The notes beneath the pieces are model-generated. The model had not been told where the DNA came from and searched no databases. It saw nothing but the letters and a program-made list of their open reading frames with translations. Of a stretch of DNA of 36,596 nucleotides, positions 1-36,596 are shown in pieces (the stretch's first letter is position 1; the number at the start of each line of letters is the position of its first letter). Source of the stretch: an uncultured Candidatus Saccharibacteria bacterium. GTDB taxonomy: Bacteria > Patescibacteriota > Andersenbacteria > UBA10190. The stretch lies in assembly GCA_964562905.1 (NCBI GenBank), contig CAZLVG010000002.1, positions 1 through 36,596 on the forward strand, written 5' to 3'. The position numbers and the translations under genes are program-made.

Positions 1-1505
1 CCCGACAGGTCCACTTCGGCGCCGCCGGTGTTTTTAAGTTCAATGAATTCATGGTGCCTGTCGGGACCATCCGGGTTGGGCAGCAGCTCGTTCAGCACGA
101 CCTCGTCTGAATAAACCGGTTCCGTTATGCTGATCTCTTTTTCAGCCACATCTTCTTCTTTACCGTCACTGACCGCAACCGCCACCGTGTACGTACCGGC
201 GGCCGAAAAAGCGTGCTCGGCCTCCACGCCCTGGGCGTATGTTCCGTCGCCGAAAGACCAGTTAAAAGCCAGCTCGTCGCCGTCCGCGTCAACGGAATCT
301 TCCGCGCTAAACCACACTTCCCGGCCGACCAGCCCTTCTCCTCCACCGGTTAGCACCGCTGCAGGCGGTCTGTTAACCGGCGTCGGGCTGTTGGGTCTGC
401 CCGGCGTGCCGAAGTTACTGCTGTCCGCCGTGTCCCAAAAAGTACCGCTGTTGCAGCCGCCGCCCCCCTCATCGTTGTCTTCACACGTGTGCCATGAGGA
501 GGCCCGCAGTCCGTCGCCCGGCTCGTCGTTGCGCTCCATGGATTTTTTCAGGCCGCCCGCGCCGTCCCCTTTCTCTCCTGCCGGCCATTCTTCTCCTTTA
601 GCTCCATCAATCATGGCGCCGCTGGCGTCTTTCAAAATAATATTCCCGTTCTTAGTGCTGCTGGTATTGTCATAAAAGAAAACGCTCGCGGTGTCCCAGT
701 CAACGTTTATGTTGTCATTATGTAGAGCTGAATTTTCGTGCGTACTTACATAGTTAGCTATCAGGAAAAACCCGTTAGCGGGAATTGATTTGTTGTCAGG
801 TATGGTTAATGTTCCACCGCTTGTTGCAGCACGCTCTAAAGTCCACCCACTTATATCTATTTCTTTATCTGTCATGTTTCGCAATTCAATCCACTCGTCT
901 GCGTCTGAAACATCCGACCCCATCCACATTATTTCGTTGATGACCACATCGCCCGCCGCGGCGGCGAGCGCCGCGGCGGGTATCTGCGCCGCCCCCAGCA
1001 GCGGCACCGCCATCAGCACCAGCGCCAACTGCCTCAAGTATCTTGAACTGGCCACCAGCCCGAACAACGCGGCCGCCATAACAACCGCCGCTCCATACGG
1101 CCATCCGGCCAGCAGCCACAATACGGCCGCCCCCTGCCATAGAGCGCCCACCCGGCCCAGAGCGCCCATGCTTAAACGAAAACCCTTTCCCTCCACCCGG
1201 CGCCGTATCAGCGCCGGGACCACCGCCAGGTCTTTAGCCGTCAGCAACAACGCCAGGGGTGAAATCAACCCGGTAGACACCGCCGTGAACACGCCCCCGA
1301 CCAGAACCAGCCGGTCAACCGACTTGTCAAACAAGTCCCCGAAATCAGAAGCCTGGCCCAGCCGCCGGGCCAGCCATCCGTCAGCCGCGTCCAAAGCCCA
1401 GGCCGGCGCAAAAAACACCGCGGCGGCGGCTCCCCAGCGGTGAGCCGCGAAGACAAAAAACAGAAAAAGTATCAGGCGCAGTCCGGTAACAAGATTAGCC
1501 GCCAT
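1..1505 (-). CDS. CDP-alcohol phosphatidyltransferase (PgsA-like) domain fused to an extracytoplasmic lamin-tail(LTD)-PKD-LTD region; 3' end runs off the window
   Basis: My own minus-strand translation from ATG 1505..1503 (1 nt after the ruvB stop) stays open to position 1. It is absent from the ORF track because no stop lies in the window. N-terminus MAANLVTGLRLILFLFF. DGWLARRLGQASDFGDLFDKSVD fits D-G-x2-A-R-x8-G-x3-D-x3-D. Several hydrophobic helices follow. Then come VVINEIMWMGS..EWIELRN (LTD-like), NWSFGDGTYA..GTYTVAVAVSDG (PKD-like) and VVLNELLPNPDG..EFIELKNTG (second LTD). Confidence 0.75.
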   Translation of the reverse strand, partial: MAANLVTGLRLILFLFFVFAAHRWGAAAAVFFAPAWALDAADGWLARRLGQASDFGDLFDKSVDRLVLVGGVFTAVSTGLISPLALLLTAKDLAVVPALIRRRVEGKGFRLSMGALGRVGALWQGAAVLWLLAGWPYGAAVVMAAALFGLVASSRYLRQLALVLMAVPLLGAAQIPAAALAAAAGDVVINEIMWMGSDVSDADEWIELRNMTDKEIDISGWTLERAATSGGTLTIPDNKSIPANGFFLIANYVSTHENSALHNDNINVDWDTASVFFYDNTSSTKNGNIILKDASGAMIDGAKGEEWPAGEKGDGAGGLKKSMERNDEPGDGLRASSWHTCEDNDEGGGGCNSGTFWDTADSSNFGTPGRPNSPTPVNRPPAAVLTGGGEGLVGREVWFSAEDSVDADGDELAFNWSFGDGTYAQGVEAEHAFSAAGTYTVAVAVSDGKEEDVAEKEISITEPVYSDEVVLNELLPNPDGPDRHHEFIELKNTGGAEVDLS

Positions 1506-1506
1506 C

Positions 1507-2541
1507 CTACGCCAGAGTGCCTTGGCCGGTCGAGATACCCAAATGCTCTTTGCCCGCCTGTGTTACCACCCTTCCTCTGGGAGTTCGTTTCAGGAAGCCG
1601 CACTGCAGCAGCCAGGGCTCAATTACCTCCTCCAGCGTGCGTTGCTCCTCGGAGGTCACCGCCGCCAAGGTCTGCAGTCCCGCCGGTCCTCCGTCAAACT
1701 GTTGCACTAGAGCTTGCAGTATCCGCCTGTCAACGGCGTCCAGCCCCACCTCGTCAATCTCCAGCATTTTTAAAGCCTGGCGCGCGGTGGCGACCCCCAC
1801 TTGCCGATATTTGTGCACCTGGGCAAAGTCGCGGATACGTTTTAGCAGGCGGTTGGCTACCCGCGGCGTGCGGCGGCAGCGCCTGGCCACTTCCCGCAGG
1901 GATTCTTCATCAATGCTAAGACCCAACAGGCGGGAGGAGCGGCTTAAAATTTTCACCAAATCGTCCTCGGTATAAAAATCAAGACGGTAAGTCATGCCAA
2001 ACCGGTCCCTTAAAGGAGAGCCCAGCAGGCCCACCCTGGTAGTCGCTCCCACCAGAGTAAAAGGAGGCAAGTCCAGCCGCAGCGTGCGGGCACCCGGCCC
2101 TTGGCCCACCACCAGATCCAGAGAAAAGTTTTCCATGGCCGGGTAGAGCACCTCTTCTACTGACTGCTGCAAGCGGTGCATTTCATCCACAAACAGAACG
2201 TCTCCTTCCTGTAAGTTAGTCAGAATTCCCGCCAAGTCGGCCACTTTAGTCAGGGCCGGGCCGGCCGTAATGCGAACATTCGTATTCAGTTCCCTGGCTA
2301 CAATATGGGCCAGGGTGGTCTTGCCCAAGCCCGGCGGACCGGCCAGCAGAACGTGCTCTAGAGCTTCTTTCCTCTGCCGAGTAGCCTGCAAAAAAACTTT
2401 TAAAGACCGCTTCAGCTTGTCCTGCCCCACAAATTCCGACAAGCGCTGCGGCCGCAGGCGGGCGTCCAGTGAAGCGTCCTCCCCACTATCCGTCCGGCCA
2501 GCGGCTGTCACCGATGTTTCTGCTTCTTCTATAGCCATCAA
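1507..2541 (-). CDS. ruvB: Holliday junction branch migration ATPase RuvB
   Basis: 344 aa. RPQRLSEFVGQ, Walker A GPPGLGKTTLA, Walker B LFVDEMHRL and the C-terminal winged-helix region GLD..DRRIL are all typical of RuvB. Confidence 0.97.
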   Translation of the reverse strand: MMAIEEAETSVTAAGRTDSGEDASLDARLRPQRLSEFVGQDKLKRSLKVFLQATRQRKEALEHVLLAGPPGLGKTTLAHIVARELNTNVRITAGPALTKVADLAGILTNLQEGDVLFVDEMHRLQQSVEEVLYPAMENFSLDLVVGQGPGARTLRLDLPPFTLVGATTRVGLLGSPLRDRFGMTYRLDFYTEDDLVKILSRSSRLLGLSIDEESLREVARRCRRTPRVANRLLKRIRDFAQVHKYRQVGVATARQALKMLEIDEVGLDAVDRRILQALVQQFDGGPAGLQTLAAVTSEEQRTLEEVIEPWLLQCGFLKRTPRGRVVTQAGKEHLGISTGQGTLA

Positions 2542-2733
2542 TAATAATATACACGCCCTTTTGCTCTTGACCCAAAGCCGCTTCTTGCACTACATTATAG
2601 AGTTGCTCTTCTGTTCACTGTAGGCAGTCCTTAAGGAGCTTGTGCCCAGATCGGTAGTAAGTGGTCTTTAAGACGACTGCTAGCCTCGACACCTGCTTCT
2701 ATTGTCTACAGTAAACAGAAGAGGAATTATATA

Positions 2734-2760
2734 CAACACTAGTATAATAACAAAGTGTTG
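2734..2760 (+). promoter_or_regulatory. Candidate -10 element (TATAAT 2743..2748) embedded in a 7-bp inverted repeat
   Basis: CAACACT (2734..2740) and AGTGTTG (2754..2760) flank a perfect TATAAT 18 nt upstream of the ATG at 2766. No good -35 was seen. Confidence 0.3.
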
Positions 2761-2765
2761 GCCGC

Positions 2766-3464
2766 ATGAATAACTTTTCAAAAGTACTGGCGGGAGCCGT
2801 TTTAATTCTCCTGCCGCTGGCAGGCTGGGTACAGACCACGGCCACGGCGGCGTGGCGGAACCGCCTGGCTGTTCCCAACCTGACGGGCGAGCCCCGCCGG
2901 CACACTCCGCTGTACCACTATGGAACTTTTCTTCCTCCTGTTATTACCCGGGATACGACTATCCCTCCTTCGGCGGGGCCGGTGTTACTTGCCGGTACCA
3001 CCCGTATCGCTCCCGGCGTCTCTCTCTTTCTGCCCGCCGGCACCAGGCTGTATGCCAGCGAGTTCAGCGGGCTGGTGGTGGAGGGGCTGCTAACAGTACA
3101 AGGGACAAAAGAGCGTCCCGCCCTGCTTTCCTCCAACGAACAACATCCCCTGAACCAAGTCTGGAGCGGGATTACCGTCAAAAAAGGAGGCCGGGCCGTA
3201 ATAACTCAAACTGCTATCCATTTCGCCGCTCCGGCTCTGACCTGCCTACCAGGCAGTACAGCCAGTTTGGATCAATCGCGTATCGCGGATACGCCGACGG
3301 CCATTTACTCCGCCGCTCCTGGCTGTGAAATAACAAGAAGCCGTATCCACAGCACCCGTTACGGCATAGTCGCCGCCGGGGTTAAGCCCAAGATAGAGGA
3401 TACGCAATTTTACGCGGCCCGCGGTGATATTATAAAAGTACCCGATTTAACCATAGGCCGGTAA
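2766..3464 (+). CDS. Hypothetical secreted protein (N-terminal signal peptide; possibly beta-helix repeats)
   Basis: 232 aa. Hydrophobic N-terminus MNNFSKVLAGAVLILLPLAGW. The rest is Gly/Thr/Ala-rich with short repeated strand-like segments. No family recognised. Confidence 0.55.
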   Translation: MNNFSKVLAGAVLILLPLAGWVQTTATAAWRNRLAVPNLTGEPRRHTPLYHYGTFLPPVITRDTTIPPSAGPVLLAGTTRIAPGVSLFLPAGTRLYASEFSGLVVEGLLTVQGTKERPALLSSNEQHPLNQVWSGITVKKGGRAVITQTAIHFAAPALTCLPGSTASLDQSRIADTPTAIYSAAPGCEITRSRIHSTRYGIVAAGVKPKIEDTQFYAARGDIIKVPDLTIGR

Positions 3465-3475
3465 ACTGTACTATT

Positions 3476-4000
3476 ATGTCCGGACACTCTAAGTGGCATA
3501 GAATAAAACGCAAGAAAGAAGCTGCTGATGCCAAACGCGGCCAGCAGTTCGACCGCCTGGCTGAACAGATAAAAACAGCGGCCCGCTCCGGGCGCGACCC
3601 CGCCGCCAATCCCGCCTTGAAAGAGGCCGTGGCGCAAGCCAAGCGCGCGAACATGCCGCAAGCTAACATTGACCGCCTCCTGGGCGATGCGCGGGCGGAC
3701 GCGACGCAAACTGCCGTTTATGAGGTTTTTGGGCCGTCCGGCACGGGACTGCTGGTAATTGCCGCCACGGACAACGGGCGGCGCACCGCGGCCGAAGTGC
3801 GAGCCGTGCTGGCCAAGCACGGCGGCAGCCTGGGCCAGCCGGGCAGCGTCAAGTGGAAATTTGAAGCCACCCCCCAGCAACAATACCGGCCTAAGTACCC
3901 TTCAGCCCTTATTAAAAAAGACAGGAGAAAGGTTAACGATCTCAAACGCGAGCTCATGTCGCTGCCGGACATTAAGCAGGTTCACGCCGACACCGACTAG
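3476..4000 (+). CDS. yebC: YebC/PmpR-family protein, shortened form
   Basis: The N-terminus MSGHSKWHRIKRKKEAADAKRG..F is the YebC signature. The length is 174 aa against the usual roughly 240. It lies directly upstream of ruvC, as in many bacteria. Confidence 0.85.
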   Translation: MSGHSKWHRIKRKKEAADAKRGQQFDRLAEQIKTAARSGRDPAANPALKEAVAQAKRANMPQANIDRLLGDARADATQTAVYEVFGPSGTGLLVIAATDNGRRTAAEVRAVLAKHGGSLGQPGSVKWKFEATPQQQYRPKYPSALIKKDRRKVNDLKRELMSLPDIKQVHADTD

Positions 4001-4065
4001 CCAGCGCCGCCGTAAATTGCCAACACTGCGTAACGTAACCGCTCCATCACTTTTAAGGAAAAACC

Positions 4066-4545
4066 GTGATCATAATAGGATTAGACCCTGGACTGGCCCG
4101 CACCGGCTACGGCGTGCTGAACTGTGGGCACCAACATTCTTTCGTCCGCTGCGGCTGCCTGGTCACCGCGGCCGGTGACAGCCTGCCCGACCGCTTACAC
4201 GCCTTAGGGCAAGACCTTTCTTCCCTTATCAAGGACCTCGCCCCGCGCCGAGCGGTAGTAGAAGAGGTTTTCTTTGGACGCAACGCTAAAACGGCCTTCA
4301 GCACAGCCCACGCCCGCGGGGTGCTAATATACATATTAAGACGGCACCGCGTGCCGGTATTTACTGTCACGCCGCGGCAAATAAAATCATCACTGACCGG
4401 CTACGGCAACGCCAGCAAACAACAGGTGCAGTTGCTAGTCGCCAGCCGCCTAAATCTAGACCGCCTTCCCCAGCCAGATGATGCGGCCGACGCCCTGGCG
4501 GCCGCCCTGTGCCTGGCGGACCTGCCCCGTCGGCCATCGCCATAA
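4066..4545 (+). CDS. ruvC: Crossover junction endodeoxyribonuclease RuvC
   Basis: GTG start. IIGLDPGLARTGYGV, VVEEVFF and PDDAADALAAALC carry the RuvC catalytic acidic residues. Confidence 0.93.
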   Translation: MIIIGLDPGLARTGYGVLNCGHQHSFVRCGCLVTAAGDSLPDRLHALGQDLSSLIKDLAPRRAVVEEVFFGRNAKTAFSTAHARGVLIYILRRHRVPVFTVTPRQIKSSLTGYGNASKQQVQLLVASRLNLDRLPQPDDAADALAAALCLADLPRRPSP

Positions 4546-4630
4546 ACAGCGCCTCGCTCCAGCAATACTTACCATGCTGACATGATTAACCGAAACGTTC
4601 CTTGACTAAAAAACGGCTCCCGCCTAGCTT

Positions 4631-6208
4631 ATGAGCACAACTGTGAAAACACGCCCCACCATTCCCCTGTTGGCAGTAACTTTCACCGTGCTGGGAGGCG
4701 GTCTTCTGCTTGTTTCTCCCCTGGCCGCCCTGGCTCAAGACAGGGAACAAAACGCGTCTGACGGGGAAAGTATCAGCCAGGTTTTGGACGCCGGCCCCAC
4801 CCGCCGTGCTATCAGAGAGCGGCCAGTGCTGTTTGAGGCGCCGGATTTTCAGCCTCCCGACGGAAGCCCTGTGTTGAAAGTGTCATGGGATTTCGGCGAC
4901 GGCGACGAAGGCGCTGGACCAACTGTTAGCCACGTTTACAGTCAGCCGGGATCTTATCTGGTCACTCTAACCGCGGTAAGTGACAACAATGTATATAGCG
5001 ACACAGCCGAAGTGCACGTGTTTAACCACTTACTGGTAGTGGTAGCCGACAGCAGCGCGTCCCTGGAACAGGTAAAGTTTAGCGCGCGGCAAGCGGCCTC
5101 CAAAGGCGTGCTGTTGCACCTTGTCCAGCCAAAAGGCAGCGGGCCGGAGGTTTTAACAGAAGAAGAGCTGGCCGGCCAGTTACGCGATATCCGCTCTAAG
5201 CTGTCCGACGCGCATCTCGTCGTGGTGTGGACCTCGGGCAGTGTGGGAGCTAACTCGCTGACCAAATTTGCCCAGCACATTAAACCAACAGCTACTCCTC
5301 CCGCCAAACACAAACCTTTCCAAGGAAAGGGGATCGTTTTTTTGTCAAAGACGCCTTTCGGCGTGCTGGCCCCGGCAGCCCAATCAACTTTTGACCAGCT
5401 AAAGCCTGAATTTACCCTGCTAACCAGGCCCGCGGCCCTGGAGCTGCTAGCCGTCACCACCACGGCCGAACAAGCCCGCCGCGCTGTCATGGACAGTTCA
5501 CTGGAATTCCGCCTGTTAGGCAACTTCAGCGCCCGTACTGTTTCCGATTTAAGTGTGACCAACTTTATGTCGTTTGGCATAAATTTCCTTATTAACCGCG
5601 GAGTATCAGTCAGCAGCATAGCCCTTATCCTTATGCTGCCCGTTATCGCCACCATCCTGGCTTTCGCCCGCCAGGTCGTAGGCATTAAAGCGTTCGGCTT
5701 AATCACGCCGGCCATGACCACCCTATCCTTTTTGGTTATGGGACTGCGGTACGGGCTAGTCGTCTTCGCGGCCATCCTACTGACAGGAACGGCTACCCGC
5801 TTGCTGCTACGCCGCCTGCGCCTTTTGTACTTGCCCCGCATGGCGCTAATACTGACCAGCGTCAGCTTTGCCTTGCTGCTCCTGGTGGGGCTGGGCGCGG
5901 CTACCGACCGCAGCGGCGTCCTGTCTTTCTCCATATTTCCCGCCCTGATATTGACCATTCTGGCGGAACACTTCATAGCCGCGCAGTTCAAGTCTGGATT
6001 GCGGTCCGCCTTTACCGTCACCGTCTGGACACTGGCCTTGGCCACGATATGTTATTTTATAGTAAGCTCCGAACTCTTCCGCACCCTGATAGTGTCCTAT
6101 CCGGAAATCACCCTGCTGGCCATTCCCATTAATTTAATCTTGGGACAGTGGAGCGGGCTGCGCCTAACCGAATACATACGTTTCAGGCACCTGTTGCGCC
6201 ATGGCTAA
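4631..6208 (+). CDS. Signal peptide + PKD-like domain + unknown domain + C-terminal multi-pass (7TM_transglut-like) membrane module
   Basis: 525 aa. VSWDFGDGDEG..GSYLVTLTAVSDNN is PKD-like. The C-terminal roughly 230 aa form consecutive hydrophobic helices ending in GQWSGLRLTEYIRFRHLL. As I recall, this resembles the 7TM module found next to RimK-like ligases. It overlaps the next gene by 8 nt (ATGGCTAA). Confidence 0.7.
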   Translation: MSTTVKTRPTIPLLAVTFTVLGGGLLLVSPLAALAQDREQNASDGESISQVLDAGPTRRAIRERPVLFEAPDFQPPDGSPVLKVSWDFGDGDEGAGPTVSHVYSQPGSYLVTLTAVSDNNVYSDTAEVHVFNHLLVVVADSSASLEQVKFSARQAASKGVLLHLVQPKGSGPEVLTEEELAGQLRDIRSKLSDAHLVVVWTSGSVGANSLTKFAQHIKPTATPPAKHKPFQGKGIVFLSKTPFGVLAPAAQSTFDQLKPEFTLLTRPAALELLAVTTTAEQARRAVMDSSLEFRLLGNFSARTVSDLSVTNFMSFGINFLINRGVSVSSIALILMLPVIATILAFARQVVGIKAFGLITPAMTTLSFLVMGLRYGLVVFAAILLTGTATRLLLRRLRLLYLPRMALILTSVSFALLLLVGLGAATDRSGVLSFSIFPALILTILAEHFIAAQFKSGLRSAFTVTVWTLALATICYFIVSSELFRTLIVSYPEITLLAIPINLILGQWSGLRLTEYIRFRHLLRHG

Positions 6209-7496
6209 ATCCCTTTACCGGCAGGCTAGCCGAGTGCTCGGCTTTAACGCCCGAGCGCTTAAGTACACCCTGGGGGGCAATAATCCGCACGCCGCCGCCG
6301 CCGCTCGCAACAAACTGGTCACCAAGCGCGTTTTGCAGAAAGCCGGCCTGCCTACTCCCCGGCTGTACGCCGCTATATCCTCGCGCCAACAATTAAGGTC
6401 TTTCAGGTGGACCAAGCTTCCCTCCTCCTTCGTGGTAAAACCCCGTTCCTCCCACGGCGGCGGCGGGGTGGTGGTAATCTTCGGCCGCAATAAAAAAGGC
6501 AACTGGGTGAAGGCTGACAAAACGGAAGTTTTTATCCCGGAACTCAAAAAGCACGTTATTGATATTCTTGACGGAAATTTTTCCCCCGCCAACTTTCCCG
6601 ATACGGCTCTTTTTGAACAACGCGTGAGAAATCACCCCACTCTTAAGCCGTACAGCTACCAGGGCATAGCCGACGTCCGTGTTATCGTATATAACTTGGT
6701 GCCGGTCATGGCTATGCTGCGCTTGCCCACGCCGGAATCCCACGGCCGCTCCAATCTGCACGCCGGGAGTATAGGCGCCGGTATTGACTTGGGGTCCGGG
6801 TTGACCACCGCGGCCATACGCCACGGATCACCCATAGAATCTCTGCCTGGCCAACGCCTATCCCTGCGAGGAATAAAGGTGCCCAACTGGCGGGAAGTCC
6901 TCTTAAGCGCCATCAAAGCTTCCCAGGCTCTGAACCTTCCCTTCGCGGGGGTGGACATAGCCATTGACCGCGATGACGGTCCCCTTATCCTGGAAATAAA
7001 TGCCCACCCCGGCCTTGATATCCAGTTAGCTAATATGGCCCCGCTACACTCCCGTCTAGTCCGCGTTGAAGGAATTAACATATCTTCGCCGTCTAAAGGT
7101 ATCCAGATAGCTAAAAGCCTCTTTGCGGGCGACACGACGGAGCAAGAGCTTGAAGACGTGGTCGGAAACCCGGTGGTGGGGGTAACGGAAGAAGTCCAAG
7201 TGTCAGCGGCTGACGGTACCAGCCACCCCCTGACCGCTAAGATAGACACGGGGGCGTGGCGCACTACTATAGACGCGGACTTGGCAAAAAAACTGGGCAT
7301 TGACACCAAGGTAATTAAGCAACACCAAGTGCGCGGCGCTCTGGGAACACAAGAGCGGCCGGTAGTACAACTCTCCTTCCTTTTAAAAGGCAGGCTGATC
7401 AAAACCCAGGCTTATTTAGCTGACAGGTCCCACCTGAAGCGGCCCATGATTATCGGGCGGCGCGACCTCAAAGGTTTTCTTATTAACCTGGACTAG
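6201..7496 (+). CDS. RimK-related ATP-grasp ligase (alpha-L-glutamate ligase-like) fused to a C-terminal retropepsin-like (RimB/Zn_protease-type) domain
   Basis: 431 aa. LGFNARALKY, DKLVTKRVL-like NKLVTKRVLQKAGLPTP, FVVKP..HGGGGVVV, VPVMAMLRLPT..S.GRSNLHAGSIGAGIDL and GPLILEINAHPGLDIQLAN match the TIGR02291-type ATP-grasp. The C-terminal roughly 110 aa carry AKIDTGAWRTTID (D-T-G-A aspartic peptidase motif). Confidence 0.85.
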   Translation: MAKSLYRQASRVLGFNARALKYTLGGNNPHAAAAARNKLVTKRVLQKAGLPTPRLYAAISSRQQLRSFRWTKLPSSFVVKPRSSHGGGGVVVIFGRNKKGNWVKADKTEVFIPELKKHVIDILDGNFSPANFPDTALFEQRVRNHPTLKPYSYQGIADVRVIVYNLVPVMAMLRLPTPESHGRSNLHAGSIGAGIDLGSGLTTAAIRHGSPIESLPGQRLSLRGIKVPNWREVLLSAIKASQALNLPFAGVDIAIDRDDGPLILEINAHPGLDIQLANMAPLHSRLVRVEGINISSPSKGIQIAKSLFAGDTTEQELEDVVGNPVVGVTEEVQVSAADGTSHPLTAKIDTGAWRTTIDADLAKKLGIDTKVIKQHQVRGALGTQERPVVQLSFLLKGRLIKTQAYLADRSHLKRPMIIGRRDLKGFLINLD

Positions 7497-7501
7497 CATA
7501 T

Positions 7502-10363
7502 ATGGCCACCAGGCGCCTCACCCCCCATAGAAGTTACCGGTATAACCAAGAACGCCGCGTGAGGAAGCCGGGCTGGCGGCGGCGCCTGCGTTCCCGCCTA
7601 ATACCGCTGGCTCTGACGACGGCGGGGCTGGGTTTTTTATTGGTGGCGGGAATGGTTTTGTGGTGGAGCAAAGATCTTCCAGATCCGCAAAATATCAGTG
7701 CCCGCTCGGTGATCCAGTCCACCAAAATCTTCGACCGCACCGGCACCCACCTGCTCTATGAGATTGGTGATATTAGGCGGACCAGGGTAGGGCTGGACCA
7801 AATATCGCCTCACTTGATAAACGCCACCATCGCCGCGGAGGACGACCAATTCTACCAGCACCGCGGCTTGGATTTTTTGGGCATTATCCGCGGCGTTATC
7901 TTAAAGCCTTTATCGGGCCGCAGGATACAAGGCGGCTCCACTATCACCCAGCAGCTGATCAAAAATTCCATCCTAACCCCCGAACGCACGCTGCGCCGCA
8001 AGGCCAAGGAGGCCGTGCTAGCGTTGGAGTTGGAGCGGCGCTTCTCCAAAGATGAGATTCTGGAAATGTATTTGAACGAGATTCCTTACGGGTCACAGGC
8101 TTACGGAGTAGAGGCCGCCAGCCAAACCATGTTTAACCAACGCGCCTCCCAAGTTTCCCTGGCCGAAGCCTCCGTGCTGGCCGCGTTGCCCAAAGCTCCT
8201 ACCTACTACTCGCCCTACGGGTCTCACTTTGAAGACTTAAAACGGCGCCAAGAAAGCATTCTGCAGCGCATGGTTAAGCTTAACATAATAACCCAACCGG
8301 AGGCGGACGCCGCTAAGCAAGTAGAGCTTAACTTTCAACCCAGGACGGAGTCCATCTCCGCTCCTCATTTTGTGTTTTATGTCAAAGAGAAGCTGGAGGA
8401 AGAGTACGGACAGCGCGTCATAGAGCAAGGGGGTTTGCAAGTTACCACCACGCTAGATTTTAGGCTCCAAAAAATAGCGGAGGATACCTTAAGCAAGCAC
8501 CAAGAGTCGCTTAACTCACTCGGTGCTTCCAACGCCGCCCTGGTGTCCACAGACCCCGGCACGGGAGACGTTCTGGCTATGGCGGGGTCCTTGGATTACT
8601 TTAACAAAGACATTGACGGTAACGTTAACGTGGCCGTGCGCCATCGCTCGCCCGGTTCCTCCCTTAAGCCATTCGTGTACGCCGCTGCCTGGCAAAAGGG
8701 CTACACGCCGCAGACCCTACTGGTGGACGCCGCCACCGATTTCGGCCAAGGGTACCAGCCAGAAAATTACGACGGCCAGCAGCGCGGTCCGGTTTCCATG
8801 CGCTCCGCCTTAGCCAACTCTATGAACATACCGGCTGTTAAAGCGCTTTATCTGGCCGGACTAAAAAACGCCACCGACCTGGCGCAGAGCGTGGGTATGA
8901 CCTCTTTAAATGATCCCGAGCGCTACGGCTTATCACTGGTTTTGGGCGGCGGCGAAGTGCGTCTATTGGATGAAGTCTCCGCTTACGGGGTGCTGGCTAA
9001 CGATGGGGTGCGCCATCCCCACCGCGCCATACTCAAAATAGAAGACGGTCAGGAGACACTCTTTGACGCAGCCGAAGAAGGCGAGCAGCCTGGCGGGGAG
9101 CAAATCATCTCCCCGCAGCTAGCCCGGCTCGTCACCGACGTGATTGCCGACAATGCTGCCCGTTCGCTCACTTTTGGCTCCAGGAGCCCCCTGCAGCTGG
9201 GCCAGCGCCCGGTAGCTGCTAAAACGGGCACCACCCAGGATTATCGTGACGGTTGGACTTTAGGCTACACACCTTCTCTAGCCGCTGGCGTTTGGACTGG
9301 TAATAACGATAACTCACCTATGGGCGAATCCTCGCCGGGGGTGCGCACCGCGGCTCCCATCTGGCACGACTTTATGGCTTCCGCGCTGGAAGGAACCCCC
9401 ATAGAACAGTTCGCCGAGCCTGAACCCATAACTGGCATTCGCCACTCTATATTGCGGGGGGAGTTAGCGGAAGTTAAGGGCAAGTGGGAAAAGGAAACCG
9501 GCCTTGTCTACGCGCTCGACTGCCCCGTCAACATTGGACAGCCCACTACTTTTAAAGAATTGCACAGTATCCTCTTTTACGTACGCCGGGATAACCCTTC
9601 AGGGCCTCCCCCCGCCCACGCTGAAAGCGACCCCCAATTCAAAAGATGGGAGGAAGGGGTGGTTGTTTGGCGCGACCAACACAATGAGAAGAATAAGGAC
9701 AACCCCGACCAGCCGCGCTATACCCGCTCCCTACCTACACCAACCTGTGATATGGCTAACCTTGAAGATTTGCCCAAAATTACCATCACCGAACCCAACA
9801 CTTCTATACTACGAGACAGCCCGACCACGGTGCGGGTAGAAATTGATTCCCCTAAACCGCTAAAAGAGGTGCGCTTCCTTTTTGACGGTAAAGAAATTGC
9901 CAAAATGGAAGGGGACAAAAACTCTTACGGCACGACTTTATCCTTTCCTGAAGACTTCTCGGGCCGTAAAACATTATTAGTGTTGGGCGTCACCGAGAAT
10001 AACCTAGTAGGCAGGGCCCACCGCACCTTTGCTGTCAACCCCGACGGCTCCCCGCCGTCAGTAACGCTCCACGCCCCGCGCGACGGCAGTCAGCTGCGTG
10101 CTGAAGACTTTCCACTGACGGTTAAGGTAACCGCCAAAGACGACAACGGTATTGAATTGGTCGATGTCCTGTTTAGTAAAGAGGGTGATAGCGGCACCAG
10201 CCGAGTGGGGCGCACGTCAGAGTTGGCGCCCATCGCGCCCCACCGCTACGAGGTTGTCTGGCCCGACTCACCTGGTCCGGGCGCCTACACGGTTTACGCG
10301 GTAGCCTACGACAAAACGGGTAACGTGGCTCGCTCGTCCGAACACCGCCTCGTTATTGAGTAG
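7502..10363 (+). CDS. Class A penicillin-binding protein (GT51 transglycosylase + transpeptidase) with a C-terminal Ig-like extension
   Basis: 953 aa with an N-terminal TM anchor. GT51 motifs: AAEDDQFYQHRGLD, GGSTITQQL and RKAKE. Transpeptidase motifs: SPGSSLKP (SxxK), NSMN (SxN) and KTGTT. The last roughly 250 aa look like two beta-sandwich domains. Confidence 0.95.
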   Translation: MATRRLTPHRSYRYNQERRVRKPGWRRRLRSRLIPLALTTAGLGFLLVAGMVLWWSKDLPDPQNISARSVIQSTKIFDRTGTHLLYEIGDIRRTRVGLDQISPHLINATIAAEDDQFYQHRGLDFLGIIRGVILKPLSGRRIQGGSTITQQLIKNSILTPERTLRRKAKEAVLALELERRFSKDEILEMYLNEIPYGSQAYGVEAASQTMFNQRASQVSLAEASVLAALPKAPTYYSPYGSHFEDLKRRQESILQRMVKLNIITQPEADAAKQVELNFQPRTESISAPHFVFYVKEKLEEEYGQRVIEQGGLQVTTTLDFRLQKIAEDTLSKHQESLNSLGASNAALVSTDPGTGDVLAMAGSLDYFNKDIDGNVNVAVRHRSPGSSLKPFVYAAAWQKGYTPQTLLVDAATDFGQGYQPENYDGQQRGPVSMRSALANSMNIPAVKALYLAGLKNATDLAQSVGMTSLNDPERYGLSLVLGGGEVRLLDEVSAYGVLANDGVRHPHRAILKIEDGQETLFDAAEEGEQPGGEQIISPQLARLVTDVIADNAARSLTFGSRSPLQLGQRPVAAKTGTTQDYRDGWTLGYTPSLAAGVWTGNNDNSPMGESSPGVRTAAPIWHDFMASALEGTPIEQFAEPEPITGIRHSILRGELAEVKGKWEKETGLVYALDCPVNIGQPTTFKELHSILFYVRRDNPSGPPPAHAESDPQFKRWEEGVVVWRDQHNEKNKDNPDQPRYTRSLPTPTCDMANLEDLPKITITEPNTSILRDSPTTVRVEIDSPKPLKEVRFLFDGKEIAKMEGDKNSYGTTLSFPEDFSGRKTLLVLGVTENNLVGRAHRTFAVNPDGSPPSVTLHAPRDGSQLRAEDFPLTVKVTAKDDNGIELVDVLFSKEGDSGTSRVGRTSELAPIAPHRYEVVWPDSPGPGAYTVYAVAYDKTGNVARSSEHRLVIE

Positions 10364-10634
10364 CGGTAAGCTTCTTCAATTTGTAATTCAGCTGCTGCCT
10401 TAAGGCCTGCTTAAGGCTATATTCCAGCAAGTAGACTTCTTGCCTGGTAGCGGGCGACACCGCCCGCACTAGCGCGCTGGCGCTTTTAACCGACTCACAG
10501 TAAAGCCGGTTGGTGTTAGTTTTTTGTTTTAAATAACCCTCAATAAAACTCTTGGCCTCCGCCTCGTAGAAAATAGCTTCTTGGCCTTGTTTTCCTCGGC
10601 TGTGGATAATGGAGCCGACTCTTTGGAATGGCAT
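10353..10634 (-). CDS. DUF721/DciA-like small protein (conserved position after recF)
   Basis: I prefer the ATG at 10634 (MPFQRVGSI..), 6 nt after the recF stop. The track ORF starts at 10700 and would overlap recF by 61 nt. The assignment rests on position after recF and on the pattern ..RLYCESVKSASALVRAVSPATRQEVYLLEYSLKQALRQ. Its end converges on and overlaps the PBP stop by 11 nt. Confidence 0.55.
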   Translation of the reverse strand: MPFQRVGSIIHSRGKQGQEAIFYEAEAKSFIEGYLKQKTNTNRLYCESVKSASALVRAVSPATRQEVYLLEYSLKQALRQQLNYKLKKLTATQ

Positions 10635-10639
10635 ACTTT

Positions 10640-11794
10640 TTATCGGGCCGCGGCCGGTTGGCGTGCTTCCTCCCGAGCGGGCAAGTTGTCTTTTGTCCAC
10701 TCTTTTGACCCAGCCGCCACCCGCGATGAAGAGGTAATAATGGATCGCAGATCCAACAGATAAACGTCATTCCTGTTTTGCAGTCCGGACGGTAGGCTGG
10801 TACAGGTGAGTATGGCTTGGGTGGAAGGAAGGTTTCTGACTAACGCCTTCTGCCTGCCCTCGTCCAACTCACTTAACACGTCGTCCAGCAACAGTACCGG
10901 CTTTTCTCCCGTTACTTGTGTTAAATAGTTGTGGGCGATAAGTTTCAGGGCCACTATTAAACTCTTCATTTGACCCCCAGAGAAAGAGGCTTGCACCGGC
11001 CACCCCTCCGCGGAAATAACTAGGTCATCCCGGTGGGGGCCGCGGGTGGTGTGTCCAAACCTGCGCTCACGCGAGAAGGCCCCGGTCAACTCCCCCACAA
11101 AATCTTCGGGGTGTTCGGCTCCTTTCTTTAAGGTTATTCCCAGCCGGCAATACTGATCCGACAGTTGGCCATACCCTTCCGTCAACTGTACCCCTATCAT
11201 AGAGGTAAAGCTTTCGCGATAACGCCATAACACCTCCGCCTGTTTCGCCAGTAATTCCGTCCAGTTTTGTACGTCAGCCGCATCACCGGCATTTTTCAGC
11301 GCCCAGTTTCTCTGCTTTAAAATGCGGTAATACTGCACCAAAGCCGACAGGTATTGAGGGTGTGTTACTAACACCTGGTTAAGAAAGTTACGCCTAGAGC
11401 TGGGACCACGTTTCAAAAGAAAGGTGTCGTCGGGTAAAAGCAGCACCATGGGGTAATGAGAATAAAATTTGACCGCTGACACCGGCTCTCCGTCCTCTTC
11501 TATGCGCAGTTTGCGGGAAGGTTGATGGTATTTCACGCCAATACTCCTGGTTCCGCTCTCGCCTCCGGCCTCGCCTCGCAAGGTAAAGCCGTCTTCGCCC
11601 CACGTTATACACTCTTCCAGTGTGCGCGCCCGCCACGAACGCCCCCGGAGCAAGACGCTGACCCCTTCCAGGAAGTTGGTTTTACCCATAGCGTTGGGCG
11701 CGGCCGCCACCAATAAGCCGTCTTGTGGAAACTGCACCTCTTCTACTTTTGCTAGGTTGCGAAAATTCAGCAGGCTAAGGTTTTTTACGTTCAT
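10640..11794 (-). CDS. recF: DNA replication and repair protein RecF
   Basis: 384 aa. MNVKNLSLLNFRN, Walker A APNAMGKTNFLE, the signature FSGGQMKSL and Walker B LLLDDVLSELD. The last roughly 30 aa form an atypical tail. Confidence 0.95.
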   Translation of the reverse strand: MNVKNLSLLNFRNLAKVEEVQFPQDGLLVAAAPNAMGKTNFLEGVSVLLRGRSWRARTLEECITWGEDGFTLRGEAGGESGTRSIGVKYHQPSRKLRIEEDGEPVSAVKFYSHYPMVLLLPDDTFLLKRGPSSRRNFLNQVLVTHPQYLSALVQYYRILKQRNWALKNAGDAADVQNWTELLAKQAEVLWRYRESFTSMIGVQLTEGYGQLSDQYCRLGITLKKGAEHPEDFVGELTGAFSRERRFGHTTRGPHRDDLVISAEGWPVQASFSGGQMKSLIVALKLIAHNYLTQVTGEKPVLLLDDVLSELDEGRQKALVRNLPSTQAILTCTSLPSGLQNRNDVYLLDLRSIITSSSRVAAGSKEWTKDNLPAREEARQPAAAR

Positions 11795-11806
11795 AAAAAC
11801 AATTCT

Positions 11807-12907
11807 TTAAACTTGAATAGGCATAACCAGGTACAGCTGGCGCGTCCGGTTGTCGGCGGGGCTTAAAACTAGGGGGTCGCTGGCCCCTTTTAGCTTCAAC
11901 TGACACTGGTTGTCCTGTAAATGCTGCACCCCTTCCAGTAAGTATTGAATATTAAACACCGCCTCAATGTCCTCGCCCTCGCCTTTAAACCCTACCACCA
12001 CCCTGCCCTGGCCCGCTTCTCCCCCTTCCACTTGCGCTACCAATTTCTTTTTCGCGGGCTGTACGGACAAAGAAACGCGCCGCGACTCCCGGGGTAGAAA
12101 CACACTAAGTACTTTAAGGGCTCGCGCTAACTCGTATGTGTCCACCTTTCCCTTAGTGGTAAATGAATCGGGTATGATTTGCTGGTAGTTGGGGTAGGAC
12201 CCCTCAATAAGCCGGGAGGAAAGGTAGACCGACCCTCCTCTAAAGACCACGTAATTCTTTTGTATGAGGAGTTCCACCCGCTCCGAGCCGCTAAAAAGGC
12301 GACTAACTTCTTGCGCCGCGGCTACTGGCAGTAAAAAGGTAAACCTTCCCTCTTCTTGGGTTTTTATTTGATATTCAGCTAAGCGAAAACTGTCAGTGGC
12401 CGCTAAACAGATGGTGGGCTTGTCGCCGTGAACGCGCACGCTGTATATTTCCGGGCGTGTTTCGTCTTTAGCCGCCGCAAACACAGTGTTGCTTAGCGCC
12501 TGGTGGAATAGTTTTCCGTCTATACTCACAACTTCTTCTTTTTGGGGGGTGGGCAGAATGGGAAAGTCGTCGGCTTTGGCGATGGGAAAAGAAGAGGAAA
12601 ACCTTTTTGTGGCGACGGTTAGCTTATTCTTTTTTTTCTCCAAGACAATAGGGGTGGTAGCTGGCAGTTGTTGTACGTAGCTCAAGAAGCGCCGGGCTAG
12701 CACGGTGCATTTACCTTCCGCTTCAGCCTTACCCCCCACGCCCACGTGGGCTCCTACCTCTAAATCCGTGCAGGTGAGGTGTAGGATCCCACCCTCAACC
12801 TCCATTAGCACGTACTGTAGGATGGGTAGCTGGGTGTTTCTCCCCGCCAGCGGTGATACCGCCGACATTCCCTTAAAAAGGTTTTCTTGCGTGCATATAA
12901 ACTTCAT
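11807..12907 (-). CDS. dnaN: DNA polymerase III beta sliding clamp
   Basis: MKFICTQENLFKGMSAV...LPILQYVLMEVEGGILHLTCTDLEVG is typical DnaN. I prefer the ATG at 12907. The track start at 12919 is a TTG inside a DnaA box. Confidence 0.95.
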   Translation of the reverse strand: MKFICTQENLFKGMSAVSPLAGRNTQLPILQYVLMEVEGGILHLTCTDLEVGAHVGVGGKAEAEGKCTVLARRFLSYVQQLPATTPIVLEKKKNKLTVATKRFSSSFPIAKADDFPILPTPQKEEVVSIDGKLFHQALSNTVFAAAKDETRPEIYSVRVHGDKPTICLAATDSFRLAEYQIKTQEEGRFTFLLPVAAAQEVSRLFSGSERVELLIQKNYVVFRGGSVYLSSRLIEGSYPNYQQIIPDSFTTKGKVDTYELARALKVLSVFLPRESRRVSLSVQPAKKKLVAQVEGGEAGQGRVVVGFKGEGEDIEAVFNIQYLLEGVQHLQDNQCQLKLKGASDPLVLSPADNRTRQLYLVMPIQV

Positions 12908-13166
12908 ACAAAATAGCAATTATCCACACTTAATTAGCCTTACTAATAAGTATTAAAACTAATTTTTTACTTTTAGTCGTGTTAGTAGTAAGCATTAAAA
13001 TTGTGGAAAACCAAGATTATTACCCACACCTAGCCAATTAAAAGTGGAAAAAGGGTGCATAAATAGTGAGAAAAACTGTGTACAGGATGTAGATTGTCGT
13101 GTGTGTGAAAACAGTTCTTATTATCACATACAGACGAAATCCACACCTGGTACACAAATTATCAAC
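12908..13166. other. oriC-like region (dnaA-dnaN intergenic): DnaA boxes, DnaA-trio-like TAGTAGTAA, AT-rich unwinding candidate
   Basis: Perfect TTATCCACA at 12920..12928. Variants: TGTGGAAAA 13002..13010, TTACCCACA 13020..13028, AGTGGAAAA 13043..13051 and AAATCCACA 13137..13145. TAGTAGTAA lies at 12983..12991 next to the 13002 box. A very AT-rich stretch spans 12929..13000. Confidence 0.7.
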
Positions 13167-14582
13167 TTAGGCGTATAAACGCTCACGGATAAAGTTTACC
13201 TCCCTTAACACCTCTTCGTCGTGCTCCAATAATTTTTCTATCTTTTCACAGGCGTGCATGGCTGTGGTGTGGTCTCTTCCTCCAAAATACTCGCCTATAG
13301 TAGGGAAAGAAACATTGTTTTCCTTGCGTAAAAGATACATAGCTATTTGACGAGGGCGCACCACTTCTTGTTTGCGAGATTTACCGCACAAATCTTCACT
13401 GCTAACCGTGTAATGGGAGCTGACCGTAGTAATAATGTTTTTATAATCTACACTTTTTTGTCGCGGGCGCTCCATAACCCCCTCCAAAACCTTTTTCACG
13501 TAATTTAGCGTGGCCCGCTTCTTGCTTAACTGGCAGTGCGCTAAAACTTTGTTAATAGCGCCTTCCAACTCCCGCACGTTTTTTTGTATGTATTTAGCAA
13601 TAAACTCCAGCGCCTCATTATCAAAAATATCCTCGCTTTGCCCCAGTTTTTCCTTAATAATAGCTAAGCGGGTTTCATAGTCGGGTTGTTGGATGTCAGC
13701 GATCATCCCGCCCGTCAGGCGGGAGCGCAAACGCTCCTCAAAAGTGGGGAGGGCTTGAGGCGGGCGGTCGCTGCTTAAAACTACCTGCTTACCCTGGCCG
13801 TGCAGCGCGTTGTAGGTGTGAAAGAGTTCTTCTTGTGTTTTCCCTTTTCCAGCCAAGAACTGTACGTCGTCTATGATAAAGACGTCAACGCTGCGGTAAT
13901 AGCGCTTAAAGAGTTGGGTAGTTCCCTCGCGGATGGATTGAACAAACTCGTTAATGAATTTTTCCGACGACACGTACAGCACCTTAGCGGCCGGCTCTCG
14001 TTTTAAAATTTCATTGCCGGCTGCCTGCAGTAAGTGCGTTTTGCCCAAACCCACACCTCCATAGATAAAAAGGGGGTTGTAAGTCTCTCCCGGCTTCTCC
14101 CCTACCGCCTTGCAGGCGGCGTGGGCAATTTCATTGCTGGGGCCAACCACAAACAAATCAAAAGTGTATTTAGGGTTCAATGTTTTGGACAGCTCATTAA
14201 CCCGCGCCGTGGCTGGGGGTGATAATACAGGCGCAATGCCAGCCCCTTTTTTGTCGGCTTCCCCTTGTTTATTCTTTTTGTGGGCCAAAATGTGAAAGTT
14301 TTTTCTAAGGGGCTGCTGCGTTCCCGCGCTTGAACGTATAACGAATTCCACTTTACTGATGTGGCTGTCCAGACCTCTAAGAACGTCCAATATGCATTGG
14401 CGGTATTTTTTTGTTAACCATTCGTATGTAAAGGCGTTGGGTGTTTCTATCACCACCAGGCCGCCTTGCCGTTTTTGAATGCCGGTGGACTGAAACCAGG
14501 TTAAAAAATTACCCTGGCTGACCTTAAGCTCTAGCTGGCCAAGTGCCGCTTTCCACAACTGTTCCTTATTCATAAGACCCAT
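13167..14582 (-). CDS. dnaA: Chromosomal replication initiator DnaA
   Basis: Walker A GGVGLGKTHLL, Walker B VFIIDDVQF, and C-terminal domain IV motifs (RPRQIAMYL, FGGRDHTTAMHA). Likely start at ATG 14582 (MGLMNKEQLW) or 14573. The track GTG at 14606 abuts a DnaA box. Confidence 0.96.
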   Translation of the reverse strand: MGLMNKEQLWKAALGQLELKVSQGNFLTWFQSTGIQKRQGGLVVIETPNAFTYEWLTKKYRQCILDVLRGLDSHISKVEFVIRSSAGTQQPLRKNFHILAHKKNKQGEADKKGAGIAPVLSPPATARVNELSKTLNPKYTFDLFVVGPSNEIAHAACKAVGEKPGETYNPLFIYGGVGLGKTHLLQAAGNEILKREPAAKVLYVSSEKFINEFVQSIREGTTQLFKRYYRSVDVFIIDDVQFLAGKGKTQEELFHTYNALHGQGKQVVLSSDRPPQALPTFEERLRSRLTGGMIADIQQPDYETRLAIIKEKLGQSEDIFDNEALEFIAKYIQKNVRELEGAINKVLAHCQLSKKRATLNYVKKVLEGVMERPRQKSVDYKNIITTVSSHYTVSSEDLCGKSRKQEVVRPRQIAMYLLRKENNVSFPTIGEYFGGRDHTTAMHACEKIEKLLEHDEEVLREVNFIRERLYA

Positions 14583-14606
14583 GCTCGCCGATAAATAATA
14601 GCACAC

Positions 14607-14650
14607 TTTTCCACAGATAAGGAACCCTAAAAATTATCCACATATCCACA
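14607..14650. promoter_or_regulatory. DnaA-box cluster upstream of dnaA (second origin/autoregulatory segment)
   Basis: TTTTCCACA at 14607..14615, perfect TTATCCACA at 14634..14642 and the abutting ATATCCACA at 14642..14650, all in the same orientation. Confidence 0.65.
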
Positions 14651-14822
14651 AGAGCCACTTGCCTACCCGTATTAAGGGCAACTCCTTTACCTGTTATTTT
14701 GAGGCCATCTAAAGCCCGCGGCGGAGCGGGTCTTCCAGGGCTACATTCTGCGAGAGGTTGGCTAAGACAAGCCAACTTGCCGCCGCTGGCGTTAAGTACT
14801 TTTGGGTGAGGAGTTACGCAAT

Positions 14823-14851
14823 TTGACCACGATCGCTTAACTATGTACAGT
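14823..14851 (+). promoter_or_regulatory. Candidate promoter for rpmH (TTGACC - 17 nt - TACAGT), implying a near-leaderless transcript
   Basis: TTGACC at 14823..14828 and TACAGT at 14846..14851. The rpmH ATG lies at 14860. Pattern match only. Confidence 0.3.
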
Positions 14852-14859
14852 TATCCAAC

Positions 14860-15009
14860 ATGCCTAAACGAACTTATCAACCAAAAAAAAGACGACGAGC
14901 CCGCCGCCTGGGGTACCTTGTGGAGAGAAAGCGCCAGCGCCGCCAGGGCGTTGTGGCGCGCCGACGGCGAAAAGGCCGCCGGCGCCTATCCCCCAATGCT
15001 GCCTCGTAA
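14860..15009 (+). CDS. rpmH: 50S ribosomal protein L34
   Basis: Not in the ORF track (49 aa). My translation is MPKRTYQPKKRRRARRLGYLVERKRQRRQGVVARRRRKGRRRLSPNAAS, which follows the L34 pattern M.KRTYQP.K..R....GF..R......G..V...RR.KGR..L. It has the classic position upstream of rnpA. Confidence 0.9.
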   Translation: MPKRTYQPKKRRRARRLGYLVERKRQRRQGVVARRRRKGRRRLSPNAAS

Positions 15010-15340
15010 AAACAGGCTGGTTCACCGCAAAGATATCCGGGCCGTGCTGCGCCAAGGCAAGACAGTAGCGTCGCCATTTACCCGCATCTACTGTCTTGGC
15101 GCCGGTCAAACCGGCCGCGGCCGGGCGGCCCTAGTGGTGGGCAGGAAAGTTTCTCCTAAAGCCACCACCCGCCACAAATACCAGCGCTGGCTTCGGGAAA
15201 TAGCTCGGGATGTTATAAATAGACAAGGGGCGTCCTGCGACATGGTTTGGGTGGCCTTGCCTGCAATTGCCAAACTAAAAAACCAGAATGATTTGCGGAA
15301 AAAACTGCGCCCGTACCTAAGTAAACTCTGTTCAAAATAA
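14996..15340 (+). CDS. rnpA: Ribonuclease P protein component
   Basis: MLPRKNRLVHRKDIRAVLRQGK...ALVVGRKVSPKATTRHKYQRWLREIAR is the RnpA pattern. The start ATG at 14996 overlaps the rpmH end by 14 nt. The first 51 codons of the 165-aa track ORF are an out-of-frame read across rpmH. Confidence 0.9.
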   Translation: MLPRKNRLVHRKDIRAVLRQGKTVASPFTRIYCLGAGQTGRGRAALVVGRKVSPKATTRHKYQRWLREIARDVINRQGASCDMVWVALPAIAKLKNQNDLRKKLRPYLSKLCSK

Positions 15341-15354
15341 CACGCGGACAACGA

Positions 15355-15672
15355 ATGAAGGCCCAAAAAACAAGGCTTAACCGGTTGGCGGCCGTGACCA
15401 AGGAGGCAGTAACCAAGCTAGTGGTGGGCGGAGCTTGGCATATGATTGCCTGGTACCAGGTCACTTTGTCTTTAGACCACGGCCCCTTGAAACATCTCTT
15501 TCCCGGCGGGGTATGCCGCTATACGCCAACCTGCTCCCAGTACGCCCAGCAATGCCTGCGTCTGTACGGGTGGCGGGGCTTCGTCTTTGCTGCCAGGCGC
15601 CTGCTTCGCTGTCACCCTTTAGCGCGAGCGGGCTATGACCCAGTGAAGCCTCCCCCCAACAGCGAGTGTTAG
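15355..15672 (+). CDS. yidD: Membrane protein insertion efficiency factor YidD
   Basis: IAWYQ...GGVCRYTPTCSQYAQQCLRLYGWRGFVFAARRLLRCHPLARAGYDPV is the YidD signature. The N-terminal extension is longer than usual. Confidence 0.9.
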   Translation: MKAQKTRLNRLAAVTKEAVTKLVVGGAWHMIAWYQVTLSLDHGPLKHLFPGGVCRYTPTCSQYAQQCLRLYGWRGFVFAARRLLRCHPLARAGYDPVKPPPNSEC

Positions 15673-15799
15673 TGGATCTATAGCTATCACATCATGAAAT
15701 ACTACTCTTCTAAACAGGTGGCGCGGTCCGGAGGCGCGGGGCCGCGATAAGGGCTCGTCACAAGCGTAGCGGCATTCATAATGTTACCTCTATAACCCC

Positions 15800-16546
15800 A
15801 TGAACCCCCTTTACTTTATTTATCACGAATTGCTATTTCGCCCCTTGTTTAATTTGCTGGTGGGGACCACGGCCTTGCTGCCAACCCACAGTGTTGGCGT
15901 GAGCATACTTATCGTAACCGTGCTGGTTAGGGTTATTCTTCTGCCTCCCTCTCTTCACCAGGCTAAGCAGATGCGAAAAAATCAGGCGAAAATGGGCGAG
16001 GTTAAAGATAAACTCAAAGCAATTCAAGAAAAGCACAAAAAAGACAAAGCCAAACAAAGAGAGGAAACCATGGCCGTGTACCGTGAAGCTGGCATAAATC
16101 CGGCCAGCGGCTGCCTGCCGCTGCTCATACAACTGCCGATACTGATTGCCTTGTACCGCGTGTTCCTGATTGGACTTAACGAGGAAACCTTCACCAACTT
16201 GTATTCTTTTATTTCTCCTCCGGCCGCTCTTGGCACCACCTTTTTTAGCATTGATCTGACTCAAGCCAGCCTGGCGCTGGCGGTTACGGCCGGGGCATTC
16301 CAGTTGATATTAATGCGGATGGCGCGCTCCTCCCCTCCCCCCGCGCCGGCGCAAAACGATCAGAGCGCCCAAATGATGGCTTCCATGCAGAAGAACATGA
16401 CGTATATTTTCCCCGCTATGACCGTTTTTATCGCCATGCAGCTTCCCGCGGCCCTGGCGCTGTACTGGGTAGCCTCCACAATTTTTGGTATAGTACAGCA
16501 GTACATCTTTAAATATTTAAAAATATCGGGAGCACCAGTCATGTAA
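15800..16546 (+). CDS. yidC: Membrane protein insertase YidC (short form)
   Basis: 248 aa. The pattern is ILLPPSLHQAKQMRKNQAKM..L..IQEKHKKDK.K...E.M.VYREAGINP..GCLPLLIQLPILIALY. It has the conserved position after yidD. Confidence 0.93.
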   Translation: MNPLYFIYHELLFRPLFNLLVGTTALLPTHSVGVSILIVTVLVRVILLPPSLHQAKQMRKNQAKMGEVKDKLKAIQEKHKKDKAKQREETMAVYREAGINPASGCLPLLIQLPILIALYRVFLIGLNEETFTNLYSFISPPAALGTTFFSIDLTQASLALAVTAGAFQLILMRMARSSPPPAPAQNDQSAQMMASMQKNMTYIFPAMTVFIAMQLPAALALYWVASTIFGIVQQYIFKYLKISGAPVM

Positions 16547-16553
16547 AAATAGT

Positions 16554-17081
16554 ATGGATAAACCCGCCACTACCATACCCACCGCCCCCGCTCTCCTTAA
16601 CCATCAGGAAGCCGCGCTCATAGAGGAGCATGTGCGCCGCCTGATGTGCGTTATGGGGTTTGAGGAGGCCAAGGTAAATTGTTGTCTGCGGCACGGTGCC
16701 AGGGAGGAGGACGGTGGGCATTTGCGCATAGCCATTAACGCTGGCGCTGCGGGACGCATGTTAATAGGTGCCCGCGGCAATCATCTGGCTGCTTTGCAAC
16801 ACGTGATCCGTTCCCTTTTACGCCATCAAATTAAGAAAAGTTTCAGGGTTACCGTGGACGTAAACAACTATCTGGCCGGGCGCGAGCGAAACGTGCTGCG
16901 TCTGGCTGAAGAGGCGGCCCGCAAAGTACGGCGCACTGGACAGGCAATCACCCTCCCTCCTATGGGAGCGGCCGACCGGCGCATGGTGCACAACTCTTTG
17001 TCCTTTCGCAGTGACGTCACTACTGAAAGCAGGGGCGATGAACCGCGGCGGCGGGTGGTGATAAGGCCGGTGTTTATCTAA
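16554..17081 (+). CDS. jag: Jag/KhpB-type RNA-binding protein (KH + R3H)
   Basis: The C-terminal LPPMGAADRRMVHNSLSF..DVTTESRGDEPRRRVVIRP is the R3H module. It follows yidC, as is canonical. Confidence 0.88.
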   Translation: MDKPATTIPTAPALLNHQEAALIEEHVRRLMCVMGFEEAKVNCCLRHGAREEDGGHLRIAINAGAAGRMLIGARGNHLAALQHVIRSLLRHQIKKSFRVTVDVNNYLAGRERNVLRLAEEAARKVRRTGQAITLPPMGAADRRMVHNSLSFRSDVTTESRGDEPRRRVVIRPVFI

Positions 17082-17110
17082 ACACCCAGCACAAGCGTGC
17101 TCACAGTCCA

Positions 17111-17137
17111 GCCGCCTTTTGGGAATTAAAGGGCGGC
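17111..17137 (+). terminator. Candidate stem-loop after jag
   Basis: GCCGCCTTTT (17111..17120) pairs with AAAGGGCGGC (17128..17137) around a 7-nt loop. The downstream U-run is interrupted (CAGTGGTTT), so this is weak. Confidence 0.3.
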
Positions 17138-17178
17138 CAGTGGTTTAAAAATTGGAAATTGGAATTTAACCTTCAGTC

Positions 17179-18600
17179 ATGGCTTCCATACTGACTAACA
17201 CCGCCGCCGCCGCGGTAGGCAGGGGTGTTAATGTGGCTTTAGGCGTTGTTATCCTGTCGTTGATATCGCGGTTTTTGGGGGCGGCCGAGTATGGAGTCTA
17301 CGTCTTATTATTGTCCTACGGCGCCCTGCTGCAGGTGGGAGCCGATCTTGGACTTTACCTGACCTTGTCGCGCGTCATAGCGTCCCGCAGCCCGACACAG
17401 GAAAATTTTTACGCGTCCCATATAACGGCGTTAAGGCTGTTGTTACTGCTGGTGGTGTTCGGTGCCGGCTGGGCGGCGACCCTGATGATACCTTCCCTGC
17501 GCGGAGTAGCCGCGGTTTATCCGTTGGTGGCCTTGGGTTATTCGGCGCAGTCGTTAAGCCAGCTAATGATGAGCGTCTATCAAAAGCACGGTACGGTGTG
17601 GCGCGCTTCGGGGGGCGATTTGGCCGGCCGGACAGTTCAGCTGGCAGGCATTATAATAATCGGCGCGGCCAACGCCACCCTGGCCTCCATGACAGCTCTT
17701 TTTACCGTGGGGCTTGCCGCCGCTGCCTACCTTCACCGCCGCTTTTTGCCGCCTCATATAAACTTGAAACCCTCCTTTGCCTGGAATGTCTGGCGGCGGC
17801 TGGCAGCTTCTTCCTGGCCCTGGGGAGCGGTGTTAGTTTTCAACGCTGTATATTTTCGCCTAGACACCGTCATCCTGTCACTGTACCACCCTACCGAGCA
17901 GGTGGGCCTTTATGGTTTGGCTTACAGGTTGGTGGAGTCTACTCTCTTCCTGCCCGCCATGTTCGGGGGGCTGATGCTGCCCCGTCTGGCTGCCGCCTGG
18001 AACGAAGGCCGCCTGTTTTCTTTCCGGCAATATGCGGCGCAGGGGATGGCGGCTGTGGCTTGGGCGGCGGTGTTAGCCGTGCTGACGGCGGCCATGTTGG
18101 CTGGAGCCATAATTGAACTCATCTCCGGCTCTGCTTACGCGGACGCCGCGCCGCTTCTTAGCATTCTGTCTGTGGCGATGGGGTTAATGTTTGTGGGCAA
18201 CTTTACGGGTTTCAGCTTGGTCGCCGCGGGGCGGCGCCGTACCCTGCTGGTTATAGCCGCTGGTCTAGCCGCCGCTAATACTATCCTTAATTTTATTTTC
18301 ATTCCCGTTTACGGAGCCGCGGCTGCGGCCTGGACGACGGTCTTGACTGAGCTGGCCGCGGCCGGAGTGTCCGTGGCGGTACTGCTGCGGCTGAAGGCGC
18401 TGGTTGTGTCGCCTGTTTACCTGCTGCGGCTGGCGGCGGCGGGCAGCGTCCTGGCCGCTGTTTATGCTACTATTCCGGCCTCGTGGCCGGTGCTGGTAAC
18501 CATCTTTCTCGGCGCGGCCGCTTACCTGGCCGCCGGCGTTCTTACACGCTTGGTAACCAGGAAAAACATAAGTCTGCTGACAGAGCGCCGAACGCTGTAA
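17179..18600 (+). CDS. Polysaccharide/oligosaccharide flippase (MOP superfamily, Wzx/MurJ-like)
   Basis: 473 aa with roughly 12-14 hydrophobic helices. The N-terminal pattern ..VGRGVNVALGVVILSLISRFLGAAEYGVY is typical of polysaccharide biosynthesis flippases. Confidence 0.75.
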   Translation: MASILTNTAAAAVGRGVNVALGVVILSLISRFLGAAEYGVYVLLLSYGALLQVGADLGLYLTLSRVIASRSPTQENFYASHITALRLLLLLVVFGAGWAATLMIPSLRGVAAVYPLVALGYSAQSLSQLMMSVYQKHGTVWRASGGDLAGRTVQLAGIIIIGAANATLASMTALFTVGLAAAAYLHRRFLPPHINLKPSFAWNVWRRLAASSWPWGAVLVFNAVYFRLDTVILSLYHPTEQVGLYGLAYRLVESTLFLPAMFGGLMLPRLAAAWNEGRLFSFRQYAAQGMAAVAWAAVLAVLTAAMLAGAIIELISGSAYADAAPLLSILSVAMGLMFVGNFTGFSLVAAGRRRTLLVIAAGLAAANTILNFIFIPVYGAAAAAWTTVLTELAAAGVSVAVLLRLKALVVSPVYLLRLAAAGSVLAAVYATIPASWPVLVTIFLGAAAYLAAGVLTRLVTRKNISLLTERRTL

Positions 18601-18656
18601 ATTGGAATTTGTGCGAGTCCGGGTTTGGCGGTTATTTGTACTTTGTGTTTTAGAAT

Positions 18657-19616
18657 TTGTATAAGAACGTTATGCCTTCGTGTGACGTGATAATGCCCGC
18701 CTATAATAACGCCGCCACCTTGCGCTACACGCTGCGGGCCCTTTTCACGCAGAAATTACTGCCTGGCTGGAGCCTTCGCTTGGTGGCTTCCGACGACGGC
18801 TCTTCCGACGGCACGGCTTCCCTGTTGAAAAAATGGCCGGCTCCGCGCGGCTGGCTGCCCACCGCGGTGGTGAGGGGGGCCCACACCGGCGCGGCGGGAG
18901 CCCGCAACCGCGGCCTGGCTTTAAGCCGAGCCGATATTGTGTTGCTGCTGGGCGCCGATATAATTTTAAGACCCGGCGCCTTGGCTGCCCATCTTCATTT
19001 TCACGCCGCGCGTCCCGGGCGGCGCACCGCGGCCTTGGGGATGATCAAGTGGGACCCGCGCCTTAAGCCGTCGCCGCTGATGGAGTGGCTGGCGCACGGC
19101 GGACCTCAAAATAATTTTGACGGTTTATTGGGTCAAACAACTGCCGACCCTCGCCGTTTTTTTTACGGTTCACACTTATCCCTTAAGCGTTCCTTGCTCG
19201 GCGCTAAACCCTTTTCAGAAGCCTTTCGCCGCTATGGGTGGGAAGACGCTGAACTGGGCCGCCGTCTGGCCGCGAAGGGCTTGAGGCTGCATGTTTTACA
19301 CCGCGCCCGCTCCCTGCATCGGCACTTCTACGCGGCGAGCGACGTGCGAAGGCGCCAGCACTCCGTGGGGCTCAATGCCGTCATTTACCAAAGCCACTAT
19401 CCCCGTCAGAAAATAATTCCTTCCCTGTCGCCACTCCAGGCGGCTAGGTATAGGTTGATGGCGGCCTGGCCGGCGTTGTCAGCGCTGTTTTGGGTAATCA
19501 AGATATCGGATGGCCGCTTGTCTCTGCCGCGCCTGTTTTCTCAGGCCGCCCGCGCCGGTTTCTGGAGGGGGGTGTATAAGGGGAGAAAACACTTCAAGAC
19601 AAAGTTATCCCCATAA
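18657..19616 (+). CDS. Glycosyltransferase family 2
   Basis: VIMPAYNNAATLRYTLRALFTQ ... SDDGSSDGT ... GAAGARNRG is the GT-A/GT2 N-terminal pattern. The start may be the ATG at 18672. Confidence 0.85.
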   Translation: MYKNVMPSCDVIMPAYNNAATLRYTLRALFTQKLLPGWSLRLVASDDGSSDGTASLLKKWPAPRGWLPTAVVRGAHTGAAGARNRGLALSRADIVLLLGADIILRPGALAAHLHFHAARPGRRTAALGMIKWDPRLKPSPLMEWLAHGGPQNNFDGLLGQTTADPRRFFYGSHLSLKRSLLGAKPFSEAFRRYGWEDAELGRRLAAKGLRLHVLHRARSLHRHFYAASDVRRRQHSVGLNAVIYQSHYPRQKIIPSLSPLQAARYRLMAAWPALSALFWVIKISDGRLSLPRLFSQAARAGFWRGVYKGRKHFKTKLSP

Positions 19617-19658
19617 ATATTAAAGTTGTCCACAAAGTTTTCCACTTATGTATCCACA
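19605..19658 (+). promoter_or_regulatory. Four same-orientation DnaA-box-like 9-mers (three with an AAAGTT prefix) between two GT genes
   Basis: TTATCCCCA at 19605..19613, TTGTCCACA at 19626..19634, TTTTCCACT at 19638..19646 and GTATCCACA at 19650..19658. Start-to-start spacings are 21, 12 and 12 nt. The cluster spans the stop of one GT gene and the start of the next. Confidence 0.45.
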
Positions 19659-20481
19659 AACCAGGAAATATTATGCCATTATTGTCCACCATGGCGACGG
19701 CGCCTTCACTGACGGTACGGTGGCTTCCTTAAAGAGCTGTACTCCTCCGCCCGACAAAATAGTGGTGGTTGACCACGGCGAACATTCGTACATAGCTCCG
19801 GAAACGGCTGGCAAACTCACCGCGGTGGTCCGGCCGCGGCAGAACACAGGTTATGCCGGCGGAATTAATACGGGGCTTGGTTGTTTAGTCGCTTGGGGAG
19901 CTGGGGAGCACGACATGGTGGCGCTTATGAACAATGACGTTATCGTTGATCCCCTGGTTTTTGATAAAATAGGGCGCTGGCAAGCGGCTAACCGGGCGGA
20001 CGCCGTTCTGGGAGCCGGACGCAGCCGCGTCAACCTTTGGACCGGCCGCACCAGTGTGGGCAAGGCCGCCAGCCGAAGGTATCATCTGGCCTACCTGGAC
20101 GGCGCGTTTTTAGCCGCCTCCCTAAGCGTGTTTTTAAGGATGCGGGGTTTGCCCGATCACTATTTTATGTACTGGGAGGATGTTCTTTTCAGCCGGCGCC
20201 TGGTCCGGCGCGGCGTTCAGTTGCGCGCCGAGCCGGCTATAGCTCTTCGCCACCGATCTTCCCGCCTGCGGGAGGGGAGTGATAAGACTTATTATCTGGT
20301 CCGCAACGGCGCGCTGTTTCTAGAGCAAGAAACAGCGCTTCCCTGGCGGGTTTACTGGCGGCTGGCCAACCGGTTGCGGCTTCTGTATCACGCGGTCAGG
20401 CGCCATCGGCCGCCCGCGGTACGTCAAGCCCTTTTAGACGCCGCGCGCGGCGTGAGCGGCCCGCGAAAAAAGCGGCCATGA
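19648..20481 (+). CDS. Glycosyltransferase family 2 (rhamnosyltransferase-like)
   Basis: YAIIVHHGD, GYAGGINTG and YFMYWEDVLFSRRLVRRG match the GT2 pattern with the ED motif. Confidence 0.8.
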   Translation: MYPQTRKYYAIIVHHGDGAFTDGTVASLKSCTPPPDKIVVVDHGEHSYIAPETAGKLTAVVRPRQNTGYAGGINTGLGCLVAWGAGEHDMVALMNNDVIVDPLVFDKIGRWQAANRADAVLGAGRSRVNLWTGRTSVGKAASRRYHLAYLDGAFLAASLSVFLRMRGLPDHYFMYWEDVLFSRRLVRRGVQLRAEPAIALRHRSSRLREGSDKTYYLVRNGALFLEQETALPWRVYWRLANRLRLLYHAVRRHRPPAVRQALLDAARGVSGPRKKRP

Positions 20482-20645
20482 GCTCACTGGCGCGTGAACA
20501 CTTTAATCGTATTTCTAATATTATCAGCCAAGTTGAAATGATGCGGGGCGGAAGACAAGTCACGCCGCCGCTTGTCTTTCCACGGACAAAGCGCGGCCGC
20601 GTTCGCCCGCGGTTGCTTTTTATACCGCTGCCGGACCACACTTAA
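20478..20645 (+). CDS. Candidate 55-codon gap-filling ORF (hypothetical)
   Basis: Below the ORF-track size cutoff. The ATG overlaps the upstream GT stop (ATGA), and the TAA lies 3 nt before the next GT ATG. Product: MSSLAREHFNRISNIISQVEMMRGGRQVTPPLVFPRTKRGRVRPRLLFIPLPDHT. No family recognised. It competes with a hairpin/T-run at 20593..20622. Confidence 0.3.
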   Translation: MSSLAREHFNRISNIISQVEMMRGGRQVTPPLVFPRTKRGRVRPRLLFIPLPDHT

Positions 20646-20648
20646 AAC

Positions 20649-21371
20649 ATGAGCAAAGTCGGCGCCGTGGTGGTAACTTACAACACGCCGCCGGACACTG
20701 TGCGCCGATGCCAGGACAGCCTGCGCGCGGCCGGCGTGAGGGACATCTCCCTGGTTCGCAACACTCCGGCTGACAATCCCGGCTTTGCCTCTTCCGCCAA
20801 CCGGGGCGCCGGCCGGCTTAGGAATGACTATTTACTGTTCATTAACCCCGACGCCGTACTGGCGCCTGCGTCGCTGGCCGCGGCGCAACAACACTTAACG
20901 CACCACGCCAGGGCCGGTGCGGTTGGTTTTCTTTTAGTCTCTCCGGACGGCCGGGCGGAGACGTACTCCTTCGGGCCGTCCGTTACGCCTGTCTCCCTAA
21001 TCACCAGACATTTGGCCAAACCAGATGTTCCCCGCCGGCCCACTCCGGTCGGTTGGACCTCGGGTGGAGCCTTGATGATACGCCGCCGGCTTTTCGAGAG
21101 GCTAGGCGGCTTTGACCCGCGTTTTTTTATGTACTGGGAAGACGTTGACCTGTGCCGGCGGCTCCGTCAAGCCGGCTGGCAAGTGGTGCTTGTTCCTCAA
21201 GCTAAGGCGATACACAGCCGCGGGGCCAGTTTGACTGACAAAGGGCGTAAGACGCAGCTGTACGACGAATCGGCTGACAAGTATTTCTGTAAGCACTATC
21301 CTGCAATGATATGCTTTTTAACGCGCTGGAGCCGCTTTCTTTACCGCTTCTTTTCACCGCGGGCGCGCTAG
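20649..21371 (+). CDS. Glycosyltransferase family 2
   Basis: GAVVVTYNTP, GFASSANRGA and FFMYWEDVDLCRRLRQAGWQV. It is a paralog of the preceding GT. Confidence 0.85.
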   Translation: MSKVGAVVVTYNTPPDTVRRCQDSLRAAGVRDISLVRNTPADNPGFASSANRGAGRLRNDYLLFINPDAVLAPASLAAAQQHLTHHARAGAVGFLLVSPDGRAETYSFGPSVTPVSLITRHLAKPDVPRRPTPVGWTSGGALMIRRRLFERLGGFDPRFFMYWEDVDLCRRLRQAGWQVVLVPQAKAIHSRGASLTDKGRKTQLYDESADKYFCKHYPAMICFLTRWSRFLYRFFSPRAR

Positions 21372-22777
21372 CGCTCCTGGCCGGCCCGTGGCTGGTCCTC
21401 CGGCCCCGGCTGGCGGTGGCTTTTTTACTCTTCTCCCTGGTGTTGGGACAGACGGTTCGCTTTCCTCTGCCCGGACAAGGGGGCGGCCTGCTCATCAGCG
21501 ACCTCGCCGTGGTCATAGTTTTGTTTGCCGCCGTATTTTGGTCATTTAGTCATTGGGACTTGACTGGTCATTTGTCATTGGTCATTGGGATTTTTTTAGC
21601 CTCCTTCATCCTCTGGTCTCTCTTCACTCTCATAATCCACATTCCTGAACTGGGACTCCACAACACCACTATCGCTTTCTCTTATTGGCTACGTCTCACC
21701 AATCACCTCCTTCTCTTGCCGGCCCTACTCATCCTTTTTCAAGATACCCGCCTCGCTACCACCGCTCGCCGGGGATTAATTTTCGCCACAACTATTCTTG
21801 TCCTCCTGGGTTTTCTTCAACTGTGGCTAGTTCCTGATTTTACAGTCTTAACCAAACTAGGCTGGGATCCCCACCAGAACCGCCTCACTTCCACCTGGCT
21901 CGACCCCAACTTCTTCGGCGCCTTCCTTGCCCTCACGCTGCCATTTGTTGTGGCTAACTTAGCAAGCGCCTGTCACAGCACACCCTGTTCGCTCATTCTC
22001 GGCCGCTCCAGCGGCGGCCTCCGAGGATCGAGGCCACCTCGCCCCACCTGCGGTGGGGACCAAGCCGAGGTGACCTCTCAATCCGCTCACAGGACGTACC
22101 GTGCGGCGCTTGCCTTGTTGGCACTACTATTAATTATCATAATAATTGCCCTCCTCTTAACCCAATCCCGCGGCGCTCTTGTTGCCCTCGCCCTGTCAGT
22201 TCTTATTTTCTCTCCCCTGATTACCGCCAGGACTCTGCGCCGAGTTACTCCCGATCGGATCATGGCAATAATTAGCATTATCCTGCTTATACTCACTACT
22301 ATCACTATTTCCGCTATCTTCCTGCACGACCGCTTAATCGGACTGGCCACTTTGGACGCCACTGCCCAGCTGCGCCTGGTCGCCCTTAAAGAAACTTGGC
22401 GTCTAGTCGAGCAGAATGTCTGGCTGGGCGTCGGCTATAACGCTTATCAATTTGCCGCTGCCCGGGCCGGCTTAATAGCAAACTTCACCACCCACTCCCG
22501 CGCCGGCGCCGACAACAGCTGGCTGACGTTATGGGTAACCACCGGACTGCCCGGCGTGCTGCTGTTTCTTGTCCCCTGGGCTGTCGCGGGGCTTGTCTTG
22601 CTTAAAAAATGGCTGGCCGGCAGCCCCTATTCACTAGCTGCGCTTATCAGCCTGGGCGTATTGTTTATTGACAGCCAATTTATCAACAGCTTCTTGTACT
22701 CGCACTTGCTTATATCCCTAATAACAGTCATTGCTCTCGCGTTAGCTAAAGGCTATAGACTAAAGACTAATGACTAA
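21311..22777 (+). CDS. O-antigen ligase/polymerase-like (Wzy_C) membrane protein
   Basis: 488 aa and polytopic. LLLTQSRGALVALALS and the later ..ADNSWLTLWVTTGLPGVLLF resemble Wzy_C motifs. The 61-nt overlap with the upstream GT suggests a later start (for example the in-frame GTG at 21416). It contains a heptamer array and a GC-rich palindromic segment. Confidence 0.7.
   Translation: MLFNALEPLSLPLLFTAGALALLAGPWLVLRPRLAVAFLLFSLVLGQTVRFPLPGQGGGLLISDLAVVIVLFAAVFWSFSHWDLTGHLSLVIGIFLASFILWSLFTLIIHIPELGLHNTTIAFSYWLRLTNHLLLLPALLILFQDTRLATTARRGLIFATTILVLLGFLQLWLVPDFTVLTKLGWDPHQNRLTSTWLDPNFFGAFLALTLPFVVANLASACHSTPCSLILGRSSGGLRGSRPPRPTCGGDQAEVTSQSAHRTYRAALALLALLLIIIIIALLLTQSRGALVALALSVLIFSPLITARTLRRVTPDRIMAIISIILLILTTITISAIFLHDRLIGLATLDATAQLRLVALKETWRLVEQNVWLGVGYNAYQFAAARAGLIANFTTHSRAGADNSWLTLWVTTGLPGVLLFLVPWAVAGLVLLKKWLAGSPYSLAALISLGVLFIDSQFINSFLYSHLLISLITVIALALAKGYRLKTND
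21540..21593 (+). repeat. Heptanucleotide array, GGTCATT type, inside coding sequence
   Basis: GGTCATT T AGTCATT GGGACTT GACT GGTCATT TGTCATT GGTCATT GGGATTT. It is translated as FWSFSHWDLTGHLSLVIGIF. Confidence 0.8.
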
Positions 22778-22785
22778 AGGCTGAT
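22744..22785 (+). repeat. Heptanucleotide array (reverse-complement orientation of the AGTCATT type) spanning the ligase-1 stop codon
   Basis: GCTAAAG GCTATAG ACTAAAG ACTAATG ACTAAAG GCTGATG. The reverse complement of ACTAATG is a rotation of AGTCATT. The TAA stop lies at 22775..22777, inside the array. Confidence 0.8.
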
Positions 22786-22887
22786 GAATTCAAAACCCAG
22801 AGCTCAAATGCCAAATAAAATCCAAAACACCAAAGACCAAATATATAAGCGGCGCCGTCTTTAGATTTTTTAATTTTAGCCAGCCAT

Positions 22888-24234
22888 TTGACCTTTGGAC
22901 TTATGATTATCCTCTTTCTTTTTCCCGCCCTCGCTCTCTTTGCCTTCCTCTCCTATTATCACCACCAAACAGCCGTTATTCTTTTAGCCGCCCTGCTCCC
23001 GTCTTATCTGCTTCGCTTCTCCGCTTTTAGCCTGCCCACTAACTTTCTTGAATCAACCATTGTTATTGTCGTCCTCGTCGGCCTCATCCAACCAGCCGTC
23101 CGCTCCCGCTGGTCCACCGCTTGGAAAAACCTGTCCCTGCTCTTCACCCTGCTCGTTTTTTTATTTATTCTAGCCGCTTCCGTCTCTACCTACATTTCTC
23201 CCCACCCGTATACCAGCCTCGGCGTTCTCAAAAGCTGGATAATAGCGCCTATACTATTCGCCTGGTTGATTTACAGCAGTGGTATTGCCAGACAAAAAAT
23301 TATAAATGCGCTTTTAATCTCCGGCGTCGCCGTCTCCGTCATCGGCCTATTTCAAATATTCACCCTGGACAGAATAAAAAGTGTCTACGACGTTCCCAAC
23401 TCTCTCGCCCTGTTCCTCGCCCCTCTGTTAGTCTTGGCGCTTTGGCAAAAGCGCTGGCTATCTGTTATCCCCCTCGCTCTGGCTCTTGTTCTCACTCAAT
23501 CCACCTCCGCTCTTGTCGCCGTAACGCTCGCTCTTCTGCTCGGCATAATTCTTTTGGCTAATTTCTCCCGCCGCCGCCGCGCCCTTTACGCCCTCGCCTT
23601 ATTCTTTATCCTTGCCGCCTCCTACTTCTCCTCAACCGGCCGGCTGGCTTACCTGGCCAGTCATCCCAACTCCATCTCTGTGCGCCGGCAGCTGTGGTCG
23701 GTATCCTGGGAGCTGGTTCAAGAGCGTCCCCTCTTAGGTGTCGGCTTGGGCGCTTTTGAGCCGGCTTACCAGCAAAAACTGCATGAGCGTTTTGCCGCCT
23801 ACCACAGCACTCGTCCCGGCGGGGGGCAGGCTGCCCCGTTGCCGGAATTTGTTTTCCGCGATCCCCACAATTGGATACTGTCCTTTTGGCTCAACACTGG
23901 CTTGGCGGGCCTGCTGTCTTTCGCCGGCCTTCACGCTTTTACAGTCTGGCGGCTCGCCCGCCGTCTTCAGTTACCAGTTACCAGTTGCCAGTTGCCAGTT
24001 CCAGCTCTGGCCTTGCTGGCGCTGTTGCTGTTCGGCCTTACCGATACTATTTACTGGAAAAACGATTTGTCCGCCCTGCACTGGCTGCTGCTGGCTTGGT
24101 TGGCCGCTGACTGCGCGCGACGTGAAGCTGGGGCGAACAGTACCGCCCGCCTTACGGACTTAGTAACGGACGCGGGAAAGGCCTATAAGGGGGTTAAGAG
24201 CCGTCGTATTACGTCCTCAGCTTCACCAGATTGA
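22888..24234 (+). CDS. O-antigen ligase/polymerase-like (Wzy_C) membrane protein, second copy
   Basis: 448 aa and polytopic. LVLTQSTSALVAVTLALL and DPHNWILSFWLNTGLAGLLSF are Wzy_C-like. The track start at 22888 is a TTG, and the ATG at 22903 is an alternative. The 3' end overlaps the convergent pilin gene by 26 nt. Confidence 0.72.
   Translation: MTFGLMIILFLFPALALFAFLSYYHHQTAVILLAALLPSYLLRFSAFSLPTNFLESTIVIVVLVGLIQPAVRSRWSTAWKNLSLLFTLLVFLFILAASVSTYISPHPYTSLGVLKSWIIAPILFAWLIYSSGIARQKIINALLISGVAVSVIGLFQIFTLDRIKSVYDVPNSLALFLAPLLVLALWQKRWLSVIPLALALVLTQSTSALVAVTLALLLGIILLANFSRRRRALYALALFFILAASYFSSTGRLAYLASHPNSISVRRQLWSVSWELVQERPLLGVGLGAFEPAYQQKLHERFAAYHSTRPGGGQAAPLPEFVFRDPHNWILSFWLNTGLAGLLSFAGLHAFTVWRLARRLQLPVTSCQLPVPALALLALLLFGLTDTIYWKNDLSALHWLLLAWLAADCARREAGANSTARLTDLVTDAGKAYKGVKSRRITSSASPD
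23968..24002 (+). repeat. Heptanucleotide array, CAGTTAC type, inside coding sequence
   Basis: CAGTTAC CAGTTAC CAGTTGC CAGTTGC CAGTTCC, translated as LQLPVTSCQLPVP. This is a rotation/reverse complement of the GGTAACT unit that flanks the four-helix-bundle genes. Confidence 0.85.
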
Positions 24235-24664
24235 CGGCAATGGCGCGCAGTATGGCCCAGGCCAGCAGCGCCAAGATGATGCCCAATATAGCCGAGCCGA
24301 TCCACAACTTGGCCACGCGCACCCGGTCGCCGCTGCCGCCTGCCGTCATGTATATATAGCCGCCGATAAGAATACTGACCAAGGCGGCAATAATCGTTAG
24401 GACGATTATTGCCGTAACAAGAAGCTGAACCATTTTCCCGATGCCGCCGTCATCAAGTAGTTCACAAATACTTGTTCCTTTTTCCACGTCCAACAAACCG
24501 ACCTCTATTTTACCCCATGCGCAAGATGGAGTTGGAGTAGGGGAAGGAGAAGGAGAAGAAGCCGCCGCCGCGCCTTGAGCTACGGTCGCCAACACGACCA
24601 CCATGGCAGCGATGCTCATCAACCCCCTTTTTATAGATTTACTTGCCACTTTATTCTTTGTCAT
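24209..24664 (-). CDS. Putative type IV secretion system pilin (VirB2/TrbC-like, CPR-type T4SS_pilin)
   Basis: 151 aa with a signal peptide, a PSPSPTPTPS linker and Cys residues. Two hydrophobic helices flank a short loop: LVSILIGGYIYMTAGGSGDRVRVAKLWIGSAILGIILALLAWAIL. This is the pattern I associate with PF18895-type pilins. Confidence 0.65.
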   Translation of the reverse strand: MTKNKVASKSIKRGLMSIAAMVVVLATVAQGAAAASSPSPSPTPTPSCAWGKIEVGLLDVEKGTSICELLDDGGIGKMVQLLVTAIIVLTIIAALVSILIGGYIYMTAGGSGDRVRVAKLWIGSAILGIILALLAWAILRAIAVNLVKLRT

Positions 24665-24698
24665 CAGAGCTTTACTTTCTAACTTTACTACCGCTACA

Positions 24699-25289
24699 TC
24701 AAATCACTACTACAAATACTACTAATAATAATAATACTAATAACAACAAGATAAATGCCGCAAGCGATAGCAGCGCGCCCAAAATACCCCCAGCTATTTT
24801 TTTATAAGCCCTGAAGCCTAATTTTAGCAGCCTCTCCTCTGCTGTTTTCTTCCCTTCCGTTTCTTTTAAGCGCTCTGCCGCTCTAGCGTGCGCCGCCTTT
24901 GCTTGCTTCACGCGTCTTTTCTGCAAGAACGCCACTGGCCGAAATGGCGCTTTCCCCGCCTGTTTTCCGGCCAACTTACCGGCCCGATAAGCCGCTTGCG
25001 TCGCTGCCTTTTTGCCCACCGCCGTAGCGACCTTAGTTCCGCCAAAAGTGGCTACGTGCACCGGCGTAGCCATCACGTCGACTGCCGTTGTGCCGGCGTA
25101 GGTTGCCGCCTGCGCCCCTCGGCCGCCTGCTTGTTTCCCTACTTGCCCCATTCTTTTTTGGACCTGTTTGATCATCTTTAATCTTCTTTCTTGCTGCTTT
25201 TCTTTACGCCGTGTTCGTTTCTCCTCTCTCGCTGCCTGCCTTTCTTCGTCGTCGGTTGGGGCGCCCGTCCCGGAAATGTCGTTTGCCAT
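24699..25289 (-). CDS. Hypothetical tail-anchored protein with a highly basic Lys/Arg/Ala/Gly-rich cytoplasmic region
   Basis: 196 aa with a single C-terminal TM (GGILGALLSLAAFILLLLVLLLLVVFVVVI). It lies 5 nt downstream of the VirB4 gene. No family recognised. Confidence 0.6.
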   Translation of the reverse strand: MANDISGTGAPTDDEERQAAREEKRTRRKEKQQERRLKMIKQVQKRMGQVGKQAGGRGAQAATYAGTTAVDVMATPVHVATFGGTKVATAVGKKAATQAAYRAGKLAGKQAGKAPFRPVAFLQKRRVKQAKAAHARAAERLKETEGKKTAEERLLKLGFRAYKKIAGGILGALLSLAAFILLLLVLLLLVVFVVVI

Positions 25290-25294
25290 ATCCT

Positions 25295-27148
25295 TTATCT
25301 CCCTGTTCCCGCCAGCTCCCGCTTGGCCGCTTCTATGGCCAATACCTGCTGCGGGTCGGAAGTTATCACCTGGTCTTCGGCGTAGCTGGCCACCACTTTA
25401 ATGGCCACGTGCTTTAAGCCGGCGAAGAAAATACCCTCCCCCACGTCGCTTTCCAGCAGCCGGAACTTTTCGTGGTCGGTCAGATAAAACACCTTGGCCA
25501 GCAAGTCAATGGCCGCCGGCGACTGGCGCAGCAGCAGTTGCAGGGAGGAGTTGGTAACAATGGGCTTGCCGTAATCGGAAGCCAGAAAATCCTGAATGTC
25601 CTGCGTGATGGTGGTAACACCCAGGTAATACTTGCGCGCCCGCTTGGCGACGGAAAATAAGAATTTGGCCGATTCCTCGTGCTGCATCAGCACCCAGGCC
25701 TCGTCCACCACCAGAATACGCCTTTTTAACGAGCTCCTGACCTTATTCCAGATAAAGCCCAGCACCACGTACATGGCGATGGGACGCAGTTCCTCCTGCA
25801 TGTCCCGCACGTTGAACACCACCAGCTGCTTGTCAAGATCAATGTTGGTCGGCCGGTTGAACACGCCGGCGTAGGTGCCCTCCACGAAGCGCTCCAGCCG
25901 CAGCGCCACGTTGCTGCCGCCTTCCATGTCGTTGATGATATTATAGAAATCCTGCAGGGTGGGAAATTCCGGCTGTTGCCAGCGCCGGTCCTTGGTTATG
26001 TCTTTCAGCGCGTACGCCTCCCACAGCGCCCGGTCCACCACCGAGTGCTCTTCGGCCGAGAATCCGCCGGCCATAAGAGAGATCAGGCCGGTCAGGCGCG
26101 TGATGTTCTCGCGCAATACGGCTTCCGGGTCGTCGTCCTCGTTTAGCTCCGGCAGGTCAAGGGGATTGATGCGATGGTCGGAAGCGGTGGCTATGCGCAG
26201 GTAAGCGCCGCCTACGGAATCGGATAAGTACTTGTATTCCTGCTCCGGGTCTATCACGATCACTTCCGTGCCGAACATCAGCTGCCGCAAAATCTCCAAC
26301 TTCGCCAAATAGCTTTTACCGGCGCCGCTTTTGGCGAAAATGGTCATGTTAGCGTTCTCCAAGCTGAAGCGGTCAAACAGAATCAGGCTGTTATTGTGCA
26401 GGTTGATGCCGTATAAAATACCGTTGTTGCTGGTCAGGTCCGAGCTGACAAAAGGAAAAGCCGTGGAAAGAGAGGAGGAGCTCATATTAGAGGATCGCAC
26501 CAGCTTGTCATGCCCCAAGGGCAGGGTGGAAAGAAACCCCTCCTTGGCTTGAAACAGAGTCGGCTTCATGTAAACCAGCTTTCCTTCCAGCAGTACTTCT
26601 AATTGCGCCACGATCTCATCCAGCTCCTCTTTGGTGTCGCCGTACAAGGTGAGATACAGGCTGTACTGGAAAAACTTTTCCGTTCCCTGCACCAGCCTGT
26701 CCCGCAGCTGTTCAATGTCGCGGTAAGCCGTTTCCAGTTGCGGGTCCCGCGTCTTGCCTTTTTCCATGCGCATGGAGATGGAAGCCGCCACCTGCGTTAC
26801 CTGCTTTTTCATTTGTTTCAGCACGGTGGCCGACTCCTGGGGGTAGATGAACATACCCATGTCAAACTCTATGTCGTAATTGATAATAGGGGACAGCCAA
26901 TTGGTCTCCAGGTAGCGGGGGTAGGTTACCACGAACAGCGTGGTGGCGTACTTGCCGTCAATCTCCACGTGGCTGGGACTTATTTCCGTCCCCGCCGGGG
27001 AAAGCACGTCCTGAAGGCGCGCCACCCCCTCTTCAAATTGCCGCTCCTTAGCTCTCTCTTCCGCCGTAGCCTTCTCCTTTTTTCGGCCGGGCCTGCCTTC
27101 CTTCTTCTCCCGCCCTATGGTAAAGCCCATTATGTTAACCATAGCCAA
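25295..27148 (-). CDS. virB4: VirB4/TrbE/TraC-family type IV secretion ATPase
   Basis: Walker A FAKSGAGKSYLAK, Walker B RRILVVDEAW, and upstream ..IDGKYATTLFVVTYPRYLETNWLSPII.. typical of the VirB4 middle region. The track start at 27148 is a TTG, and the ATG at 27142 is more likely. Confidence 0.9.
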   Translation of the reverse strand: MAMVNIMGFTIGREKKEGRPGRKKEKATAEERAKERQFEEGVARLQDVLSPAGTEISPSHVEIDGKYATTLFVVTYPRYLETNWLSPIINYDIEFDMGMFIYPQESATVLKQMKKQVTQVAASISMRMEKGKTRDPQLETAYRDIEQLRDRLVQGTEKFFQYSLYLTLYGDTKEELDEIVAQLEVLLEGKLVYMKPTLFQAKEGFLSTLPLGHDKLVRSSNMSSSSLSTAFPFVSSDLTSNNGILYGINLHNNSLILFDRFSLENANMTIFAKSGAGKSYLAKLEILRQLMFGTEVIVIDPEQEYKYLSDSVGGAYLRIATASDHRINPLDLPELNEDDDPEAVLRENITRLTGLISLMAGGFSAEEHSVVDRALWEAYALKDITKDRRWQQPEFPTLQDFYNIINDMEGGSNVALRLERFVEGTYAGVFNRPTNIDLDKQLVVFNVRDMQEELRPIAMYVVLGFIWNKVRSSLKRRILVVDEAWVLMQHEESAKFLFSVAKRARKYYLGVTTITQDIQDFLASDYGKPIVTNSSLQLLLRQSPAAIDLLAKVFYLTDHEKFRLLESDVGEGIFFAGLKHVAIKVVASYAEDQVITSDPQQVLAIEAAKRELAGTGR

Positions 27149-27149
27149 A

Positions 27150-27881
27150 CTACTTACCGGCCCACGGCTTTTTATCCGCGTGATTAGCTAACAGCTTATC
27201 CGGCTCCGCCTCCGACAGCTTAAGCTGAGCCACGTTGCTTAAAGGCTGGTTGCGCGAGGTGGTGGGGTTCAGCATGTTATAAAAAAGCTCCAGCATCTCC
27301 TGCGTCTGCAGCGGCACCAGCCGCAAGCCTACGCCCCGCAGCCCCACCGCTACTTGCTCCACCCGCTGCAGCAGTTGGGCTTTGTAGTGCGTGAAATCCT
27401 CTTCAGAAATCTTGGCGTCCCCTTTGGCTACAGTCTGCAATCCTTTTTGCAGTCGCTGAAAAAAGTTATCCTGCCGGCTTTGCACCACGGAAAAAGGCAC
27501 GGTCACCAGAAAAGTTTTAGCCATTATGTCGTTGCCTTTGACCAGCTCCGACACAAAATTAATGTATTCTTCCATCTGCAGGCGCAACAGCTCATTGTCC
27601 TGCTTTTCCTGGCGGGAACGCAGCTCCTCCAAGTAAGGAGTTATATCCAGCCGCCGCGACATAACTGTTATGTGCACGGGAAAGTCCAGCGAGTTCAAAA
27701 AATCCTGAAAAGCTAGGATGATGGCCGTCTGCTCTTCTTCCGATTTAAGGGCAAAATTCAAGGAGGACACAATAAGTGTGGATCTTAAGGTGCCGTCTTT
27801 TAGCACGGCGATACCGTCGCGCACTTCTTTTAGCGGCACCAACTGCTGGGCCGGTTTGCCTTTTTTACTCGGACTTCTCAT
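27150..27881 (-). CDS. Hypothetical protein resembling the N-terminal domain of Gram-positive-type VirB4 (possible split VirB4)
   Basis: 243 aa. LVPLKEVRDGIAVLKDGTLRSTLIVSSLNFALKSEEEQTAIILAFQDFLNSLDFPVHITVMSRRLDI follows the pattern I recall for PrgJ/TcpF-type N-termini. Its stop (27152..27150) is 1 nt from the VirB4 TTG and in a different frame. Confidence 0.6.
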   Translation of the reverse strand: MRSPSKKGKPAQQLVPLKEVRDGIAVLKDGTLRSTLIVSSLNFALKSEEEQTAIILAFQDFLNSLDFPVHITVMSRRLDITPYLEELRSRQEKQDNELLRLQMEEYINFVSELVKGNDIMAKTFLVTVPFSVVQSRQDNFFQRLQKGLQTVAKGDAKISEEDFTHYKAQLLQRVEQVAVGLRGVGLRLVPLQTQEMLELFYNMLNPTTSRNQPLSNVAQLKLSEAEPDKLLANHADKKPWAGK

Positions 27882-27896
27882 TACGCTATCAGTGTA

Positions 27897-28394
27897 CTAC
27901 GACGCCGGCGATTGGTCAGGGGTAATATTTGTTGGCTCTCTTTCCGCGGCGGTTGCCTTGCTCTTTTCAGTCATGGGGTCGGCCGCGTCCTGCTCAATAA
28001 CATTACCTTGGGTGTTGAGGGTCTGGGCTATAAAGTCCAGGGTTGAGCGGGCAGCCGCCCCCTCGGCGGAGAATTCCTCGTACTCCTCGCCGCTTATTCT
28101 AATGTCAGCGGCGTTCGCCTGCCGCCGCCAGATGTACAGCCGGTCTCCCGTGAAATATTTCATCAAATTAGCCAGCAACTCGGCGAAGTTTTGCCCCCGC
28201 CAGCGAACGTGGGCAAACAAAGCGGCCACGCCCACCACCGGTATGGCTAGGGCCAGGAACAGGCCCAGGTCGGCCAGGGCGTAAACGGGAAGCAGCAGCA
28301 GCGCGGCCACTACGTAGTACAAAAACTGCTTCAAGGTCAGCGGGCCGATAATCCGGTCCTGGATGTCAACGAATTGGGGGACTTGATAGCGCAT
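27897..28394 (-). CDS. PrgI-family (VirB3-like) membrane protein
   Basis: The N-terminus MRYQVPQFVDIQDRIIGPLTLKQFLYYVVAALLLLP is followed by a second TM, as in PrgI/VirB3-like proteins found next to VirB4. Confidence 0.7.
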   Translation of the reverse strand: MRYQVPQFVDIQDRIIGPLTLKQFLYYVVAALLLLPVYALADLGLFLALAIPVVGVAALFAHVRWRGQNFAELLANLMKYFTGDRLYIWRRQANAADIRISGEEYEEFSAEGAAARSTLDFIAQTLNTQGNVIEQDAADPMTEKSKATAAEREPTNITPDQSPAS

Positions 28395-28395
28395 G

Positions 28396-28448
28396 GGTAA
28401 GTAACTAGTAACTAGTAACTAGTAACTGGTAATTAGTAACTGGTAATT
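28396..28448 (+). repeat. Heptanucleotide tandem array (AGTAACT/GGTAATT), left flank of four-helix-bundle gene copy 1
   Basis: GGTAA GTAACT AGTAACT AGTAACT AGTAACT GGTAATT AGTAACT GGTAATT. It fills the entire gap between the PrgI-like start (28394) and the 4HB stop (28449). Confidence 0.9.
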
Positions 28449-28896
28449 TCATACTTGACGCTCAATAGCTCTAATTATGCCGTTAATCAGCCGAGCCGCC
28501 TGATGCGCCTCATCGCCTAATCTTTTACATTGATCGCGCTCTACAAAACTTAAGTCCTTAGCGAGCAACAAAAAATTTTGCACCTCTGCCGCCGACCCGC
28601 GAGCTTGATGATAAAACCTAACCTTATCTTTATAATGATATCTGGCAAAACCCTCGGCAATGTTAGCTGTAACAGAACTGGCCGCCCGGCGTAATTGGCT
28701 GGTAATCCCATATAATTCCTCTCGCGGAAACTGCCTAGTAGCCACATAGACATTAAGAACTAATTCATGACCTTTCTTCCACGCATCAAGATCATAAAAG
28801 TTAATAACTGTCTTACTACCAGGTTGAGTCTTGGCTCTCGTCGTTGTCGTCGTAGTCGTGGTCATCGTAATTACTAGTTGCTAGTTACTAGTTACT
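28436..28896 (-). mobile_element. 461-bp cassette (4HB gene plus inner heptamer repeats), copy 1 of 2 near-identical copies
   Basis: It matches 33037..33497 at a constant offset of 4601 with one mismatch seen (28889 T versus 33490 C). Both main-frame and alternate-frame ORF translations are identical in the two copies. Mobility is an inference. Confidence 0.4.
28449..28865 (-). CDS. Four-helix-bundle protein (23S rRNA intervening-sequence protein / Avd-like family), copy 1
   Basis: 138 aa. FYDLDAWKKGHELVLNVY..T..FPREELYGITSQLRRAASSVTANIAEGFAR......FYHQARGSAAEVQNFLLLA is the TIGR02436/PF05635 pattern. The N-terminus is MTTTTTTTT. The protein is identical to copy 2. Confidence 0.9.
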   Translation of the reverse strand: MTTTTTTTTRAKTQPGSKTVINFYDLDAWKKGHELVLNVYVATRQFPREELYGITSQLRRAASSVTANIAEGFARYHYKDKVRFYHQARGSAAEVQNFLLLAKDLSFVERDQCKRLGDEAHQAARLINGIIRAIERQV

Positions 28897-28900
28897 GATT
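28866..28900 (+). repeat. Heptanucleotide tandem array (ACTAGTT type, inverted relative to the left flank), right flank of copy 1
   Basis: CGTAATT ACTAGTT GCTAGTT ACTAGTT ACTGATT. ACTAGTT is a rotation of AGTTACT, the reverse complement of AGTAACT. Confidence 0.9.
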
Positions 28901-28901
28901 A

Positions 28902-29399
28902 CTACGTTGGCATCGGCGGCGGCGCCGGCGGCTTCTTCTGCTCTTTTAAATTAAGCACATTTCGCGCTCCCGCTTCGCTTGCTTTGTCCGTCGTTACTTC
29001 CTTCTCATTGGCCGGCCCGGGAGTACTTTTCTGCCGGCGCCAGTACTGCTCCAGCTCCTTCATTACCGGCCCGAACAAGTCCTCCTCAATCTCCCGCGCC
29101 ATCTTCTGCGCCTTATCGTTGGGTAGTTGCAGTTCTGTGGATAAAAGACTGGGCAGTTGTTCCGCGCTTTTTTCGCCTACCGCTATCCGCAAAACGATTA
29201 AGGCCACCACGCTGGCCCGAGTTTCCGGCAGGTTGTAGCCCTTGACGAGCCCGCGCGTAAAGGCGCCTGTCTTTGGAGCGAACAGCAGGCCGCGCGCCTT
29301 TTCCGGTAACTGAAATACCAGGTCAACATACCTAGATCTCTCTTCGGGGGAGAGGGTGATAAGAGATCCTACTGGTACGCTGTCAAAGATAATCCCCAT
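28902..29399 (-). CDS. Hypothetical small protein (helical, Pro-rich C-terminus)
   Basis: 165 aa. The pattern ..LP..ARGLLFAP..G.F...L...Y.L.......L..L...V..GE....QL...L...L.L....A..MA.EIEEDLFGPV recurs in CPR hypothetical proteins, as I recall. It lies 9 nt downstream of the VirB6-like gene. Confidence 0.6.
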   Translation of the reverse strand: MGIIFDSVPVGSLITLSPEERSRYVDLVFQLPEKARGLLFAPKTGAFTRGLVKGYNLPETRASVVALIVLRIAVGEKSAEQLPSLLSTELQLPNDKAQKMAREIEEDLFGPVMKELEQYWRRQKSTPGPANEKEVTTDKASEAGARNVLNLKEQKKPPAPPPMPT

Positions 29400-29408
29400 A
29401 CTTAAGTG

Positions 29409-31412
29409 CTAGACGTTACCTCTTGCTTTTTCAATGGTGTTGTGCACCTCATTAACCAACCGGGCTTTCGCTTCATTGGAAAGATGGGGGTTAGCTTCTA
29501 TGTTCACCATAAGGTCCGTTTGCCCCTGGTCGCCCAGTTGTCTCATTAAGTCAGCATTTTTAGACAGACCGGTCACCTGGCTGACTTTTTGCGAGTTAGC
29601 CGCGATAGCCAACGCACCGGTATTGCCGATAGCTTCAGTAACATGCCGCTTGCTTAACTGGACTGCTGATACAGCAGGCTGGTTAAGGTTATTCACGTTG
29701 CCCCAGCTGCCGGGCATGGTTCCCACCCTGGCTGCCGCTTGCGCTTCTCGCCTGTCGGCAGGCGGGGCGCCTCCTGTGACCCGGCGGCCTAAGCGCTCGC
29801 CCCAGCTGCGCGGCTGTCCTTTAAGCGGCTTGCCCTCCTTGTCCCGCTTCACCCCCCTGGCCCAGGTGGGCAGGTGGGCGGCTACGCCGCCTTTCACCGC
29901 GCGGCCGAAGTCGCGCGCCTGCCGGCCTACTCCCCTTACGCCCGCTCTCGCGCCCGTGCCCACGTACGCCGCCTTGGCCGCGCCTCTACCGGCTCTCTTC
30001 GCTCCCCGGTAGGCCATTCCCCGCGCCCGCCGCCCGGCGCCGGCGGCTAAGCTAATAGCCGTCGCTGATCCGATTATCCCCGCGTATCGCCCGGCCATCG
30101 CCGCTACCACTAGCGCCACCGCGTATATTGATGCTTCCATCAACGCCTCAAAAGATTTTTTGAAGGGGAAATTTTTGCCGCCAAATAGGTCGCCCGCGTT
30201 AATTAAATAGTCAATATTAATTGCCCCTAGAATGATAAACAATACCACCGGGCCGTAGATTACGTAACGCATAAAAGTCTGCCACCACCTGCTGGCCAGC
30301 GCTCCCAGCCCGGGAAAGGCTACTGCCAGATAAGCTATCGGTGAAATAATCAACAGTAAAAGAAGCATGATGTATCGCATCAACAAGCTGAACACAACCA
30401 CTGCCAGAGCCAGAGCCATTATCCAAGCCAATATGGCGTTCACCAACGCGGCCAGTACCTCGTCCCATCCCCTGACCGGATCAATGAGACTCCACCAGAT
30501 ACCTGTCTGACCCGCCCCTCTCGAAAACGCCTCCTCCAGCGTTTTATATCTGGCTCCCGTCTGGGCTATCGTCGCTAATTTACCTTCTACCTGGTCAATA
30601 CTTATCCCGAACGGCCCTGGTAAGACAGCCATAATGACCCGCGAGACATCAATAATTAAACCGGCTATTACCAGACTGAAATTCACCAACAGCGCCGCTA
30701 TTAGCAGCCGTGGCAGTAACCTCCGCACTCCTCCTCCGACGTTCAATCTTAAGGTTGTTAACAGTGCTATGACCACCAAGGCCAGTAAAAACCCCATATT
30801 TATAAAACCCAATACTACGGGCCATGCGAGCTTCACTATGAGATGTTCAGTAAACGTGCCCAAGGTCAGAAGCGGGACTATACTGGCTGTAAAGAAGGAA
30901 ATTAACCAAGAAGCCAGCCAGGCCAAAGTTCTAAATAACGCTTTTAAAGTAGCGACGATAGCGTCGTTTTGTATGGCTAGTTGTCTCACACCAGGTATGA
31001 AATATGTTCCCCAAGACGCGAACCATTCTCCCCACGATGGCGCCGCGCGCGCCGGCGTTATCAGGCCGGCCACGCGGCCGTTGTCGGTTACATTGTCTCT
31101 TCTGACAACTGCCGGCGGACAAAAAAGAAGCGACTCGCCCGCGGCATCGGCCGGTATTACCGCCTGCCAGTCCAGGGAACTGTAGGCTTGTAAGGCCTTG
31201 GCGTCATCCAGTCTGACCGGCTCGCAGCCAGTCTGAACCAGATAGGCCTTTTCTTCCCGCACCGGCACCGGCAGCGGCCTTGCTGCCGCCCGGGCTGGCG
31301 GAGCTGGCAGCAGGCCCGCGCCCAGTATCAGGCTAGCTAGCCAGCCAAGCAGTATTTTTTTTGGCAGTCTTGCGGGCATAAATATACCGTTTAATAACAG
31401 GTAAAGCCGCAC
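29409..31412 (-). CDS. VirB6/TrbL-like polytopic membrane protein with a basic Gly/Ala/Arg-rich C-terminal tail
   Basis: 667 aa with a signal/anchor, a roughly 130-aa exo-domain and at least 6 hydrophobic helices. The tail reads AGAGRRARGMAYRGAKRAGRGAAKAAYVGTGARAGVRGVGRQARDFGRAVKGG. The architecture and its position next to VirB3/B4 resemble TrbL/VirB6. The ATG at 31379 (MPARLPKKILLGW) is an alternative start that avoids a 22-nt overlap. Confidence 0.55.
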   Translation of the reverse strand: MRLYLLLNGIFMPARLPKKILLGWLASLILGAGLLPAPPARAAARPLPVPVREEKAYLVQTGCEPVRLDDAKALQAYSSLDWQAVIPADAAGESLLFCPPAVVRRDNVTDNGRVAGLITPARAAPSWGEWFASWGTYFIPGVRQLAIQNDAIVATLKALFRTLAWLASWLISFFTASIVPLLTLGTFTEHLIVKLAWPVVLGFINMGFLLALVVIALLTTLRLNVGGGVRRLLPRLLIAALLVNFSLVIAGLIIDVSRVIMAVLPGPFGISIDQVEGKLATIAQTGARYKTLEEAFSRGAGQTGIWWSLIDPVRGWDEVLAALVNAILAWIMALALAVVVFSLLMRYIMLLLLLIISPIAYLAVAFPGLGALASRWWQTFMRYVIYGPVVLFIILGAINIDYLINAGDLFGGKNFPFKKSFEALMEASIYAVALVVAAMAGRYAGIIGSATAISLAAGAGRRARGMAYRGAKRAGRGAAKAAYVGTGARAGVRGVGRQARDFGRAVKGGVAAHLPTWARGVKRDKEGKPLKGQPRSWGERLGRRVTGGAPPADRREAQAAARVGTMPGSWGNVNNLNQPAVSAVQLSKRHVTEAIGNTGALAIAANSQKVSQVTGLSKNADLMRQLGDQGQTDLMVNIEANPHLSNEAKARLVNEVHNTIEKARGNV

Positions 31413-33025
31413 TGGGGCACGCCCGGCGTCTGGCGGAAATTGCCCGCCGTCAGCACCCTTAAAGCCTGCACCGCTCCCTGCTCTAAGTGCCCCGCTATCA
31501 GGTTGGCCGAGGGGGAGGTCGGTTCTTTCGGCTCGTCATAGCGCGGGTCAAGGCCGAATAAGTTTAAGCCTGTCCCCGCCACCGTTGACTGCAGGCCGCT
31601 TACGCTGCCCGCCGAGCAGTTTTCATAATATTCCGGTGTACCTGGCCTACACAGTCCGGGTGGGTCGGTATAGCCCTCCTCGCTCATTGAACAGTAACAG
31701 CTGGGCCCGGCCGCTTTTTCCCTTTCCACCAACTGCTTGCTGCCCGGTAGGTCAATGCCTTTTAAGGCGCTGGCCCGCTGGCTGGTGTCCAGTAGGCCCA
31801 ATATTTGCGGTAAGCTGTACACATCCGCTGTCCGTACTGCTACCGGGTTCTTTACTACCACCGACAACTCTTCCGGATTTACATAGCTCGCCGGTGTCCC
31901 TGCTTGCGCGGGCGAGTCCAGTTTGCTTGATTTGAGCACAACGTCAGCCAACAGCCCCTGCTCCTCCATCAGTTCCTGCTGCGCGGCGATGCGATCATGG
32001 GCCGCTGCACCGATCCGCGTCGCTGCCTGTTCGGCGAATAAAACTTGACGCGCTGTCTCCTCTTGGCACGATATTCCCCGCTCTTCTCCTTCGCAGTTAA
32101 CTTCAACCTTGCCATCCCTGCCGCGTACTAGATTTTTGTATGGATATTCTATGTCCTGATCATCCGGTGGTCCAAGTATAGTGCTGGTAGCGTTATCCAG
32201 CAACCTCGCTAATAATTCTGAATGGAACGCAGGGTCATCACTGTTTCTTACATATTCCCGCCACGCGGCTATGGCGGGAGAGTAAGCCATGGGCAGGCGC
32301 TCTCCCCCTTCCTTGTTGTATCTTCGTATACGCTCTTGTGTGTCTTCCGCTGTGCCTGACATAAAGGCTGCTAGCGTGCCATCCTTCACGGGCTTATTTT
32401 TCCAGTCTAGTGGATCCATGACGATCGCTCCTCGGCGCTTGTCCTCTATCGTCTTCAACTCGCTGGAGCTCGAACTGGTGCCAGTGTCGGTAGCGGTTAG
32501 GTTATACTCGCAATTCTCCAGTCCCAGCCCGTAATCACACAACGCGCGCAGCAGCTCGCTGGTTGAGTTGCGCCGCCCGTGCTCCGCCCCGTACTCGCGC
32601 ACCAGCTGGTCGCTGTAAAGGTCGGTGCCTTCCAGGGTGATGGCGCGCGTTAAGAGATCGGCTATGCCGGGGTCGGTCGGGGAAACTGCCTCGTCTGTAC
32701 CAACTTTGGTAGTTTCTGTTAAAGGAAATTTCTCCTCCTCAAACGGCGGCTCTATCCCTTCCTTTTCACCGGCTTTGGCCCGCTCTTTTAGCAGCTCTTC
32801 CCGCGTGTACCGCGTTTCCACGTAGTCGGCCTGGTCCAGCGCGGCCAGCACGTTGTAAAACAGCTGCTGCTGCGCGATGGCGGTGTAGAACACCGCGTGC
32901 GGGTCCGCCCGCGCCGCCCGGGGATAAAACGCGATGAGAGACACAACGCATACGACAAACAAAACACAAGCGGTATTTGTGATTTGTGTTTTGCTTAGTT
33001 TATGCTTTATTGGTCTTTTATGCAT
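31391..33025 (-). CDS. Hypothetical large exported protein (N-terminal anchor, Cys-containing, no recognised domain)
   Basis: 544 aa. The N-terminal TM is ACVLFVVCVVSLIAFY. Acidic and helical segments follow, with paired Cys (CDYGLGLENC, NCEGEERGISC, CYCS..C..C, CGFTC). Confidence 0.6.
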   Translation of the reverse strand: MHKRPIKHKLSKTQITNTACVLFVVCVVSLIAFYPRAARADPHAVFYTAIAQQQLFYNVLAALDQADYVETRYTREELLKERAKAGEKEGIEPPFEEEKFPLTETTKVGTDEAVSPTDPGIADLLTRAITLEGTDLYSDQLVREYGAEHGRRNSTSELLRALCDYGLGLENCEYNLTATDTGTSSSSSELKTIEDKRRGAIVMDPLDWKNKPVKDGTLAAFMSGTAEDTQERIRRYNKEGGERLPMAYSPAIAAWREYVRNSDDPAFHSELLARLLDNATSTILGPPDDQDIEYPYKNLVRGRDGKVEVNCEGEERGISCQEETARQVLFAEQAATRIGAAAHDRIAAQQELMEEQGLLADVVLKSSKLDSPAQAGTPASYVNPEELSVVVKNPVAVRTADVYSLPQILGLLDTSQRASALKGIDLPGSKQLVEREKAAGPSCYCSMSEEGYTDPPGLCRPGTPEYYENCSAGSVSGLQSTVAGTGLNLFGLDPRYDEPKEPTSPSANLIAGHLEQGAVQALRVLTAGNFRQTPGVPQCGFTCY

Positions 33026-33028
33026 ATC

Positions 33029-33049
33029 TAAAACTGGTAACTGGTAATT
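33029..33049 (+). repeat. Short heptanucleotide array (TAAAACT GGTAACT GGTAATT), left flank of 4HB copy 2
   Basis: It lies between the upstream gene start (33025) and the 4HB stop (33050). Confidence 0.8.
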
Positions 33050-33466
33050 TCATACTTGACGCTCAATAGCTCTAATTATGCCGTTAATCAGCCGAGCCGC
33101 CTGATGCGCCTCATCGCCTAATCTTTTACATTGATCGCGCTCTACAAAACTTAAGTCCTTAGCGAGCAACAAAAAATTTTGCACCTCTGCCGCCGACCCG
33201 CGAGCTTGATGATAAAACCTAACCTTATCTTTATAATGATATCTGGCAAAACCCTCGGCAATGTTAGCTGTAACAGAACTGGCCGCCCGGCGTAATTGGC
33301 TGGTAATCCCATATAATTCCTCTCGCGGAAACTGCCTAGTAGCCACATAGACATTAAGAACTAATTCATGACCTTTCTTCCACGCATCAAGATCATAAAA
33401 GTTAATAACTGTCTTACTACCAGGTTGAGTCTTGGCTCTCGTCGTTGTCGTCGTAGTCGTGGTCAT
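33050..33466 (-). CDS. Four-helix-bundle protein (23S rRNA intervening-sequence protein / Avd-like family), copy 2
   Basis: The 138-aa product is identical to that of 28449..28865. Confidence 0.9.
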   Translation of the reverse strand: MTTTTTTTTRAKTQPGSKTVINFYDLDAWKKGHELVLNVYVATRQFPREELYGITSQLRRAASSVTANIAEGFARYHYKDKVRFYHQARGSAAEVQNFLLLAKDLSFVERDQCKRLGDEAHQAARLINGIIRAIERQV

Positions 33467-33497
33467 CGTAATTACTAGTTGCTAGTTACCAGTTACT
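33467..33497 (+). repeat. Heptanucleotide array (CGTAATT ACTAGTT GCTAGTT ACCAGTT ACT), right flank of copy 2
   Basis: The TAA stop of the next gene (33495..33493 on the minus strand) is formed inside this array. Confidence 0.85.
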
Positions 33498-34392
33498 TAA
33501 TATCATACATCTCCTCCAGCGCCCGTATCCGCTCCGCCAGCTCCTGAAACACCGCCCCCAAATCCTCAATGTTTCGCGCCGCCACCAGCGCGCCCACGAA
33601 ATCCTGGTCCACGCGGGACAGCAGCTCGGCGTTGTCCCGCAGGGACCGCGAGGCGGCTACCAGTTTTATGTGCGTGTCTTTCACTTCCGCCGGCGCCGGC
33701 ACGGCCTTCAGTATCCCAACATTATCCGACAGCGCTTTTACCACCTGGTTCATGGGCTGCTTATCGCGCGCGTTGACCTGGGCCCGGAAGGCCGCTGCTA
33801 CGTCCGAGCTGGTAACTTCTTTTAACTGGTCGTTGTGGGCGGACGATATTTGGTCCAGATAAGCGGACACGGCTTCCTTGCCCTCTCCCGCGGCGACTTT
33901 GATGTCGTCTTCAGTTAAGGCGGGCATCAGCGCGCCCCGGTTTTTCTCCACGAACGCTTCCAGTTTGGCCTGGTCCAGTATGTCCTCCTGCGGTACATCC
34001 TCGGGCAAAGTGGCCAGGTAGCGCTGGGTGAAAGTTTTCTGCTGGGTCACCTGGCTGCCCGTGGCCGGCTTGACGGCGTCGTCCGGCCCCGGTATGCGCG
34101 GGTCCCGCCCGGCTATTATTTCGTCCAAGTCGCTCATGCCGTCGCCGTCGGTATCGGGGTTGTTAGGGTCCGTCTGGTAATACACCACCTCAAACATGTC
34201 GGCTACGCCGTCCTCGTCGCTATCCTGCTGGCGGTCGCCGGCGTACTCCCGCGCCGCCTCCTGCTCCGTTTTTTCCTCGGCTTCTTCCCTGAACAGCAGC
34301 GTCTTGCCGCCCCAGTACAAGCCGAACAAAATCGCCAGCACCACCGCCGTGATGGCGGCTACTTGCAGGCCCAGCCGGTTAATTTCCTTCAT
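33493..34392 (-). CDS. N-terminally anchored protein with thrombospondin-type-3-like Ca-binding Asp repeats and a helical C-terminal domain
   Basis: 299 aa. The TM is AAITAVVLAILFGLYWGGK. DSDEDGVADMFE and DPNNPDTDGDGMSDLDE are TSP3-like DxDxDG repeats. Confidence 0.7.
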   Translation of the reverse strand: MKEINRLGLQVAAITAVVLAILFGLYWGGKTLLFREEAEEKTEQEAAREYAGDRQQDSDEDGVADMFEVVYYQTDPNNPDTDGDGMSDLDEIIAGRDPRIPGPDDAVKPATGSQVTQQKTFTQRYLATLPEDVPQEDILDQAKLEAFVEKNRGALMPALTEDDIKVAAGEGKEAVSAYLDQISSAHNDQLKEVTSSDVAAAFRAQVNARDKQPMNQVVKALSDNVGILKAVPAPAEVKDTHIKLVAASRSLRDNAELLSRVDQDFVGALVAARNIEDLGAVFQELAERIRALEEMYDIK

Positions 34393-34435
34393 GAAGGATG
34401 CTAGAAACTAGTATCCCCATTATATGACATTTCCC

Positions 34436-34858
34436 CTAAAACTTCACCTCTGTTTCCGGCAAAAGTCTTCTTACCTTTTCCACTTCCTCCGCCGGCAACG
34501 GGTTGCCTCGTAAATCCAACATCTCCAATTCCCGCAAAGCAACTATTTCCTCTGGGACTTCTCTTATATTATTACCACTAACGTCCAACCAAGTAAGACT
34601 GGTTACAAAACTGACTCCTCTGGTCAAACTTGGCATCCTGCGGCCGCTTAAATCAAGCCCGCAAACCTGCTTGCCGGCTTTTATAAAGTCCTCCTGCGCC
34701 GCTTTCAAGTCTGTGTAAATCTCTTCGCACACTAAAGCTCCCTCCTCGCTCTCCTCTGCTCCTGGTAAAAACTGCCTGCCCTCGTACCAGACTAGCAGCA
34801 GGAAGGCGACCAGGAAAACCGCCGCCGCCAGGAATAACAGGCTCCTTTTCGCCGTCAT
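34436..34858 (-). CDS. Small N-terminally anchored leucine-rich-repeat protein
   Basis: 140 aa with a TM, an acidic linker, a Cys-capped LRR start (VCEEIYTDL...VCGLDLSGRRMPSL) and LRR units (LTWLDVSGNNIREVP, LEMLDLRGNPLP). It is a paralog of the next gene. Confidence 0.8.
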   Translation of the reverse strand: MTAKRSLLFLAAAVFLVAFLLLVWYEGRQFLPGAEESEEGALVCEEIYTDLKAAQEDFIKAGKQVCGLDLSGRRMPSLTRGVSFVTSLTWLDVSGNNIREVPEEIVALRELEMLDLRGNPLPAEEVEKVRRLLPETEVKF

Positions 34859-34859
34859 G

Positions 34860-35726
34860 CTAAAAATTCACCGTCGCGTTCGGCAAGAGTTTCCTTATTC
34901 TGTCCACTTCCTCCGCCGGCAGGGGATTGCCCCGTAACTCTAAACGCTCCAGTTCCGCTAATGTTGACGGCAGTAGGCTGCGGATTTGAGACAAAGGCAA
35001 CGATGACAATTGGTTGTTTCTTAGATCCAACACCACTAACTTTTTGGCGTAAATAATCTGGTCCGGGACCAGATTTATTTGGTTTCCCCGAACTATTAGT
35101 TTCCGCAGGTTAGGCGCACCTATGTTTTGGTGTACCTCCGTTAACTGGTTTCCTTCTAGATTTAATACCTCCAAATTTTTCATACCACCCACCCAATAGG
35201 GAAATTTAGTTATCTGATTGTAACTAAAATCAAGCTCCCTTAATTCCATCAGCCAGCCTAGTTGTGACGGCATTGTTGCCATTTGGTTTCCGCTGGCGTC
35301 CAGCTTCACCAGACTTTTCCTCAATTGCCCTATATCTCCGCTGATCTCCGTAAGCTGATTATCGCTGATGTCTAAAATAGCCAGATTTTTAAAGGATGCA
35401 ATTTCTTTCCCTAGCTTGGTCATATTTCCATTGCTAAGACTAAGCTCGCATACTTTCTCTGCGCTTTGCAGAGCTTTCTCTAGGTCTGTGTAGACCTGTT
35501 CCGGCGGGCACTCCAGCCTCACTTCAACTCGGGCCTCTTCTTCCTTCTTTTCCTCTTCCGGAGCCACCAGTAGTTTCTTCCCGCCCCAGTACAACCCGAA
35601 CAGCACTAATAAAACTACGGTGGTGACGGCAGCCACTTTAACTCCCACCTTAACGGCTGACTCCCCCCCGCCGTCTGGCGGCGTTGGCGGCGTGGCGGTA
35701 GGCTCGTCCATAGGATTATGATACAT
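34860..35726 (-). CDS. N-terminally anchored leucine-rich-repeat protein (about 8 LRR units)
   Basis: 288 aa. The TM is VAAVTTVVLLVLFGLYWGGK. Repeated LxxLxLxxNxLxxLP units are present (LAILDISDNQLTEISGDI, LVKLDASGNQMATMPSQL, LRELDFSYNQITKFP, LEVLNLEGNQLTEV and others). Confidence 0.85.
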   Translation of the reverse strand: MYHNPMDEPTATPPTPPDGGGESAVKVGVKVAAVTTVVLLVLFGLYWGGKKLLVAPEEEKKEEEARVEVRLECPPEQVYTDLEKALQSAEKVCELSLSNGNMTKLGKEIASFKNLAILDISDNQLTEISGDIGQLRKSLVKLDASGNQMATMPSQLGWLMELRELDFSYNQITKFPYWVGGMKNLEVLNLEGNQLTEVHQNIGAPNLRKLIVRGNQINLVPDQIIYAKKLVVLDLRNNQLSSLPLSQIRSLLPSTLAELERLELRGNPLPAEEVDRIRKLLPNATVNF

Positions 35727-35743
35727 TATAACGCGCTGAATGT

Positions 35744-36596
35744 TTAGGGGTTTAAGTGATGTACCACTTGTTTGTTAGCCAAGCATTCTTCCTTGGAAGT
35801 AATCCAGATGTCGTGAACCATGCGCGGCGTGGGACTGACTGAAGGCGAAGGCGATGGCGAAGGGCTGGGGGAAGGCGAAGGCGACGGCGAAGGGCTGGGG
35901 GAAGGCGAGGGCGATGGCGAAGGGCTGGGAGATGGCGACGGCGAAGGCGACGGCGAAGGGCTGGGGCTGGGGGAAGGCGAAGGCGAAGGGGGATTATCAT
36001 CGTTAGTAATGGTACAGACAAGGTGGACGTTAATGGTCGGGATGTAGGCCGCGCCGTCCGAGCTGCAGTTCCCTCCCCAGTCGGAGGCGGTGTAGCCAGC
36101 CAGCTCTGTCTCTGCCGCCGTGTGGTTTCCCGGAGCAACCGCCACCGTTGCTCTTCCCTGTTCGTCGAGCCACACCTCTCCCCCGTCCAGCGTCAGCTTA
36201 AAATCGTTCGGCTCTGCCGTCCCGCCGTCATCAGTAGTTACCGTCTTCACCAACGTAATGGTGGAAGAGATGTCGTCATTGGTCACCGTACACGTTATCT
36301 GCTCTCCCTCCTCCAGGGTTACACTGCCGTCCTCGCAGTCTCCCGAGCCTCCCGTCCAGCCCAGGTTTTCGTATCCGAATTGCCCTTTTTCGCTAATCTG
36401 GTACGTTCCCGGCGGCAGGGGGTTTTCTTCTCCACTTTGCACTTGGTCTTTGTCGATGAACAGGGCAAAGCTATCTGCGCTGGCCGTCCCGCCGTCATAG
36501 TTGTTTACTTTCTTGATCAAGGTGATGGACGATGTTGGCGGAGGCGAAGGGGGATTATCATCGTTAGTAATGGTACAGACAAGGTGGACGTTAATG
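35744..36596 (-). CDS. Repetitive surface protein: tandem prealbumin/Ig-like beta-sandwich domains plus a long (Ser-Pro)n linker; 5' end beyond the window
   Basis: The frame stays open upstream of the track TTG start (36520) to the window end (..[36 protein letters not shown]..). The domain pattern ITL(I/V)K.V..DDGGTA...DF.L is repeated. An (SP)n run of roughly 35 dipeptides follows. Confidence 0.8.
35841..35990 (-). repeat. Coding tandem repeat (30-nt units) encoding the (Ser-Pro)n linker
   Basis: GAAGGCGAAGGCGATGGCGAAGGGCTGGGG-type units lie at 35841..35870, 35871..35900 and 35901..35930, then become degenerate up to about 35990. Confidence 0.85.

What the first reader, a model, noticed from the sequence alone, without database searches (positions are those of the whole stretch)
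24209..35726. Minimal VirB2/B3/B4/B6-type secretion or pilus locus without coupling protein, relaxase or VirB7-11, bundled with anchored LRR and Ca-repeat proteins
Seen: twelve co-oriented minus-strand genes (including the two 4HB inserts) with gaps of 1-43 nt or small overlaps. They comprise a pilin-like protein with two hydrophobic helices (24209..24664), a VirB4 ATPase with Walker A/B motifs (25295..27148) and a PrgI/VirB3-like protein (27897..28394). There is also a VirB6/TrbL-like polytopic protein (29409..31412). Six proteins match no family I recognise, although three of them carry known repeat types (LRR, TSP3-like). Within the 12 kb I saw no VirD4-like second ATPase, relaxase, VirB11, VirB8/9/10 or peptidoglycan hydrolase. 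Established: conjugative T4SSs need a coupling protein and a relaxase, and reduced VirB4/VirB6/pilin sets have been noted in CPR/Saccharibacteria genomes without a defined function. Inference: this is not a standard conjugation module. It may be a pilus/adhesion, DNA-uptake or host-contact apparatus whose LRR and TSP3-repeat proteins are cargo or tip adhesins. The cluster is transcribed towards the oriC-like region at about 13 kb, which is head-on to the rightward fork and unlike the adjacent + strand genes. That fits an accessory or acquired block, but the evidence is weak because the left arm also has head-on genes.
Basis: partly seen in the sequence, partly recalled or inferred. Interest (0 to 1): 0.7.

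Follow-up and report, generated by a model that had tools for sequence, protein, structure and literature searches.

The report
Patescibacteria-type type IV secretion locus
This is the chromosomal, origin-proximal type IV secretion/pilus gene cluster already described for ultra-small Patescibacteria (here an Andersenbacteria genome): a real and conserved machine, but an ordinary member of a published kind whose function is still unknown.

Summary
The twelve minus-strand genes exist as described.

No coupling protein or relaxase lies in the window. None lies within 10 kb upstream in the two closest long contigs.

The block is not recently acquired. Gene order, including the neighbouring housekeeping genes, is collinear across Andersenbacteria genomes. 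TrsD-VirB4 sits next to dnaA/dnaN in about 30 of the related loci. GC content matches the rest of the window.

This system, its lack of a relaxase and its position near dnaA were published in 2025. Its essentiality in a Saccharibacterium was shown in 2023.

What is specific to this lineage:
- two orphan proteins with no detectable fold relatives;
- a tail-anchored basic protein;
- LRR and TSP3 proteins that share one N-terminal membrane anchor.

The two identical four-helix-bundle genes are low-GC cassettes. Each sits in a hairpin built from inverted heptamer arrays. Related four-helix-bundle genes in metagenomes often show the same architecture.

The parts
24209..24664 (-). VirB2-like T4SS pilin: signal/TM segment, a Cys-containing loop, then two hydrophobic helices.
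   Evidence: PF18895 E 2.6e-4, below the Pfam cut-off. All 7 orthologues match PF18895, best E 3.8e-7. Conserved motif GGYIYMTAGGSxDRV...AILGI. TM scan.
24699..25289 (-). Tail-anchored protein rich in Ala/Lys/Gly/Arg ('KA196'). A basic cytoplasmic domain is followed by a C-terminal TM helix at residues 178-196. Lineage-specific, function unknown.
   Evidence: No family found. Orthologues sit in the same slot in L002, L003, L007 and L049. Composition and TM scan.
25295..27148 (-). VirB4 ATPase lacking its N-terminal domain (matches model positions 177-733). The exact start codon is uncertain: TTG at 27148, or ATG a few codons downstream.
   Evidence: NF045971 370 bits, above the 325-bit cut-off. 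PF19044, PF12846 and PF11130 hits. Walker A 272-279 and Walker B 478-483. PDB 4AG5, E 5.6e-48.
27150..27881 (-). TrsD-like protein, equivalent to the VirB4 N-terminal domain encoded as a separate polypeptide.
   Evidence: NF045971 positions 2-138, E 1.5e-9; NF041427 TrsD, E 5e-5. PF11130 positions 20-180. PF26593 TraC-like. Adjacent to VirB4 in all full-length related loci.
27897..28394 (-). PrgI/VirB3-like protein with two TM helices.
   Evidence: PF12666 31.8 bits, above the gathering score of 27. TM helices at 19-37 and 43-61.
28395..28901 (-). Four-helix-bundle (23S_rRNA_IVP) cassette 1. The gene is 28449-28865. It lies between inverted (AGTAACT)n heptamer arrays.
   Evidence: PF05635 E 1e-34. 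Inverted repeats I1-I3. The RNA fold pairs the two arrays into a stem of about 27 bp that encloses the ORF, z -3.85. GC 0.424 against 0.551 for the rest of the cluster. Absent at this site in L002, L005 and L049; present in L055, L056 and L065.
28902..29399 (-). Orphan soluble all-alpha protein ('unk165'). It carries a conserved C-terminal NVLNLKE...KPPAPPPMP tail.
   Evidence: Only 26 homologues and no Pfam family. AF2 pLDDT 81.5, core above 90. No fold match in PDB or BFVD. Conserved slot between VirB6 and PrgI.
29409..31412 (-). Extended VirB6/TrbL-like polytopic membrane protein: signal segment, at least 6 TM helices, and a hydrophilic tail of about 220 residues. The true start may be the ATG at 31379 rather than the GTG at 31412.
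   Evidence: 6 of 11 orthologues match PF04610, best E 4e-7. TM scan. The window protein alone has no Pfam hit. A profile search of PDB sequences found nothing.
31391..33025 (-). Orphan bitopic protein ('unk544'). An N-terminal TM helix is followed by the invariant motif ADPHxxFYTxxxQxQLFxNxLAALxQxD and a large ectodomain with invariant Cys163 and Cys172.
   Evidence: 52 homologues and no Pfam family. Only 145 representatives among 1.84 billion proteins. AF2 pLDDT 70.9. No PDB fold match, best E 0.31. Conserved slot between TSP3 and VirB6.
33026..33492 (-). Four-helix-bundle cassette 2. The gene is 33050-33466. It is a recent duplicate of cassette 1.
   Evidence: 453 nt are 100% identical to 28436-28888 (D2). 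GC 0.437. No 4HB gene was detected in L002, L003, L005 or L049, and none at this junction in any related locus.
33493..34392 (-). Membrane-anchored protein with TSP3-type Ca-binding repeats and a helical C-terminal domain.
   Evidence: PF18884 E 6.7e-9. N-terminal TM at 7-25. Orthologues lie in the same position in L002-L012 and L045.
34436..34858 (-). Short membrane-anchored LRR protein.
   Evidence: LRR_8 E 5.5e-7. TM at 6-24. Orthologues in L002/L052 and L049.
34860..35726 (-). Membrane-anchored LRR protein. It shares the LFGLYWGGK anchor with the TSP3 protein.
   Evidence: LRR_8 E 2e-21. Anchor alignment. DNA repeat D7.
35744..36596 (-). 3' part of a large surface-protein gene with SpaA_2 (prealbumin-fold) repeats and (SP)n linkers. 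The reading frame is open to the window end.
   Evidence: PF19403 E 3.9e-23. In-frame reading without a stop up to base 36595. Repeats D1, D5 and D6. Proteins of 1237 and 1367 aa occupy this slot in L049 and L052.

Best explanation
This is the resident, vertically inherited type IV secretion system of a Candidatus Andersenbacteria (Patescibacteria/Parcubacteria) chromosome. It is of the Patescibacteria clade, which derives from monoderm (MPF-FATA) conjugation machinery.

Shown by homology:
- a VirB4 ATPase whose N-terminal domain is a separate TrsD-like protein;
- a two-TM PrgI/VirB3 protein;
- an extended polytopic VirB6;
- a signal-peptide-bearing VirB2-like pilin.

Inferred mechanism. The TrsD+VirB4 ATPase docks on PrgI and VirB6 in the single membrane. 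It drives extraction and polymerisation of the pilin into a short pilus or conduit through the wall.

The lineage-specific proteins are inferred to stand in for parts that are not recognisable here. The bitopic 544-aa orphan, the soluble 165-aa orphan and the tail-anchored basic protein would replace the VirB8-like, adaptor and wall-spanning parts.

The N-terminally anchored LRR, TSP3 and SpaA-repeat proteins encoded at the head of the same gene string are inferred to provide contact with the host cell.

The machine most likely serves the epibiotic lifestyle, not conjugation. That means attachment to, and contact-dependent exchange of macromolecules with, a host cell. Direction and cargo are not known.

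The two four-helix-bundle genes are later low-GC cassette insertions. They are not ancestral parts of the machine.
For: Component assignments.

Taxon: VirB4 is 75-87% identical to Andersenbacteria-type MAGs, and almost all 47 related loci come from Patescibacteria-type MAGs.

Conserved order. The order is SpaA - LRR - TSP3 - unk544 - VirB6 - unk165 - PrgI - TrsD - VirB4 - KA196 - pilin, convergent with Wzy/GT/flippase/jag/yidC and then dnaA. It is seen in L002/L052, L003, L005, L007/L054, L008/L050 and L049.

No relaxase or coupling protein in the window. None within 10 kb upstream in L050 or L052.

Native composition: GC 0.551 against 0.552.

All ORFs are intact and tightly spaced.

Literature: the Patescibacteria T4SS clade, TrsD, PrgI, VirB6, VirB2-like pilins, scarcity of relaxases and proximity to dnaA are described in PMC12102498. 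T4SS genes are essential for epibiotic growth of S. epibionticum while comEC is dispensable (PMC10633639; PMC12857230).

The LRR and TSP3 proteins share an N-terminal TM anchor.
Against: No function has been shown for any Patescibacteria T4SS; a review calls its role 'completely unknown' (PMC11665869).

The rest of this genome could not be read, because the source contig is only 38,085 nt. A distant VirD4-like gene is therefore possible. The 2025 survey found such genes far from virB4 in many Patescibacteria.

The roles given to the orphan proteins rest only on conserved position and topology. Neither model matches any known fold.

The window's own VirB6 and pilin proteins score below family cut-offs. 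They are assigned through their orthologues.

No VirB1-like hydrolase or VirB8-like protein was recognised in the window.

Andersenbacteria have no cultivated member, so an epibiotic lifestyle is itself an inference.
Confidence: 0.62

Rival explanations
1. It is a DNA or nucleotide import machine, like H. pylori ComB or the archaeal Ced system. The VirB4/VirB6/pilin core would pull host or environmental DNA inwards to feed a cell that cannot make nucleotides.
For: No relaxase or coupling protein is needed for import, which fits their absence here. This role is proposed in the literature for Saccharibacteria (PMC11665869). A membrane-anchored, highly basic cytoplasmic protein sits next to VirB4 and could bind nucleic acid. 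There is a weak generic VirB4-level similarity to CedB, E 2e-14.
Against: The CedB score is 53 bits against a 700-bit cut-off, so this is not a Ced orthologue. No ComB- or Ced-specific components were found. Nothing in the locus is a recognisable DNA-binding or nuclease domain. Direction of transport cannot be read from sequence.
Confidence: 0.17
2. It is a functional conjugation or DNA-export system. Its coupling protein and relaxase are encoded elsewhere in the genome.
For: The machinery descends from monoderm conjugation systems. VirD4-like genes occur far from virB4 in many Patescibacteria genomes (PMC12102498). The rest of this genome was not available.
Against: Relaxases were found in only 103 Patescibacteria genomes of the survey, and rarely near virB4. 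The locus sits in a conserved housekeeping neighbourhood with native GC and no integrase or oriT-like features. In S. epibionticum the distant VirD4-like gene is not essential, whereas the T4SS genes are.
Confidence: 0.08
3. It is only a pilus/adhesion organelle. VirB4 assembles a VirB2 pilus decorated or accompanied by LRR/TSP3/SpaA adhesins, and no substrate passes through it.
For: A pilin gene and several anchored adhesin-type proteins lie in one gene string. No coupling protein is present to recruit substrates.
Against: VirB6, generally regarded as part of the membrane translocon, is retained and conserved. Patescibacteria already use type IV pili for attachment and motility. The LRR/TSP3 proteins carry membrane anchors, not pilus-tip features.
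Confidence: 0.13

Closest known systems
Patescibacteria-clade T4SS as surveyed by Quinonero-Coronel et al. 2025 (PMC12102498), with the Southlakia epibionticum ML1 cluster SEML1_0006-0019 as the experimentally studied example (Wang et al. 2023, PMC10633639)
   Same: It has a VirB4 of monoderm type with a separate TrsD, plus PrgI/VirB3, VirB6 and a VirB2-like pilin. No relaxase or coupling protein lies in the cluster. It is chromosomal and next to dnaA/dnaN/yidC/rnpA. Andersenbacteria genomes with VirB4 are already in that survey's table.
   Different: There is one pilin gene here, not an array of six. No lysozyme or peptidase gene lies downstream of virB4; a LysM-Peptidase_M23 gene sits at the far upstream border in relatives. 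The lineage-specific orphans (544 aa, 165 aa, tail-anchored basic protein) and the anchored LRR/TSP3/SpaA proteins are not mentioned in the paper's main text. They were also not found in the stored part of its supplement. That paper reports finding no PrgB-like adhesins.
Monoderm conjugative T4SSs of the MPF-FATA class (pGO1 TrsC/TrsD/TrsE, CTn2 CD1108-CD1110, pCF10 PrgH/PrgI/PrgJ)
   Same: The VirB4 passes the CD1110-family cut-off. There is a TrsD-like protein upstream of VirB4, as in pGO1. PrgI-family and VirB6-type membrane proteins are present.
   Different: No relaxase, coupling protein, recognisable VirB8-like protein or VirB1-type hydrolase was found, and no PrgB-type adhesin. It has a VirB2-like pilin, which MPF-FATA systems lack. 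It is not on a mobile element.
Mycoplasma ICE transfer module (Mbov_0395 pilin-like, Mbov_0396 membrane protein, Mbov_0397 VirB4)
   Same: A trio of pilin-like protein, polytopic membrane protein and VirB4 in a wall-poor monoderm. There are weak matches to all three NCBIfam models.
   Different: The scores are far below the cut-offs: 14 vs 40, 13 vs 70 and 290 vs 590 bits. The mycoplasma module is part of a self-transmissible ICE with a coupling protein.
T4SSs that work without a coupling protein (H. pylori ComB DNA uptake; Bordetella Ptl; Brucella VirB)
   Same: They are precedents for a VirB4-driven machine that does something other than conjugation without VirD4.
   Different: Those are diderm systems with VirB7-10 core complexes. 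No specific homology was found beyond VirB4, VirB6 and VirB2.

Membership tests
Patescibacteria-clade T4SS (PMC12102498) | Signature VirB4 ATPase related to the monoderm MPF-FATA class | tested here: met
   NF045971 (CD1110 family) 370 bits, above the 325-bit cut-off. Firmicute VirB4 4AG5 E 5.6e-48, against TrwK 1.5e-11. Walker A and B motifs intact.
Patescibacteria-clade T4SS (PMC12102498) | VirB4 falls in the monophyletic Patescibacteria clade | tested here: inconclusive
   No tree was built. Nearest neighbours are consistent: almost all 47 related loci (87-30% identity) come from Patescibacteria-type MAGs, some with evidently wrong record titles.
Patescibacteria-clade T4SS (PMC12102498) | TrsD-like protein (VirB4 N-domain homologue) encoded next to virB4 | tested here: met
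   27150-27881, 1 nt from virB4. The same adjacency holds in all full-length related loci.
Patescibacteria-clade T4SS (PMC12102498) | VirB3/PrgI-like and VirB6-like membrane components near virB4 | tested here: met
   PrgI PF12666 scores above the gathering score. VirB6 is assigned through orthologues, 6 of 11 matching PF04610, and through polytopic topology.
Patescibacteria-clade T4SS (PMC12102498) | VirB2-like pilin gene near virB4 | tested here: met
   24209-24664. PF18895 is matched by 7 of 7 orthologues, best E 3.8e-7; the window protein itself is below the cut-off.
Patescibacteria-clade T4SS (PMC12102498) | No relaxase and no coupling protein associated with the cluster | tested here: met
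   None in the 36.6 kb window. None in the 10 kb upstream in L050 or L052. The whole genome was not available.
Patescibacteria-clade T4SS (PMC12102498) | Chromosomal location close to dnaA/dnaN | tested here: met
   dnaA is at 13167-14606 and dnaN at 11807-12919, about 10 kb from the cluster. DnaA-box clusters are present. The same neighbourhood is seen in relatives.
Patescibacteria-clade T4SS (PMC12102498) | Required for epibiotic growth | not testable with these tools
   Shown only for S. epibionticum by Tn-seq (PMC10633639).
Conjugative T4SS / integrative conjugative element | Relaxase with oriT | tested here: not met
   No relaxase family hit in the window or in the upstream 10 kb of relatives. 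oriT cannot be recognised without a relaxase family.
Conjugative T4SS / integrative conjugative element | VirD4/TcpA-type coupling ATPase | tested here: not met
   VirB4 is the only T4SS-type ATPase. TraD/TcpF-type models give only marginal hits on VirB4 itself.
Conjugative T4SS / integrative conjugative element | Carried on a mobile element (integrase, foreign composition, variable location) | tested here: not met
   GC is equal to the genome background. Neighbourhood is fixed across genomes. No integrase in the window.
Ced / ComB DNA-import systems | CedB/ComB-specific orthology | tested here: not met
   CedB model 53 bits against a 700-bit cut-off; CedD 15.6 against 600.
23S rRNA intervening sequence (for the two four-helix-bundle inserts) | Element lies inside a 23S rRNA gene | tested here: not met
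   No rRNA in the window. None in 20 related cassette loci. The inserts lie between protein genes.
23S rRNA intervening sequence (for the two four-helix-bundle inserts) | PF05635 gene enclosed by a long stem formed by its flanks | tested here: met
   PF05635 E 1e-34. A flank-to-flank stem of about 27 bp, z -3.85. Inverted repeats are present in 24 of 73 related cassettes against 1 of 322 control ORFs.

The most novel reading that the evidence does not exclude
Two linked readings are not excluded.

(a) The four-helix-bundle genes may be an undescribed kind of small intergenic cassette. Each PF05635 ORF sits in the loop of a hairpin built from inverted arrays of a 7-nt unit. The unit changes between lineages while the two arms stay complementary. 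The cassettes insert co-directionally into tight operons. Among Andersenbacteria-type and neighbouring Paceibacteria loci they have landed repeatedly, with unrelated 4HB sequences (17-41% identity), at the junctions flanking prgI. They could cut or insulate the polycistronic T4SS transcript, for example by RNase III cleavage of the stem.

(b) The Andersenbacteria T4SS may have replaced the missing VirB8, hydrolase, adhesin and coupling functions with the orphan proteins and the shared-anchor LRR/TSP3 family. That would make it a distinct structural variant of the Patescibacteria machine.
Probability: 0.2. Interest if true: 0.55.

Novelty: new member of a known kind. Interest (0 to 1): 0.33.

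Why it matters
The Patescibacteria T4SS is one of the few machines known to be essential for the epibiotic life of these very abundant, mostly uncultured bacteria. What it transports is an open question.

This window adds nothing to the basic picture, which was published in 2023-2025.

It does give a well-resolved Andersenbacteria example. It shows which genes travel with the core: two orphan proteins, a tail-anchored basic protein, and LRR, TSP3 and SpaA-repeat surface proteins. These are concrete candidates for the missing stalk, adaptor and adhesin parts. They could guide structural or interaction studies.

The hairpin-flanked four-helix-bundle cassettes are a separate small curiosity. They may deserve a survey of their own.

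Tried and rejected
- Exact-sequence look-ups of the LRR and 544-aa proteins found no record. The TrsD look-up found only a 1.6 kb contig. The source contig is 38,085 nt. Nothing beyond the window could be read directly, so relatives were used instead.
- Profile searches of the VirB6 and pilin alignments against PDB sequences found nothing meaningful.
- Foldseek of the 544-aa model against PDB (best E 0.31) gave no match. Neither did Foldseek of the 165-aa model against PDB and BFVD. I therefore rejected the idea that either is a recognisable VirB8 (NTF2-like) or VirB1 (lysozyme/peptidase) analogue.
- The tail-anchored basic protein and its orthologues match no NCBIfam or Pfam family. The CD1108 hit at E 0.036 is not reproduced in orthologues.
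- Promoter and terminator pattern counts are not above shuffled expectation. Rfam finds nothing in the window.
- GC skew shows no switch at the dnaA region, so it neither supports nor refutes the head-on argument. DnaA boxes do cluster there.
- For the cassette stems I compared G-U-type with A-C-type mismatches, to tell an RNA structure from a DNA one. The counts were 24 against 20, which is no asymmetry and therefore inconclusive.
- Literature searches for PF05635 / 'four helix bundle protein' / 'S23 ribosomal protein' with repeats found no description of such cassettes in the held library. One search call failed on syntax.
- I considered a split or frameshifted VirB4 pseudogene. I rejected it because TrsD and VirB4 are separate intact genes in every full-length related locus.

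Full report
**What is in the sequence.**
The window is the replication-origin region of a roughly 55% GC chromosome. It carries ruvB, yebC, ruvC, a PKD/7TM protein, an ATP-grasp protein, a class A PBP, recF, dnaN, dnaA, rnpA, yidD, yidC and jag. A flippase, three glycosyltransferases and two Wzy-type polymerases follow.
- From 24209 to the window end every gene is on the minus strand.
- The gaps between them run from -22 to 54 nt.
- DnaA boxes are enriched (17 found, 4.6 expected). They cluster at 12920-13028 and 14607-14650.
- The cluster therefore does read towards a plausible origin. GC skew gives no signal either way.

**Core components.**
- **VirB4 (25295-27148).** It passes NCBIfam's curated cut-off for the CD1110 family of monoderm VirB4 ATPases (370 vs 325 bits).
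  - It has intact Walker A and B motifs.
  - It is much closer to the solved Firmicute VirB4 (4AG5, E 5.6e-48) than to proteobacterial TrwK (1.5e-11).
  - It matches only model positions 177-733.
- **TrsD (27150-27881).** The missing N-terminal domain of VirB4 is this separate 243-aa protein (CD1110 positions 2-138, E 1.5e-9; TrsD family E 5e-5; PF26593 TraC-like).
- **PrgI (27897-28394).** It is above Pfam's gathering score and has two TM helices.
- **Pilin and VirB6.** The window's own copies are individually weak. I aligned orthologues taken from related loci.
  - All 7 pilin orthologues match PF18895, best E 3.8e-7.
  - Six of 11 VirB6 orthologues match TrbL/VirB6 PF04610, best E 4e-7.
  - Topology agrees for both.

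**Relatives and synteny.**
A scan of one genome per species with VirB4 returned 47 loci. The closest are 75-87% identical.
- They include MAGs named Candidatus Andersenbacteria (Patescibacteria, Parcubacteria group).
- tBLASTn and ORF mapping, plus four annotated contigs, show one conserved order.
- That order is: large SpaA/Calx-beta surface protein, LRR protein(s), TSP3 protein, 544-aa orphan, VirB6, 165-aa orphan, PrgI, TrsD, VirB4, tail-anchored basic protein, pilin.
- It is convergent with Wzy-Wzy-GT-GT-GT-flippase-jag-yidC, followed by dnaA.
- More distant loci (Colwellbacteria, Woesebacteria, Microgenomates) keep TrsD-VirB4 within a few kb of dnaA/dnaN.
- GC of the cluster without the two inserts is 0.551, against 0.552 for the rest of the window.
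- This is a vertically inherited chromosomal block, not a recent acquisition.

**What lies beyond the window.**
The source contig is only 38,085 nt.
- In the closest relative with a long contig (L052, VirB4 87% identical) the same-strand string starts with ksgA. It continues with a TSP3 protein, a 496-aa unknown, a 1367-aa surface protein and the LRR proteins. A divergent LysM-Peptidase_M23 gene lies at the border.
- The 576 kb Andersenbacteria contig (L050) shows LysM-M23, a UvrD-type helicase, ksgA, two unknowns and three TSP3-like paralogues.
- No VirD4-like ATPase or relaxase appears in either.
- A distant coupling protein cannot be excluded. The 2025 survey found VirD4 homologues far from virB4 in many Patescibacteria.

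**Comparison with what is known.**
The system is already described.
- Quinonero-Coronel et al. 2025 (PMC12102498) define a Patescibacteria VirB4 clade related to MPF-FATA.
  - TrsD is its most frequent partner, together with PrgI/VirB3, VirB6 and VirB2-like pilins.
  - Relaxases are almost absent and virB4 lies near dnaA/dnaN/rnpA/ksgA.
  - Their genome table includes Andersenbacteria with VirB4.
- Wang et al. 2023 (PMC10633639) showed by Tn-seq that the T4SS genes of Southlakia epibionticum are essential for epibiotic growth. They noted the pilins and the lack of a coupling protein and relaxase.
- Reviews state that the role is unknown. Effector delivery and nucleic-acid import are the ideas on the table.
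- The finding is thus a correct recognition of a known kind.

**Lineage-specific parts.**
- **544-aa protein.**
  - It has one N-terminal TM helix, an invariant juxtamembrane motif (ADPHxxFYTxxxQxQLFxNxLAALxQxD) and invariant cysteines.
  - It has only 145 representatives among 1.84 billion proteins.
  - Its AlphaFold model (pLDDT 70.9) matches nothing in the PDB.
  - In sister lineages only the N-terminal motif of about 60 residues is retained, on a shorter protein.
- **165-aa protein.** It is soluble and all-alpha (pLDDT above 90 over the core), with a conserved proline-rich C-terminal tail. It has no fold relatives.
- **196-aa protein downstream of VirB4.** It is rich in Ala/Lys/Gly/Arg, with a C-terminal anchor and no family.
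- **LRR and TSP3 proteins.** They share a nearly identical N-terminal anchor (...VLxxLFGLYWGG(K/R)xLL) although their ectodomains are unrelated. They are anchored surface proteins, which makes a cargo role less likely.
- The main text of the 2025 paper does not mention these families. It reports finding no PrgB-like adhesins.

**Mechanism.**
- Shown: the parts list, their topology, their conservation, and the local absence of DNA-processing genes.
- Inferred:
  - TrsD+VirB4, tethered by PrgI and VirB6, powers assembly of a VirB2 pilus or conduit across a monoderm envelope.
  - The orphans supply the unrecognised scaffold parts.
  - The anchored LRR/TSP3/SpaA proteins mediate contact.
  - The whole serves host association rather than conjugation.
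- I put about 0.6 on this general reading.
- The remainder is split between an import machine, an adhesion-only pilus, and true conjugation with distant partners.

**The two four-helix-bundle inserts.**
- They are 453 nt of identical sequence (28436-28888 and 33037-33489), with GC 0.42-0.44 against 0.55.
- Each PF05635 gene is flanked by (AGTAACT)n and its complement.
- The transcript folds with these arrays paired into a stem of about 27 bp that encloses the ORF (z -3.85).
- The closest relatives L002, L005 and L049 lack the inserts.
- Other relatives carry unrelated 4HB genes (17-41% identity) at junctions next to prgI. L003 and L010 have long inverted repeats of different sequence, and L007 has short inverted (AAAAGTC)n arrays.
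- A metagenome scan with the 4HB protein gave 80 loci.
  - 24 of 73 testable genes have a strong flank-to-flank inverted repeat, against 1 of 322 control ORFs.
  - The flanks are period-7 arrays whose unit differs by lineage.
  - The genes are mostly co-oriented with close neighbours.
  - None of 20 loci tested holds rRNA.
  - Three loci show the same unk165|4HB|PrgI arrangement.
- A test for RNA-specific wobble asymmetry was inconclusive.
- I found no description of this in the held literature.
- I record it as a side observation, not as part of the T4SS.

**Verdict.**
The 'acquired block' idea is contradicted, and one 'unknown' is TrsD.
- This is a new member of a known kind, with modest interest.

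Noticed in passing
window 28395-28901 and 33026-33492: Two copies of a PF05635 (23S_rRNA_IVP / four-helix-bundle) gene share 453 nt of 100% identical sequence. Their GC is 0.42-0.44 against 0.55 for the surroundings. Each lies between inverted (AGTAACT)n heptamer arrays. For the first copy the fold pairs the arrays into a stem of about 27 bp around the ORF (z -3.85); the second copy's arrays are shorter. They separate gene pairs that overlap in the closest relative.
   Followed up: partly
L055-L134 (metagenome loci), L003:7554-8062, L007:8592-8999, L010:8615-9072: The hairpin architecture is general. In 24 of 73 related 4HB genes the 5' and 3' flanks are strongly complementary, against 1 of 322 control ORFs. 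The flanks are period-7 tandem arrays whose unit differs by lineage: AGTAATC, AGCCATC, AGCAATT, TAGCAAC, AAGACTC, GTGAATN. The genes are mostly co-oriented with neighbours at a median gap of about 43 nt. None of the 20 loci tested contains rRNA.
   Followed up: partly
window, L003, L007, L010, L045, L055, L056, L065: Within 919 kb of VirB4-centred loci only 7 4HB genes occur. Six are inside the T4SS operon and five of those are directly next to prgI, on either side. Yet the 4HB proteins are only 17-41% identical to each other. This suggests repeated independent insertion at those junctions.
   Followed up: partly
window 34294-34328 and 35568-35602; L049, L052, L054, L003, L005: The LRR and TSP3 proteins have unrelated ectodomains. 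They nevertheless share a near-identical N-terminal transmembrane anchor (...VVLxxLFGLYWGG(K/R)xLL), also visible as a DNA repeat. It looks like a shared anchoring or docking module.
   Followed up: partly
window 24209-36596 relative to 12920-14650; loci L015-L041: The TrsD-VirB4 core reads towards the dnaA/oriC region in Paceibacteria-type loci, where it lies on the yidC side. It also reads towards it in Microgenomates/Woesebacteria-type loci, where it lies on the dnaN side. The head-on orientation next to the origin therefore looks conserved on both sides of it.
   Followed up: partly
window 35744-36596: The listed 258-aa ORF is really the 3' end of a larger gene that runs off the window. 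It encodes repeated SpaA_2 prealbumin-fold domains joined by long (Ser-Pro)n linkers; the 12/18/30-nt DNA repeat family lies at 35811-36008. Relatives have proteins of 1237-1367 aa in this slot.
   Followed up: partly
window 24209-24234: The pilin gene and the convergent Wzy-type gene (22888-24234) overlap by 26 nt at their 3' ends. No intergenic terminator region is left between the two converging transcription units.
   Followed up: no
L008/L050 8759-9902 (L008 coordinates): In the 576 kb Andersenbacteria contig the PrgI-TrsD pair is inverted relative to VirB4, while the rest of the cluster keeps its order. That genome also has three tandem TSP3-like paralogues.
   Followed up: no
window 4631-7496: A PKD-domain protein fused to a 7TM_transglut domain is followed by a gene for an ATP-grasp (ATPgrasp_ST) protein with a C-terminal aspartyl/zinc-protease-like domain. 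This membrane-linked peptide-ligase pairing is unrelated to the T4SS.
   Followed up: no
window 3476-4000: The YebC/TACO1-family gene is short, at 174 aa. It matches only positions 2-55 of the 160-position second/third-domain model, so the protein may be truncated or divergent at its C-terminus.
   Followed up: no
P0166-P0185; L009:2656-3315, L010:2983-3714, L012:2756-3430, L045:3120-3734: About 20 short proteins (roughly 160-290 aa) share only the TM helix and the conserved juxtamembrane motif of about 60 residues from the 544-aa orphan. In sister lineages such a short protein occupies the same slot. In L009, L010 and L012 it is followed by a separate unrelated protein of 450-520 aa.
   Followed up: no

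Follow-up and report, generated by a model that had tools for sequence, protein, structure and literature searches.

Two probable IVS-type elements, each a PF05635 gene closed by inverted heptamer arrays, in a T4SS-like operon of a Candidatus Saccharibacteria bacterium

What kind of element are two near-identical small genes, each enclosed by inverted arrays of a 7-nt repeat and each filling a gap in the same secretion operon? Here we report an analysis of these two cassettes in a 36,596-nt stretch of DNA from an uncultured Candidatus Saccharibacteria bacterium (hereafter, the window), together with 160 homologous loci from many phyla. The host setting is a T4SS-like operon on a Patescibacteria-type chromosome, in which genes for PrgI-like, TraC-like, VirB4/TraG P-loop, and T4SS pilin proteins flank the cassettes and are, like them, encoded on the minus strand. 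Copy 1 lies between an upstream 165-aa gene with a Pro-rich tail (28902..29399) and a downstream gene for a PrgI-family (VirB3-like) T4SS component (27897..28394; PF12666, 31.8 bits), in a gap that we call site A. Copy 2 lies between an upstream 299-aa gene with bacterial TSP3 repeats (33493..34392) and a downstream 544-aa gene (31391..33025) that has no family match and a membrane-anchor-like N-terminal start. Each array-bracketed cassette takes up the whole gap between its neighbors.

The two copies match perfectly over 453 nt at a constant offset of 4601 (28436-28888 and 33037-33489), with a single mismatch at 28889, after which identity resumes up to 28896. Read in the sense of the minus-strand genes, copy 1 consists of a 5' arm of about five (AGTAACT)n-type units (28866..28904; seen by TRF, as an inverted repeat, and in the sequence), whose outermost unit holds the TAG stop of the 165-aa gene; a 138-aa ORF (28449..28865) of the PF05635/TIGR02436 four-helix-bundle family (S23p, the 23S rRNA IVS protein family); and a 3' arm of about seven (AGTTACT/AATTACC)n units (28395..28448) that stops 5 nt short of the PrgI-like gene's ATG. 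In copy 2, the 5' arm of about four units (33467..33499) equals the inner units of copy 1 save one base and includes the TSP3-repeat gene's TAA stop, the ORF (33050..33466) is identical to that of copy 1, and the 3' arm of about 2.5 units (33026..33049) stops some 6 nt short of the 544-aa gene's ATG. TRF placed period-7 arrays at 28400-28446 (6.7 units), 28871-28904 (4.9), 33032-33047 (2.3), and 33472-33497 (3.7), and the two 36-nt arms of copy 1 (28400-28435 and 28868-28903) show 89% complementarity. The stop codons of the neighboring genes (28902-28904 and 33493-33495) fall inside the outermost array unit, with 5-6 nt between the start codons (28392-28394 and 33023-33025) and the array. With 7-nt units, an intergenic position, and at least about 3 units, these are heptamer tandem arrays of the STRR / LSSR class. 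The window has 11 occurrences of the pattern GTAAY-N2-GTAAY-N2-GTAAY, at most one mismatch being allowed, versus 0 in 100 shuffles; apart from those in one extra array at 23970, all of them belong to the two cassettes. The GC content of the cassettes is 0.41-0.47, compared with 0.55-0.64 in adjoining sequence. An earlier note on this DNA had described two near-identical, AT-rich cassettes, co-oriented with the surrounding secretion genes and bracketed by inverted heptamer arrays that differ in length between the copies (by TRF, 6.7 versus 2.3 and 4.9 versus 3.7 units) and hold the stops of neighboring genes. All of this is borne out, and only the wording of the arrays needs correction: in the sense of the minus-strand genes, (AGTAACT)n is the upstream and (AGTTACT)n the downstream array.

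Copies this similar might reflect an error of assembly in which the second one is an artefact. Independent contigs found in Logan (SRR7048218) cover only the upstream junction of copy 1, where contig L001 connects it to the 165-aa gene, and another contig, L096, stops within the TSP3 gene, short of copy 2; moreover, many homologues lie on short contigs, so assemblies do break at these repeats. However, the ORFs on either side of copy 2 are intact at both junctions, one stopping inside the array and the other starting 6 nt past it; copy 2 also differs from copy 1 in its array lengths and at one base; and several copies within a few kb are also present in a polished 1.3-Mb contig (L074). We consider an artefact very improbable.

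Both 138-aa ORFs lie far above the curated cut-offs of PF05635 (E 1.1e-34, 119.3 bits versus 33.8) and TIGR02436 (115.8 bits versus 24), and the AlphaFold2 model has four helices (pLDDT 87.7). In Foldseek, the best match is 2GSC (TM 0.9, rmsd 1.4), followed by 2RLD and the Avd structure 4DWL, and the sequence profile matches 2GSC at E 1e-20. Predicted structure and profile together give a fold like that of Xcc0516 (2GSC) and BT_0352 (2RLD); the profile scores and Foldseek matches thus uphold the family and the Avd-like fold that the earlier note had proposed. The PDB entries 2GSC and 2RLD contain five chains each, and 4DWL likewise crystallises with five chains. The cassette protein is basic (pI about 9.3-9.8) and, with dN/dS values of 0.07-0.27, under purifying selection. 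Its family is large, the PF05635 profile retrieving 29,127 clusters at 50% identity (E<=1e-3) and 11,256 at E<=1e-10; annotations call its members 'four helix bundle protein' and nothing more specific, or mislabel them 'S23 ribosomal protein'.

The fold raises the question of whether the gene encodes Avd, the RNA- and RT-binding accessory protein of a diversity-generating retroelement. The Avd of Bordetella phage BPP-1 (4DWL, 8UB7; Foldseek TM about 0.85) is likewise a basic four-helix bundle, but the equivalog model NF033474 scores 17.5 bits here against a cut-off of 80, the likely-gene ORFs scanned in the window include no RT, and the general repeat list of the window contains no candidate TR/VR pair (template and variable repeat). 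For the window, this reading is effectively refuted and is extremely improbable.

The array-bracketed build recurs in the 160 loci, 80 from GTDB and 80 from metagenomes, which are homologues rather than independent events and in which genes were called by a simple longest-ORF heuristic. In most of them, period-7 arrays abut the start and stop codons. Period 7 was the best period in 121/159 flanks of the GTDB loci versus 13/426 control windows, and in 89/156 flanks of the metagenome loci (10 more having period 8) versus 1/321 controls; in 548 kb, 220 period-7 arrays were found versus 13-33 for periods 4-12. The arms are complementary within their own locus, with a median score of 18 versus 7 for shuffled flanks and 7.5 for the direct orientation, and in a second locus set the score reached at least 12 in 54% of loci versus 0% of shuffles. 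Arms have a median length of 28 nt; the 5' arm begins -0.5 nt from the upstream stop and finishes 6 nt ahead of the ATG, and the 3' arm restarts 7 nt past the ORF stop and finishes 7 nt ahead of the next ATG. In 70/74 cases (background 0.78, p 9e-5) and 52/59 cases (background 0.72, p 0.002), cassette and upstream gene point the same way. Cassettes occur in rRNA, V-ATPase, cas, pilin, and tRNA-adjacent loci, and in Azospirillum (L086) the LSU rRNA (Rfam, 2157 bits) contains one, with inverted heptamer arrays for arms. The entity conserved across phyla is the whole unit of array, ORF, and array, which fits closely into the space between one gene's stop codon and the start of the next and shares the orientation of the upstream gene. 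The build is common across a very large family rather than a local oddity. We found no publication generalising the link between heptamer arrays and PF05635.

Comparison of related secretion loci revealed both filled and empty gaps. Site A is occupied in the window and in four related genomes (L002, L010, L027, and L041), where a diverged orthologous cassette adjoins the PrgI-like orthologue; L013 has site A empty and two other sites, B and C, occupied, and orthologues of the 165-aa gene are present in L002, L010, L013, and L027. Because the gaps that are filled differ between related genomes, the cassette is mobile on an evolutionary scale, in agreement with the mobility claimed by the earlier note. 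Diverged paralogues within one genome carry different heptamers, and ORF-less hairpins with the arms of the resident cassette stand at the equivalent position, running from stop codon through the two arms to ATG (L048, L055, and L021), which argues that it is the unit of array, ORF, and array that moves; the unit is inherited and moved as one. Since site A carries diverged orthologues in relatives, copy 1 is an old resident, not a fresh insertion, and copy 2 is either a very recent copy of copy 1 or has been converted by it. The description 'recently active' therefore stands for the copies relative to each other and fails for copy 1 at its old conserved site; of the two sites, it is that of copy 1 which shows the old residence that had been named as evidence against recent mobility.

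Both sites may, alternatively, be old and no new insertion have occurred, the 453-nt identity being due to recent gene conversion with tracts ending in the arrays. The age of site A agrees with this, as do the 4.6-kb distance and direct orientation of the copies and the fact that identity stops inside the arrays, whose outer units differ between copies in number and sequence. Yet a new copy with short arms would explain equally well why the arms of copy 2 correspond to inner units of those of copy 1, and no relative was found that shows whether the copy 2 site is old: the 544-aa gene has one relative (26% identical) in L010, on a contig that stops before the junction, and none in the metagenome scan. 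We regard conversion without new insertion as a tentative and somewhat doubtful account.

Essentially the reading of the earlier note is a DNA transposon of the MITE/IS type, in which the arrays would act on DNA as TIRs or recombination substrates, the enzyme would be encoded elsewhere or be the PF05635 protein, and the RNA stem would be incidental. It accords with the inverted arms, the varying site occupancy, and the ORF-less derivatives near their parent, which resemble MITEs. Arm duplex energy does not differ between the sense and antisense strands (79 versus 61 loci, p 0.15), so the complementarity could be selected on DNA, as TIRs or ssDNA hairpins. A 5-bp direct repeat, ATATC, adjoins copy 2 (33024-33028 and 33500-33504); at copy 1 a direct repeat is absent, and a real duplication at copy 2 would imply an ancestral fused TSP3/544-aa frame, which is implausible because the start of the 544-aa protein is membrane-anchor-like. 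No transposase, integrase, or RT was found among roughly 36 ORFs of the window that were chosen as likely genes and scanned, as the earlier note had observed, or beside cassettes in the syntenic operon loci, L074, and plasmid records. In addition, the strong co-orientation with host transcription is unexpected from transposition alone, although selection could yield it. Such a transposon is conceivable, but we doubt it; a role of the heptamer arrays as recombination or insertion substrate is possible, and a role as RNA stem fits them equally.

Purifying selection on the protein and the retention of site A over long divergence could also mean that these are domesticated accessory genes of host operons (T4SS here, cas in cyanobacteria), duplicated for their function and not selfish. 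PF05635 genes are indeed found repeatedly in cas operons, such as in the gap between cmr2 and cmr3 (PMC3936711; L083). Nevertheless, the same build occurs in unrelated contexts, from rRNA to pilin loci, genomes differ in where one operon carries the cassette, cassettes also occur as decayed fragments and ORF-less remnants, and PADLOC gave no match; we judge domestication improbable.

The cassettes are probably copies of a selfish element of the IVS type, a promoterless PF05635 gene closed by inverted heptamer arrays, residing here in a protein-coding operon. They share with IVS elements a PF05635 ORF enclosed by terminal inverted repeats, here arms of 36 nt in copy 1, with heptamers directly upstream of the start. 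On the sense strand, neither copy is preceded by a promoter-like site, and read-through from the host operon would transcribe the element. In the transcript, the arms would pair into a stem of ~28-45 bp enclosing the ORF; in MFE folds, the two arrays of cassette 1 pair and close the ORF (z = -3.1), whereas cassette 2 gave no significant fold (z = -1.5). By analogy with the IVSs of Coxiella, Leptospira, and Salmonella, RNase III would cut this stem, so that the loop with the ORF is freed and the host cistrons are split apart. Excision by RNase III has been shown experimentally only for rRNA IVSs. In the AT-rich lineage, inward arrays would place stops in all three frames before the ORF and so shield it from upstream ribosomes. 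Such stops are frequent in the GTAAC lineage (inward 64/80 and 61/80, outward 13/80 and 21/80) and weak in a diverse set (27 and 25 versus 13 and 19 of 76), and being strong in that one lineage only, they may be inherited rather than selected. The sole candidate factor encoded by the element is the PF05635 protein, a putatively pentameric, nucleic-acid-binding relative of Avd.

A bolder extension, which we think unlikely, is that PF05635 cassettes are minimal autonomous mobile elements whose protein recognises the heptamers of its own lineage in RNA or ssDNA and drives copy-and-paste without a canonical transposase or RT, decay seeding ORF-less hairpins and the solo arrays known as STRR, TAACTGA, and GGGAATC. 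Hints in this direction are that the heptamer differs from one protein lineage to the next, even between lineages sharing a genome, that ORF-less derivatives have the arms of the resident cassette, and that the unit contains a single gene, under purifying selection. Solo heptamer arrays have been unexplained since 1990.

If PF05635 genes are fixed units with inverted heptamer arrays, lying in transcription units of all kinds, three puzzles become one testable system, namely the nature and spread of rRNA intervening sequences, the presence of PF05635 genes inside cas, secretion, and other operons, and the origin of bacterial heptamer arrays. The genes of such cassettes should then not be taken for functional parts of their host operons, and the cassettes would also explain contig breaks in CPR assemblies.

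Among known systems, integron cassettes are similarly promoterless single-ORF units arranged in series within a transcription unit, with foldable imperfect inverted repeats. They differ in bearing a single attC, at the 3' end, in depending on an IntI integrase and an attI platform, and in lacking heptamer periodicity; an integron cassette was rejected here, the arms being on both sides and no integrase being found among the scanned ORFs of the window. Correia/NEMIS elements of Neisseria and similar MITEs, reportedly treated by De Gregorio et al. in 2002-2003, are short inverted-repeat elements inserted into operons, in intergenic regions that are transcribed, and RNase III targets the RNA hairpins that they form. 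The ORF-less heptamer hairpins look analogous to them, but Correia elements have unique 26-bp inverted-repeat arms, a TA target duplication, no ORF, and no tandem heptamers. The cyanobacterial STRR, the TAACTGA repeats of Beggiatoaceae, cyanobacteria, and Bacteroidetes (MacGregor 2015, PMC4679880), and the GGGAATC repeats of Xanthomonas, with about 70 convergent inverted pairs (Rehm 2015, PMC4692102), are also period-7 intergenic arrays that often end a few nt from a start codon and have stops in all three frames in forward orientation. Their unit sequences differ, and the window arrays form inverted pairs around one gene family; the texts of PMC4679880 and PMC4692102 do not mention S23, 'intervening', or 'four helix', and do not link the arrays to PF05635.

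The closest likeness is to the intervening sequences of 23S rRNA, and the earlier note, in knowing of no described mechanism, missed a precedent: the anatomy is that of a classical 23S rRNA IVS. S23p-bearing IVSs were reportedly described in Leptospira by Ralph & McClelland in 1993 and in Coxiella burnetii by Afseth in 1995. The IVSs occupy helix 9, 25, or 45 of 23S rRNA, whereas the window cassettes lie between protein-coding genes of an operon, and an Rfam gathering search found no rRNA in the window. In Coxiella burnetii, the IVS has a 28-bp stem, which is cut by RNase III, with tandem GACAGAT heptamers of variable copy number in the stem, directly upstream of the start, and an S23p ORF that is decaying, its protein apparently not made (Warrier 2016, PMC4990558). 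The window ORF, in contrast, is intact and under purifying selection, and the window arrays are longer, with up to 7 units. In both systems, an ORF of the same protein family is closed by terminal inverted repeats of comparable length (a 28-bp stem in Coxiella, a median arm of 28 nt here), heptamers stand immediately before the start in numbers that vary between copies, and the element is AT-richer than its host, lacks a recombinase, and resides inside a host transcription unit.

Each of the two PF05635 cassettes, which consist of a gene between two inverted heptamer arrays (arms), proved to be a real feature of the window. As proposed from the sequence alone in the earlier note, the cassettes are near-identical at an offset of 4601: a self-comparison of the window showed no difference between positions 28436-28888 and 33037-33489, followed by a sole mismatch at 28889, after which the match resumes up to 28896. 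Both copies encode a 138-aa protein on the minus strand (28449-28865 in copy 1 and 33050-33466 in copy 2), and the proposed assignment of these proteins to PF05635 and TIGR02436 was confirmed by HMM searches, where both ORFs scored 119 bits (E value 1e-34, cut-off 33.8) and 116 bits (cut-off 24), respectively. Period-7 arrays were detected by TRF on both sides of both ORFs, the upstream arm reading (AGTAACT)n and the downstream arm (AGTTACT)n in the sense orientation, and the 36-nt arms of copy 1 are 89% complementary. Copy 2 shares with copy 1 the ORF and the inner array units and has shorter arms (about 4 and 2.5 units vs about 5 and 7 in copy 1). The pattern GTAAY-N2-GTAAY-N2-GTAAY occurs 11 times in the window vs zero times in shuffled sequences, and its sites are confined to both cassettes and one further array. 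[quoted passage not shown] The GC content is 0.41-0.47 inside the cassettes vs 0.55-0.64 around them. The inverted arrays, the neighboring stop codons inside them and the AT-richness of the cassettes thus hold as previously described, while their interpretation as a recently active mobile cassette is supported in part.

The window represents chromosomal DNA of a Patescibacteria-type organism and contains the genes for RuvB, YebC, RuvC, PBP, a RecF-like protein, DnaN, DnaA, RnpA, YidD, YidC, and Jag. Polysaccharide genes and two Wzy-type genes precede a minus-strand T4SS-like operon, which encodes a pilin, a VirB4/TraG P-loop ATPase, TraC-like and PrgI-like proteins, three proteins of 165, 544 and 667 aa without a Pfam family, as well as TSP3, LRR and SpaA-like surface proteins. 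No reverse transcriptase, transposase or integrase was found among the window ORFs chosen as likely genes and scanned, in agreement with the earlier note. On the sense strand, no promoter-like site was found upstream of either cassette, and the matches to promoters and terminators around the cassettes were not above chance. The nearest protein homologues are encoded in Patescibacteria MAGs (64-83% identity), and homologues are often located on short contigs.

[quoted passage not shown] The gap between the two Wzy genes (22745-22882, +) harbors a forward GGCTAAA/GACTAAA array of about 6 units, in which the stop codon of the first Wzy gene is located, and about 70 nt away a short array in reverse orientation (GTCTTTA..TTTTAGCC). 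Together, these arrays may represent a heptamer hairpin without an ORF and with units of another type, the predicted RNA fold of which is no better than those of shuffled sequences (z = -0.25). At 35841-35990, a 30-nt/6-nt tandem repeat of the GAAGGC type (about 25 hexamers) is located within the gene of the SpaA-like (prealbumin-fold) surface protein (35744-36520, -), and at the edge of the window, 561 nt away, the 60-nt segment 35976-36035 recurs (36537-36596, 98% identity), which suggests a tandem duplication of surface-protein genes. A 97-nt segment at the 3' end (34436-34532 and 34860-34956, 75% identity) is common to two adjacent LRR-protein genes (140 and 288 aa), which are probably local paralogues.

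The architecture of the window cassettes is conserved across the protein family. We analyzed 80 loci encoding homologues from GTDB genomes, including many classes of Patescibacteria, Omnitrophota, Margulisiibacteriota, bins labelled as Planctomycetes, Gammaproteobacteria, and others (set 1), as well as 80 further loci from metagenomes with 36-72% identity (set 2). Nearly everywhere in both sets, reading of the flanks revealed an array before the start codon and its reverse complement after the stop codon. At a stringent score, the best period was 7 in 121 of 159 flanks of set 1 vs 13 of 426 control windows at a distance of 0.7-1.3 kb, and in 89 of 156 flanks of set 2 (plus 10 with period 8) vs 1 of 321 controls, the loci in these and the following statistics being homologous rather than independent events. 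The 548 kb of set 1 contain 220 period-7 arrays vs 13-33 arrays for each of the periods 4-6 and 8-12. Local alignment of the upstream flank with the reverse complement of the downstream flank of the same locus gave a median score of 18, as compared to 7 for a shuffled flank, 7.5 for the direct orientation, and 10.5 for the flank of another locus; in set 2, a score of at least 12 was reached in 54% of loci vs 0% of shuffles. The complementary arms have a median length of 28 nt. With gene calls from a longest-ORF heuristic, and hence approximate start codons, the upstream arm starts at a median of -0.5 nt from the end of the stop codon of the upstream gene and ends 6 nt before the ATG, and the downstream arm extends from 7 nt after the ORF stop to 7 nt before the start of the next gene. 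The upstream neighbor is co-oriented in 70 of 74 loci (background 297 of 381, p 9e-5) and in 52 of 59 loci of set 2 (background 0.72, p 0.002), and the downstream neighbor is on the same strand in 66 of 72 loci (p 0.002) and, in set 2, in 46 of 58 (not significant). Among 92 detected pairs of inverted arrays, a PF05635 ORF is enclosed by 68, the remainder being 14 short solo hairpins and 10 pairs of other kinds.

Distant members on annotated plasmids are built alike from quite different heptamer units, for example AGTCAGG in Aulosira, Trichormus and Nostoc punctiforme, GGGTGTA in Calothrix, GGGAAAA in Nostoc and Geminocystis, and GGAGATA on a plasmid of Picosynechococcus PCC 7003, where the cassette (L083) is located between cas10/cmr2 and cmr3. 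An exception to the rule is a Pseudanabaena plasmid (L085) with a cassette between cas6 and cas4, whose arrays (about 15 units of AAAAGCT upstream and about 12 of AAAAGCC downstream) are direct, not inverted, and one plasmid member is without arrays. The whole family comprises 29,127 clusters at 50% identity in a profile search (E<=1e-3).

Comparison of related loci bears on the proposed mobility of the cassettes. According to tblastn, five of the fetched loci share a conserved T4SS-like operon with the window. The gap between the 165-aa and PrgI-like genes, which holds copy 1 in the window (site A), is filled by a diverged cassette (57-69% protein identity) in L002, L010, L027 and apparently L041. 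Since the host proteins beside site A are only 42-74% identical, its occupancy is old, and copy 1 is an old resident; the suggested recent mobility does not extend to this site. On the other hand, the position of the cassette differs in L013, where site A is a 70-nt spacer with only degenerate reverse-type heptamers. In this locus, a cassette of the site A lineage lies between the TraC-like and VirB4-like genes, and the gap between the PrgI-like and TraC-like genes is occupied by a cassette with GAAATTA arms from another PF05635 lineage (43% identity, 110 bits); the matching gaps in the window are 1 and 15 nt long. Four loci carry two diverged paralogues, each with its own distinct heptamer, so the arrays travel with the ORF and do not arise from a genome-wide process, and in L074, a Moraniibacteriota contig, two 98%-identical copies have a common heptamer. 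The latter locus also contains a truncated N-terminal fragment of the gene. ORF-less hairpins with the arm type of the resident cassette occupy the same position between the stop and start codons of adjacent genes in L055, where the hairpin separates two T4SS pilin genes, and in L048.

Other insertions were observed in the operon gaps of L027 (2401-3057 and 3839-5150). The gap between the TraC-like and VirB4-like genes harbors a toxin gene of the AbiEii type (PF08843, 95 bits) together with a weak AbiEi-like partner, and the gap between the PrgI-like and TraC-like genes a 218-aa ORF without assignment. The gaps of the T4SS-like operon appear to accept selfish genes in general. In L021, two copies of a compound hairpin of about 130 nt (620-760 and 1410-1540) flank a 188-aa gene; they are built from AAGATAC and CAATATT heptamers and their complements, which are unlike the units of the PF05635 cassette on that contig, and represent an ORF-less, REP/MITE-like repeat family of heptamer arrays.

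Copy 2 has either arisen recently as a new copy or represents an older cassette that underwent recent conversion by copy 1. None of the fetched operon loci has a junction comparable to that of copy 2, and a metagenome scan with the neighboring 544-aa protein gave no relatives. Exact-protein look-up for population variants and other assemblies returned just two short Logan contigs from one run, and no record for three neighboring proteins, hence neither independent support for copy 2 nor an empty-site allele is available. The Logan contigs confirm the upstream junction of copy 1 and terminate within its downstream array; that neither extends to copy 2 would agree with the second copy being an assembly artefact, but such an artefact is unlikely given that copy 2 has array lengths of its own, the genes adjoining it are intact, and L074, a polished 1.3-Mb contig, sets a precedent for multiple copies. 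Copy 2 is flanked by a 5-bp direct repeat (ATATC). Excising the element with one repeat would fuse the TSP3 and 544-aa genes in frame; as the N-terminus of the 544-aa protein resembles a membrane anchor, ATATC was not counted as a target-site duplication.

The encoded protein is under purifying selection (dN/dS 0.07-0.27 in the closest pairs) and basic, with a median pI of 9.3 (9.8 in the window). Its fold and family are established (2GSC, 2RLD), with Avd, the accessory protein of diversity-generating retroelements, being more distant (4DWL). Strict Avd identity was rejected by the NF033474 score (17.5 vs 80) and the lack of a reverse transcriptase among the scanned window ORFs, and PADLOC gave no match that would indicate membership in a defense system. 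When viral contigs were searched with the family profile for a phage vector, no relative was confirmed.

The best explanation of these data is an IVS-type selfish cassette, resembling the intervening sequences (IVSs) of rRNA genes. We regard this statement as a whole as moderately probable, with higher confidence that the element is identified correctly and moves as a unit, and lower confidence in the involvement of RNase III. The cassette would be transcribed by read-through, and its arms would pair within the transcript. In the minimum free energy structure of the cassette 1 RNA, the arms close the ORF in an interrupted stem of about 45 bp (z = -3.1); the cassette 2 RNA has a shorter stem (z = -1.5). 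By analogy with rRNA IVSs, RNase III may cleave this stem, which would free the ORF-bearing RNA and split the host cistrons. In the GTAAC lineage, the arms read inward from either side have stops in all three frames in 64 and 61 of 80 loci vs 13 and 21 of 80 outward, and these inward stops would shield the ORF from upstream ribosomes. The bias is weak in the diverse set (27 and 25 of 76 inward vs 13 and 19 of 76 outward), so the three-frame stops were treated as a lineage trait and rejected as a universal design rule. Selection may also act on the inverted repeats at the DNA level, as the duplex energies of the sense and antisense strands (G:U vs A:C) provide no signal tying the pairing to RNA; the difference was not significant in either set nor combined (79 vs 61 loci, p 0.15). 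For the IVS-type cassette, conceivable copying routes are recombination between arrays that provide portable homology arms, events based on hairpins or slippage, and an RNA intermediate for which the Avd-like protein would act as a cofactor.

A link to rRNA genes was found in Azospirillum lipoferum, where a plasmid match without an annotated gene lies within an LSU rRNA gene (Rfam RF02541, 2157 bits), in an insertion that we take to be in the helix-45 region, and its ORF is enclosed by inverted heptamer arms (GGACAGA/GGACGGA). The 23S IVS of Coxiella burnetii consists of a PF05635 (S23p) ORF within terminal inverted repeats, which pair into a 28-bp stem, with two or three tandem GACAGAT units, depending on the strain, directly before the start codon (Warrier et al. 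2016, PMC4990558). An older idea, as quoted in that paper, considers the IVS as a mobile element and its ORF as a mobility function (Ralph & McClelland 1993). A 2024 survey reported 23S_rRNA_IVP ORFs in insertions of the 16S and 23S genes of CPR bacteria (PMC11270868). In our data, L074 contains long GATGACA-type heptamer runs (5488-5618 and 7512-7693), a rotation of the Coxiella GACAGAT unit, which may be a coincidence or reflect a shared element lineage.

Heptamer arrays have been described without explanation as TAACTGA arrays in Beggiatoaceae, cyanobacteria and Bacteroidetes, which provide stops in all frames just upstream of start codons (PMC4679880), and as about 70 convergent pairs of GGGAATC arrays in Xanthomonas (PMC4692102); neither paper mentions the IVS protein. 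PF05635 genes in cas operons were considered as possible cas-associated genes, including one at the cmr2|cmr3 position in Pleurocapsa PCC 7327, with the repeats unmentioned (PMC3936711). None of these scattered reports, including that on the Coxiella heptamers, generalizes the cassette architecture, and the full-text literature search returned no statement that PF05635 genes generally sit within inverted heptamer arrays or represent mobile in-operon cassettes. We therefore class the window cassettes as IVS-type elements outside rRNA with a generalizing architecture. The window cassettes share with the classical 23S IVS the protein, the stem length and the heptamers at the start codon, and are thus the same kind of element; however, the classical IVS sits in an rRNA gene, whereas the window cassettes reside in an mRNA operon.
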